Origin: Macrostomum lignano
Taxonomy: Eukaryota
Assembly: GCA_002269645.1 (NCBI GenBank)
Contig: NIVC01000217.1
Location: forward strand, 682,001 to 746,000
Length of the DNA stretch: 64,000 nucleotides
Direction of reading: 5' to 3'
In this document: positions 1-64,000 of the stretch, piece by piece
Layout of the letters: the number at the start of each line of letters is the position of its first letter
Numbering within the stretch: the first letter of the stretch is position 1
The notes under the pieces: generated by a model
Told to the model about the DNA's origin: nothing
Databases searched by the model: none
What the model saw: the letters and a program-made list of their open reading frames with translations, nothing else
Program-made: the position numbers and the translations under genes

Positions 1-2
1 TC

Positions 3-1703
3 TCCCAGCTGCTGCAGTCCAGCGCCGACTCCGCCTCGGTTGCCGCCGCTGCCAACATCGAATTCGGCGAAGAGGCTCAAGAAGAAGAGAAACCAGGTGA
101 TGTAGAAGAACCTTTCGATGACTTTAACGATCTTGCGGATGATAATGACGAGTTGGTTGTTCGACGAATCGTACCGAAGCTGAGCAGGCATGGGCCGCCA
201 CCGGCTCCCGTCGCTTCTCCTACACCTGAGCCTCTTGCGCCGTCGACATCTTCCGCCTCTTCAGCAGCCGAACGTCGAGTTCGACAGCTGCTGGAACCGC
301 TGACTGACAGTCTGGAGAGTCTGCAGGCTCGGGTGAATCAGCAAGTCAGTCAGAGGCAGCAGCAGCACCAGCTGCAACAACAGGCTGCTCGGAGTCGCCT
401 GCTAGCTGGACTGCAGGCAGCTGACGGCGGTGACGATGACGACTTGGTGGACGAAGTTGTACACGGCGACTTCAACGATGCTTGTCTGCGATTTGGCTCT
501 TTGGATTCCAAGGGAGATGGCGTTGCAGATCCAAATGATCAAAAGGAAGAAGATCCTACCAAAGATCCCAAGAATCACCAGGAAGATCCCGTCGCTGATC
601 CCCAGAATCGTCAGGAAGATCCCATCGCTGATCCCCAGAATCGTCAGGAAGATCCCAAGAATCGTCTGGAAGATCCCAAGAATGGTCTGGAAGATCCCAT
701 CGCTGATCCCCAGAATCGTCAGGAAGATCCCAAGAATCGTCTGGAAGATCCCAAGAATGGTCTGGAAGATCCCATCGCTGATCCCCAGAATCGTCAGGAA
801 GATCCCAAGAATGGTCAGGAAGATCCCAAGAATGGTCAGGAAGATCCCAAGAATCGTCAGGAAGATCCCAAGAATCGTCAAGAAGATCCCCAGAATCGTC
901 AGGAAGATCCCCAGAATCGTCAGGATGATCCCCAGAATCGTCAAGAAGATCCCCAGAATCGTCAGGAAGATCCCAAGAATCGTCAAGAAGATCCCCAGAA
1001 TCGTCAGGAAGATCCCCAGAATCGTCAGGATGATCCCCAGAATCGTCAGGAAGATCCCAAGAATCGTCAGGAAAATCCCGAAGAGCCGCTGAGTCCCAGC
1101 GTAGCCCTCGCCCGTCTCCAGTGGGCTGTCGATGATCAGCTTGCAGCTTCATCAGTGCTGCATCAGTCCACTGCCATCAATCCAATCCAGCAGCTGCCAA
1201 GCGGCCCAGCCAAATTGCAGCTTCTAAAAGATCAGCAGACCAACCGATGGTGGCCACACCACTGTCCGGAGCCGCTGACCAGCCTGTGCGCATCCGCTGC
1301 TCCCAGCCTGGAGTCCGGTACAGTCCTGTTCGCCACAAAGAGCGGGTCGGCCTACTCAGCTCGAGTGCTCAGCAACCAAGGCGACGCCAGGCTCCGCTGG
1401 CAGGTAGAGAGCTCTCTGGCTAGCGTTGTCAGCGGCGATCAACTGCTGCAGCTGCAGCCTGCCCCGCCTGACTTGGTGCTCCGTCTGACCGCTTCCGGCA
1501 GGAAATTGTCAGCTGGCCGGATTTCCGGCGTTGGATACCGCGTGTCGGAGTGGAAGACGGTGCGCGAAGGTGTTCGCTGCCTCGGTGCCGGGTCGGCCAG
1601 GTACCTGTGCGGCCTGGATGCCGGCGGCGGCGTATTCCTGGTGCCCCTGGCCGATGTGGGACAGCAGCTGCCTGGCGCGTCGGTGGAGTGCCCTTTCAGA
1701 CCC
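3..1703 (+). CDS. TECPR2: TECPR2-like protein, first exon in window (5'-partial; acidic/disordered region plus start of propeller region)
   Basis: The reading frame is open from nt 3 ([10 protein letters not shown]...) to ECPFRP, followed by donor GTGAGT at 1704. It splices in phase to the four downstream exons. Confidence 0.7.
560..1080 (+). repeat. 21-bp coding minisatellite encoding an EDP(K/Q)NRQ heptapeptide
   Basis: Tandem gaagatccc(a/c)agaatcgtcag units, in frame with the exon and degenerating into unique protein-like sequence on both sides. Confidence 0.9.
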
Positions 1704-1713
1704 GTGAGTTGTG

Positions 1714-1735
1714 GCTGTCTGTCTGTCTGTCAGAG

Positions 1736-1775
<40 letters not shown>

Positions 1776-1823
1776 AGAGTGTCTGTCTGTCTGTCTGTCT
1801 GTCAGAGTACCTGTCTGTGTCTA

Positions 1824-1873
<50 letters not shown>

Positions 1874-2105
1874 AGAGTGTCTGTCTGTCTGTCTGTCAGA
1901 GTGTCTGTCTGTCTGTCAGAGTGTCTGTCTGTCTGTCAGAGTGTCTGTCTGTCTGTCAGAGTGTCTGTCTGTCAGAGTGTCTGTCTGTCTGTCAGAGTGT
2001 CTGTCTGTCTGTCTGTCAGAGTGTCTGTCTGTCTGTCTGTCAGAGTGTCTGTCTGTCTGTCAGAGTGTCTGTCTGTCTGTCAGAGTGTCTGTCTGTCTGT
2101 CAGAG

Positions 2106-2137
<32 letters not shown>

Positions 2138-2169
2138 AGAGTGTCTGTCTGTCTGTCTGTCTGTCAGAG

Positions 2170-2245
<76 letters not shown>

Positions 2246-2561
2246 AGAGTGTCTGTCTGTCTGTCTGTCAGAGTGTCTGTCTGTCTGTCAGAGTGTCTGT
2301 CTGTCTGTCAGAGTGTCTGTCTGTCTGTCAGAGTGTCTGTCTGTCAGAGTGTCTGTCTGTCTGTCAGAGTGTCTGTCTGTCTGTCAGAGTGTCTGTCTGT
2401 CTGTCTGTCAGAGTGTCTGTCTGTCTGTCTGTCAGAGTGTCTGTCTGTCTGTCAGAGTGTCTGTCTGTCTGTCAGAGTGTCTGTCTGTCTGTCAGAGTGT
2501 CTGTCTGTCTGTCTGTCAGAGTGTCTGTCTGTCTGTCAGAGTGTCTGTCTGTCTGTCAGAG

Positions 2562-2593
<32 letters not shown>

Positions 2594-2625
2594 AGAGTGT
2601 CTGTCTGTCTGTCTGTCTGTCAGAG

Positions 2626-2669
<44 letters not shown>

Positions 2670-2761
2670 AGAGTGTCTGTCTGTCTGTCAGAGTGTCTGT
2701 CTGTCTGTCTGTCAGAGTGTCTGTCTGTCTGTCAGAGTGTCTGTCTGTCTGTCTGTCAGAG

Positions 2762-2797
<36 letters not shown>

Positions 2798-3169
2798 AGA
2801 GTGTCTGTCTTTCTGTCTGTCAGAGTGTCTGTCTGTCTGTCTGTCAGAGTGTCTGTCTGTCTGTCAGAGTGTCTGTCTGTCTGTCAGAGTGTCTGTCTGT
2901 CTGTCTGTCTGTCAGAGTGTCTGTCTGTCTTTCTGTCAGAGTGTCTGTCTGTCTGTCAGAGTGTCTGTCTGTCTGTCAGAGTGTCTGTCTGTCTGTCAGA
3001 GTGTCTGTCTGTCTGTCAGAGTGTCTGTCTGTCTGTCAGAGTGTCTGTCTGTCTGTCTGTCAGAGTGTCTGTCTGTCTGTCAGAGTGTCTGTCTGTCTGT
3101 CAGAGTGTCTGTCTGTCTGTCAGAGTGTCTGTCTGTCTGTCTGTCAGAGTGTCTGTCTGTCTGTCAGAG

Positions 3170-3209
<40 letters not shown>

Positions 3210-3241
3210 AGAGTGTCTGTCTGTCTGTCTGTCTGTCAGAG

Positions 3242-3277
<36 letters not shown>

Positions 3278-3301
3278 AGAGTGTCTGTCTGTCTGTCAGA
3301 G

Positions 3302-3333
<32 letters not shown>

Positions 3334-3365
3334 AGAGTGTCTGTCTGTCTGTCTGTCTGTCAGAG

Positions 3366-3445
<80 letters not shown>

Positions 3446-3761
3446 AGAGTGTCTGTCTGTCTGTCTGTCAGAGTGTCTGTCTGTCTGTCAGAGTGTCTGT
3501 CTGTCTGTCAGAGTGTCTGTCTGTCTGTCAGAGTGTCTGTCTGTCAGAGTGTCTGTCTGTCTGTCAGAGTGTCTGTCTGTCTGTCAGAGTGTCTGTCTGT
3601 CTGTCTGTCAGAGTGTCTGTCTGTCTGTCTGTCAGAGTGTCTGTCTGTCTGTCAGAGTGTCTGTCTGTCTGTCAGAGTGTCTGTCTGTCTGTCAGAGTGT
3701 CTGTCTGTCTGTCTGTCAGAGTGTCTGTCTGTCTGTCAGAGTGTCTGTCTGTCTGTCAGAG

Positions 3762-3793
<32 letters not shown>

Positions 3794-3825
3794 AGAGTGT
3801 CTGTCTGTCTGTCTGTCTGTCAGAG

Positions 3826-3869
<44 letters not shown>

Positions 3870-3961
3870 AGAGTGTCTGTCTGTCTGTCAGAGTGTCTGT
3901 CTGTCTGTCTGTCAGAGTGTCTGTCTGTCTGTCAGAGTGTCTGTCTGTCTGTCTGTCAGAG

Positions 3962-3997
<36 letters not shown>

Positions 3998-4317
3998 AGA
4001 GTGTCTGTCTTTCTGTCTGTCAGAGTGTCTGTCTGTCTGTCTGTCAGAGTGTCTGTCTGTCTGTCAGAGTGTCTGTCTGTCTGTCAGAGTGTCTGTCTGT
4101 CTGTCAGAGTGTCTGTCTGTCTGTCAGAGTGTCTGTCTGTCTGTCAGAGTGTCTGTCTGTCTGTCTGTCAGAGTGTCTGTCTGTCTGTCAGAGTGTCTGT
4201 CTGTCTGTCAGAGTGTCTGTCTGTCTGTCAGAGTGTCTGTCTGTCTGTCTGTCAGAGTGTCTGTCTGTCTGTCAGAGTGTCTGTCTGTCTGTCAGAGTGT
4301 CTGTCTGTCTGTCAGAG

Positions 4318-4361
<44 letters not shown>

Positions 4362-4393
4362 AGAGTGTCTGTCTGTCTGTCTGTCTGTCAGAG

Positions 4394-4429
<36 letters not shown>

Positions 4430-4593
4430 AGAGTGTCTGTCTGTCTGTCAGAGTGTCTGTCTGTCTGTCTGTCTGTCAGAGTGTCTGTCTGTCTGTCAGA
4501 GTGTCTGTCTGTCTGTCTGTCTGTCAGAGTGTCTGTCTGTCTGTCAGAGTGTCTGTCTGTCTGTCAGAGTGTCTGTCTGTCTGTCTGTCAGAG

Positions 4594-4629
<36 letters not shown>

Positions 4630-4721
4630 AGAGTGTCTGTCTGTCTGTCTGTCAGAGTGTCTGTCTGTCTGTCTGTCAGAGTGTCTGTCTGTCTGTCAGA
4701 GTGTCTGTCTGTCTGTCAGAG

Positions 4722-4761
<40 letters not shown>

Positions 4762-4793
4762 AGAGTGTCTGTCTGTCTGTCTTTCTGTCAGAG

Positions 4794-4829
<36 letters not shown>

Positions 4830-5001
4830 AGAGTGTCTGTCTGTCTGTCAGAGTGTCTGTCTGTCTGTCTGTCAGAGTGTCTGTCTGTCTGTCAGAGTGT
4901 CTGTCTGTCTGTCAGAGTGTCTGTCTGTCTGTCAGAGTGTCTGTCTGTCTGTCTGTCAGAGTGTCTGTCTGTCTGTCAGAGTGTCTGTCTGTCTGTCAGA
5001 G

Positions 5002-5045
<44 letters not shown>

Positions 5046-5077
5046 AGAGTGTCTGTCTGTCTGTCTGTCTGTCAGAG

Positions 5078-5113
<36 letters not shown>

Positions 5114-5305
5114 AGAGTGTCTGTCTGTCTGTCAGAGTGTCTGTCTGTCTGTCTGTCTGTCAGAGTGTCTGTCTGTCTGTCAGAGTGTCTGTCTGTCTGT
5201 CTGTCTGTCAGAGTGTCTGTCTGTCTGTCAGAGTGTCTGTCTGTCTGTCAGAGTGTCTGTCTGTCTGTCTGTCAGAGTGTCTGTCTGTCTGTCTGTCTGT
5301 CAGAG

Positions 5306-5341
<36 letters not shown>

Positions 5342-5505
5342 AGAGTGTCTGTCTGTCTGTCAGAGTGTCTGTCTGTCTGTCTGTCTGTCAGAGTGTCTGT
5401 CTGTCTGTCAGAGTGTCTGTCTGTCTGTCTGTCTGTCAGAGTGTCTGTCTGTCTGTCAGAGTGTCTGTCTGTCTGTCAGAGTGTCTGTCTGTCTGTCTGT
5501 CAGAG

Positions 5506-5541
<36 letters not shown>

Positions 5542-5609
5542 AGAGTGTCTGTCTGTCTGTCTGTCAGAGTGTCTGTCTGTCTGTCAGAGTGTCTGTCTGT
5601 CTGTCAGAG

Positions 5610-5645
<36 letters not shown>

Positions 5646-5677
5646 AGAGTGTCTGTCTGTCTGTCTGTCTGTCAGAG

Positions 5678-5713
<36 letters not shown>

Positions 5714-5861
5714 AGAGTGTCTGTCTGTCTGTCAGAGTGTCTGTCTGTCTGTCTGTCAGAGTGTCTGTCTGTCTGTCAGAGTGTCTGTCTGTCTGTCAGA
5801 GTGTCTGTCTGTCTGTCAGAGTGTCTGTCTGTCTGTCAGAGTGTCTGTCTGTCTGTCAGAG

Positions 5862-5897
<36 letters not shown>

Positions 5898-5929
5898 AGA
5901 GTGTCTGTCTGTCTGTCTGTCTGTCAGAG

Positions 5930-5965
<36 letters not shown>

Positions 5966-6137
5966 AGAGTGTCTGTCTGTCTGTCAGAGTGTCTGTCTGT
6001 CTGTCTGTCAGAGTGTCTGTCTGTCTGTCAGAGTGTCTGTCTGTCTGTCAGAGTGTCTGTCTGTCTGTCAGAGTGTCTGTCTGTCTGTCTGTCAGAGTGT
6101 CTGTCTGTCTGTCAGAGTGTCTGTCTGTCTGTCAGAG

Positions 6138-6185
<48 letters not shown>

Positions 6186-6189
6186 AGAG

Positions 6190-6225
<36 letters not shown>

Positions 6226-6361
6226 AGAGTGTCTGTCTGTCTGTCAGAGTGTCTGTCTGTCTGTCTGTCTGTCAGAGTGTCTGTCTGTCTGTCAGAGTGT
6301 CTGTCTGTCTGTCTGTCAGAGTGTCTGTCTGTCTGTCAGAGTGTCTGTCTGTCTGTCAGAG

Positions 6362-6401
<40 letters not shown>

Positions 6402-6433
6402 AGAGTGTCTGTCTGTCTGTCTTTCTGTCAGAG

Positions 6434-6473
<40 letters not shown>

Positions 6474-6645
6474 AGAGTGTCTGTCTGTCTGTCAGAGTGT
6501 CTGTCTGTCTGTCTGTCAGAGTGTCTGTCTGTCTGTCAGAGTGTCTGTCTGTCTGTCAGAGTGTCTGTCTGTCTGTCAGAGTGTCTGTCTGTCTGTCTGT
6601 CAGAGTGTCTGTCTGTCTGTCAGAGTGTCTGTCTGTCTGTCAGAG

Positions 6646-6689
<44 letters not shown>

Positions 6690-6721
6690 AGAGTGTCTGT
6701 CTGTCTGTCTGTCTGTCAGAG

Positions 6722-6757
<36 letters not shown>

Positions 6758-6949
6758 AGAGTGTCTGTCTGTCTGTCAGAGTGTCTGTCTGTCTGTCTGT
6801 CTGTCAGAGTGTCTGTCTGTCTGTCAGAGTGTCTGTCTGTCTGTCTGTCTGTCAGAGTGTCTGTCTGTCTGTCAGAGTGTCTGTCTGTCTGTCAGAGTGT
6901 CTGTCTGTCTGTCTGTCAGAGTGTCTGTCTGTCTGTCTGTCTGTCAGAG

Positions 6950-6985
<36 letters not shown>

Positions 6986-7149
6986 AGAGTGTCTGTCTGT
7001 CTGTCAGAGTGTCTGTCTGTCTGTCTGTCTGTCAGAGTGTCTGTCTGTCTGTCAGAGTGTCTGTCTGTCTGTCTGTCTGTCAGAGTGTCTGTCTGTCTGT
7101 CAGAGTGTCTGTCTGTCTGTCAGAGTGTCTGTCTGTCTGTCTGTCAGAG

Positions 7150-7185
<36 letters not shown>

Positions 7186-7277
7186 AGAGTGTCTGTCTGT
7201 CTGTCTGTCAGAGTGTCTGTCTGTCTGTCTGTCAGAGTGTCTGTCTGTCTGTCAGAGTGTCTGTCTGTCTGTCAGAG

Positions 7278-7313
<36 letters not shown>

Positions 7314-7345
7314 AGAGTGTCTGTCTGTCTGTCTGTCTGTCAGAG

Positions 7346-7381
<36 letters not shown>

Positions 7382-7529
7382 AGAGTGTCTGTCTGTCTGT
7401 CAGAGTGTCTGTCTGTCTGTCTGTCAGAGTGTCTGTCTGTCTGTCAGAGTGTCTGTCTGTCTGTCAGAGTGTCTGTCTGTCTGTCAGAGTGTCTGTCTGT
7501 CTGTCAGAGTGTCTGTCTGTCTGTCAGAG

Positions 7530-7565
<36 letters not shown>

Positions 7566-7597
7566 AGAGTGTCTGTCTGTCTGTCTGTCTGTCAGAG

Positions 7598-7633
<36 letters not shown>

Positions 7634-7805
7634 AGAGTGTCTGTCTGTCTGTCAGAGTGTCTGTCTGTCTGTCTGTCAGAGTGTCTGTCTGTCTGTCAGA
7701 GTGTCTGTCTGTCTGTCAGAGTGTCTGTCTGTCTGTCAGAGTGTCTGTCTGTCTGTCTGTCAGAGTGTCTGTCTGTCTGTCAGAGTGTCTGTCTGTCTGT
7801 CAGAG

Positions 7806-7869
<64 letters not shown>

Positions 7870-8173
7870 AGAGTGTCTGTCTGTCTGTCAGAGTGTCTGT
7901 CTGTCTGTCAGAGTGTCTGTCTGTCTGTCAGAGTGTCTGTCTGTCTGTCTGTCTTTCAGAGTGTCTGTCTGTCTGTCTGTCTGTCTGTCAGAGTGTCTGT
8001 CTGTCTGTCAGAGTGTCTGTCTGTCTGTCTGTCTGTCAGAGTGTCTGTCTGTCTGTCAGAGTGTCTGTCTGTCTGTCTGTCTGTCAGAGTGTCTGTCTGT
8101 CTGTCAGAGTGTCTGTCTGTCTGTCAGAGTGTCTGTCTGTCTGTCAGAGTGTCTGTCTGTCTGTCTGTCAGAG

Positions 8174-8213
<40 letters not shown>

Positions 8214-8217
8214 AGAG

Positions 8218-8257
<40 letters not shown>

Positions 8258-8333
8258 AGAGTGTCTGTCTCTCTGTGTCTGTCTGTCTGTCTGTCTCTGT
8301 CTGTCTGTCTGTCTGTCTGTCTCTGTCTGTCTT

Positions 8334-8360
<27 letters not shown>
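1714..8360. repeat. (TCTG)n microsatellite with interspersed GTCAGAGT variant, filling intron 1 (1704-8393)
   Basis: Directly visible; bounded by GTGAGT at 1704 and tttctCAG ending at 8393. Confidence 0.97.
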
Positions 8361-8366
<6 letters not shown>

Positions 8367-8393
8367 TTACTAATTCACCCGTCTATTTCTCAG

Positions 8394-8722
8394 GCATCCA
8401 TCAGCATAGGACAGGGTCACCTGGTCTGCATGGCCAGTCAGCAGCAACAGCATCATCATCGCCACCACCAGTCAGCAGCTCCCACTGAGCTCTGGGCGGC
8501 TCCCCTGTCCGCGCCGGATCGCTGGTGGCCCATCGGGCGGTGCAGCGGTGGCCTCCTGGCTGCCCTGGTCACCGAGTTCAACCTGTGGACTCTGACAGCT
8601 TCTGGCGAAAGCGACGGCTGCTGCTTGCGCTGCTGGCGCGGTGGAAGCTGGCTGGAGTCGGAAGACCTGCCGGCGTTGGAGCTCTGGATTGCTGAGCTGG
8701 ATAAGCCTGCGCATAATAAGCG
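8394..8722 (+). CDS. TECPR2: TECPR2-like exon 2
   Basis: Acceptor tttctcag|, phase 0 matching exon 1. Encodes [12 protein letters not shown]...ELWAAP...LWTL and ends CG|gtaaaa. Confidence 0.75.
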
Positions 8723-8728
8723 GTAAAA

Positions 8729-9560
8729 ATCAAGAATCGCCCCTACTCACCCCCAAGAATCGCCCCTACCCACCCCCAAGAATCGCCCCTACTCACACCC
8801 AAGAATTGCCCCCCTATTCACCTACTCACTCCCAAGAGTTGCCCCTATTCACACACAAGAATCGCCCCTACTCACACCTAGGAATTGCCCCTACTCACAC
8901 TCAAGAATCGCCCCTACTCACCCCTAAGAATCGCCCCTACTCACATCCAAAAATCGCCCCTACTCACACCCAACAATCGCCCCTACTCACACCCAACAAT
9001 CGCCCCTACTCACACCCAACAATCGCCCCTACTCACACCCAACAATCGCCCCTACTCAAACCCAAAAATCGCCCCTACTCACACCCAAAAATCGCCACTA
9101 CTCACACCCAAAAATCGCCCCTACTCAAACCCAAGAATCACCCCTACTCAAACCCAAGAATTGCCCCTACTCAAACCCAAGAATTGCCCCTGCTCACACC
9201 CAAGAATCGCCCCTACTCACCCCCAAGAATCGCCCCTACTCACCTTCAAGAATCGCCCCTACTCATCCCCAAGAATCGCCCCTACTCAACCCCAAGAATC
9301 GCCCCTACTCACCCCCAAGAATCGCCCCTACTCACCCCCAAGAATCGCCCCTACTCACCCCCAAGAATCGCCCCTACTCACCCCCAAGAATCGCCCCTAC
9401 TCATCCCCAAGAATCGCCCCTACTCAACCCCAAGAATCGCCCCTACTCACCCCCAAGAATCGCCCCTACTCAACCCCAAGAATCGCCCCTACTCACCCCC
9501 AAGAATCGCCCCTACTCACCCCCAAGAATCGCCCCTACTCACCCCCAAGTATCGCTCCTA
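8729..9560. repeat. 23-bp minisatellite (aagaatcgcccctactcaccccc) filling intron 2
   Basis: Directly visible tandem array between the donor at 8723 and the acceptor ending at 9576. Confidence 0.95.
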
Positions 9561-9576
9561 CTGTTTATTCCTTCAG

Positions 9577-10019
9577 CTCCGACCTGCCGTGGCGCGTACT
9601 GACCAGCGCTCTGGCTGGAGTTGGCGCCGTTTCTGACGCCTCTGCCGGCGCTGCGGCGTCGCCATTCATTGTCTCGGTGCCCAACTTCGGCCTGTGGCTT
9701 TACTGGCCAGACCGGGATCTGCTGCTCACCTGTTCCGGCCCCCTGCTGGGCACAGCATGGGCGCAGCTGAAGCCGCAGGGTCTGTCGCAGTTGTTGCTTA
9801 GCAACTGGGCTCACGCGGCCGTTACCTGCATTGGCGGTCAAGCCTACGTATGGGCCGTAGGACCCTCCAGCTGCGAGGTGTTCTGCCTCTGGCCTGAGGG
9901 CTTCCGCTCGGAGACTCTGCCAGTGGCTGGCAGCCTTGGCTCCCGGGTGGTGCAACTCTGCTGCGGCCAGGGCAGCGTGTGGGCTCTGTGCTCAGATGGC
10001 CAGCTGTACCTGTGTCAGG
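9577..10019 (+). CDS. TECPR2: TECPR2-like exon 3 (tectonin-type propeller repeats)
   Basis: Acceptor ccttcag|, and the phase-2 junction restores an Arg codon. Encodes ...QAYVWAVG...VVQLCCGQGSVWALCSDGQLYLCQ; donor G|gtgagg. Confidence 0.8.
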
Positions 10020-10034
10020 GTGAGGCACCTGAGA

Positions 10035-12350
10035 CCACAATAAGCATCATAATAGACATCACAATAGACACCACAATAGACACCACAATAGACATCACAA
10101 TAGACACCACAATAGACACCACAATAGACATCATAATAGACACCACAATAGACACCACAATAGACATCATAATAGACACCACAATAGACATCACAATAGA
10201 CACCACAATAGACACCACAATAGACACCACAATAGACATCATAATAGACACCACAATAGACATCACAATAGACACCACAATAGACACCACAATAGACACC
10301 ACAATAGAAACCACAATAGACACCACAATAGACATCATAATAGGCCTCACAATAGACATCACAATAGACATCACAATAAACATCACAATAGACATCACAA
10401 TAGACATCACAATAGACATCACAATAGACATCACAATAGACATCACAATAGACACCACAATAAACATTCACAATAGACATCACAATAAACATTCACAATA
10501 GACATCACAATAAACATTCACAATAGACATCACAATAAGACACCACAATAGACACCACAATAGACATCATGTTGTAACCCGGGTCGGCTTGGGTGCCCAG
10601 TCCCGAGTACAATATATATTATATGTGATATAACAGGCGTTGTGACGCTCTGTCTGTACTTTTATGAATACGACGAGCAGGCGTGGCGACGCTCTGCGAT
10701 AATAATTCGATCCCTCTGGTGTTGTGACACTCAGAGTTCACGCTGCGGCTCGAGGTGTGGTGACACTCTCGAGTGCTTCTATTCTCTATACCGTAGGGCG
10801 TACTCAATATATATGGTAAACGGTACCGTACTACAGAAGCTATATGGTCTCCCGGCGTTATGACGCTCTGGCAAGAATTCGGCCTAGCAAGCTTCCCGGA
10901 AAGAAAGGACTCAAACAGCAGGCGGCTTACCAGTGGCCAGATGACTGTTCACCGTTTATTATTCGCAGGTCTCAAGCGCAGTTTCCGACTTCTTCTTAAT
11001 TCTCCAAGACTCTTCTCAATTAGGCTATTGTGTTTCTTTTATCCAAGTAGCTAATGTTGCTGTTTCTTTTATCAAAGTAGCTAATGTTGCTGTTTCTTTT
11101 ATCAAAGTAGCTAATGTTGCTGTTTCTTTTATCAGGTCTCGCGCTTGCACTCTCGGAGCACACCAAAACACAAAAAGCACGCAGGTGGTGGGCAAGAGCC
11201 AGAGTCGCACCATAAATAGCACCCAAACCCTGGGGCAGACGGCCCCACCGGCTAAGCTCACCAAAACAAACCACGCCGGCCCAGCCAATCAAAACCCCGC
11301 CTAAGGGGGGAGGGGCTGCACCCGCGCCAAAGCTGGCCCGGCCGCAGCCAACCAGCCCTGAGCACGGGGCAGGGGCACGGCTGGGGAGGGGCACGCGCAA
11401 AGCCCGGCCGGGGCCAGACCCTGCCACGCCCGCCAACCCCCCCACCCAGCCCCAAAGTGCAACGCGCCCTGCCAACTGACAAGGGCGCATGCACTACAAT
11501 CACAATAAGACATCACAATAAACACCACAATAGACACCACAATAGACATCACAATAAACATTCACAATAGACATCACAATAAACATTCACAATAGACATC
11601 ACAATAAACATTCACAATAGACATCACAATAAACATTCACAATAGACATCACAATAAGACATCACAATAAGACACCACAATAGACACCACAGTAGACATC
11701 ACAATAAACATTCACAATAGACATCACAATAAACATTCACAATAGACACCACAATAGCCATCACAATAAACATTCCCAATAGACATCACAATAAGCATTC
11801 CCAATAGACATCACAATAAAAATTCCCAATAGACACCACAATAGCCATCACAATAAACATTCCCAATAGACATCACATTAGACATCACAATAGACATCAC
11901 AATAAACATCACAATAAAAATTCATAATAGACACCACAATAGACATCACAATAGACATCACAAAAAAAAATTCCCAATAGACACCACAATAGCCATCGCA
12001 ATAAACATTCCCAATAGACATCACAATAGACATCACATTAGACATCACAATAGACATCACAATAAACATCACAATAAAAATTCATAATAGACACCACAAT
12101 AGACATCACAATAGACATTCCCAATAGACATCACAATAGACATCACAATAAACATTCACAATAGACATCACAATAAGACACCACAATAGACACCACAATA
12201 GACATCACAATAGACACCACAATGGACACTACAACAGCCATCACAACAAACATTCCCAATAGACATCACAATAGACATAACAATAAACATTCACAATAGA
12301 CACCACAATAGACACCACAATAGACATCACAATAGGCAACACAATAGACA
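10035..12350. repeat. 12-bp minisatellite (atagaca(c/t)caca and variants) filling intron 3, interrupted by a solo LTR
   Basis: Directly visible at 10035-10569 and 11499-12350. Confidence 0.95.
10570..11498 (-). mobile_element. Solo LTR-like insertion (929 bp) with 4-bp TSD ATCA
   Basis: TG...CA ends (tgttgtaacc...gcactaca), ATCA on both flanks (10566-10569, 11499-11502), no coding capacity, internal ~30-bp x3 repeat. Orientation is inferred from the TGTAGTG end shared with 46014-47007. Confidence 0.7.
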
Positions 12351-12366
12351 ATGCTGCCACCCGCAG

Positions 12367-12926
12367 GCATCAACGACTCCGAGCCGTTCGGGCTCCGCTG
12401 GAAGCGAATTAAATGGCCCAATAAAAAAGGTTATAAATCAATCAGCAGCGGCTTCATCAGCATCGCCTGTTCGGCTGGAAAACTGTTTGGCCTGGGCAGC
12501 GGCGGCGGCCTGTGGCTGGCGGGTCCGGAGTTTCGCGTCGTTAGTAGCGTCGCTTCCTGCGCCGACGCTGGCACCGAAGTCGCTTCAGCGCCAACCGGCC
12601 TAGCCGGAATTGCCGGCTGTCCATGGACACCTGGCGGCGCCATCTGGGCTTGGGACTCGCGCGGTCGAGTACTGGCCCGCACTGTCAAGGACCGCTGGGT
12701 GTCGGTGCCCGGACCGGACATGCGCCAGTTGTCCATGTCCGACGGCTGCGTGTACGCCGTGTGCCGTCGCCTCGGCCGGGTGTACGCACGCAGCGATGAC
12801 CCGCTGGCGGCTGGCGGCGAGTGGAAACTTATCGGGTGCCATGGACGGCGGATTGTCGAAGTGGCGGCCGCCTCCGGTGGTCACGTGATCTGTGTTGATA
12901 GCGAGGGCCGATTAGTGAGAATGACG
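12367..12926 (+). CDS. TECPR2: TECPR2-like exon 4 (tectonin repeats)
   Basis: Acceptor cccgcag|, and the phase-1 junction gives G-INDSEPFGLRWKRI, resembling the tectonin GxxxxxPxGxxW motif. Also encodes AIWAWDSRGRV and GCVYAV; donor ACG|gtacgt. Confidence 0.85.
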
Positions 12927-12969
12927 GTACGTATTGTGGCTTGGTACAGGTGTTGCTCTGTTGGTCACT

Positions 12970-13615
12970 CTTTGTAGTGTCAGTTTGGGCACTTTCTGTA
13001 GTGTCAGTTTGGGCACTCTCTGTAATCTCAGTTGGTCACTCCTTGTAGTGTCAGTTGGTCACTCCTTGTAGCGTCAGTTGGTCACTCCTTGTAGTGTCAT
13101 TTGGTCACTCCTTGTAGTCTCAGTTGGTCACTCCTTGTAGTCTCAGTTGGTCACTCCTTGTAGTCTCAGTTGGTCACTCCTTGTACTGTCAGTTGGTCAC
13201 TCCTTGTAGTGTCAGTTGGTCACTCCTTGTAGTGTCAGTTGGTCACTCCTTGTAGTGTCAGTTGGTCACTCCTTGTAGTGTCAGTTGGTCACTCCTTGTA
13301 GTGTCAGTTGGTCACTCCTTGTAGTGTCAGTTGGTCACTCCTTGTAGTGTCAGTTGGTCACTCCTTGTAGTGTCAGTTGGTCACTCCTTGTAGTGTCAGT
13401 TGGTCACTCCTTGTAGTGTCAGTTGGTCACTCCTTGTAGTGTCAGTTGGTCACTCCTTGTAGTGTCAGTTGGTCACTCCTTGTAGTGTCAGTTGGTCACT
13501 CCTTGTAGTGTCAGTTGGTCACTCCTTGTAGTGTCAGTTGGTCACTCCTTGTAGTGTCAGTTGGTCACTCCTTGTAGTGTCAGTTGGTCACTCCTTGTAG
13601 TGTCAGTTGGTCAGG
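12970..13615. repeat. 23-bp minisatellite (gtagtgtcagttggtcactcctt) in intron 4
   Basis: Directly visible tandem array. Confidence 0.95.
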
Positions 13616-13767
13616 GTCACTCTGTTCTGTCGGTTGGTCACCCTGTGTTCTGTCAGTTGGTCACAGGCCACATTTTGGTATCTAGTGTCTGTTAATAAAC
13701 ACGGTCAGTCTGCAACTTCCACATGGCTACCAACATTTCCCCCTTTCAAACTGAATGTCACTCTCAG

Positions 13768-13905
13768 GAACAAGTCGTCATCAAGGAGGCGCACGCGCAG
13801 TCTCCCCAATCTTCGTCGCAGCTCCCAGGTACAGCAGGAGCACAGAGAACCATCTCGCGTATGAGATCTTCGGGCTCTGAGTGCACTGACTGGGAACTTG
13901 TTTGA
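13768..13905 (+). CDS. TECPR2: TECPR2-like terminal exon ending in LIR-like DWELV*
   Basis: Acceptor ctctcag|, phase 0. The C-terminal W-x-x-V preceded by acidic residues parallels the WEVI LIR of human TECPR2. Confidence 0.75.
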   Translation, partial: EQVVIKEAHAQSPQSSSQLPGTAGAQRTISRMRSSGSECTDWELV

Positions 13906-13923
13906 CAACGCTGTCGTTATTTT

Positions 13924-13929
13924 AATAAA
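13924..13929 (+). terminator. Polyadenylation signal
   Basis: AATAAA 18 nt after the stop codon, followed by AT-rich sequence. Confidence 0.55.
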
Positions 13930-15141
13930 TCAAAAATATATATTTTTAAAAAGGTTGCATCATATTTCATAGAATATCTTAAATTTTAATATGATTCGCT
14001 TACATTTCTACTGCTCGAGTAGTTCAGTGCAAACCAAAGTTTTAACTACGTAATAATAATCGTAAAATTTGTGTGGCAAATTTGTTAATCAAAATACATT
14101 TAATAATCTGTCTAATTGTTTTTGTTAGTTAAATTACGAGCTATAAATATTAATAATTATTTATTTATATTTTTTTCCGCGGATTTTATTCGCAGCATTT
14201 TTCGTAATTAACTTCTTTTTTTCCTGATCTGCTTTGTTGTCTATTTTTACCACTGTAGATGCTAAGGTATTTCCCTGCTCTGAAACACTGTCTCTTTCTT
14301 TATTTATTTGATGAAGTTGACCTGCATTCATGATTCCAAAATTCAAACTGCACCTTTTTGGCGTGCATTAATAATCAGTCCAAGTTAAAAATTTGTTTCC
14401 AAAATTGCGCGCTCTTTCACATGTATAATTCAAATTGAGTTTGTATATATTGTTATAAAAGCTAATTATTTTTCGGTTTTATTGTTACAGTTATCTAGAT
14501 AAATTTCAAAGCATTGCGCCTTTGATTAGTCACTGATCTTCTCAAAGAATTACTCGTATTCGGGAACTCTGCCGTTAAAACTGAAATGCAGATACTTGCT
14601 CTCTGTTTTTATTTGAGTCGGTAGAAGGTAGGCAAGCATGTTTGCAGTCGATTTACCGATATAACCGATAACGAAAAAACAATAGCCGACAACCAACAAC
14701 CGATTAAAATATAAATAATTAATTTCAAACGCAAAGTATAACTAATTACCAAAACCAAGTGTTATTAGTGAACAAAGGTGGTAATCATTGAAAATTAAAA
14801 GCACAAAATTATTATCGATTTGCAATCTGACCCAAACAGTAAAAATAACAGACTAAAAATAGGAAATCACGATTGATGAAACGCATATCTAAATGCATTT
14901 TCCTATGTTGAGATACTTCTGTAAGTAAAAAAGCAGAACTAAGTTCTTACAGTACGCCCAGAGATGCATACTGCATGCAGTCCAGGTGTTTATGCTATTT
15001 TATACGATAGTCAAACTCATAGAATTTACCGGCTTTGAAACTGCGTTTCCGACATTTGGGGTTGAAAAGTTTCAAACAAGGAAAAACAAGGAGCATCTGG
15101 GTAAGTTTATTGATATAGTTGGGCCATCTTAATAACGGATG

Positions 15142-15988
15142 GAAACGACACCGTGACAATTAGAATCGCAAAAAAGTCGTTGCAAACAACTCCAGTGACT
15201 CTAGCGACTTTGGGGGGCGACTCTTTTATGACTTTTGAACGACTAAAGCGCGACTGATGCTGCGGAGGTCAACTGCTGCAACACAAACGCATCACGTACT
15301 CCTAAGTTTTAAAAGTCTCGTAAAAGAGTCTTCCAAGAATCGTTATGTTGGCGCTCAACTTTTTACTACAAGCTAATTCAGTTAAGGCTAGTTACTGCTT
15401 AAATTCAGCTCAGTGACTTTACAGCGACTATACAGACAACAGAATACGCGTGCATCGTCACAGGGCGCGCCCCAAGGCCAGGTCATGAATGAACGCCACG
15501 CCGCTGACCGATCCGGGGCGCCGGCGTCTAGCTGGCTGGCAGTCGACGAAACGCCGAGTGCGTGCCTGTCCCTGCAGTTAGGGTGCCTGCAGCGTTAGCA
15601 GCAGCACCTGCACCGGCTGTGGGCAGTAGGACTCGGCGCGGATTATGTGGCCTGCCAGCTGGAGTCGCCGACGGCGCAACAGGTCGCTTGGACGGACCAG
15701 GCCGGTGCGGTGATACAAAGCTGCGTAGGTCACTCGCTCGTAGCCGATCTTGAAGGCGGCGCGCAGCAGGCCAGCATGCGCCGCGTTAACTTGTTGCTCT
15801 TTTAGCACGCCTCAAATACGACACTACGGCCCCAGAATCGTTATACCATCGTCCTATAGTCTCTAGAGTCACGCCAGAGTCACTTTTAGTTGTTTTAGAG
15901 TAGCAGCTACATTAAAACGCTTCAAAGTGATACTTGGTTGACTCTGGAGACTTTTTGTCGAATTGTACCGTGACATATCGTCGTTTCG
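15142..15988. mobile_element. Element with imperfect bipartite terminal inverted repeats (MITE-like) surrounding an RTE fragment
   Basis: Left gaaacgac..acaatt, aaaaagtc and aaacaact..agtgactctagcg have reverse-complement counterparts at 15868-15988. Confidence 0.4.
15435..15790 (-). mobile_element. RTE-like LINE 3' fragment
   Basis: Encodes LLRAAFKI..ERVT.AALY..TG....SDLLRRRRLQLAGHIIR and later DRSAAWR, typical of the region C-terminal to RTE-clade RT. Confidence 0.7.
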
Positions 15989-16427
15989 ACAACTTGTACA
16001 AGGTTGGGCCCTCATCATTGGCGTGAATTTTGGTGCCAGAGTCAGACACGTTCCACAGCGATGCGCTGGTCTGCTCCCCCATTTCTAGTGCTCAGATAAT
16101 CACACAATTTAAGGTCAAAATCTAAACTTAAAAAGCTTTGACCGAATCTGAGTTTCACTTCACGGTTATAGTTTTTACTGATGTCAAACCAGGATTCGAG
16201 TTTTTATTAATGCTCAAGGATTTCCAGTTCCGCAATCAATGAAATTTGACGTTCCTACAAAAGGGCAGCAACTTTACCCAACACAGACCTATTCATTTTC
16301 AAAAAATATATAACTTTGGGTGGATCCATGGAGAAGCGTAAGAATCTTTACAAATTACTCGATCACTTACAAGCACTATCGAAGCAGTATCGAACAAAAC
16401 TCTGTATCAATTTTTTAAACTGGTCGC

Positions 16428-16978
16428 CTGTCTTTTAAGTGGGATCCCCAGCTGTCTTTTAGGTGGGTCACTGTCTTTTAGGTGGGTCACTGTCTTTTAG
16501 GTGGGTCACTGTCTTTTAGGTGGGTCACTGTCTTTTAGGTGGGGTCACTGTCTTTTAAGTGGGATTCCCAGCTGTCTTTTAGGTGGGTCACTGTCTTTTA
16601 GGTGGGGTCACTGTCTTTTAAGTGGAGTCCCCAGCTGTCTTTTAGGTGGGGTCACTGTCTTTTAGTCGGGTCACTGTCTTTTAGGTGGGTCACTGTCTTT
16701 TAGGTGGGGTCACTGTCTTTTAAGTGGGATTCCCAGCTGTCTTTTAGGTGGGTCACTGTCTTTTAAGTGGGGTCCCCAGCTGTCTTTTAGGTGGGTCACT
16801 GTCTTTTAGGTGGGTCACTGTCTTTTAAGTGGGGTCCCCAGCTGTCTTTTAGGTGGGTCACTGTCTTTTAAGTGGGGTCCCCAGCTGTCTTTTAGGTGGG
16901 TCACTGTCTTTTAGGTGGGTCACTGTCTTTTAGGTGGGGTCACTGTCTTTTAAGTGGTGTCCCCAGCTGTCTTTTAGG
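16428..16978. repeat. Composite minisatellite of 19/20-bp (gtgggtcactgtcttttag) and ~24-bp (gtggggtccccagctgtcttttag) units
   Basis: Directly visible. Confidence 0.93.
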
Positions 16979-17134
16979 TTAGGCCTCATCTTAGGTGAAA
17001 TTTTCCCTTTAATAACCACCGTGTTCCCAAGTTCAACCATATGACAAGTGGCTTATATTAGCAACCGATTCATTGTCAGTACCCGCAATAACGATTCAGC
17101 TCGTCAATTTCGTCAGTCCTGAGAGCCGCTTTGG

Positions 17135-18181
17135 CTATACGGGCGTAGCGTAGCACACGAAGCGACCTTTGAGAGCGTTAGTGCTGGTCGGATTGTAGCC
17201 GAGACGCAAGCACAGAGGAACTCCAGCGAACGCCAGGTAATTGTAAGCTCCATTAGCCATAGCCGTGCCGTTGAAATAAAATCTAGCAAATCGAATTCCA
17301 GTAAAAACGGCGGCAACTGAAACGTCCTGTGGTTGGTCGTCGGTGCGAAGGACATTCGATAACGACTGAATTGTCTCAGTCTGGTCCCCCGGCGCGCTCT
17401 GTTCAGAGAAGGAATGGCTGACGTACAGCTGACCGTTGCGATCGGAGAATTCGCCACGCTGACTGCCGTTGCAGTCGTGAAAGTAATGATAGTGTTGCTG
17501 GCCCCAGGTCTGCCGCACCGCTCTCGCATAGAAGGTGAAGTTGTGCGAGTGGTCCAGGTAGCCAGAAGCCAGCGTGTTACTATCAGTGTCGACCTCGATA
17601 AAATCCGCCTTGTTTCCTGGAAAGTGAGCGCCCTGGCTGTCTCGAGTGACCGAGCCGTGGGGAGTGGCCGGGTACTTGGCAGGATTAGCGAGGTTCGAGT
17701 AGCCCTGTCTGAAGTCAAACAAAATGACCAGCTTGTTGGCCAGAGCAGAGCTCAGACCTGAGATCACGGATACATGTGTGAGATTCGTAGCACTTGTTGG
17801 ACTCGTCAGAGCTCCAGTCTTGGTTGAAGCAGAGTTAGTAGAGTCGTCGTCGCTCTTCACGTAGGTCACGCAGCCGTCAGTTGGATCGGTGCTGATTCGG
17901 TCCCACAGACTGCTCAGCTGTAGACTGTTACCATGGTAACACTTGCCGTTGACTTTGGACAAGTGAACAGCGGAGCAGAGGTTGGAGCCAACACAGGCCA
18001 CAGTGCAGTCGAACAAGTCGTGGGCGAAGTCGACGGGACTCAGCGCGGCCAGGCTCGCCTCCGATGGGCACTTGAGCACAGGCCGGAGCAGCGAGGTCTT
18101 CTGGTTGGCGGAGCAGAGAGTTGCCAGCAGCAGTAGCGTCAGCAAAATGGCGTGGGAGCCCCAACGAGCTTTATTATACAT
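17135..18181 (-). CDS. Secreted PAN/apple-like + LamG/ConA-like protein; C-terminus truncated by an 8-nt insertion
   Basis: Hydrophobic signal peptide (AILLTLLLLATLCSA), C-x3-C-x5-C pattern (CTVACVGSNLC), and LamG-like motifs (LFDF, GAHFPG..FIEV, NFTF, FYFNG, LRLG). Clear paralogue of 29919-30935. Confidence 0.75.
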   Translation of the reverse strand: MYNKARWGSHAILLTLLLLATLCSANQKTSLLRPVLKCPSEASLAALSPVDFAHDLFDCTVACVGSNLCSAVHLSKVNGKCYHGNSLQLSSLWDRISTDPTDGCVTYVKSDDDSTNSASTKTGALTSPTSATNLTHVSVISGLSSALANKLVILFDFRQGYSNLANPAKYPATPHGSVTRDSQGAHFPGNKADFIEVDTDSNTLASGYLDHSHNFTFYARAVRQTWGQQHYHYFHDCNGSQRGEFSDRNGQLYVSHSFSEQSAPGDQTETIQSLSNVLRTDDQPQDVSVAAVFTGIRFARFYFNGTAMANGAYNYLAFAGVPLCLRLGYNPTSTNALKGRFVCYATPV

Positions 18182-19853
18182 TTTCCACTTCAGACAAAGC
18201 AAATGATTTGTTGTTTCGGTTATTGTCTGTTTGATTTGCAAGATGTTAGAACGATGCTCAAAATTGAGGCCCCGACTGTAGTCTGATATCTGTAGTTTAA
18301 ATACGGTTCTTACCTATTACATTTACGTCCATTTAAAGGCATCTGGAAGCACTTCTTTGTCTTTGACTGGCATTGAATTGCACCGATCTTGTCTGTCATT
18401 TAGTCAGTTTGCATTTTGAGTTTTCTGCTTAATGCACAGATAAAAGCGTCTTAAGTAACTCAGACATTGTCTGGAATATTTGAATGGAAGAAAGCTTTTT
18501 AGATTTATTGCATATTTTCTTTCACGAAAACAGCTCGTTATATGAGCAGAGAAACCGCATAAAACCCTGATTGTTAGGTGCTTTTCCACCCTACCGATTT
18601 AAAATTTTGATTGACAGCTTTCTTGATGGACAGCCAAGACACCACCAAGGATAGACTTTTACTGATACAATCGAGCTACATGTAAGAATGCTTCAATTGT
18701 AAAAAAGTTTTATGGTGCATGCGCGAAGGCAGGCCTCAGAACGCAACGCATCGTGTGCTCCAGTGTTGCTCAAGCGCCATGACTTACTTGTACAAATTCC
18801 AAAGTTACGAGTATTTAATAGCTTGTCTTGGTGTTCGTGTTACGGCTGCAGTTTCAAGTCAGTATAGAAAGAGATTTACTATATTGTTGCTTTGAAAATT
18901 ATTTCATTTGTTTAAAATTGATTCCTTTTGTTGTCTATTCTTTACATAGATAACAGGATTTGGTTTTTTCTTATCAACTAAGTCTTTTAAATGAATAACT
19001 GCGAGCACGTTCCCGGCGCTTTGGTTGAAAGCTGTTGCGCTAGTTAAATCGATGACCTACTACTTCGATCGTTGTAAAAAGCGAAGAAATACGAGCGTAA
19101 ATTTCTCTTTTTTATTTTGCAATTATAATGCAAGTCATGCCTATTGTTGATTAACTCAACTTAATTAATTATTAACTAGATTAAAGAAGTGATATCAAAA
19201 ATCTTTCTGAAGAAGCGTCTCAACGTGCGTCAGCTCTGTGTGTCTTGTGCTCGTCTTAATTAATTACACTACGAGCTATTTATCTTCAGAGCCGATCTCA
19301 AAGAGTGCCCATAAATATCGTTATACAATGACCAGAAAAAATGTAATATTCTCACGACTATAGTAGCGCTATACTCGGTAGTCAACAAAATTTGTGTTAT
19401 TATCATAACAAATCAATGTGATTTTTAAGACTTGAAGACATATCGAATATGCGCACACACAGGTCCCATATATTTTTTCAATCGTAGCAAAGCTACTTTA
19501 GTAGGTTTCGACAGAATAACAGAATGTTTCACTTTATAAAAAAGCATCTAAATCCGGAATTGGGCAGAACCAATTGAGCGTCTTTTGCGATGGAACATTG
19601 AACTGGACTTGACTATAATATAATCTGAAGAAGAAATATATTCCAATAATTGCTTATAAATAAACTGGTATTTAGATCGTTTCCCTAAGTCTGCAATTCG
19701 CTGTATAATTTTGCCTATCAGCATATTGCTGTCATTGAAATAGTACATGCTGACTTTTCGCATCTCTCGCAATTCAAGTCTAGTTTAGGCAAACCTTTCG
19801 CGTATACGACATTTTAGCGTCCACCTGAAGACTCCCAGAAATGCATTAATTTG

Positions 19854-20240
19854 TTATAGCCCTGGGGAAACGGGAACGGCTAACATGCCAGGTGATCCTG
19901 TTGATGATGAGTCCTCCATTGGCTCCGTACCCTTTACGTAGCTTTTGCACACAGCCGTGGGATCTCCAAGCGAATTGAAGTACTCGGACATATTCTTCTC
20001 GTTGCCCAAATAGCACACAAGGTCCTTCGATACGTATGCCACATAGCAGCTCTGTCGAGTCGCGCAGGCCCAGATACAAGACGCAGCACTGGCCTGAGCT
20101 GCATCGATTCTGTTCAGATGGATAAAATCAACTTCCGACGGGCAACTGAAAATGGTTTTAAACTTTGTCCGAGACTTTGGAGCACAGCTGTAGACTGCAG
20201 TTGCTGTTAGACACAGAAGAATAGTAACTTTGGTGAGCAT
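19854..20240 (-). CDS. Secreted PAN/apple-only paralogue (128 aa)
   Basis: Signal peptide and CIWACATRQSC...CYLG...CKSYVK. It aligns with the N-terminal half of the neighbouring paralogues and stops at PGL*. Confidence 0.75.
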   Translation of the reverse strand: MLTKVTILLCLTATAVYSCAPKSRTKFKTIFSCPSEVDFIHLNRIDAAQASAASCIWACATRQSCYVAYVSKDLVCYLGNEKNMSEYFNSLGDPTAVCKSYVKGTEPMEDSSSTGSPGMLAVPVSPGL

Positions 20241-20989
20241 TACTCTAGCTCCAGCTTCACTGAAAATGATGCTGCGCTTGTAGAGTCTTCATCGAAGCTT
20301 TTCTTCTACCTGTTATGCAGTACTTATATAACCAACGCCTTCAATGTAGAACAAAGAAATAGTCTCATGAATTGTGCACTGAACAAGCTGGAGTCTTACT
20401 TGTAAGAATGCTTTTGAGGCTACTTGAGAACCTACATCTGCTTTGCAAACAATATTTTCAGCCTTTGTTTTTGAAGTATCATCGTTTAGACTTTAAGAAA
20501 AGGGATCGTGCGGTAAGCTTTGTAAAAAAGCCTTTGAAGTGAAATTAAGTGGGGTGAAGAGTGGCGGGGTCTTTTATTTTAAGAGATCTGGCTCGCGCGT
20601 TTGCTTCTCAAATAAAATTCAACTCTTAGGTTGTAGACAATCAATGAATTAAAGAACACAAAAATTCACCAAACGTCCTGACTTGGCTCACGCGTTACTC
20701 GCAGCAATGACTACAACAAAAGAGACACATTTTTATAGGGGATACTCAGACATCGGGGCAGGTTACTCTGCTTTTTTCAGACTCTACATGTACTTCTTTC
20801 TTAGTACGTTGTCCTTATCTGTCAGAACGTCAGTACGTCAGTTCGATCCCATGCAGTGATTGATTGTTTTTTAAAGATTCCATTGTCAAAGCTTGATTTA
20901 ATAAACGCCATGAAATGGACAAATATAAATAACTTCTCAAGTCTTAAAATGGCCGGACTATATCCTCAGCAACATATACTGGACTATAG

Positions 20990-21478
20990 TGGACTATATT
21001 GGACTATAATAGTAAACTATAATAGTGGACTATAATAGTGGACTATAATAGTGGACTATATTAGTGGACTATAATAGTGGACTATAATAGTGGACTATAA
21101 TAGTGGACTATAATAGTGGACTATAATAGTGGACTATAATAGTGGACTATAATAGTGGACTATAATAGTGGACTATAATAGTGGACTATAATAGTGGACT
21201 ATAATAGTGGACTATAATAGTGGACTATAATAGTGGACTATAATAGTGGACTATAATAGTGGACTATAATAGTGGACTATAATAGTGGACTATAATAGTG
21301 GACTATAATAGTGGACTATAATAGTGGACTATAATAGTGGACTATAATAGTGGACTATAATAGTGGACTATAATAGTGGACTAAAATAGTGGACTATAAT
21401 AGTGGACTATAATAGTGGACTATAATAGTGGACTATAATAGTGGACTATAATAGTGGACTATAATAGTGGACTATATC
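20990..21478. repeat. 13-bp minisatellite (tagtggactataa)
   Basis: Directly visible, highly homogeneous. Confidence 0.95.
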
Positions 21479-21484
21479 CACTAT

Positions 21485-21735
21485 TCAAAAGTCGCCACTC
21501 TATGCGCCATGCAGTTAGCGACTTCTCTTGGACTATTCTGAAATAAAAGATACGAGAAAACTGATCGGGGTAGCTTTAATTCGTCCAACCCTTGCACACC
21601 GCTCCCCACTTCATTCCTCAACTCAAGTCTTCCATGGGTAGCTAAGTTGCGTCACTCGCAAAGATTCAGAGACTTTACCTGCACTCTCAAAAATGGCAAC
21701 CACAAACGGAATCTTCTGTGATGGCGACTTTTCGA
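21485..21735. mobile_element. ~250-bp MITE-like repeat; inverted copies at ~27700-27935 and ~35226-35461
   Basis: 11-bp TIR aaaagtcgcca/tggcgactttt. The interior matches the reverse complement of 27721-27933 with scattered mismatches. Confidence 0.65.
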
Positions 21736-22854
21736 TGTTTCTGAGTATATATGATACGACCGGGGGCCATCACAGAAGTCTTCTGTATAGGTTTGTAACT
21801 TCGACCAGGTACAAGTATTGCACTGAAACCACACACACTTGACTGCATATCATTTCAGCCTGCTTATAAACTTCTAGATTAAAACATACATAGATCATCG
21901 TGGGCACAATTGAATAATTTGGAAGACAATTATGCAGCGACGGTCCGCTTAGCTCTGAGTCAAGTCCCTGCACAGCACCTTCTCTGCGTTTACGATCTCC
22001 TGGTTAACCCCCCTGTGCCAAGTGGCAGCAGAGTGAATGATTAAAATTTTTCATCTGTTTGTTCAAATTTTTCAAATTAACTCTAATGAGCTAAATTTAA
22101 ACGAAAATTCGCCGTTACATTTGAATGTCGGTCACCGCTCCTTTGTCCCAGCTTCCGGTTCCCCATCCACTATTCAGCTTGCGGTTCCCCATCCACTATT
22201 CAGCTTCCGGTTCAAGTCACGTCAGTCTCGAATTATCTAGCTTTCATTATTCGACTAAATGTGCATAAAAAAGTAACAATAGAAATACTTCAAACTAACT
22301 ATAGTTTTATAAATTTAACTTGGTAAAATTGTTCCTTATACTTAATACAAAACAATTGTTTCGGCAGAAAAGACATCATTAAAAGTTTCAAACATTTTTC
22401 ATCGCTGATAGGTGTACCTGCAATGCCGATAAAATACACGCTAATTAAGAATATTGTTATCATAAAAACTTACAACAAAAACTTAAAGCAAAGCATCTTC
22501 ATAAAACGATGAGTTGAAAAGTCAAACTTATAGCTTTGAAGCTTTGAATAGCAATTTGTACTTGTGATTTTTAGGGTTGTTAGACCGAGTTTTTCTAAAA
22601 AGCAGGTTAGTGGGACAAAACTTATAGGTAATATTTTGTATTTTATAGGCACATCAAACAGCTAACGCAGTTAGCATTACCCTTCACAGCAAAAAAATTT
22701 AGTAAAAGTTCAGATCTTAAAGAAAATGTTTTGAAGTTTGTCTCATTCCTGTCTACTTGTCGTAGCAGTTGGTTAAGAAAGGATGAGGCATTACATCCAG
22801 GTTCCTTCCTTGGACTCAGGGATTTAACAATCAAGAAAAATATTTTGTACAATC

Positions 22855-23290
22855 AATCACACAAAATCTCTAAGGATCACACACAATCTCTCAGGATCAC
22901 ACAAAATCTCTCAGGATCACACACAATCTCTCAGGATCACACACAATCTCTCAGGATCACACAAAATCTCTCAGGATCACACACAATCTCTCAGGATCAC
23001 ACACAATCTCTCAGGATCACACACAATCTCTCAGGATCACACACAATCTCTCAGGATCACACAAAATCTCTCAGGATCACACACAATCTCTCAGGATCAC
23101 ACACAATCTCTCAGGATCACACACAATCTCTCAGGATCACACACAATCTCTTAGGGTCACACACAATCTCTCAGGATCACACAAAATCTCTCAGGATCAC
23201 ACACAATCTCTCAGGATCACACACAATCTCTCAGGATCACACACAATCTCTCAGGATCACACACAATCTCTCAGGATCACACCCAATCTC
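22855..23290. repeat. 20-bp minisatellite (tctctcaggatcacacacaa)
   Basis: Directly visible. Confidence 0.95.
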
Positions 23291-23353
23291 TTGATGTTAT
23301 ATGATGTTATAAAAGTTACTTTAAAGCAACTGAAATGTTTTACTGCAATCCTT

Positions 23354-23638
23354 TCAGCTATGCGATGTTTCCTGATTCGCACCTGAAATTTTCATGCGCC
23401 TACCAGCAGGAAAATGAGTACCGCCTGAGCTCTGCAATAAGTTGAACAGTTCGTTGAGCATGACCCTAGCGGCGGATGTTACCAGATGATTCACGCGTCT
23501 CATAAGCTCATTGTCGATCTCTCCTTGCATGACTTCGCTGCATTGCTGCTGCGGCAGAATGTCTTGCAGCTGTTCGGTTTGGAAGTTCAGGTATTCTTTG
23601 TAGGCATTTGGGTATTCCGACTCGTTGTACCAAGTTTC
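23354..23638 (-). CDS. Probable terminal exon of the TRPM-like channel (helical/coiled-coil-like tail)
   Basis: 95-codon open frame after gctcag|, in phase 0 with the donor at 24139: ETWYNESEYPNAYKEYLNFQTEQLQDIL...MLNELFNLLQ...SHS*. The acceptor is weak and the exon is not in the ORF track. Confidence 0.55.
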   Translation of the reverse strand, partial: ETWYNESEYPNAYKEYLNFQTEQLQDILPQQQCSEVMQGEIDNELMRRVNHLVTSAARVMLNELFNLLQSSGGTHFPAGRRMKISGANQETSHS

Positions 23639-23715
23639 CTGAGCGATGCAGTTGTTGACGTAAACTTACTTAAACTTTTTGATTGAATGCATGCTAGTAT
23701 TAATTGTACATGTAA

Positions 23716-23966
<251 letters not shown>

Positions 23967-24139
23967 GTTTTATGTTTGCATAAAAACATGTCTACTCATA
24001 TATATGTGCCTCCGTAGCTATTTCAGATCTTTTATAAGATTTATGCAAGAAATATATCATACTAGTGCCGAAAAGTATAAAAATTTGGCTGTGAAGTAGA
24101 AATTAAAGTAAAATAACATGTAAGAGCTAACTTGCTTAC

Positions 24140-26153
24140 CTTAAGTTGGCATTGATGGTAATTCCCAGGGTTTAGGACCTGATCCCGCCGCTTCTGGCAC
24201 CACTGGAAGATCTTGTAGATGTAGTGAATAAAGGAGAGCGGCGCGGGTACGGGACTGCAGCTCTGGTATTCGCGAAGCAGTTCAACGTTTCTTTTTCTCC
24301 AGATTTCCACCGACTTGCTGTCCATCCGGCTGACAGTCAGGCTGAACCGGGCGATCAGCAAGTTGATCATCACGATATTCGAGAGCAGTAGGAAGACGAA
24401 CATCATAACTCTGCTGAACCACTTGTAACCAAGGTGGTGCGCCACTTCTCCCAGTACCTGATCCTTATCTTTAGCCGTCTCAGTGGGAAGAACGTCAAAG
24501 TTGGTGAAGAGCAGGTTTAGCGGCAGCATGAACACCTGCAGAAAGGCATGCCAGCTGTAGTCAGACATGCTTCTGTCAGCTTCGGTCGAGGTGACAACCG
24601 GATACAGCAGGTTGAAGAAGAAAACTCCGAACGAATAAAATATGATCACAATAATGACAGAGAAAGGAATCAAGTCCTGGATGATCAAAGTCCTGAGCAT
24701 GGACACCACCGGACCGATTCGCTCCGAGTAGCCGAGGAAGGCGACAGATCGAAACCCCCAGAGCAGGAACGCGGTGCTCAGCACCATCTGGCAGGCGTAA
24801 GCGCTGTACGGAGTCGGCTGGGTCCACGTTCGATTAGCTGACGTACCGCGGAAGAGTGCCTGGTAGGCCGTTGAGTTGGTCTCGCTGCACATGGAGGAGC
24901 TTTCCACCCCTGTGACATAGTCGAAGATGCAGCCCCACATGGCAAGCTTCAGCAGCAGCCCGGCCCACATCAATATTAAGGCGGAACAGTCGAGTAGGTT
25001 GAGCACATCCTTGAAGTACACAGGGCACTTTACTTTAAAGTCGCATAAGTAAAGACGATCGATTCTGCTTCTTTTGCAGATGTCCAAAACCTCTTGCAAA
25101 GAAAAGGACAGAAAATAGGCTGCCAGAATGAATTCTACTGGCCAAAGTCGAAACGTTCTCGGAAGGTCCATAATGTACCAGGCGAAGAAGATGTTAAAGG
25201 TGATGAAAGAGAAAAGATGGATGTAAAATTTAATTTTTGGCTTTACGTATGGCTCTTGGAAGCATCTTTCTCCGCACGACTGAACTTCGTTGCCTATAGT
25301 CTCGTTGGATTTCTGGGGACTGTTGTTGGCTTCTGTCCGACCATCGTAATCATAAGAGTTGGCTTTCTTGGATTGCGCTCCGCAACACAGACAAGCGGCT
25401 CCAGGCGGGTCCCATTCTTCATTGATCAACCTGTGCAAGCACTCGGTGGCGTACAGATCTCCCTCTCCACACATGTCTATCATCTCCAACAGGGTGAAAT
25501 ATTTCCGTGTGTTTGCGCCTAGTTGGCATGGGAACTTTGGGCCTTTGGTGTCGTGATCATTGTCCGGAATCGATCCTTTAATGTAGCCAAAGAGCAGCTG
25601 CTTCTGGCTTTCGCTTGCTCTGAAGTAGAGCTCGTCAAGACAGTTCATAGCCAAGTTTGAAACATCAGCGTATAGCTTTTTCAGCTTCTTTTCATTCCCT
25701 TTCTTTGAGGCAATTTTCGGTCTCAATTTTATGAGCAAGCTGATGCAAGCGGGCAGCAGGTCGTGCCGTCTGGAACGAACCAGCTCAAGCAGAATGTCCA
25801 CTTTGTCGATAGCAATAGCCACGTCGACTATAGAGAGCTCGGAAAATTTATCCAATTCTACTTTCCCAAGCTTGTTATTGTCTGATTGCGAAAGCTTGGC
25901 CTTGATGAGTGGAGTTTTATCATCGATAATTAATTCGACCAATCTTTTTTGTCTCATTGGTGATCGTATTTTGTTGACGAGCCAGGCGATACTCCTCGGG
26001 ACGATCTTTCACGATGATGTCGAGCAGAGTTTCTACATCTAAATCCAAGCCTTCTCCATCCTGCAGCTCGGGAAGCTGCTGGATCTCGTCTTCCTGTGTC
26101 CCAGTGGAGCCAGCCTCAGCGTCAGAGTCCGGCTTGGATTCTTCAGAGCTCAT
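24140..26153 (-). CDS. Short TRPM-like cation channel, main exon (copy 1), with an apparent +1 frameshift at the T6 run 25945-25950
   Basis: Six hydrophobic segments; S3 LNLLD; S4-S5 IGPVVSML...DLIPF; S6 NIVMINLLIA; TRP-helix IW....LLREY..SPVPAPL; N-terminal LLDIIVKDRPEEYRL resembling the TRPM DRPEFVRL motif. Donor AAG|gtaagc at 24140/24139. Confidence 0.85.
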
Positions 26154-28080
26154 TGTGAATTCTTCGACACGATGTTATGCAGCAATGGTAGTTGACCTTT
26201 ACTGACCCTTATGGCTGTGCGCCTTACCGGACCTGCAGTTTGGTGGGTGAATTTGTAATTTAGCCTGGTATATTGACTCTGTTATACTGCATTGATGCTC
26301 TGCATATCCATGGATGACGGTGTAGACGCATGCACATCAAAGCTACTGTCATCAGAGACCACTGGTGATACGAAAACGCCATCACGTAGCCAGGCCAAGT
26401 TTTAATGGGGGGACGAATCTTTTCCCCAGGAGCTTTAGCAACAGAGGCTTTAGCACCAGAGGCTTTAGCACCAGTTTCTTAAGACACCAGGGCACCATCA
26501 CTTACAGGCTCTAAAGTTACATTAGTTTTGAAAAGCTGCAACATACTCTGGCCTTATAGCCAGAGTGCCAGGGGAACCAGAGGGTCCGCGGTCCCTCCCC
26601 TTCCAGCAGGCTTGGCGCCCCCCCCCCTCGACAGCAGGCTGAGACATGCCTCATAAAAAATCCTTGCTCAAACTACGCCTGTGATAAAGCTAGTAGTATT
26701 AAATAAACGGCTTAACATTTAAGCCGCGTGGTAGCGTGAGTTCGGGGCTAGCTGTTGACGATTATATACCTTAGTACCATTGTCTTAATTTCGGAAGCAT
26801 GTTATTGATTTCAACAGTTCAAATAGTAAAGTTTAAGAAAAGGCAAAACTTACGTTGTTCGTATAAATATAAAGCCAGCACAAACTGGCCAAACTAGCGC
26901 GACGGCTGAACTGCAACGGCAATGAGCAAATGAGCAACGGCTGAAAAGTGAAGCTGCCCCCCCCGGCGTCCTATTATACTGTGAGAAAAAGGGAACTTCA
27001 GTTTTGTTCGCTTATCATTTTGTTTATTTGAACTCAGTAAAAGATCGAGCTAATGGGCCTCAGATCTAAACAGTCATAGAGCAGCTCGAGACAGTATACT
27101 GAACATTACCCTAGTCATGAATAGCAAGCGTATACGCTCGACTATACTCTTAAGTGTTGTTGTGCTTCTCTGGTGTCCCGCGCCAAGCCTCTCCAGTCTG
27201 TCTTAAGTCACCTAGCTCGCACCTCACCCTGCCGCACTTGAATTACACGATGTACTGTATCAATAAAACTGGTAAATATAATGAAATTGATGGCCAAGTG
27301 GGGGCATGCCATGCCATTCTTCCCTCGGCCATGCAGGCGCGTTGACTACTTTCTAAACTCTACCTTGTAACAAGTGCGCGGTGTCTTGTCTGGCGAGCGC
27401 TCGTGTGGATGGACGCACAAAAAACAGTCAACAACAAATTGCAAAAGACAAAACTTATCATAAGTTCTCATACAGACTCTCAGCCCCATATAGGTACAGT
27501 TGTACGCAAACACACGAGTTAACAGTCACAGTGATATTAAAACTTAAGTCGCATGCACCATCTAGTTCGAGAGTGTTTGCGAAAGGCACGAAACGCTCGT
27601 AATAATAAAAACTATGCTTTAATGTTCCAAACTGCTCGAGAAGGGCAACGGGGGTAAAAATATGTACAGAAAATAAATATACTCAGCAACAAACAAGTAG
27701 AAAAGTCTTCATCAAAGAAAATTCCATCTGTGGTCGCCACTTTTGAGAGTGCGGGTAAAGTCTCTCAATCTTTGCGAGTGACTCAACTTGCTAAGGCCGC
27801 GGCAGACTTGAGTTGAGGAATGAAGTGTGCGAGGCTTGGACGGATTAAAGCTACCCCGATCAGTTTTCTCGTATCTTTTATTTCAGAATAATCCAAGAGA
27901 AATTGCTCACTGGCGCATAGAGTGGCGACTTTGCAATGTTTTCAAGTTTCGATTTTTCGAGGCATATACCCAGTGTGAATTACGCAGTTCGAAGCCTTGA
28001 CTATTGCCGTGACATTGCGCTTCTTTTGCTGTGCTTTATAAGTACTTCTTTTTTGTAACCATGGGGGTTGTAAGAAAGTA

Positions 28081-28380
28081 GGGGGTTGTAGCCGAGTGGT
28101 TAGAGCGCCGGGACTCACGACTTGAAGGTCGGGGGTTCGATTCCCTATTCCACAAGAACAATTTGTGTCCTTGAGCAGGACACTCTTAACTCTGCATTGC
28201 TACAGTTCACCCAGCTGTAAAATGGGTGCCAGCATTAGCTGGGGTAATTGAGGGTGTGTGGCGACCCCCCAGTCCTTGGACTGAACAGCCGTACGCAGCC
28301 TTCAGATGCGCCGAGCAATTTATAGCTGTGGGTTGCACATCTGGCGCAATTTGGTGGGTATAATCAATTATCATTATTAT
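28081..28380 (+). mobile_element. tRNA-derived SINE with CORE-like central domain
   Basis: A box tagccgagtgg and B box ggttcgattccc, then tgtgtccttgagcaggacactcttaactct...ctgtaaaatggg resembling the MIR/CORE block as recalled; (att)-rich tail. Confidence 0.75.
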
Positions 28381-29484
28381 AATTCGTAACTAAATATTGT
28401 TGTGACTATTCTGTTTGATCCGAGTGATTTGACGGTTTTTAAACAATTTGATTGTCAAAGCTTGATCAAAGTAAACGTCATGAAATACATTACAGTATTA
28501 ACTACTAAGTAAAATTATGGATTTCATCTTTGCTTATTATAGAAGATGGGCACGTTAGCTTTCAAATACATGTTGCTTATTCTATAAAAAAGAAACCAAG
28601 GACCACTAGACTTAAACTATAATATAGTAGCTTACAATGAAATAGTAACAGTTTTATACGGTATTAGTAAAGACAGCTTTAATTGCTACTTTAAGTAATG
28701 CTTTATGAGCGCAAAGAATATTAAATAATAATTCAGCATTTGCGAAGAAGAGGTAACAATTTGGCCGATATGAAAGTCATTGAAAAATCTTTCAAGAGTT
28801 GCCTGTCACAGACCTGAACATAGCTCTTATCAGTAATAATGGAGCTTAACGTCCAAAAGTTTATACCGTTGGTGTACAGTATTAACTTTTTAAGTGCTCT
28901 TTAAGAGATAAATCTTGCTTAGGCAACGTTTTTGTATCACAATTTAAATTTGCCTACGAAGTATCGATCGACAGGGAAATACATTTAAAAAAATTTTGTT
29001 TAAAAGTTAAAGAAAAAATAGTAATAGAAATAGAAAGATTATCGATTAAGATTGATTCCAGCTTGAATATTAGTAGCAAGAGCAAATATCGTGGCATCAA
29101 AATAAAAAATGAAAAAAAATGATTACATATAAATTTATCAGTTACGTGTATTACGCTTAATCAAACATGCCAAAGGGTACAGGAATAAAAGAAAAGAGCG
29201 CATAAAAGTAGAGACTAAAAAATTAACCGACTTCACGTCCTTTCAGTTCCTGTCGGCATAAGTCCTGTCTTTAAAAGACTTAGCTGTACACCATAATGTA
29301 ACTGCATTGCACATACTTGCTAGATTGACCCAGCTATGGGTGTAACCCATAATTTATAATATAATATAAATTATGGGTGTAATTTATAATATAAACTGCA
29401 CATACCACACGTGACCATTCATTATACAGTTTTACCTATTAGAATGAGCACGCAAATCTATATTTAAAGCCTGTGGTCAGCCGT

Positions 29485-29552
29485 AGGGGTAGCCTATAGG
29501 GGTCTATAGCGCGTCGTTCTGATGTGCCAGCGTCCCAGGCTCGATTCCAAGT
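29485..29552 (+). other. Degenerate tRNA-like/SINE head (also at about +7526)
   Basis: A-box-like gggtagccta and B-box-like ggctcgattcc at tRNA-like spacing; a cloverleaf is not demonstrable. Confidence 0.25.
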
Positions 29553-29918
29553 TTAACGCCTTTGTGGGCCAACCCCAAATCTCAGTGAAGTGTACATGCC
29601 TAACGATTAAATCAATTTAGGACCGCTGTACACTCCTGGGTGAGTTTGTGACTGTGCGTATGACTCCGATATGTATCCGCGCACTTGTGTGCCAGCTCAG
29701 GGGAGTCGGCGCGAGGAATGGGCAGTAAATGCCTTTCGCCGGTTGTGTGACAATGTCGCTTAAAGTGCGCCCCGTTAAACACAGACCCACTGACTCTAAC
29801 TAAGTCAGGAGATGAAAGTTCTGCTGACAAGTGGCATATTGAATATTTTTTCCAAAAGTTCGATAATGCAAATAAAATGATCGTTGCTCAAATTCGATGA
29901 GTCTATGGATTTTTTCTT

Positions 29919-30935
29919 TTAAGTGTCTTGGCAAAAGTTGTCCAGCTGCTGCAGCTCAGCCTCCGTGAGCGCCTCCTTGGCTATAGCGTAACAAATCATC
30001 CGGCCTTGAAGAGCAGCACCAGAATCGGTTGAGTAGCCAAGACGCAAGCAGCTGGGAGTTCCAGACGGATTGTAGCCGGTACTAACGCCAGGACCAATGA
30101 AAGATCCATTCAGATAAAAGTTATTTAGACTGCCAACAGAGAACACAGCTCCGACGGATGCTAATTGAAGAGTGCCATCTGCCAGCAGCACTGCACTACT
30201 GCTGCTCTGAGAGACAAAAGTTGCATCGTGATACGATAGATGTTCAACGAATAATCTACCGCCCTGTTCACCCAAGTAACCTCGCTTGTTGTTAGTCGAA
30301 CAATCATAGAAATGGTGATAGACTTGCGCATTGTGCGCATTTCTAAGTAACCTGACAAAGAAGGTAAAGCTTTTTGTCTTTGTCAGGAAGCTCGGGACGA
30401 GAGTGTTGCCATCGTTGTCAACTTCAATATAGCTACTAACTCCTCCTGGAAAATAGGCACCTGAGGAGGTCTGCGAGATGGTACCGTAAGGAGTGACATT
30501 ATACTTAGCCGGATTAACCAGGTTGCTGTAGCCCTGCCTGAAGTCGTACAGTAGAAGCAGTTTCGAAGCCAGTGCGGAATCGAGTCCAGGCACTTGAGGC
30601 GCGGCTGCAGCGGTTGCCGCATTCTTGAAGTAGCTCACACATCCAGCAGCTGCAGGTGGGCTGGCGGGTGTAAAAATTGAACTCAGCTGAAATGCAGTGC
30701 CAAAATAGCAAATACCTTCCTGGCTTCGGTAAGTGGCCGCGCAGTCGGTTCTGGTTGCACATTTGTACACGCAGAGCTCTACCGAATGACTTCCTTCTAG
30801 CTTTTGTAGCTGTGAGATTTTCGCAGTTTCTGGGCACTTGTCCGTTTTAGCGAACTTTATAGAACTGGTCGGAGAGCAGCCGTGAGCAGTTGTCACAGCT
30901 GACCAAAGAATCAGGGGGAATAACACAGCCTGCAT
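29919..30935 (-). CDS. Secreted PAN/apple-like + LamG/ConA-like protein (intact, single exon, 338 aa)
   Basis: ATG at 30935 with signal peptide MQAVLFPLILWSAVTTAHG; CVYKCATRTDC; LLLYDF, GAYFPGG..YIEV, SFTF, FYLNG, LRLG and a terminal ALTEAELQQL helix typical of LamG3-like domains. Confidence 0.85.
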   Translation of the reverse strand: MQAVLFPLILWSAVTTAHGCSPTSSIKFAKTDKCPETAKISQLQKLEGSHSVELCVYKCATRTDCAATYRSQEGICYFGTAFQLSSIFTPASPPAAAGCVSYFKNAATAAAAPQVPGLDSALASKLLLLYDFRQGYSNLVNPAKYNVTPYGTISQTSSGAYFPGGVSSYIEVDNDGNTLVPSFLTKTKSFTFFVRLLRNAHNAQVYHHFYDCSTNNKRGYLGEQGGRLFVEHLSYHDATFVSQSSSSAVLLADGTLQLASVGAVFSVGSLNNFYLNGSFIGPGVSTGYNPSGTPSCLRLGYSTDSGAALQGRMICYAIAKEALTEAELQQLDNFCQDT

Positions 30936-31162
30936 TCTGTTGTTAGCTCGATCTGTATGCGTTGTGTCAGTAGAGAGTTGGCTTGCTAAGCAGTCTGGCA
31001 CTTGAAATTAATCGCTTTAGAGATGCTTCCATGAAAGTCGCCCAGGGCAACCAAGAGTAGCTTTGGTCTGCCAGCCAATTGAAGAGCTCATGTGACCAGT
31101 GCTGCTCAGCCACTAGTGAGTTTACTGTTGGAATAAGACAGGTTTTGGGGTATACCACAACA

Positions 31163-33677
31163 TCAAGCGCCCACTTCTATGTACATGCAGGGCAGGGGCG
31201 TATAGGTATGAGGGCAGGGGGCCGCGGACCCTCTATTAAGCTGGCAGAAATGATGGAGTCTCTTAAGATGGTGTCCCTTACGATGGCGTCCCTTACGATG
31301 GCGTCCCTTACGATGGCGTCCCTTACGATGGCGTCCCTTACGATGGCGTCCCTTACGATGGCGTCCCTTACGATGGCGTCCCTTACGATGGCGTCCCTTA
31401 CGATGGCGTCCCTTACGATGGCGTCCCTTACGATGGCGTCCCTTACGATGGCGTCCCTTACGATGGCGTCCCTTACGATGGCGTCCCTTACGATGGCGTC
31501 CCTTACGATGGCGTCCCTTACGATGGCGTCCCTTACGATGGCGTCCCTTACGATGGCGTCCCTTACGATGGCGTCCCTTACGATGGCGTCCCTTACGATG
31601 GCGTCCCTTACGATGGCGTCCCTTACGATGGCGTCCCTTACGATGGCTATCCCAGGCATTGATGGTAAGTTGGCATTGATGGTAATTCCCAGGGTTTAGG
31701 ACCTGATCCCGCCGCTTCTGGCACCACTGGAAGATCTTGTAGATGTAGTGAATAAAGGAGAGCGGCGCGGGTACGGGACTGCAGCTCTGGTATTCGCGAA
31801 GCAGTTCAACGTTTCTTTTTCTCCAGATTTCCACCGACTTGCTGTCCATCCGGCTGACAGTCAGGCTGAACCGGGCGATCAGCAAGTTGATCATCACGAT
31901 ATTCGAGAGCAGTAGGAAGACGAACATCATAACTCTGCTGAACCACTTGTAACCAAGGTGGTGCGCCACTTCTCCCAGTACCTGATCCTTATCTTTAGCC
32001 GTCTCAGTGGGAAGAACGTCAAAGTTGGTGAAGAGCAGGTTTAGCGGCAGCATGAACACCTGCAGAAAGGCATGCCAGCTGTAGTCAGACATGCTTCTGT
32101 CAGCTTCGGTCGAGGTGACAACCGGATACAGCAGGTTGAAGAAGAAAACTCCGAACGAATAAAATATGATCACAATAATGACAGAGAAAGGAATCAAGTC
32201 CTGGATGATCAAAGTCCTGAGCATGGACACCACCGGACCGATTCGCTCCGAGTAGCCGAGGAAGGCGACAGATCGAAACCCCCAGAGCAGGAACGCGGTG
32301 CTCAGCACCATCTGGCAGGCGTAAGCGCTGTACGGAGTCGGCTGGGTCCACGTTCGATTAGCTGACGTACCGCGGAAGAGTGCCTGGTAGGCCGTTGAGT
32401 TGGTCTCGCTGCACATGGAGGAGCTTTCCACCCCTGTGACATAGTCGAAGATGCAGCCCCACATGGCAAGCTTCAGCAGCAGCCCGGCCCACATCAATAT
32501 TAAGGCGGAACAGTCGAGTAGGTTGAGCACATCCTTGAAGTACACAGGGCACTTTACTTTAAAGTCGCATAAGTAAAGACGATCGATTCTGCTTCTTTTG
32601 CAGATGTCCAAAACCTCTTGCAAAGAAAAGGACAGAAAATAGGCTGCCAGAATGAATTCTACTGGCCAAAGTCGAAACGTTCTCGGAAGGTCCATAATGT
32701 ACCAGGCGAAGAAGATGTTAAAGGTGATGAAAGAGAAAAGATGGATGTAAAATTTAATTTTTGGCTTTACGTATGGCTCTTGGAAGCATCTTTCTCCGCA
32801 CGACTGAACTTCGTTGCCTATAGTCTCGTTGGATTTCTGGGGACTGTTGTTGGCTTCTGTCCGACCATCGTAATCATAAGAGTTGGCTTTCTTGGATTGC
32901 GCTCCGCAACACAGACAAGCGGCTCCAGGCGGGTCCCATTCTTCATTGATCAACCTGTGCAAGCACTCGGTGGCGTACAGATCTCCCTCTCCACACATGT
33001 CTATCATCTCCAACAGGGTGAAATATTTCCGTGTGTTTGCGCCTAGTTGGCATGGGAACTTTGGGCCTTTGGTGTCGTGATCATTGTCCGGAATCGATCC
33101 TTTAATGTAGCCAAAGAGCAGCTGCTTCTGGCTTTCGCTTGCTCTGAAGTAGAGCTCGTCAAGACAGTTCATAGCCAAGTTTGAAACATCAGCGTATAGC
33201 TTTTTCAGCTTCTTTTCATTCCCTTTCTTTGAGGCAATTTTCGGTCTCAATTTTATGAGCAAGCTGATGCAAGCGGGCAGCAGGTCGTGCCGTCTGGAAC
33301 GAACCAGCTCAAGCAGAATGTCCACTTTGTCGATAGCAATAGCCACGTCGACTATAGAGAGCTCGGAAAATTTATCCAATTCTACTTTCCCAAGCTTGTT
33401 ATTGTCTGATTGCGAAAGCTTGGCCTTGATGAGTGGAGTTTTATCATCGATAATTAATTCGACCAATCTTTTTTGTCTCATTGGTGATCGTATTTTGTTG
33501 ACGAGCCAGGCGATACTCCTCGGGACGATCTTTCACGATGATGTCGAGCAGAGTTTCTACATCTAAATCCAAGCCTTCTCCATCCTGCAGCTCGGGAAGC
33601 TGCTGGATCTCGTCTTCCTGTGTCCCAGTGGAGCCAGCCTCAGCGTCAGAGTCCGGCTTGGATTCTTCAGAGCTCAT
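31163..33677 (-). CDS. TRPM-like channel copy 2: same frameshift (T6 33469-33474), lacks the splice donor and reads through into the 15-bp array, giving an (RKGRH)n tail
   Basis: Identical to copy 1 up to HQCQL, then TINAWDSH(RKGRH)n...IEVGA*. Confidence 0.7.
31268..31646. repeat. 15-bp minisatellite (atggcgtcccttacg), ~25 units
   Basis: Directly visible; unit count taken from the ORF length. Confidence 0.97.
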
Positions 33678-35606
33678 TGTGAATTCTTCGACACGATGTT
33701 ATGCAGCAATGGTAGTTGACCTTTACTGACCCTTATGGCTGTGCGCCTTACCGGACCTGCAGTTTGGTGGGTGAATTTGTAATTTAGCCTGGTATATTGA
33801 CTCTGTTATACTGCATTGATGCTCTGCATATCCATGGATGACGGTGTAGACGCATGCACATCAAAGCTACTGTCATCAGAGACCACTGGTGATACGAAAA
33901 CGCCATCACGTAGCCAGGCCAAGTTTTAATGGGGGGACGAATCTTTTCCCCAGGAGCTTTAGCAACAGAGGCTTTAGCACCAGAGGCTTTAGCACCAGTT
34001 TCTTAAGACACCAGGGCACCATCACTTACAGGCTCTAAAGTTACATTAGTTTTGAAAAGCTGCAACATACTCTGGCCTTATAGCCAGAGTGCCAGGGGAA
34101 CCAGAGGGTCCGCGGTCCCTCCCCTTCCAGCAGGCTTGGCGCCCCCCCCCCCCTCGACAGCAGGCTGAGACATGCCTCATAAAAAATCCTTGCTCAAACT
34201 ACGCCTGTGATAAAGCTAGTAGTATTAAATAAACGGCTTAACATTTAAGCCGCGTGGTAGCGTGAGTTCGGGGCTAGCTGTTGACGATTATATACCTTAG
34301 TACCATTGTCTTAATTTCGGAAGCATGTTATTGATTTCAACAGTTCAAATAGTAAAGTTTAAGAAAAGGCAAAACTTACGTTGTTCGTATAAATATAAAG
34401 CCAGCACAAACTGGCCAAACTAGCGCGACGGCTGAACTGCAACGGCAATGAGCAAATGAGCAACGGCTGAAAAGTGAAGCTGCCCCCCCCGGCGTCCTAT
34501 TATACTGTGAGAAAAAGGGAACTTCAGTTTTGTTCGCTTATCATTTTGTTTATTTGAACTCAGTAAAAGATCGAGCTAATGGGCCTCAGATCTAAACAGT
34601 CATAGAGCAGCTCGAGACAGTATACTGAACATTACCCTAGTCATGAATAGCAAGCGTATACGCTCGACTATACTCTTAAGTGTTGTTGTGCTTCTCTGGT
34701 GTCCCGCGCCAAGCCTCTCCAGTCTGTCTTAAGTCACCTAGCTCGCACCTCACCCTGCCGCACTTGAATTACACGATGTACTGTATCAATAAAACTGGTA
34801 AATATAATGAAATTGATGGCCAAGTGGGGGCATGCCATGCCATTCTTCCCTCGGCCATGCAGGCGCGTTGACTACTTTCTAAACTCTACCTTGTAACAAG
34901 TGCGCGGTGTCTTGTCTGGCGAGCGCTCGTGTGGATGGACGCACAAAAAACAGTCAACAACAAATTGCAAAAGACAAAACTTATCATAAGTTCTCATACA
35001 GACTCTCAGCCCCATATAGGTACAGTTGTACGCAAACACACGAGTTAACAGTCACAGTGATATTAAAACTTAAGTCGCATGCACCATCTAGTTCGAGAGT
35101 GTTTGCGAAAGGCACGAAACGCTCGTAATAATAAAAACTATGCTTTAATGTTCCAAACTGCTCGAGAAGGGCAACGGGGGTAAAAATATGTACAGAAAAT
35201 AAATATACTCAGCAACAAACAAGTAGAAAAGTCTTCATCAAAGAAAATTCCATCTGTGGTCGCCACTTTTGAGAGTGCGGGTAAAGTCTCTCAATCTTTG
35301 CGAGTGACTCAACTTGCTAAGGCCGCGGCAGACTTGAGTTGAGGAATGAAGTGTGCGAGGCTTGGACGGATTAAAGCTACCCCGATCAGTTTTCTCGTAT
35401 CTTTTATTTCAGAATAATCCAAGAGAAATTGCTCACTGGCGCATAGAGTGGCGACTTTGCAATGTTTTCAAGTTTCGATTTTTCGAGGCATATACCCAGT
35501 GTGAATTACGCAGTTCGAAGCCTTGACTATTGCCGTGACATTGCGCTTCTTTTGCTGTGCTTTATAAGTACTTCTTTTTTGTAACCATGGGGGTTGTAAG
35601 AAAGTA

Positions 35607-35906
35607 GGGGGTTGTAGCCGAGTGGTTAGAGCGCCGGGACTCACGACTTGAAGGTCGGGGGTTCGATTCCCTATTCCACAAGAACAATTTGTGTCCTTGA
35701 GCAGGACACTCTTAACTCTGCATTGCTACAGTTCACCCAGCTGTAAAATGGGTGCCAGCATTAGCTGGGGTAATTGAGGGTGTGTGGCGACCCCCCAGTC
35801 CTTGGACTGAACAGCCGTACGCAGCCTTCAGATGCGCCGAGCAATTTATAGCTGTGGGTTGCACATCTGGCGCAATTTGGTGGGTATAATCAATTATCAT
35901 TATTAT
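35607..35906 (+). mobile_element. Duplicated copy of the CORE-like tRNA-SINE
   Basis: Matches 28081-28380 at offset 7526. Confidence 0.75.
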
Positions 35907-37444
35907 AATTCGTAACTAAATATTGTTGTGACTATTCTGTTTGATCCGAGTGATTTGACGGTTTTTAAACAATTTGATTGTCAAAGCTTGATCAAAGTAA
36001 ACGTCATGAAATACATTACAGTATTAACTACTAAGTAAAATTATGGATTTCATCTTTGCTTATTATAGAAGATGGGCACGTTAGCTTTCAAATACATGTT
36101 GCTTATTCTATAAAAAAGAAACCAAGGACCACTAGACTTAAACTATAATATAGTAGCTTACAATGAAATAGTAACAGTTTTTTTTGGTATTAGTAAAGAC
36201 AGCTTTAATTGCTACTTTAAGTAATGCTTTATGAGCGCAAAGAATATTAAATAATAATTCAGCATTTGCGAAGAAGAGGTAACAATTTGGCCGATATGAA
36301 AGTCATTGAAAAATCTTTCAAGAGTTGCCTGTCACAGACCTGAACATAGCTCTTATCAGTAATAATGGAGCTTAACGTCCAAAAGTTTATACCGTTGGTG
36401 TACAGTATTAACTTTTTAAGTGCTCTTTAAGAGATAAATCTTGCTTAGGCAACGTTTTTGTATCACAATTTAAATTTGCCTACGAAGTATCGATCGACAG
36501 GGAAATACATTTAAAAAAATTTTGTTTAAAAGTTAAAGAAAAAATAGTAATAGAAATAGAAAGATTATCGATTAAGATTGATTCCAGCTTGAATATTAGT
36601 AGCAAGAGCAAATATCGTGGCATCAAAATAAAAAATGAAAAAAAATGATTACATATAAATTTATCAGTTACGTGTATTACGCTTAATCAAACATGCCAAA
36701 GGGTACAGGAATAAAAGAAAAGAGCGCATAAAAGTAGAGACTAAAAAATTAACCGACTTCACGTCCTTTCAGTTCCTGTCGGCATAAGTCCTGTCTTTAA
36801 AAGACTTAGCTGTACACCATAATGTAACTGCATTGCACATACTTGCTAGATTGACCCAGCTATGGGTGTAACCCATAATTTATAATATAATATAAATTAT
36901 GGGTGTAATTTATAATATAAACTGCACATACCACACGTGACCATTCATTATACAGTTTTACCTATTAGAATGAGCACGCAAATCTATATTTAAAGCCTGT
37001 GGTCAGCCGTAGGGGTAGCCTATAGGGGTCTATAGCGCGTCGTTCTGATGTGCCAGCGTCCCAGGCTCGATTCCAAGTTTAACGCCTTTGTGGGCCAACC
37101 CCAAATCTCAGTGAAGTGTACATGCCTAACGATTAAATCAATTTAGGACCGCTGTACACTCCTGGGTGAGTTTGTGACTGTGCGTATGACTCCGATATGT
37201 ATCCGCGCACTTGTGTGCCAGCTCAGGGGAGTCGGCGCGAGGAATGGGCAGTAAATGCCTTTCGCCGGTTGTGTGACAATGTCGCTTAAAGTGCGCCCCG
37301 TTAAACACAGACCCACTGACTCTAACTAAGTCAGGAGATGAAAGTTCTGCTGACAAGTGGCATATTGAATATTTTTTCCAAAAGTTCGATAATGCAAATA
37401 AAATGATCGTTGCTCAAATTCGATGAGTCTATGGATTTTTTCTT

Positions 37445-38461
37445 TTAAGTGTCTTGGCAAAAGTTGTCCAGCTGCTGCAGCTCAGCCTCCGTGAGCGCCT
37501 CCTTGGCTATAGCGTAACAAATCATCCGGCCTTGAAGAGCAGCACCAGAATCGGTTGAGTAGCCAAGACGCAAGCAGCTGGGAGTTCCAGACGGATTGTA
37601 GCCGGTACTAACGCCAGGACCAATGAAAGATCCATTCAGATAAAAGTTATTTAGACTGCCAACAGAGAACACAGCTCCGACGGATGCTAATTGAAGAGTG
37701 CCATCTGCCAGCAGCACTGCACTACTGCTGCTCTGAGAGACAAAAGTTGCATCGTGATACGATAGATGTTCAACGAATAATCTACCGCCCTGTTCACCCA
37801 AGTAACCTCGCTTGTTGTTAGTCGAACAATCATAGAAATGGTGATAGACTTGCGCATTGTGCGCATTTCTAAGTAACCTGACAAAGAAGGTAAAGCTTTT
37901 TGTCTTTGTCAGGAAGCTCGGGACGAGAGTGTTGCCATCGTTGTCAACTTCAATATAGCTACTAACTCCTCCTGGAAAATAGGCACCTGAGGAGGTCTGC
38001 GAGATGGTACCGTAAGGAGTGACATTATACTTAGCCGGATTAACCAGGTTGCTGTAGCCCTGCCTGAAGTCGTACAGTAGAAGCAGTTTCGAAGCCAGTG
38101 CGGAATCGAGTCCAGGCACTTGAGGCGCGGCTGCAGCGGTTGCCGCATTCTTGAAGTAGCTCACACATCCAGCAGCTGCAGGTGGGCTGGCGGGTGTAAA
38201 AATTGAACTCAGCTGAAATGCAGTGCCAAAATAGCAAATACCTTCCTGGCTTCGGTAAGTGGCCGCGCAGTCGGTTCTGGTTGCACATTTGTACACGCAG
38301 AGCTCTACCGAATGACTTCCTTCTAGCTTTTGTAGCTGTGAGATTTTCGCAGTTTCTGGGCACTTGTCCGTTTTAGCGAACTTTATAGAACTGGTCGGAG
38401 AGCAGCCGTGAGCAGTTGTCACAGCTGACCAAAGAATCAGGGGGAATAACACAGCCTGCAT
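37445..38461 (-). CDS. Secreted PAN/apple + LamG/ConA-like protein, duplicate copy
   Basis: Translation identical to 29919-30935. Confidence 0.85.
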   Translation of the reverse strand: MQAVLFPLILWSAVTTAHGCSPTSSIKFAKTDKCPETAKISQLQKLEGSHSVELCVYKCATRTDCAATYRSQEGICYFGTAFQLSSIFTPASPPAAAGCVSYFKNAATAAAAPQVPGLDSALASKLLLLYDFRQGYSNLVNPAKYNVTPYGTISQTSSGAYFPGGVSSYIEVDNDGNTLVPSFLTKTKSFTFFVRLLRNAHNAQVYHHFYDCSTNNKRGYLGEQGGRLFVEHLSYHDATFVSQSSSSAVLLADGTLQLASVGAVFSVGSLNNFYLNGSFIGPGVSTGYNPSGTPSCLRLGYSTDSGAALQGRMICYAIAKEALTEAELQQLDNFCQDT

Positions 38462-38793
38462 TCTGTTGTTAGCTCGATCTGTATGCGTTGTGTCAGTAGA
38501 GAGTTGGCTTGCTAAGCAGTCTGGCACTTGAAATTAATCGCTTTAGAGATGCTTCCATGAAAGTCGCCCAGGGCAACCAAGAGTAGCTTTGGTCTGCCAG
38601 CCAATTGAAGAGCTCATGTGACCAGTGCTGCTCAGCCACTAGTGAGTTTACTGTTGGAATAAGACAGGTTTTGGGGTATACCACAACATCAAGCGCCCAC
38701 TTCTATGTACATGCAGGGCAGGGGCGTATAGGTATGAGGGCAGGGGGCCGCGGACCCTCTATTAAGCTGGCAGAAATGATGGAGTCTCTTAAG

Positions 38794-39209
38794 ATGGTGT
38801 CCCTTACGATGGCGTCCCTTACGATGGCGTCCCTTACGATGGCGTCCCTTACGATGGCGTCCCTTACGATGGCGTCCCTTACGATGGCGTCCCTTACGAT
38901 GGCGTCCCTTACGATGGCGTCCCTTACGATGGCGTCCCTTACGATGGCGTCCCTTACGATGGCGTCCCTTACGATGGCGTCCCTTACGATGGCGTCCCTT
39001 ACGATGGCGTCCCTTACGATGGCGTCCCTTACGATGGCGTCCCTTACGATGGCGTCCCTTACGATGGCGTCCCTTACGATGGCGTCCCTTACGATGGCGT
39101 CCCTTACGATGGCGTCCCTTACGATGGCGTCCCTTACGATGGCGTCCCTTACGATGGCGTCCCTTACGATGGCGTCCCTTACGATGGCGTCCCTTACGAT
39201 GGCGTCCCT
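38794..39209. repeat. 15-bp minisatellite, ~27-28 units
   Basis: Directly visible. Confidence 0.97.
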
Positions 39210-39539
39210 AAAAAGCGACCCCAAGGTTGAAGACCCCGCGGTGGCACCTCTGGCTACTGGCGCCCCTCGCTGTCGCTGGCGCTCCCCAAAGACGCAGCCC
39301 CCCTCCCCTGCAATTGAAAAATATACACATCAAAGACTCGCGGGAGGACATTCAAACTGCTTTTAAATTTTATGGTTTTTCAAGTCAGGCAGACTTTAAT
39401 CAGCTTCTTGGGGTATTAGAAATCTAGTGACAGAATGCAAAAAAATTATTACAATTTCTACGCTCGTATGAGTATTGCAGATATGCTGCACTGTAAAGCC
39501 TGTAGTTAAAGTGCTGACTCCTCTCGCGCCCACGGTAGA

Positions 39540-40360
39540 GTGCGTCTGCTTCAAGAACTCCTTTTTCTATTGTTTAGCAACGCCATCTCAGGTCTTTCAA
39601 CCATCTCCTACCTTCTTGCATTCAACCCATCTGCCTTTCTACTTCTAATGGCTTGTCCTCAGTTGACGAAACCCCTCATTATGGAGCTGCAAGACAAGAC
39701 AGCTGTGCCTGCTCACGGTTGCTCAATAGGCCTCCGCTCCTACTAAATTTTTGTCCTAAATTATTGATTTGCAGTCGCTGCATCCATGACAAGGCCTGTC
39801 AAATTCTCGCATCTTTGGAAGCCAGCAGCATTTTTTTTCTTAACTTGACGACTTGACAATTTACAGAGCTAGGCAAAGCAATAAAATTTAGGCGGATGTA
39901 AAAGCAACATTACTACTTTTATAAAAATAAAAAGTAACATGTGAGGCATGTTTGGTCTTTTGTTTTGTATTGGACTAACGTAAAAAGAACGTATAAAATT
40001 ATTCTTTTTAGTAAAAAAATCGATTTTGGTCACACCAACCCGTCCGAGTGTGCTCCCAATCATCGCAGCCGCTCGAGAGAATCATTTTCAGTGAACCAAA
40101 CTCAAACTACCAATCGAGATTGACACCGCGATGGATTCTGTCTGACAACAATCTACTTGAACTCAGCTCTTGTAACTTTACCTTTTCTGTAAATCTGATG
40201 AGACAGACTTGGAACCAGTAGAATATTACATGTTTCACGACTGCAACGAGCTAAATTCTGAGATCGTATCGCCAAGTATCCGTATCTGGATCAACGGAGA
40301 TGGTAGGGTTCAAATGCCGTTGAACAGGGCCCACTCAGCTGGGATAACTGGAAAATGAGC
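39540..40360 (+). pseudogene. Decayed, inverted member of the PAN-LamG family
   Basis: IEIDT (40113), NFTFSVNLMRQTWNQ (40174-40218) and, after a 1-nt frameshift, EYYMFHDCN (40221) align with IEVDT / NFTFYARAVRQTWGQQHYHYFHDCN of the 17135 gene. The signal-like and CSRCIHDKAC remnants upstream are weaker. Confidence 0.65.
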
Positions 40361-40628
40361 CGCAAAGCCTGAAGAACTTGTGAAGTAAAGCCAGAAATAT
40401 CATTCATCTTGTCAGTGAAATCTATAGCTTTTGGAGACACCAATGGTAGTTATTTTTTGAGTTGCTAAGATTTTTGTTATAATAGTACATTATATGCGCA
40501 TCGCAGACTGTATTTACTCTTGCACCATTAAATTTGTATTCACTTTTTTACCGATAAAAAAACAATATATATTTATATTTATATTCAAAGCTCGTACGAG
40601 CTATTTTATGGTGTTCGTTTACGTTTAT

Positions 40629-42114
40629 TGATGAGGACGCACTTTTTTCCAAATCCCGCGCTAGCACATGGGCTCTAAACTTACTAGCCGTAGGCAATGA
40701 GCATTTTTATTATTTTTCTGCGAATTGTCATAGAATCTATACTAGATATAATTTTTGGTCATATTAGTAGTCATAATAACATAGGCGCAGCTTTTTGGAT
40801 CATAAATCATCGTTTTCGAAGCTGGTCTGACAGCCACCTGCGCCTCACTGAGTGTTGAGGCGGGCGCCAGATGGTCTGAGGGGATGCGGGCGGTAGCTTT
40901 TCTCTCATCATTTTGACAGGCCATCAAGATTTATGAGGTCAGGGCCGATTGCTCGTGTTCACTCAAGCGTGTGACAGCTTTGACAGCTATGCGTTTTACC
41001 CCTAAAAGTACTTTTGGATTAGCGATCAGTGATTTCTCTTCATTATCTTCACTTTCTATTCAATAGGAGCTTTCTAATGTATATTTTTTCATTAAATTTT
41101 GTCAATTCTACGAGAAAAGTCATAAATCCTTTTGTTGCGATTTTGATTGATTTATGGCCGCACCTGTACATGTTTTTACGACCCCGAGGGAACTGATAGG
41201 ATCTCCGGTCACGTGATTCTGTAGCAACAAGCTTAGCCAATCAGAAAATTCGACGCTCATTTTAACAAATCGGCTCAGCCAATCAGAATCGACGTGTTCC
41301 ATTATAACAAACTGCGGTCCAGTTGGCGGCTATTTAAACTGGTGTTTTCGGCCCGCACGGACTCCAACTTGCTCGGAACCGGCTCTCCCGCGAAGGAACC
41401 TTCCCGACATTTCTGGTTCCCGGAGCCCGACCGTCGTTTCTTGATCCCCGGATTGCGACTTCCCCCCCCCCCCTCATCATCAAGGACGAGTCCCCCGGTC
41501 ATCAGCAGCGAACATCAAAGTTAAGATCATCACCTGCTAGTTATCTGCGAAGACTGTGACAGCATCATCCCGAGTCTACAGCTGCGAAGCATCAAGCCGA
41601 TTCGGTCACTGTGGATTACTCGTACCTGGTCTCCGGCTGTTGAGTTTCTGATTGGTTGGGTGAGAGGCTACCTAGACTTGCTTGATTGGGTGATTCCCTA
41701 TCTGTCCCTTGTTTCAGTAGCTGGATTAGGCGCACACTACTTTTGCTCTTTTTGTTCAGTAGTGCTGTTGCTGAGGCAGAAGACATTCAATAATACTGCT
41801 AGTAGTCTAAAACTCCAATTCAATCTGAAGTGTGAAGTGATCTGAGGAGAAGGTTAAATCTGACAGTTATTTTTATCGGTTTTATTTCTTTGTTCGCCGA
41901 TGGCTCAGATGAGTAGCTAAGCTAGTAGGCGCCGGTCACAGTGGACCAATGGCAAGGCAGTTCTCAGCTGTCGATCAATCTATCAAATCAGTTAGCAAAA
42001 CTTCCAGAAGTGCAGAATTGGCGCCAGAGATGTACTTTGTGCACTCTAGGTTAGCCAAGCGGCTCGGGTAATGAATCATGCGAGGTCTCTGAAGTTCAAG
42101 TTTGCCTATCATCA
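40629..42114 (+). repeat. ~1.5-kb LTR-like/unclassified repeat, copy A
   Basis: TGATGA...TCATCA ends, CCAAT at 41237 and 41279, TATTTAAA at 41331; collinear similarity to 43620-45128. Confidence 0.5.
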
Positions 42115-42940
42115 GCTCTAGGAGAGGCTAGTTGGCGCGTTGAAGGCCAAAAGTACAGTTCTTCGTATTTAGCAATGTAATAGTACATGTAGCTACCCCA
42201 TAGTCTCGCAAGAAACATTTGTAAACATTTGTAATAAACATTTGTATTTTCGTTCTGTGTAATTATTCTTCAATTTGTTGATGCACATTTGCTTCTAAGT
42301 TCAACTAACTAGCTTAAGCTAAAAAACTTATTTTGTTTTAAAAAATGCTTCTGTGGTTCTTCATTGCTATACATTTATAATATTTATTTTTGTGAAATCA
42401 TCTTTGTTTATATGAAAAGCTGATACGACCTGTGCATAAAAATACACAAGTGCTACGTGCATGCCACTATTAACAATTTTTTTACGAAGCCCACATTTTT
42501 GTTCAAAGTTTTCATTGCCCGTCTGTGTGATAGAAAAATGAGGACCTGAAATGTCATAACTTTTCTATCTGCATCATAATAAAATTTTACTTGATGCACA
42601 AATATATCCAAAAAACTCTATACAGACGCCCAATTGAAAGTAGCTTATTCATTAAATAGGCGAGTGACCCATCTAGTGTTTTTATTATCTATGGAGTACA
42701 ATAAGTCTTAGGTATCGGCCTATTGTCAGCTAGAAAGAATGCAAAAGAAGTATCAAAAGCTTTGTTTTGAAGTTCGTCGAACTCGATCTGACGTCGGTCC
42801 GACCTAACACAGACGTCGGATTGTTGTACGGGTATGGTTCGAAGAGTTTTACCGAGTGCGTGTGCTGTGCTGAGTGTCTGTTTCTTTTGTCTCCTTCGAT
42901 CCTATTTAGAGGCTTCGGCTGATTATTATTTTGCCTGCAT

Positions 42941-43371
42941 GACCTCGGATCAGACGTGATTACCCGCTGAATTTAGGTATATTATCAAGCGGAGGAAAAT
43001 AAACTAACAAGGATTCCTCTATAGTAAGGGCGAGTGAACGGGGAAGAGCCCAACACCAAATCCCTTGGCGCAAGTCAACGGGAAATGTGGTGTTAAGGTA
43101 GCCCTTCGTATCAGTCTAGGCGTCTCAAGTCCACCTGATTGTGGCTCGAGCCCAGAGAGGGTGTAAGACCCTTAGAGACGGTGTAAGACCCGTACAGACG
43201 CTCCGACTGATTCCTGGGGTTTACCTACGAGTCGGCTTGTTTGGGAATGCAGGCCAAAGCGGGTGCTAAACTATCCAAGGCTAAATACTGGCACGAGTCC
43301 GATTAGCAGACAAGTACCGTGAGGAAAAGTTGAAAAGAACTTTGAAGAGAGTTCAATAGTACGTGAAACCG
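42941..43371 (+). pseudogene. 28S (LSU) rRNA 5'-end fragment, degraded
   Basis: gacctcggatcagacgtgattacccgctgaattta..agcggaggaaaa..actaac...caagtaccgtgaggaaaagttgaaaagaactttgaa...acgtgaaaccg are hallmark eukaryotic LSU 5' motifs. It has indels, an internal ggtgtaagaccc duplication and an A-rich tail. Confidence 0.92.
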
Positions 43372-43619
43372 CCAAAAAAGCAAAAAACAAGAAAGAAAAA
43401 AGACGTAGAGCCTTTGCCTAAATGCAGAGAATCTACGAAATAATAGGAAAAGAGCAGCAGAGGCAGTTTTACTGGAAGCTTGGAGAACTTAGGATGAGGA
43501 AGATACAACTAACAACAGTATAGATAATCAGTCCAAATTCGGCTCGCGAGCTAATTTCAAATCCGTCTGGCTCGGACGATAGATCTATTAAACCTATTAG
43601 CGATCCGATTACTAGTTTA

Positions 43620-45128
43620 TGTTGAGGACGCACCTTTTTTTCAATTTTAGAATCGCGCATTTTGCTTCGATGCGCTTTTCCCTACTGTCAGTAGGCGAGC
43701 TTAGGAATTTCTCTCCATTCTCTCATCTAGGCTAAGTTCTATACTAATTTATGCCATTACTATTAATTATGTTAAATACTCAATGTACTTCTCTTAGGAT
43801 TCTAATTTTGGATTGTTTACGCGTCTTTGAAGGTCAGACTGTCTGGGTTTGAGACGGATTGACCTCTAACAGTCTAGACAGGCGACTCTAAGTCTGGGAA
43901 GAATGTTTTCAACCCCATTCTGACCCTCAGATTTGCGGCTTTTTCACTGTTTTCAGTGATTTATGACGGTCTAGCTGTCACTTTTGGCTCCAGCCTGGCT
44001 GGGTCAAAGAGGTCTTTCCAGCTTTCTTCCCACTCGCTCTGTAAATTTCTCCTTTGATTTATGGGTGTTTTTCTGTCACTTTTGGCCCCAGGATGTCTAG
44101 ACAAGTGACTTTTATTATGTTTTGCTTATGATTTATGACCGCACCTGTCAACTTCCTGGGGGTCTGAAGGCCACCTGGTGGGGTGGGTTTTGGGGTCTTG
44201 AGCTCAGCCAATCAGAGTCGACCTGACTGCCCCCGGCTCGACCAATCAGAAAATTCGGCGCCAATTTTAACAAAAGCTCTCAGCCAATCAGAAAATTCGG
44301 CGTGTGTTATAACAAATCGGCCACGCGAGAGCTATAAAAGGCAGCAACTCGACCCGCGCTTGAAAACCTTCTTCGGAACCCGGTTCTTGGACGGCCCCTT
44401 CGGCTTCTGCTGCGTCTTTGATGCCCGACCTCCCTTCCCCCGGCAGTTTCGGCTTCAACAGCTAAGTTTCCCTTGAGGGGTATCACCAGTATTCTCGGCC
44501 GTGAACAAAGAGCAGCGACAGCAACCGGCAAGTGAAGAGCGACAGTGTCACGCGTCAGTTAAGATCAGCAGCAGCATCCTGTTTGAGCGCTTCGGTCTCT
44601 GTGGATTCCTTGGCTACCGGCAGATAGGTCCTCTGATTGGTTTGGTGAGAGGCTTTCTTGACCTGCTTAACTGGGTGCACCCTTTGTCTGACCCCTTCCT
44701 AGGTAGTCTAATAATAGGATTTGCACTTTTGCTTACTTGCTTTTGTGGGCCAATCTCGAGGCAGAAGTGTCAGTTAATATTAAAAGTAGCCATTCGCTCT
44801 AACTCTATCTAAAGTGTTTAGGATTGCGTATTGAGTGAGAAAGTTAAATCTGGAAGTTAAAGACTTAGCGTTTTCTTTCTTTTTCGCAATGCCAGCTGAA
44901 ATAAGCGGCTAAATCTAGAGGCAGGGGTCAGAGTGAACCGGAAGCGGCACAGTTCCCAGTCAATCAGTCGATCTCAGAAATCATGATAAGCATGCGAATT
45001 AAGTGCCAGACTGGCGCTTACGCGCGGTCTCAGGCAGCTAAGCGGCTAAAACGGGATAAATAAACGAGTCTGAAGGTCTCCAAAAGTGACAATACATCTA
45101 CATCATCGCTATCCGTCGACGTGTTAAC
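43620..45128 (+). repeat. ~1.5-kb LTR-like/unclassified repeat, copy B
   Basis: Starts tgttgaggacgcac (copy A: tgatgaggacgcac); CCAAT at 44208, 44242, 44261 and 44284; TATAAAAG at 44333; shared downstream blocks. The right end is uncertain. Confidence 0.5.
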
Positions 45129-45659
45129 ACATTTAGTGCCAAAAGCGTGCAGTTACGTGTACTTATACATGTACTTCTGGGAATTTGGTAATGAAATAGT
45201 ACTTTCAGTAGTGTATAGAGGCTCGCCAGCGCAATAATCCCCTGCAGAAGTCCTCTCTGTCCCTGCATGGCCAATGCGATCTTGTCCCAGCAGCGTCCCT
45301 TCTATTCGGCTATGACTTCGAGATTTAGACAGCTAAAATACACTAGATGGCAGGTAAGTGCAGTGTCCCTCTAGTCGGAATTCCGATTTCGATAGCTCCG
45401 GTTTGGTGAGCCGGGGCGCACGGACTGGTGGCAGCGAGTTAGTTAATCTGCGGATTAACTAATATTTCTACATTTCAAATTCTCCCTGCTTGTCTCTCGC
45501 TGTCTTCTCCTAGCTATAGGACCTTGCTGCTCGCCCACAATCTAGCTACCATGGGGCTGACCATCTGACAGGAGTGAGAGGCCAGAGCTCTTAGTGATTC
45601 ATTTCTGAGTTCTGAGGCCCGAAGCTATAGTCTTAAAGAGGCCGAACCCATCATTTAGT

Positions 45660-47380
45660 TAATCCAATTAATATAGACGAAGTGCATTGGGCTATCAGAG
45701 ACTTTGGGAAAACAGCCGCGGGGCCTGATGGGTTAGTAGACATATTAGATAAACTGATAGAAAGGTACTAACCTACTTATTTAACGGTATTACGTATGGC
45801 GAGTGGTAGAACACCTGCCTCTTTTAAGCATTCGAGAACGATTCTCATTCCTAAAGTTGACAAAACTACTTCACCAGCTGACTTTAGACCCCTTTCTATA
45901 GGTAATCTAACTTGCAGAACATACTATTAGATCTTAGCGAGGCGGCTTGCAGCTGAGGTTAGTACAAGCAGCGTTTAAAGGGGCTTTAAATTAGGTCTAG
46001 ACGGGGTTGGTGCTGAAGTAGAATGGGATTTTCTCGGGGTGGCCTGGTAGGTCTTTGAATCCAATGAAGTAGAATGCTGCTTCTTCCCGGTTAGGCACTT
46101 AAGATTACCTTAAGACTCGAGCCTCTTCAGTGGGAAGTTCTCTTAGCTCTCAGTAGCGTAGGTAGTGCCCTAACCCTAAACAAGTCAACGAACTCAGAAC
46201 AGCGTGCAGATTTGCAGATTAAGGAACAAGGCGTTCTAATCAGCAGATCCCCGCCGGGCTCAGGGGTGGCTGGGAAGGCAGTGTTAGCCTCCCTTAGGCT
46301 TGGGCGTCTAAGTTTTAGTCAGGCCAATTGGTGATAGCTCAAATGGGCAACTGAACGAAGTCCGGAAAACTAGACAAGAAGAAGATTCCGAAGACGAATA
46401 GTCAGAATCTCAGGAACTCGGCTACAAATACTGATAACTGAAAACTCCTTGATGGAAACAAGGGGGAGAGGGGTCCTATTTATAGCGCGGGATTCACATC
46501 TGTCCCATTGCACAAGATCTCGTGACTCGTTCTATTTATAGAACTGACGTCACTCATGGCCTCCGGGCACAGTCCCAATGCGCTCAAGACCTCGTGACTC
46601 GTTCTATTTTTAGAACGATCTATATTTATAGCAACATGAATCACTCCTCTCCTTATAGAAGGGAGGGAACCGAAAGCACGTGACTCACTCAGTAAACAGG
46701 ACCAGCGAGTGCAGTAAATTGTTTACTGCACTTTAGGACTCCAAGAACGAGAGACCTGTCATGTGACTGGATCACATGACAGGGGAAAACGAAACTGACG
46801 AAACAGCGACAGCCCACCGGAGAGAAGCTGAGGGCTGAGAAACGAAGGAGCAAAACGGGCAAAACGAGGGAAGGGAGCAGCAACAAACAGACAAAAGGAG
46901 GGAGGCGGGAAGCTGACCAGCGGCAGACAGCAACCCAGGGCGAGGGCGAAGGCAAGGGCGACTGCTGACAAAGTGCGACGCCCAACACCAACTAGCGGAT
47001 CACTACAGTGCGAATCACTTTCTTATCGAAAATATCCTTGCAGAGGCCAGAGCAGGGAACTCACCTCTGTTTTGGCCTTCCTGGACCTAAAACAGCCTTT
47101 GATTCGGTCAAACACCGTACTTTACTTAGAGCACCTAGAAGAGTTGGCATGCCTGAAATCTTAATGAAGTACTTAGATAATCTATATGATAATAATATTA
47201 CTGATACTCGTATTTTTGGGTCAAATACTAAACTTGGGAGGGGTGTCAAGCAAGGCGACCCTTTGTAAGCCAATTCTTTTTAATTTCGTCATTGATGAGG
47301 TCCTTGGCTCTCTCGATCCTCACATAGCCTTCCCAATCGCTGCAGAGAAGGTGAAATCGGCGGCCTTAGCCGCGATTTAA
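45660..47380 (+). mobile_element. Decayed R2-like (RLE-type) non-LTR retrotransposon RT, split by a solo LTR
   Basis: KTAAGPDGL, RTILIPK, DFRPLSIGN, RGF...DGVG | ANHFL, LAFLDL, GRGVKQGDPL, PILFNFVIDEVL; several stops and frameshifts. Confidence 0.8.
46014..47007 (-). mobile_element. Solo LTR (994 bp) with 4-bp TSD GTGC
   Basis: TG...CA ends and GTGC at 46010-46013 and 47008-47011. Removing it rejoins the RT reading DGVGANHF. Confidence 0.8.
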
Positions 47381-47454
47381 TCAAGCGCGGGTAATCGGCG
47401 GGAGTAACTATGACTCGCTTAGACGGGCCGCTTAAAGGTGGTGTGTTACTCTGA

Positions 47455-48200
47455 AGAAAATCATGTAAAAATCACAGAAGCGTCATGTAAAAAGTGGAAG
47501 AAGCGTCAGGTAAAAAAGCATAGAAGCGTCATGTAAATAATCATATAAGCGTCATGTAAACAATCATGGAAGCGTCATGTAAACAATCATGGAAGCGTCA
47601 TGTAAACAATCATGGAAGCGTCATGTAGACAATCATAGAAGCGTCATGTAAACAATCATGGAAGCGTCATGTAAACAATCATGAAAGCGTCATGTAGACA
47701 ATCATAGAAGCGTCATGTAAACAATCATAGAAGCGTCATGTAAACAATCATAGAAGCGTCATGTAAAAATCATAGAAGCGTCATGTAAAAATCATAGAAG
47801 CGTCATGTAGACAATCATAGAAGCGTCATGTAAACAATCATAGAAGCGTCATGTAAACAATCATAGAAGCGTCATGTAAACAATCATAGAAGCGTCATGT
47901 AAAAATCATAGAAGCGTCATGTAGACAATCATAGAAGCGTCATGTAAACAATCATAGAAGCGTCATGTAGACAATCATAGAAGCGTCATGTAGACAATCA
48001 TAGAAGCGTCATGTAAACAATCATAGAAGCGTCATGTAAACAATCATAGAAGCGTCATGTAAAAATCATAGAAGCGTCATGTAGACAATCATAGAAGCGT
48101 CATGTAGACAATCATAGAAGCGTCATGTAAACAATCATAGAAGCGTCATGTAAACAACCATAGAAGCGTCATGTAAAAATCATAAAAGCGTCATGTAAAA
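47455..48200. repeat. 23-bp satellite (agaagcgtcatgtaaacaatcat)
   Basis: Directly visible; degenerate relatives at 52135-52507, 58911-58950 and 59170-59530. Confidence 0.95.
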
Positions 48201-51200
48201 TGCAATGGTTTGCATAGGCGCTAGCAACTTGTGCAAACCAGCTTTAGTGACCAGCCAACCCCTGCCTTTGTGCATCTGTTTGGGGCGGGCTGTACTTAGC
48301 CCCGCCCCCTCCGCTGGCTATTTAGCACGCCGTTTCAGCGTTGCGCTTAGTATTTTCGCTGCTATATTTTTTGCAAAAAATCTGCTGAATCATGTTTGAC
48401 TCTGAGGCCCAAATTGATCTGACAGTGCCTAGCATTGTAAAGGCATTACGTGAGAAACTTCAGAGCCTAGGACTCTCCGTGCAAGGCAACAAAGGCGAAC
48501 TTTTACAGCGACTGCGTACGTATCTAGATGGCATTGCGTCTGACCTCGAGAATGACGATGACGAAGATGTTCAACGGGTAGACTCTGATACGGCAACAAC
48601 GCGAAGAAAGCCCTGCAGCGCCACTGTGGAACAGCAGCAGCAGCCGGTGGCCAGGGTCAACCTCGAGGCAACTGGGGGATCAGCGTCTGGTGCAGCTGGC
48701 GGCCTGGACGACGAGCTGGCGGAGGCGGAGAAGCAGCTACGTCTGCTGAAACTGCGCAAGGAGGCTGCCCAGTTGCAAGCGGAAGTCAACGAGCTTCAGA
48801 AGACTGAGCCCCGGAAAAAGCCCGGTGAGTTGCTGATGAATCTGTGGTCTGACGATGAGGAGGAGGGGCAACGGGAGACCGCTAGACAGGAGACGTGCAA
48901 GGTGTTCCGGATCCCAGAGTTCATTAGCAAACGGAAACAACAGGACGCTGGTATCGCACAGTCACTGGACAGATCTGGTAAATTCGTCTTCTAAGTTAAA
49001 GAAAGTGCTATCGACTCGCTAAAGATGGGCGACTGGATCTCTGCAAACGCACGCATTATGTTAAAACTGTTAGATGATGGCACCTTGGTTAAAAGCGGGC
49101 CAGGAGCAGTGGGTCAACCTGACGTGTCGGGCTTGCGTGACTACCTGCGCTACACTATCCGCATTGGAGAGTTGTTCGACCTCGGCTTTGACAAGGCTCG
49201 CGTGATGAGGTTTGATGATGAATGCAGGCTGAGCCACACTGGCGGGTCGTCCTGGGAATCGCGCGGATCCAACCTAGGGCTCGTCGCGACCTACCTGATG
49301 GCTCCGATGAAGGTAACTGGTGCGAGCACGGACAAGTCGCTGAAGCGAAGTCAGAACCCGGTATGCTTCGATCACAACAAGGAGTCTGGATGCGCGAGGC
49401 GTAACTGCCGATTTTCTCACCGGTGTCGGCGCTGTGGGCTCGGCCACTCTGAGGCGATGGCACACAAGGATGGAAGTGGTGAAGCTGGGAGACCGCTGCA
49501 CTGACTGGGCATTAATTCTGCTTTTAACTCCCATGTTTTATCTACTGATTTGAACCTGAACGCTTGGATCGAGGAGTTGGAGTTGGTTGATTTGCCGCCT
49601 GTTAGGAAGAAGTTTATCCTGGATGGTGTTGCTGAGGGCTTTCGCATCACGAATGTGCAGCAGGAAGCCCGGAAACCAGTCGAGGTCAGCAATTACGAGT
49701 CTTTCACTGCCCACTTCGAAGCTGTTGAAGCACAGATTTTCATCTGGAGCTTCATCTGAACCGCTACCGCCCATGCATCAACGGGTGGCGGCCGCGGACT
49801 GTCAGTGCTCTGGGAGCCTTGCCCAAGGATGACGGTCGGGTGCGTTTAATCCACGACTGCAGTCGACCGTTAACGGTCAACGTTAAAACCGTCAACGGTC
49901 TATCCGTTAATTCCCGGTGGGACTTTGGTGCAAGTGCTGAAAGCCTTGCCAGAAAACTGTGGAAGGGCTGCTGCATGACCAGAGTTGACCTGAGTGAATC
50001 ATACTGCGCATGTGGCGTGCACCCGACGACTTTGTGAACACCGGCCTCAAATTCCAGTTTCACCACCAGTCTAGACCGACGTATCTGTACGACACGCGTT
50101 TGCCGTTTGGTGCAGCAGCTTCGGTCACGTGCTTTCACCGGCTTAGTAATGCTGTTCATCTAATGATGGTACGCCGTGGCTTTATCAATACGGAGTCCTA
50201 CCTGGACGACTTCGCCTTCTGCGGGACCCAGGAAAACTGCCAGCGCTTCTTTGACCAGCTGATCAACCTGCTGACGCGACTAGGCTTTACCATCAATCAA
50301 TCAAAGTGCCAGCCGCCATTGCAGCGAATGTCTTTTCTCGGCATTGAATTCGAAACGGTCGAAGGGATCAAGAAGCTGCCGGACGAGAAGGCAAAGAACC
50401 TGGTTGCGTTGATCGGTGTGGAGTCGGCCAAGGTGAGGATAAGCCAGCGGGCACTGCAACGAGTTATTGGAAAGCTAGGATGGGCAGCGCAGGTCATCAG
50501 CCGTGGAAAAACCTTTTTACGTGAGTTGATTGAGCGGTGTAACACTTTGAAGCGTGGGCAAAAGACGCTAGTCGACGCTGGACTGCGAAGTCAGTTGAAC
50601 TGGAGGAAGGTTGCACTGCAGTCTTGTAATTGGATGCGGCTGTGCTATGCGGGCGCCTTCGCGATCGAGTCTGATGCGTGTGGTAGCGGTGGTGCGGCGC
50701 CGTTGCGTGGTGCAGGCGGTTGGTGGGACTGGTGTTAATTGGACTGGAAGAAGGATGCGGATGCTGTTTTCGCGGAGCTGCCAATTAATTACAAAGAGGC
50801 AGCGGCCCCCCTGTTGGCGCTGATGCGGTGGAAGGATGAGCTAAGAGGCTGCAAGGTGAACATCTACTGCGACAACCAGGCGGCATGCTACATCATAAAC
50901 AAAGGTATTTTAAAGTGTCCGGAACTGCAGCGGCTGCTGCAGACAGTTGCGCTGATGAGTTTGCGCTTCGGCATTAGCGTTCGTGCTTTTTATGTTCCGG
51001 GTGAATTTCAGATATTTGCAGATGCCGCCTCACACCTTCATGAGCTTAATCAGTCGAAAATTTTTTTACTCCGTTGTTTTGGGTCGATTTGCCTTTATGT
51101 ACTCCAAACGCTGCATCTACACGCTTTTGGCTCGGCCACCGCCTCTTTTCTTCATTTTCAGGCCGCCAAGCTGCACCAGACTCTCTCAGCGGCCGCGCTG

Positions 51201-52134
51201 CACAGCTGCTGAACGCCGCCTATGCGCCGAGGTCACGACAAGCAGTCAACAGGCACGTGCGCGAGTGGCGGGAGTTCTGCCGTCAATCTGGCTGGGACCC
51301 GCTGTGCTGCAACATCTCTAGTCTGCTCAACTTTATTTCCAGCCTTGTCGGCACGCGCCTGCATGCCTACAGCAGCATCTCAGCGGTCGCCAGTTCTCGG
51401 TCTGGTTCCGATTAAACTCCGCACCAGACCTGACCAAGCATGCCGCCACTGTTCACTTATTGCGTGGTGCCAAGCGGGTCCTCGGACTGCGTGCTTGTCG
51501 GAAAAGGCCGGTGTCGCCCACGATGCTGATGCGGATGCGAAGGCTGGTGGACGATTCTGATGGATGGCAGCTGGCCTGCTGGGCTGTGACCATCTGGGAA
51601 ATGCTGCAAAAGTCCAGCCTACTCCCCTGAACTGGAAAGGGCCCGGCACTGAGGCGGCGCGCTGATCTGTTCAAGCATCCGAAAGGTCTGGTTCTTCGCT
51701 GCGAGTTCGGCAAGACGATCCAGTTCAAGGAGCGCAGTCACCGAGTGCTCCTGCCGAGGCTGTCACATCGGCCCGCTCTGTGCCCGGTGAGAGCTGTCGA
51801 GCTGCACGTTCGTGCCAGCGGAGCGCGCACCGCTGATTCGCCGCTTTGGTCGTACCGCGACGGCAGGAGCGGCCAGCGCCTGCTAACCTGGACCGCTTCC
51901 TCCGCGAGAAATTTTCTGCGGCTGGCTTCAGAAAGGGTTCAGTGTTTTCGCTGCTATAATTTTTTTTCTTACGCATGAACATTTAATTTTAAACTCCAAT
52001 ACTTGTCTTTTTTTATAACAATATACGCTCGTATAGTTAGTCGGAGGCCGCTTCGCTTTGTGCGCTCCGCTTTGCTTTCGCTCTCGCTTGGCCAAATTGC
52101 CGTCTTCTGCTTTCGTGGGGGCTGGTCACTAAAG
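48201..52134 (+). mobile_element. Decayed DIRS/Ngaro-type tyrosine-recombinase retrotransposon
   Basis: Gag-like region with a SAP-like motif (LREKLQSLGLSVQGNKGELLQRL) and a Cys/His finger; RT (RLIHDCS, LPFG, YLDDF); RNaseH-like (ESDAC, IYCDN); YR (LLRGAKRVLG, KTIQFKER, LCPVRA). Stops and frameshifts; 15-bp ITR at 48242-48256 and 52120-52134. Confidence 0.88.
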
Positions 52135-52763
52135 TAAAAGAAGCGTCATGTAAACAATCGTATAAGTGTCATGAAAAAATCATGTAAGCGTCTTGTAAAA
52201 AGTAAAAGAAGCGTCATGTAAAAATGATAGAAGCGTTATGTAAAAAATGATAGAAGCGTCATGTAAAAAGTAATAAAATCGTCATGTAAAAAATCGTAGA
52301 AGCGTCATTGAAAAATAGACGAAACGTCGCATAAAACTGTGCTGTGACTGTTAGGGAGAATTCATGAGATGTCAAGGCTCACGGAGAATAACTGTTGGCA
52401 AAAGCCAGAAGCTACATGTAGTTTACTCAAATGTTTTATTACATTCTTGTTGGCTCGCCACGGGGAGGGGCGCTGATAGAAGAAGCGTCATGAAAAAAGA
52501 AAAGAAGTGTATTGGATTTGGAGTGCCTGCGTACCGACCCTCTGCTATGTGTAGCGTCGCCAGTGTACACTTGGCGGTCCCCGTCTCAGAGTGTGTTGGG
52601 GTGGGGTTGATGTGCGTGAGGCGTTGTTGAGTCAGAGAGTTGGAGAGAGAGAACATCGATTTAATTTAATATATAAGCAATAATTTAGCCACAGGGCTCA
52701 TTTACCTGTTTTTTTGTTAAAGTCTAACCCTCAGATTTATTAGACTTAATTATTTCTTTAACA

Positions 52764-52775
52764 TGGCGCCCGAAC
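52764..52775 (+). promoter_or_regulatory. Primer-binding site, tRNA-Lys(UUU) type
   Basis: TGGCGCCCGAAC directly after the 5' LTR equals the first 12 nt of the canonical Lys3 PBS. Confidence 0.8.
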
Positions 52776-52845
52776 CAAAATCACAGTAAAATCAAGCAGT
52801 GAGCGCAAGAGTGCTACAGTGACTCAGCGATTTTTCAACAACAGC

Positions 52846-55800
52846 ATGGACTCCAGGAAGAGAGGCGTGTTACGAGCGACGGTCACCAGACTGGCACAGA
52901 AAGCCGAAGACCTGCTCAAAACAGATGCTGCTGAAGATGAAATCGACAGCGTTCTAGAGGCTCTACGGTTCAAGAAGCAGCAGCTCCAAGCAGCAGATGA
53001 AGAGCTCGCCGCGGAGGTTGACGAGAAGGACGTGCAGGCTGAAGCAGAGACGACAATGGAGTACGACCTGCTGGCTGGCAAATTGATCTCGAACCTCACC
53101 AGACGGCTCCAGGAGCTTCAGACCGCGCGGACCGGCACGCCGCAGGCAACAAATCTGCTGCAGAATACAGCCATACAGACGACGACTTCGTCCAAGTCTT
53201 CGGAAGAGAATTCTTCAACGACAAGGACTCAGACTGCCATCAGGTTGCCAAAACTGCCGCCACCGTCATTCAGTGGCGATCGGACCCAATGGACGGAATT
53301 CTGGGACCGCTTCAACTCCAGTATCCATGACAACCCGAGCCTGAGTGTCGTCGACAAATTCAGCTACCTGCAGTCGTGTCTGTCTGGGGAAGCCCGAAAC
53401 TCGATCGCTGGTCTCAACATCACGAAGGACAACTACCATATCGCCATCGACAACCTGCAACGACGATTTGGATCCCGCAACGGAGCCGTGCGCGAGCACC
53501 TGGCAAAGTTCTCGGTGCTGACCTGCTCCAGTTCGTCGGCACAGCACCTGAGGAATTTCTACGACCAAGTCAATGGAAATGTCCGCAGTCTGACGAATCT
53601 CGGGGTGAGTGTCGAATCTTACGAGTCCATGTTGCTGCCCAACTTGCTGGCGAAGCTGCCGGAAGTCGTTCGTCTCGGGATGCTGAGAACTGCTCGGATT
53701 GCTTCCGTCGGTTATTCCTTTGGTAGCAGCTTGTCGCAGATGAGGGATGGCAATGGCTTAGATTCTGTGACGGAGTTTCTTCAGGTCTTGGAAATGGAGA
53801 TTTTAGTCCGGGAGGAGGCGGCCGTTGGAGCTGCAGGGCAGACGTCCGGTTCCAATGGAGCGTCCAAGACTGCTGGTGAGAAACAGACAAGGGATGGCGG
53901 CACAGTGGCTGCGCTTCACACGAAGGTCAAAAAGGTCAGCACGGCTTGTCCCTTCTGCGAAACTGAACATGCTCCAGAGAAGTGCACTCGCCTGGTAGAC
54001 GTTGCGGCACGACTCCAGTTTTTGAAGGAGCAGAGGCGTTGCTTCAGCTGTCTCTGCAAGGGACACAGCGTCAAGACCTGCTACCACAAGAAGCAATGTG
54101 AATTCTGCCAGATGAAGCATCACCCAAGTCTCTGTAGCGCACGCATGGAGAAGCTGCAGGGTAAGGATGGACCGAAGGCACCCGGCTCCACACTTGGAAA
54201 GGTGGGAGAAGACCGGAAGAAGTCCGAGCAGGCTGCTGCACAGAATGTGAAGAGTCAAGAAGTGAAGACCATGGCTATGGTGACAAAAGCTCAAACAGTG
54301 ATCCTTCCAACAGCGGGAGCTGTACTGATTTCGACTGTTAACAATCAGGAGACTCCGGTGCGAATTCTCTTTGACTCTGCAAGCAACCGTTCGTTCATCT
54401 TGACCAGCTTGGCTGAGAAGATGGGGCTCCAGGTCATGGGCAGAGAGACGATGGAGGTGACAACATTCGGTGGCACAGAGGCCAAGGTGCTGCAGACTGC
54501 GATGGTCGAGTTCAAGCTTCGGAAATCTGACAGCACCGCCCAGTTCACAGTGCGCGCCAACACAGTGCCTTACATCTGCTCTCATCAGCCAGTTGTCAGC
54601 AGCTTGTGCATGAAGCACTTTCAACACCTCGACATGGCAGACTGGGACATCGGTGGTGAACAGAATCCCGAGATCAGTATCCTCATCGGAGCTGACCAAT
54701 TCTACGACCTCGTCACAGGTCAAGTGATTCGCTCAGAGGTCGGCTCCGGTCCAGTTGCCGTATCCAGTCAGCTCGGTTGGCTGCTGTGCGGGTCACTGTC
54801 ATATGGGATCGCCGCAAGTGAGCTAGAGACCAGGTCAGAGCAGGTTCTTCTCTGCTGTGCTCAAGGAGCGGAGAAAGGTCTGGACAGCAGCACCATCGAG
54901 GCGTTCTGGACTTTAGAAGGTCTCGGCATCAGAAGTGCAGCCGAGCCTGATCAGCGTCCACTGACTCTGAATGCCCAGTTCCAAGAGGGTCGCTACTCAG
55001 TTCAGCTGCCGTGGAAGATTCCCAAAAAGGAATTAAGATTGCCCGACAACTTCGAGGTAGCGTTCAAGAGACTAAAGACCAATCTGACGAGGCTGCGTCG
55101 TGAGCCTGCGCTACTTCAGGAGTACCACCGCATTCTGACCAGTCAGAAGGAAGCTGGCGTAGTCGAAGAAGCTCCAGATGGGACCAGCGATCTCATCCAC
55201 TACCTACCCCACCGAGCCGTAATCCGTCCTGAAGCTGAATCGACCAAAGTTCGAGTGGTTTTCGACGCGAGTGCCAAGCGAGATCAGTGCAGTCCATCGC
55301 TGAATGACTGTCTGGAAACAGGAACCTGTTCGTTGGCCGAGATTCCGCGACTGCTTCAGGCATTTCGACTTCATCCGATCGCCTTGACTGCCGATATTGA
55401 GAAGGCTTTTTTGCAGATCCGAATTGCAGAAGACGACCGCGATGCTCTACGATTCCTCTGGCCACGGGATCCCAGTCAAGCTGATTCACCTCTCGTTGTT
55501 CTGCGCTACGCTGCTCTGGTGTTCGGACTCACCTGCTCACCTGCCGTCCTGGAGACTGTCATTCAACACCACTTGGCATCTCACCGAGGCCAGCATGCAG
55601 AGTTCGTGGATAAGGTGTCCAAAGAAATCTATGTGGACAACCTGATCTCTGGGTGCGTGGATGAACAGCAGGCCCTGGATCTCATCCAAAAATCACGGCA
55701 CATATTCCAACAGGCCGGAATGAATCTGCGACACTGGCAGTCCAACAGCAAGAATGTATTGAAAGCGGTTCGCGCCAGCACACTAGACAGTGATGTTCTT

Positions 55801-58296
55801 GCTCCGGCGTTGTCGGCGGTGACAAAGGACATCACGGAGGACCCCTCCAGCTATTCAGCCGCCTCCTTGGGCGAAGATGGCGTATCGTCAAAAGTCCTCG
55901 GGCTGCGATGGGAGACAGGATCGGACGTGTTCGTGCTGCAGTTTTCTCCGCCAGAAGATTTGCTCAAGGCGTCGCCCTCCAAGCGTGTCGTGCTACAGCT
56001 GCTGGCCCGTGTCTACGATCCTCTGGGCTTCCTGGTTCCGCTGCTTACGTTGCCGAAATCGATGTTCCAGAAGCTGTGCGTTGAAAAGATCGCTTGGGAC
56101 TGCCCGCTAAAGGAGCCGATTAAGCAGCAGTGGCTGAAGTGGTTGCAGGAGATGCTGGCAGGTCGATTTCAAGTTCCAAGGTTGGTGCTTTCGGCGACGA
56201 AGGAGGTCGAGGAGATACAGCTGCATGGGTTCTGTGATGCGTCAATCAAATGCTATGCGGCGTGTCTTTACCTGCGAGTGCAGTACACCGATGGTTCCGT
56301 CAGCTGCAACCTGGTGGCCGCCAAGGCGAGAGTGGCTCCACTGTCGGTTCTTTCAATTCCTCGGCTCGAACTCCTGGGTGCCTTGATACTCGCCAGACTG
56401 TTGACATCATCCATGAGTCAGTATCCTCAGGTTCGCCAGGTGTTTTGCTGGACAGACAGTGCCGACACGCTCTACTGGATCCGGCAGCACAGACCCTGGA
56501 AGCTCTTTGTTCATAATCGGGTGACGGAGATCCGCCGCCTGGTGCCAGAGGATGCCTGGAGACATGTCCCAGGCGAGGAGAATCCGGCGGACGTTGCATC
56601 TCGAGGAACATCAGCGAGCAAGTTGAAGGCGGACGACAGCTGGTGGCACGGTCCAGACTGGCTGGCACGACCTCCTGACGATTGGCCCGACCAATCCTTT
56701 CTCAGCTTACCGACAGCGGCAGTTGCCGAGGAGCAGAAGACACAAGCGAACCGTCCAGTTGTTCTGCTAACTGAAGCCGGTCCTGACATCAGTCTACAGG
56801 AAGTTCTCAATGACACGAACTTCTCATCCTGGATCAAGCTGATTCGGGTGACAGCCTATGTCCTACGCTTCGTCAGAAACCTGCAAGCTAGAACTTCTGC
56901 AGCGGGGGAGGAGCGAGTGGGACCACTGGCTGCAGCAGAAGTCCTTGAAGTTGAAGAGCGCTGGCTGCGAGAAGTGCAGAGACGGAGTTTTCAAGCCGAA
57001 ATTGCTCACATTCAGGAGTCAGCGGCCAGTACAGATCTCAGCAGGCAGTTGAATCTTTTTCTCGACAACAAGAGTATTCTCCGAAGCCAAGGTCGATTGA
57101 AGGAGTCCAACGCCTCTGCCGAGGTTGACTGTCCGATTCTGATCCCGAGCAAGTCACACCTGGAGCTTCTTCTCATCTGGGACGCTCACGCCAAGGTTCT
57201 GCACGGGGGAGTGCCCAGCACTCTTTGTAAGCTGCGAGAGAGATTCTGGCTAATCAGAGGAAGACAGCGAGTCAAGTCGATCCTGAGAAGTTGCTTTGTC
57301 TGCAGACGTCTTCAAGGACTACCATATGCAGTGAAGCAAATCCCAGCCTTACCTGAAGCACGCGTGAAGTCTGGGAGAGCCTTTGAGTGGTGCGGACTCG
57401 ACTACTGCGGACCTGTCAAACTGATGGAGGACACAGAGATCGAGAAAGGCTATATCCTGGTTTTCACCTGTGCGGCCACGCGAGCCCTTCACCTGGAACT
57501 GGTGAGCGACTTGACGACCGAGACCTTCCTGCGAGCCCTCCGACGGTTCTGTGCTCGGAGAGGAATTCCCAATCTCATCAGTGACAACGCCAAGACATTC
57601 ACCAAGGCTGCCAAAATACTTCAGGCGTCGGAGAGTCGACAAGTTCAAGACTTCTGCGCCACCAGGAAAATCACCTGGCAATTCATCGTCGAACGCGCAC
57701 CGTGGCAAGGAGGCTTCTGGGAGCGACTGATGAGGGACATCAAGCTGGCTTTGCGCAAGACCATCCTCAACGCAACCCTGACGCTGGACGAACTGCGGAC
57801 AGTGCTAATGGAGGTGGAAGCGGTGCTCAACAGTCGGCCTCTACTCTACGTGGATGCCGAAACCAACGGAGAAGTCCTGACGCCGGCGCACTTTCTGGTC
57901 CTGCAACGGCTGACGGCGGAGCCAACTTCTAGCGGTACGCCCGAGCTCCTGCTGCCGTTGCCAACACTGCTGAGGCGAATGCGCGCCAGACTGCAAGCCT
58001 TCTGGGACTGCTGGGAGCGACAGTATCTGACCAGCCTGCGAGAACATAATCTAAGTCCCAAGCATGGCGTAACTCGAGAAGCTACGGCCGGCGACATCGT
58101 CCTGGTGAAAGGTGAGGCCGGGCAGCCGAGGCTTACCTGGTGTACCGGTGTCATCGAGTCGGTGCATCCTGGCCGAGACGGGGCGGTGAGATCTGCAACG
58201 GTTCGAGTCGCGCCCAGACCTGGCCGCGGTCCCAGGAGATGCTTGATTCGCCGACCGGTGAAGAACCTGATTTTGCTGGAAGCTGTGACTGAATGA
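52846..58296 (+). CDS. BEL/Pao gag-pol polyprotein (gag, zinc knuckles, aspartic protease, RT, RNase H, integrase)
   Basis: LPKLPPPSFSGDRTQWTEFWDRF, CPFC..H..C, LFDSAS, RVVFDAS, IYVDN, LHGFCDAS, IPRLEL, GLDYCGP, SDNA, GGFWERL; first ATG at 52846. Confidence 0.95.
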   Translation: MDSRKRGVLRATVTRLAQKAEDLLKTDAAEDEIDSVLEALRFKKQQLQAADEELAAEVDEKDVQAEAETTMEYDLLAGKLISNLTRRLQELQTARTGTPQATNLLQNTAIQTTTSSKSSEENSSTTRTQTAIRLPKLPPPSFSGDRTQWTEFWDRFNSSIHDNPSLSVVDKFSYLQSCLSGEARNSIAGLNITKDNYHIAIDNLQRRFGSRNGAVREHLAKFSVLTCSSSSAQHLRNFYDQVNGNVRSLTNLGVSVESYESMLLPNLLAKLPEVVRLGMLRTARIASVGYSFGSSLSQMRDGNGLDSVTEFLQVLEMEILVREEAAVGAAGQTSGSNGASKTAGEKQTRDGGTVAALHTKVKKVSTACPFCETEHAPEKCTRLVDVAARLQFLKEQRRCFSCLCKGHSVKTCYHKKQCEFCQMKHHPSLCSARMEKLQGKDGPKAPGSTLGKVGEDRKKSEQAAAQNVKSQEVKTMAMVTKAQTVILPTAGAVLISTVNNQETPVRILFDSASNRSFILTSLAEKMGLQVMGRETMEVTTFGGTEAKVLQTAMVEFKLRKSDSTAQFTVRANTVPYICSHQPVVSSLCMKHFQHLDMADWDIGGEQNPEISILIGADQFYDLVTGQVIRSEVGSGPVAVSSQLGWLLCGSLSYGIAASELETRSEQVLLCCAQGAEKGLDSSTIEAFWTLEGLGIRSAAEPDQRPLTLNAQFQEGRYSVQLPWKIPKKELRLPDNFEVAFKRLKTNLTRLRREPALLQEYHRILTSQKEAGVVEEAPDGTSDLIHYLPHRAVIRPEAESTKVRVVFDASAKRDQCSPSLNDCLETGTCSLAEIPRLLQAFRLHPIALTADIEKAFLQIRIAEDDRDALRFLWPRDPSQADSPLVVLRYAALVFGLTCSPAVLETVIQHHLASHRGQHAEFVDKVSKEIYVDNLISGCVDEQQALDLIQKSRHIFQQAGMNLRHWQSNSKNVLKAVRASTLDSDVLAPALSAVTKDITEDPSSYSAASLGEDGVSSKVLGLRWETGSDVFVLQFSPPEDLLKASPSKRVVLQLLARVYDPLGFLVPLLTLPKSMFQKLCVEKIAWDCPLKEPIKQQWLKWLQEMLAGRFQVPRLVLSATKEVEEIQLHGFCDASIKCYAACLYLRVQYTDGSVSCNLVAAKARVAPLSVLSIPRLELLGALILARLLTSSMSQYPQVRQVFCWTDSADTLYWIRQHRPWKLFVHNRVTEIRRLVPEDAWRHVPGEENPADVASRGTSASKLKADDSWWHGPDWLARPPDDWPDQSFLSLPTAAVAEEQKTQANRPVVLLTEAGPDISLQEVLNDTNFSSWIKLIRVTAYVLRFVRNLQARTSAAGEERVGPLAAAEVLEVEERWLREVQRRSFQAEIAHIQESAASTDLSRQLNLFLDNKSILRSQGRLKESNASAEVDCPILIPSKSHLELLLIWDAHAKVLHGGVPSTLCKLRERFWLIRGRQRVKSILRSCFVCRRLQGLPYAVKQIPALPEARVKSGRAFEWCGLDYCGPVKLMEDTEIEKGYILVFTCAATRALHLELVSDLTTETFLRALRRFCARRGIPNLISDNAKTFTKAAKILQASESRQVQDFCATRKITWQFIVERAPWQGGFWERLMRDIKLALRKTILNATLTLDELRTVLMEVEAVLNSRPLLYVDAETNGEVLTPAHFLVLQRLTAEPTSSGTPELLLPLPTLLRRMRARLQAFWDCWERQYLTSLREHNLSPKHGVTREATAGDIVLVKGEAGQPRLTWCTGVIESVHPGRDGAVRSATVRVAPRPGRGPRRCLIRRPVKNLILLEAVTE

Positions 58297-58646
58297 ACTT
58301 AAGTAACTGACTTTCAATGACTGTTCTAATCGTTGTTTCGAGTTTCTGTTTAGTTTTAGTTCGCAGTAATTTTCACTCCCTCCGAGAGCCCTCCGAGCCC
58401 TCCGGAGCCCTCCGACTTCACGCGTTTTTTTTGAGTTTCGTTTTCCCTTTGTTCCTACTTTTTCGTTAACTCAGTACTCTGGTGATGGTGTGTCACATTT
58501 TTAGTCATCAAGTCTGTTGTAATGTTGGAGCGTTTTTTGTTGTTCGTTTGTTTTTTGCTATTCGTTTCGTTTAATTTCATTTAAGTTAATAGCGAGTTTC
58601 TTTTTTCGAATATCAATGTTAAGTACTGTAATGATGAAGCATCATT

Positions 58647-58654
58647 AGGGGGAG
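58647..58654 (+). promoter_or_regulatory. Polypurine tract
   Basis: Purine run AGGGGGAG immediately before the 3' LTR. Confidence 0.75.
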
Positions 58655-59169
58655 TGTATTGGATTTGGAGTGCCTGCGTACCGACCCTCTGCTATGTGTA
58701 GCGTCGCCAGTGTACACTTGGCGGTCCCCGTCTCAGAGTGTGTTGGGGTGGGGTTGATGTGCGTGAGGCGTTGTTGAGTCAGAGAGTTGGAGAGAGAGAA
58801 CATCGATTTAATTTAATATATAAGCAATAATTTAGCCACAGGGCTCATTTACCTGTTTTTTTGTTAAAGTCTAACCCTCAGATTTATTAGACTTAATTAT
58901 TTCTTTAACAAGAAGCATTATGTAGAGATAAAAGAAGAGTCATGTCGAAGTTAAAAGATTGATGCGATGTCAAGGCTTTGAGGGAATCGCTATTATGCTG
59001 TGATTCTTAGGGGGGGGGGTGACTAATATGCCAAGGCTTAGGGAAGAAGAATTTCTGAGATGTCAAGGCTCACAAGGGATTGCTGAGGTTATTGCAAAGA
59101 GAAGCTGTTAGTTAAACAGGTAGTGTAAACCACGTAGTTTACTCAAAGGTAGAAAGCCTTGACAAGAAA

Positions 59170-59530
59170 GCATCATGTCAAACATAAAAGAAACGTCATG
59201 TCAAACATAAAAGAAACGTAATGTCAAACATAAAGGAAACGTAATATCAAACATAAAAGAAGCGTAATGTCAAACATAAAAGAAGCGTCATGTCAAACAT
59301 AAAAGAAACGTAATGTCAAACATAAAAGAAACGTAATGTCAAACATAAATGAAACGTAATGTCAAACATAAAAGAAACGTAATGTCAAACATAAAAGAAA
59401 CGTAATGTCAAACATAAAAGAAACGTAATGTTAAACATAAAAGAAACGTCATGTCAAACATAAAAGAAACCTCATGTCAAAAATAAAAGAAACGTCATGT
59501 CAGACATAAAAAAAGCGTCATGTAAAAAGC
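59170..59530. repeat. 23-bp satellite variant (aaagaaacgtaatgtcaaacata)
   Basis: Directly visible; related to the 47455 array. Confidence 0.9.
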
Positions 59531-60612
59531 TTCACATGAAACTGTGTGCTGTGACTCTTGGGAAGAATTACTATCATTTCGAAGCTTACGGGGGCTAGCT
59601 GAGATGTCAAGGCTCACGGGTGAATAACTGAGGTCAAGGCTAAAGTCAGGACTCAGAACCTACATGTAGTTTATTCAAAACTTTTTATTACATTATTTGT
59701 TGGGCTCCTCACGTGGGGGGGGGTCTTCATGTAAAAAATAAAAGAAGCGTCATGTCGAAGTTAAGAGATTCATTTGGGAATACCAACGATGTCGAGGCTT
59801 GCTGGGAATCGCTATAATGTTGCAGTGCTATAATGACTCTTGGGGAGAATTACTGAAATGTTAATGATTTAGGATTAGGGTTGCATGGGGTTAGAAGTTT
59901 GACAGGAGATTTTTTTAAGATTTAAGTCTACAAGTAACTAATTAAAAAACGTGCATTGCATTTCTTTGGCTCCCCAACGGGGGGCGTAGATTGCTAGTAG
60001 TTTTTATAACATTAGACGCATTCGAATTTTTCATCGAAAAGCGCTATCTGCATGACCACGGGAAAATACAGTTTTACTAATTTAGCAGAAATTGGCCAGG
60101 CAGTTCTGGAAAAAATCAAATACAGCCACTTATAATTCAAAACAGCGCAAAATGAGTAGACAGACTGCATTTTTAAGAGTCTCTGACTCCTTTTAATGTA
60201 CAGACCATGCGAACTGATTTACGCGCTTACACACTCCACCTCTTTCTATCGATTTTATCTTTGGGGCGATATCGCCTTTAAACATGGACGCTCCATCATT
60301 CGCTCGAGCCCTGACCTACGTCTGGCTCTGATATTTCGCATGTTTTGCTTAACCAAAATTAAATTCATTTTTGGATGTATAATTTTTGTCCGATTTGAAG
60401 AAAAGCTGTGTAATAAGGGAAGAGAAGATAAAAAACGTGTGCATTTTTTGCTAGTTAATATTTTTGTTATTATCCATCACGAATTAAAGGTGTTGCATTG
60501 GCCGCATACTCTTGCACGATCACTACGCAGTTGTACAACTTTTACTTCCAAAACGATAATGCAACCGAAGTCGCATGCAATGTTATAATTGTAACTCAGA
60601 TGTCGCATACGC

Positions 60613-60828
60613 TCAAGGGCATGAACAGCAGAAGCACCTGCCAAACCAGTAGGGGTACGACCAGTGTCTCTTCCAGCCGTGGCAGCTGCGGCAGCGCTCG
60701 TCCCGCTTTCCCGGATTGTTGAACCAACATCCCCCATCTCCGACGCCATCGAGTTTGTTGCACGCGCCGCTTATTGGGTGCACCAGGACTGCCGTAAGAC
60801 TTAGGAAAAGGAGGAGTGTCGGTAACAT
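60613..60828 (-). CDS. Small secreted cysteine-rich cationic peptide (defensin-like candidate)
   Basis: ATG at 60828 just after tttcag; signal peptide MLPTLLLFLSLTAVLVHPISG; 50-aa mature region with 8 Cys and 4 Trp; GC-rich coding island in AT-rich flanks. Confidence 0.7.
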   Translation of the reverse strand: MLPTLLLFLSLTAVLVHPISGACNKLDGVGDGGCWFNNPGKRDERCRSCHGWKRHWSYPYWFGRCFCCSCP

Positions 60829-62329
60829 TCTGAAAGGGTTAAACAACAGGGGAACGCCTACTTGCATTTACTTGAATAAAACAAGCCGGGAAAATATACA
60901 GCCACTTTGAGACCAACAAGAAAATGTTATTGGGTGCCCAAGTATGCTGCACAGATTCATGAAGGCTTGAAATGGAACAAGCAGGGAAAATATGATTTTT
61001 AATTGACGAATCATCTGCGACTCAACCTTTGTTACTGATTTTGAAATAATTACACTTGGCCTGGTGAGAGCAGCTTTGACTAAAGGGGAAGGAGCGAGCG
61101 ATGGGATGGGATGGGATGGGATGGGATGGGATGGGAGCGATGGGATGGGAGAGCGATGGGGAAGCAGGGAGAAGAGTTCAGAGGGCTAGACAGTTGCTAT
61201 AAGTGCACATGCCTGCATGTGCACGTGACGGCACCAAAAACGAACTCATAATTATTTATAGGATAGGAAAATATTCCAATGTGGTAAATTTATGCAACCA
61301 GCACGCCAGGAAAAGGTAAAATAATTTTTAGGAATCTATTGGCTGATTTTAAGATCAATTTGATGTATGTGGCATGCACGTGTTCTCGGAAATTCTATGA
61401 AGCATAATCCATAACTAATAAGTGAGATGCATAATAAATATTTAGCCATTTAAATGCTGCTTGGATGAGGCAAAAAATAAAGCATGGAATTTTGGGCTTT
61501 AAGTTGGCCACAAAATCCTACTGACCTGGAGGCGGCTCAAGTGAGGCACACAATTCATGGTACAGCCTGAGAAAATGACTCACCTGTGCTGAATTATTGC
61601 TGAGTTGGTGGCTTATTTCTATGACTCACTTAGCTGTCGAAGAGTCTCAAGTTTTCTGCAGAGACCGCGAGATGCATTTATAGAGGCCGCTGGAGTTAGG
61701 AATTTCCGAGTTTTCGAGCCACTCAAATTCCAGTTATTTGCGGCTGGAATTTCAAGCAATTTTCATTTCGATACATCTGCATGAATTCATAGCCTTTAAG
61801 TCCTTCCCATGAATTGAATTGAGATCAAATAATAGACATGTTATTTCAGTTTCAATGTTGATGCTGAGTTGAAATTATAAAATCAATAGTTTCTAAAAAC
61901 AAAATAATTTTTTTTAATTTTTTTTTGAATTTTTGACCGAGCAAATTAAAAAAAAAGTTAACCGACAGAATTTGAATGCAATTCAAGTCGCTGAGCTGTA
62001 GAAGATAATGAAAAATGAAGTTTCTTCAATTTTACTTTTTGCACCAAATTTATGCAGCGAATTTTCTCCTTTGGTGCAAAGCCCTGGTGGGTTAAACTGA
62101 TTGACTGAACTGATGGCTGTATGAGATTATACTTTTGCGCCCAATTTTTATCTGAGCAATGCTCAAAGCGATGAAGAGTGCGGGATGAGATGTCCTTCAA
62201 TCCAATGGAAAGCCGTCACGGCTGCAGACTGGCCAAGTGTGGGTTGGGGATCTGAGGCTTGGGCTTCAAAAATAACTGAGCTGTATGCGCAACTGCGGTT
62301 CCGCTTGCACAACCGACGGCGGCTCTTGC

Positions 62330-63800
62330 CCTGCTGTTTTTGCTCCGCTGTGATGGTCCGTCGGTGACTCGGTGCTTGCTGTTTGAAGACGATCGAGGGG
62401 CAGGTGGAGTCCAAGCATCAGTTCTGTCGGCGCGGCGACTTCCTGGTTAGCGCGTGCTCGGATGACCGATAAGTCAGCAGCAGCTCCTGAACCGCCTGCC
62501 TCACCGGCACGCCGTCAGCGAGAAAGGCCAGCTTAGAGATCCTCAAGAAGCCATTGAACCTCTCGACTCCGCCATTCTGCTGAGAAGTAGAAAGGGCAGT
62601 ATAACGGAGTCCAACGGTGCTTGGCTTCGAAGAGCCTGCGAAGGGCTTCGATACAGGCAGTTGCAGATACAGATGAAGATGCGATGATCTCAGGCCACTT
62701 GGAGATGGTTGACTACAGTGAAAAATCGATGGGACTGCGGCTCCTCGGCTGCCGGCAACTCTTCAACCATGTCGACTTAGATTTCGCCATGGACCCACTG
62801 GTAGCTCCGTCGCTGACCATGAGACCTTGATTGGGTTGAACATCTTCTCGAACAGGACGCAGGCGCTGCAGCTCCGCACAAAGGTTTTCACGTCACTATC
62901 GCTACACGGCCACCAGACCGTGACCTTGGTTTGTAGTTCAGAACATTGCCCCATTAGTCATAGCAAATGTTGAAGGTGCAGCCGCTGAACTCTCCGCTGA
63001 AGCTACCAGACGGTGATGATGAAGCAACAGACGATGCAGTCAGGCCATTGGCGGCAAGCACTGCACTGCTGCAATGTCCACTGCGACTGATCGCATGAGA
63101 TATGTTGGTCAGTCATGGCTCCGTCTCGTTGAAACAACAGTGAAACGACAATTTATATGGGTTTTTCCCATATTATCGTTTCCTTCTGCCAACAGTTCAG
63201 GAAGACAACGAACAATGGACCTCGATGGTAACTTTCTCTGTGTGATCTCTAGAGTCACATTCTCAAACTTCAGGCGAGGATCTTTCCTCTTCAATCAGTA
63301 TATTTTATAAGATAGCACACTGTACGCGAGCAACGAGGAATAGGAGCAGTAGGGAGAGAGAGTGGGATTTCGAGGCCCAATAGGCAGTGTCGGTCAGAGG
63401 TTGTGCATGCATCACGCGAGGGTCGCATGGCTGGGCTTCTTGCTCGCCGATCATCAGGACTTTTTTTAGGCATGCAGATCTTGTGCATCTGGGGAGTTGC
63501 TGCCAAGGCTGGATGCTTGTTCACGCATCACGCGCGTGTCGGCTGATTTCTCCCATCCTCTTGCTAACGGCGCCTTCGTTTCACTTCAACAGAACGATGA
63601 CCAGTCACCTCCACAGTGTCCTCCAATGAAAACCCGGCATTGTGCAGCTCCGTGACAACAGTTGCTCTGATGCAATGAGGTGTATGTTTCCTCGACAGCT
63701 CGGCCTTTCTCAGAAATGGTCCGCATCATCGTACCTAGCGTGTTGTGTCTAACAGCCTGCTTACCGAAATAGCACGGGTTGATGTAGTTTACGGCCATGG
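62330..63800 (-). mobile_element. Decayed Gypsy-like pol remnant (RNase H/integrase)
   Basis: WWP..DSDVKTFVRSCSAC (integrase zinc finger), GPW, QNGGVERFNGFL, LLTYRS; many disruptions. Confidence 0.7.
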
Positions 63801-63897
63801 CCGCAAAAAGACTGCACTGCTCGGAACACCTTTCAAGTACTTATCAGTCGAAATCTTCTCCACGTACTCATTAAATGATTAAACCAGCAAAAAGGAG

Positions 63898-64000
63898 TTA
63901 CTTACTTACTTACTACTGACGGGGGGCGCAGGCGCCGCGAATAGGCCGCGAGGCCCCTATCGCAACCCCAAGGTAAAAGAGCACAAGGATTAGCCTTGGG
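63898..64000 (-). mobile_element. Possible 3' end of an RTE-like LINE
   Basis: GC-rich segment ending in a (TAAG)n tail on the minus strand, cut by the window edge. Confidence 0.35.

Follow-up and report, generated by a model that had tools for sequence, protein, structure and literature searches.

Whether the stretch of Macrostomum lignano DNA studied here holds a birth-and-death cluster of one secreted lectin-like family, and what the proteins of such a family would do, were the questions raised by contig NIVC01000217.1 of the Mlig_3_7 assembly. The window, i.e., the whole stretch analyzed, was 64 kb long. The answer that we favor, and hold to be reasonably probable, is that members of an uncharacterised family of small secreted proteins, restricted to Macrostomum, are clustered at this locus, with the architecture, history and binding role proposed below. 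The minus strand of the contig carries four uninterrupted ORFs of this family (members A, B, C, and D; Table 1). A six-frame search of the window with the family HMM gave E-values of 3e-108 for C and D, 3e-99 for A, and 2e-14 for B, and nothing further in the whole 64 kb matched. A sequence-only reading of the same DNA had placed at least five members at 17076-40360, namely two identical intact genes, a C-terminally frameshifted copy, a PAN-only copy and an inverted pseudogene. All five were recovered there by HMM and nhmmer searches; the last three correspond to A, B and the relic, respectively. The coding copies, described in that reading as single-exon, were each single uninterrupted ORFs.

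Table 1. Coordinates of family members, duplicated blocks and neighboring features in the window.
Feature	Position	Strand	Description
Member A	17076..18181	-	Signal-peptide-like N-terminus, PAN/apple and LamG_3-like domain; ORF search, family HMM, nhmmer
5-nt tandem duplication (gctac gctac)	17145..17154	-	Shifts the reading frame of A for its last ~20 codons; sequence read directly
Member B	19854..20240	-	128-aa PAN-only ORF, hydrophobic N-terminus, six conserved Cys; family HMM E 1.7e-14
Ion_trans channel gene BOX15_Mlig022208g1	23354..25957	-	700 aa, spliced; not a family member
Segmental duplication copy 1	24142..31647	.	Channel gene body, spacer, member C, 15-nt minisatellite
Member C	29919..30935	-	Intact 338-aa ORF, PAN and LamG_3-like
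15-nt minisatellite (GATGGCGTCCCTTAC, 26 copies)	31252..31647	.	Right end of duplication copy 1
Duplicated channel copy	31658..33481	-	Truncated at the duplication junction; ORF reads into the minisatellite
Segmental duplication copy 2	31666..39173	.	99.93% identity to copy 1
Member D	37445..38461	-	100% identical to C; inside duplication copy 2
Minisatellite counterpart, 29 copies	38778-39209	.	Pairs with the 31252..31647 array
Relic of an A-like LamG domain, decayed and inverted	40035..40282	+	nhmmer E ~1e-7, whole window

Members A, B, and C were 30-40% identical among themselves (A and C, 39-40%), while C and D were 100% identical. Protein comparison agreed with the description of paralogues strongly diverged save at cysteines and a few motifs. 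Judging from the sequences matched, the family seems confined to the Macrostomum lineage, in line with the lineage specificity proposed for it: a search of 1.84 billion representative proteins returned 15 family matches, 12 of them from M. lignano (predictions named “Apple domain-containing” and similar), one probably bacterial and two without an organism label. Within the family, pairwise identity ranged from 17 to 42%, and about a dozen deeply diverged lineages were represented. The sequence-only reading did not recognize the family as named, and the searchable literature held no named or characterised family of this kind. The predicted M. lignano Apple domain-containing proteins (e.g., UniRef A0A267E973 / PAA58135.1, A0A267DNP4 / PAA50913.1, and UPI0007A151EB) resembled the window copies in two-domain architecture, in cysteine pattern, in length (~330-370 aa) and in having genes of one exon or nearly so, and shared with them the C-terminal motif L-x-G-x3-C-[YF]-[GA] ... 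L-[TS]-x2-E-[FL]-x2-L-x3-C, although identity to the window copies was only 20-42%. The names of these proteins are automatic domain labels, and none has been characterised.

The N-terminal domain was of the PAN/apple type, as had been proposed, according to profile searches against the PDB, cysteine spacing and the AF2 fold. The cysteine pattern C-x20-C-x3-C-x5-C-x10-C-x22-C was invariant across the family; C11, C32, C36, C42, and C53, with apple-type spacing, did not vary among 12 sequences, and A, B, and C each had the sixth Cys. Against the PDB, the family PAN profile matched fungal oxidase PAN domains (E 1.6e-8; 6ryx), Toxoplasma MIC4 apple domains (E 6e-4) and the HGF N domain (E 0.019), with only chance-level matches to factor XI/prekallikrein apple domains (E 0.13-0.21). 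Pfam PAN_1 (PF00024) matched seven of the 15 family members at E<=0.01. The window proteins missed the Pfam PAN gathering score, with only PAN_3 matching far below its cut-off (E 0.14 for C and 0.82 for B), so that they are assigned to PAN through the family profile rather than as single sequences. In the AF2 model, residues 27-105 formed an apple-type α/β fold (pLDDT 81-90) with strands at 27-31, 33-35, 44-46, 67-70, 76-79, 88-90, and 100-105 and a helix at 52-60.

The best profile match, the fungal copper-radical oxidase (PDB 6ryv/6ryx), included the ‘CP’ start and the C-x3-C-x5-C core. In that oxidase N-terminal PAN domains are joined to a kelch-type catalytic domain, whereas the flatworm proteins contain no enzymatic domain. 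The apple/PAN domains of the apicomplexan micronemal adhesin MIC4 (PDB 4a5v, 2ll3) and of vertebrates (HGF N domain, factor XI/prekallikrein) are extracellular disulfide-locked binding modules, but in those proteins apples come in tandem or alongside protease/kringle partners, and LamG_3 is absent; in the flatworm family a single apple is followed by a jelly-roll. The apples of MIC4 bind galactose. The signal peptides described earlier stood insofar as the N-termini were of the secreted type, an assignment drawn solely from hydrophobic N-terminal stretches and low pLDDT, which makes secretion a prediction.

For the C-terminal domain, the proposed LamG/ConA-like identity was borne out by profile, fold and structure searches. 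Laminin_G_3 (PF13385, clan CL0004) scored 26.4-26.6 bits on C (E 7e-6) against a gathering cut-off of 27.6, gave E 0.15 on A, and matched four of the 15 family members at E<=0.01 (best 8.7e-8). The AF2 model of the 338-aa protein (pLDDT 84.5, pTM 0.71) combined the apple fold with a ConA-like/LamG_3 β-sandwich, a two-sheet jelly-roll of 13-14 strands over residues 126-319 (pLDDT mostly 80-97); the protein ended directly after this jelly-roll and one helix. Foldseek against the PDB returned 269 matches at E<=1e-3, and ConA-like lectin jelly-rolls received probability 1.00. The best 50 of the 269 were ConA-like lectin domains of clostridial neurotoxins/NTNH and trypanosome (trans-)sialidases, with TM normalised to the query of 0.40-0.47 over ~240 aligned columns. 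The jelly-roll profile matched trans-sialidase and neurotoxin ConA-like domains marginally (E 0.007-0.03). The C-terminal motif aligned with the LamG_3 ‘...G.IDEVR.Y.RALS..EI’ end of an apparently bacterial LamG_3 protein (P0011). The additional label “pentraxin-like” found no support: Pfam Pentaxin gave no match at E<=1, the best family was Laminin_G_3, and the pentraxin signature H-x-C-x-[ST]-W-x-[ST] was not found on direct reading of A or C.

The likeness to trypanosome trans-sialidase and clostridial neurotoxin jelly-rolls is at the level of the superfamily only: the β-sandwich fold is common to all, but identity was 10-17%, too low for carbohydrate- or Ca2+-binding sites to be carried over from solved relatives, and the flatworm proteins lack the sialidase propeller, β-trefoil, translocation and protease domains of those proteins. 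A clostridial neurotoxin receptor-binding domain was considered and rejected, as the generic jelly-roll half alone was matched and there was no β-trefoil C-sub-domain. The C-terminal helix and cysteines of the flatworm proteins are family-specific extras relative to known ConA-like proteins.

The combination of known domains is itself uncharacterised. Each protein would begin with a cleavable signal, followed by a single apple/PAN domain with six cysteines, a short linker of low complexity and a single ConA-like β-sandwich of the Laminin_G_3 type. An amphipathic helix would close this sandwich, probably held in place by a disulfide that links the conserved cysteine of the ‘C-Y/F-A/G’ strand to the C-terminal one. 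We infer by analogy that the proteins may bind glycans or glycoproteins outside the cell, as a soluble lectin, an agglutinin or a matrix/mucus component, since domains of either class are mostly binding modules and since the same β-sandwich is joined to C-type lectin domains in P0015, a relative outside M. lignano. This 543-aa protein from a Logan transcript-like contig (SRR30276804) shared the C-terminal β-sandwich and its ending ‘CFGIAHVALTEAELAGAFMRYCP’ with the flatworm family, but carried two C-type lectin domains (Lectin_C) N-terminally where the flatworm family has PAN. Since PAN and LamG modules can mediate contacts with other proteins as well, the designation “lectin” is not established, and the specific immune, mucus/adhesion or reproductive roles suggested in the sequence-only reading are conjectural.

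Regeneration, bioadhesion and sexual conflict are studied in the laboratory with M. lignano as a model. Adhesion, mucus, immunity and seminal fluid usually involve secreted proteins that are restricted to a lineage. Existing knowledge is not overturned by the cluster, as both domains and tandem birth-and-death dynamics are already well known. The analysis defines an apple + LamG_3 family with at least four copies absent from the reference annotation and a confident structural model, and the family definition and model provide concrete experimental targets.

Three elements of the locus were damaged or decayed. The in-frame ORF of A runs from 18181 to 17135 (minus strand), while its conserved tail, IAKAALRTDEIDELNRYCGY, persists in another frame as far as the stop at 17076-17078, the exact left edge given in the sequence-only reading. 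This out-of-frame tail encodes the C-terminal helix and terminal Cys and matches the C-terminus of C; nhmmer followed the homology of A as far as 17088. The lesion, costing only the last ~20 residues, looks recent. The ORF of B ends at the PAN/LamG linker (‘PGL’) with all six PAN cysteines present, and no LamG remnant was found by family HMM in the six-frame translation of the 1.6 kb downstream. The relic, ~250 nt long, is the counterpart of nt 494-750 of A (63.5% identity over 137 nt by blastn); it was interrupted by stops and a frameshift and scored at noise level by protein HMM alone. A possible further remnant of a signal-peptide region lies beside it, near 39700-39745.

Members A and C are old paralogues. 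Between them, dN was 0.68 and dS was saturated (>4), and their codon-position identities (0.51/0.59/0.34) are typical of long purifying selection. The history may have begun with old tandem duplications that separated A, B, and C, followed by long purifying selection. A single very recent 7.5-kb tandem duplication would then have produced D together with a copy of most of an unrelated ion-channel gene. Loss of copies would be ongoing, with A frameshifted by its 5-nt duplication, B having lost or never possessed the LamG half, and the inverted fragment nearly erased. The locus holds tandem paralogues of differing age together with pseudogenes, the hallmark of birth-and-death evolution. The claim of rapid turnover was upheld in part: a duplication of very recent date and the damage or decay seen in three copies agree with it, but A and C are old, with saturated dS.

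Members C and D are identical because the 7.5-kb block containing them is tandemly duplicated, and the two intact genes of the sequence-only reading are accordingly the product of one duplication event and not two independently conserved genes. The copies of the block differed only by a 2-nt length change in a poly-C run and one ATAC/TTTT cluster adjoining a T-run. At the junction (31650-31690), GGCATTGATGGTAA was present twice, and this short repeat suggests a template-switch or slippage event. Differences confined to poly-C length and a T-run-adjacent cluster are also typical of long-read error, and both units end in a minisatellite, where assemblers often slip. The C/D pair and the second channel copy might then be an artefact of the PacBio-based Mlig_3_7, an assembly known to be redundant and reported in its assembly paper to contain 180 Mb of blocks at least 95% identical. 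In that case the locus would hold three distinct members and the relic, and the “recent birth” half of birth-and-death would be lost. We regard such an artefact as rather improbable. At the junction stands a novel sequence that is specific and non-repetitive, in which the minisatellite end is followed by the doubled GGCATTGATGGTAA and then by the channel 3' coding region, resembling a biological template-switch junction; the minisatellite copies differ in length (26 vs. 29 units); and each channel copy was given its own transcript-based gene by the assembly authors. With its defined junction, the block is a test case for real recent duplication vs. assembly redundancy in a difficult genome.

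Most of the channel gene, the ORF of which was 100% identical to BOX15_Mlig022208g1, was co-duplicated with C; genomic locus L001 matched window positions 35957-13354 at 100% identity. The resulting order on one strand, D - channel - C - channel, with one of each in the duplication unit, is what would be seen if the ankyrin/Ion_trans-type channel and its secreted PAN-LamG neighbor were a functional ligand-receptor pair duplicating as a unit; an older gene model (P0003) also fuses a distant PAN-LamG paralogue (26% identity) and a distant channel paralogue (35% identity). Such a pair is very unlikely. Channel paralogues at L007, L009, and L010 had no PAN-LamG gene within 10 kb, and none was seen in the 10 kb examined at L008, a close relative of the P0003 locus, where the PAN-LamG part would fall past the left edge of the 10 kb with another gene intervening. 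Conversely, PAN-LamG loci L002-L004 and L006 had no channel nearby, and the duplicated channel copy is truncated. Still more far-fetched would be a flatworm-specific chemosensory or self/non-self recognition system in which co-copied, co-evolving lectin-like PAN-LamG ligands gate or tune dedicated channels.

Returning to the preferred cluster of secreted proteins, members A-D had no gene model in the transcript-evidence-based GenBank annotation of the contig, so these particular copies may be silent, and none was found in a collection of 15 billion proteins. The window could in that event be a graveyard of dead or silent copies, with the working members elsewhere and the ORFs of C and D merely still free of lesions. 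We consider this possible but doubtful. The absence of A-D from both annotation and protein collections fits it, whereas both flanking channel copies are annotated; damage is evident in A, B, and the relic, and the 400 nt that follow C, D, and B on the downstream side contained no canonical poly(A) hexamer. However, C retains a 338-codon ORF and all family-invariant residues despite 40% identity to A, the lesion in A is small and recent-looking, and restricted or inducible expression would escape annotation too. According to the assembly paper, the GenBank annotation dropped transcripts overlapping repeat annotations, a filter that could remove C and D, which adjoin the minisatellite inside the duplicated block. 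The family as such is expressed, as transcript-based annotation covers other members at further loci of the genome (L002-L004, L006), where they are single-exon or near single-exon. A second tandem pair of the family (P0007), with units 50% identical, was also found elsewhere.

The window contained five elements of the PAN/apple and LamG family: four minus-strand open reading frames (A, B, C and D) and an inverted pseudogene fragment, confirming the cluster proposed in the sequence-only reading. tblastn, a family HMM run on the six-frame translation and nhmmer agreed on this content, and the family HMM found no further scoring ORFs in the 64 kb beyond A to D. D was identical to C, A was 39-40% identical and B about 30%. 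The frame of A was disrupted by a 5-nt tandem duplication (gctac/gctac, 17145-17154). Its in-frame ending was CYATPV and a stop; the neighbouring frame carried IAKAALRTDEIDELNRYCGY and a stop down to 17076, matching IAKEALTEAELQQLDNFCQDT and a stop in C. B kept a hydrophobic N-terminus and 6/6 PAN cysteines, its ORF ended in the inter-domain linker, and neither HMM nor tblastn gave a signal for a LamG half or second exon in 18242-19853. The inverted fragment was detected by nhmmer and not by the protein HMM. A further, weaker match lay near 39700-39745 (AVPAHGCS; C has AVTTAHGCS) and may, by its sequence, be a signal-peptide remnant of this pseudogene.

Features of the window by position, with strand and supporting detail
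Feature	Position	Strand	Detail
A	18181 (ATG) to 17135 (in-frame stop)	minus	family HMM E 3e-99
B	19854-20240	minus	family HMM E 2e-14; PAN-only
C	29919-30935	minus	family HMM E 3e-108
D	37445-38461	minus	family HMM E 3e-108
Inverted pseudogene fragment	40035-40282	plus	~250 nt; nhmmer E about 1e-7; stops and frameshift
Ion_trans channel copies	23354-25957; 31658-33481	minus	BOX15_Mlig022208g1 and duplicate
Tandem duplication copies	24142-31647; 31666-39173		
Repeat of ~248 nt	21488-21733; 27700-27932; 35226-35458		first direct, other two inverted; 84% identity
CTGT-type satellite	1715-8364		6.6 kb
Minisatellite/microsatellite series	8731-13664; 16452-16979; 20986-21476; 22856-23291; 23716-23966; 47461-48199; 59175-59527		
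Beta-prop_HPS5-domain gene, end	below 13905	plus	1496 aa, GenBank annotation
Decayed retroelement pieces	48392-51212	plus	SAP-domain ORF, RVT_1 fragment, RNase H fragment
BEL/Pao-type LTR retrotransposon	52506-58910		258-nt LTRs, 100% identical

Single window sequences scored just under the Pfam threshold for Laminin_G_3 (26.4-26.6 bits vs 27.6), and their PAN_3 match (E 0.14) was likewise below threshold. Across the family, PAN_1 matched 7 of 15 members and Laminin_G_3 matched 4 of 15. Searched against the PDB, the full-length family profile gave chance matches only; the profile was split into PAN and LamG parts, and the split profiles gave matches. The PAN part matched the PAN domain of a fungal oxidase (E 1.6e-8), Toxoplasma MIC4 (6e-4) and the HGF N domain (0.019), and its cysteine spacing was apple-type. 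An AlphaFold2 model built from three window sequences alone was unusable (pLDDT 41), and a 15-sequence alignment was used instead (pLDDT 84.5, pTM 0.71). In this confident model a disordered signal region precedes an α/β apple-type domain (residues 27-105), from which a linker leads to a β-sandwich (126-319); the chain ends in a helix (325-337). For the predicted sandwich, Foldseek gave ConA-like lectin jelly-rolls with probability 1.00. The PAN/apple and LamG calls of the sequence-only reading were therefore right, except for the label "pentraxin-like", which was without support. The jelly-rolls that Foldseek matched, at 10-17% identity, were the lectin-like domain of trypanosome (trans-)sialidases and the N-terminal sub-domain of clostridial neurotoxin binding domains; this likeness is at the superfamily level and not kinship. 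The resemblance to toxin binding domains is generic jelly-roll similarity.

C and D were identical because both sit in a tandemly duplicated block, the two copies of which were 99.93% identical over 7508 nt in a self-comparison of the window. The only differences were a 2-nt change in poly-C length and one ATAC/TTTT cluster. Each unit contained most of a neighbouring channel gene, a spacer, one PAN-LamG gene and a 15-nt minisatellite (26 or 29 units). At the junction the minisatellite adjoined the channel 3' coding sequence, and GGCATTGATGGTAA was present twice. This 7.5-kb-scale block is regarded as a genuine, very recent duplication. The known redundancy of Mlig_3_7 makes an assembly artefact the less likely but real alternative. 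Outside this duplication, the only repeat common to the flanking regions of A, B and C was one 248-nt element, and a transposon-borne origin of these genes was rejected. The 248-nt element, present once per duplication copy in inverted orientation, is a candidate for a small element of the dispersed or MITE-like kind.

Between A and C, dS was saturated (4.1 or undefined), so dN/dS gave no valid estimate of selection. Identity by codon position was 0.51, 0.59 and 0.34, indicating that A and C spent most of their history evolving as coding sequence. The locus combines old duplications with one very recent one, and three of its copies are damaged. As the sequence-only reading had claimed, the pattern is one of birth and death, but its description of the family as "rapidly" turning over is only partly supported on data from one species. 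The tandem-duplication dynamics of the cluster are ordinary.

The co-duplicated channel gene lies outside the PAN-LamG family. Its 631-aa ORF (24062-25957) matched BOX15_Mlig022208g1, an NCBI protein of M. lignano, with 100% identity. The upstream copy had lost its last exon, and its ORF read through into the minisatellite as about 26 RHRKG repeats; a candidate 5' splice site (AAG/GTAAGC) was located 2 nt inside the left edge (24142) of duplication unit 1. The order D, channel, C, channel in the window and the merged gene model P0003 would fit a ligand-channel pair. However, three channel loci (L007, L009 and L010) were without PAN-LamG within 10 kb, and at a P0003-like locus (L008) over 10 kb and an intervening gene separated the PAN-LamG part from the channel. 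No channel was found near four PAN-LamG loci. Conserved linkage is thus weak, and the evidence is against a ligand-channel pair, which has a low probability. Channel paralogues 84% and 67% identical were found in tandem about 480 kb off on the same contig, adjoining EF-hand genes (L009).

The family was exposed by an exhaustive profile search over 1.84 billion representative proteins. This search returned 15 relatives: 12 M. lignano predictions, two without an organism name and one bacterial-looking protein (P0011). A word-indexed homology search gave no matches with C and one protein with the 15-sequence profile, and an exact-match search for C in public assemblies had none on record. P0011, in which a C-terminal strand motif aligned with that of the family, looks like a bacterial Laminin_G_3 protein. 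Within M. lignano, family identity was 17-42%, and A, C and P0001 formed one subgroup at 39-42%. Members at four other loci (L002-L004 and L006) were single, and at least two of them were single-exon. An old gene model, P0007, contained two tandem units 50% identical to each other, so PAN-LamG tandem pairs exist elsewhere too. P0015, one of the two relatives without an organism name, joined two C-type lectin domains to the C-terminal domain of the family. Its source was a transcript-like Logan contig (SRR30276804, L005; 262-1893) encoding a LamG_3-like domain with the family C-terminal helix and cysteine, so PAN is not strictly the only partner of this domain. Apple/PAN families of flatworms were not found in the searchable literature. 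The domain combination is uncharacterised and apparently Macrostomum-restricted, made from well-known modules.

M. lignano relatives were auto-labelled "Apple domain-containing protein" or named for neighbours fused in old gene models. Older ab initio models (P0003, P0007, P0017 and P0021) fused PAN-LamG units with a WSC-like region and ANK/Ion_trans channel, an inositol phosphatase, a multi-pass membrane protein or a sirtuin. Such fusions account for misleading UniProt names, for example "inositol-1,4-bisphosphate 1-phosphatase" on family members.

The GenBank annotation of Mlig_3_7 derives from a genome-guided transcriptome from which transcripts that were non-coding or overlapped annotated repeats had been removed. 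Locus L001, 22.6 kb around the channel gene on contig NIVC01000217.1 (GCA_002269645.1), equalled window 35957-13354 at 100% identity; with the channel protein match, this places the window in the Mlig_3_7 assembly of the free-living flatworm M. lignano. Within L001, which does not reach D, the annotation had gene calls for the two channel copies and for a single flanking gene; no gene was called for A, B or C. The protein sequence common to C and D was missing from a collection of 15 billion proteins. Silent or dead copies A to D are possible on these data, if rather unlikely. Other members have transcript-based gene models, indicating that the family is expressed; expression or tissue data for the annotated members (Mlig gene numbers) were not found in the searchable literature or the supplements of three M. 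lignano papers. The cluster is useful to flatworm biologists, with several copies absent from the annotation, and is unsurprising in kind.

N-termini were secretory-type (hydrophobic maxima 2.2-3.0), and the proteins carry two extracellular-type binding folds behind them. What apple and LamG_3/ConA-like modules usually do, together with the C-type-lectin partner in P0015, suggests by analogy that these proteins would bind glycans or glycoproteins in soluble form.

The window was also rich in satellite, minisatellites and LTR retroelements, a composition in keeping with Mlig_3_7, for which the assembly paper puts LTR elements at 21% and tandem repeats at 15% and describes strong redundancy. The (CTGT)n-type satellite contained about 1660 copies (76% match) with strong AT and GC skew, and several of its frames contained spurious ORFs longer than 2000 aa. 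Minisatellites of 12-46 nt were unusually dense and accompanied by a (TAC)84 microsatellite; several created long artefactual ORFs on both strands. The BEL/Pao-type element encoded one uninterrupted 1825-aa gag-pol ORF (DUF1759, Peptidase_A17, RVT_1 and integrase) and looks like a very young insertion.
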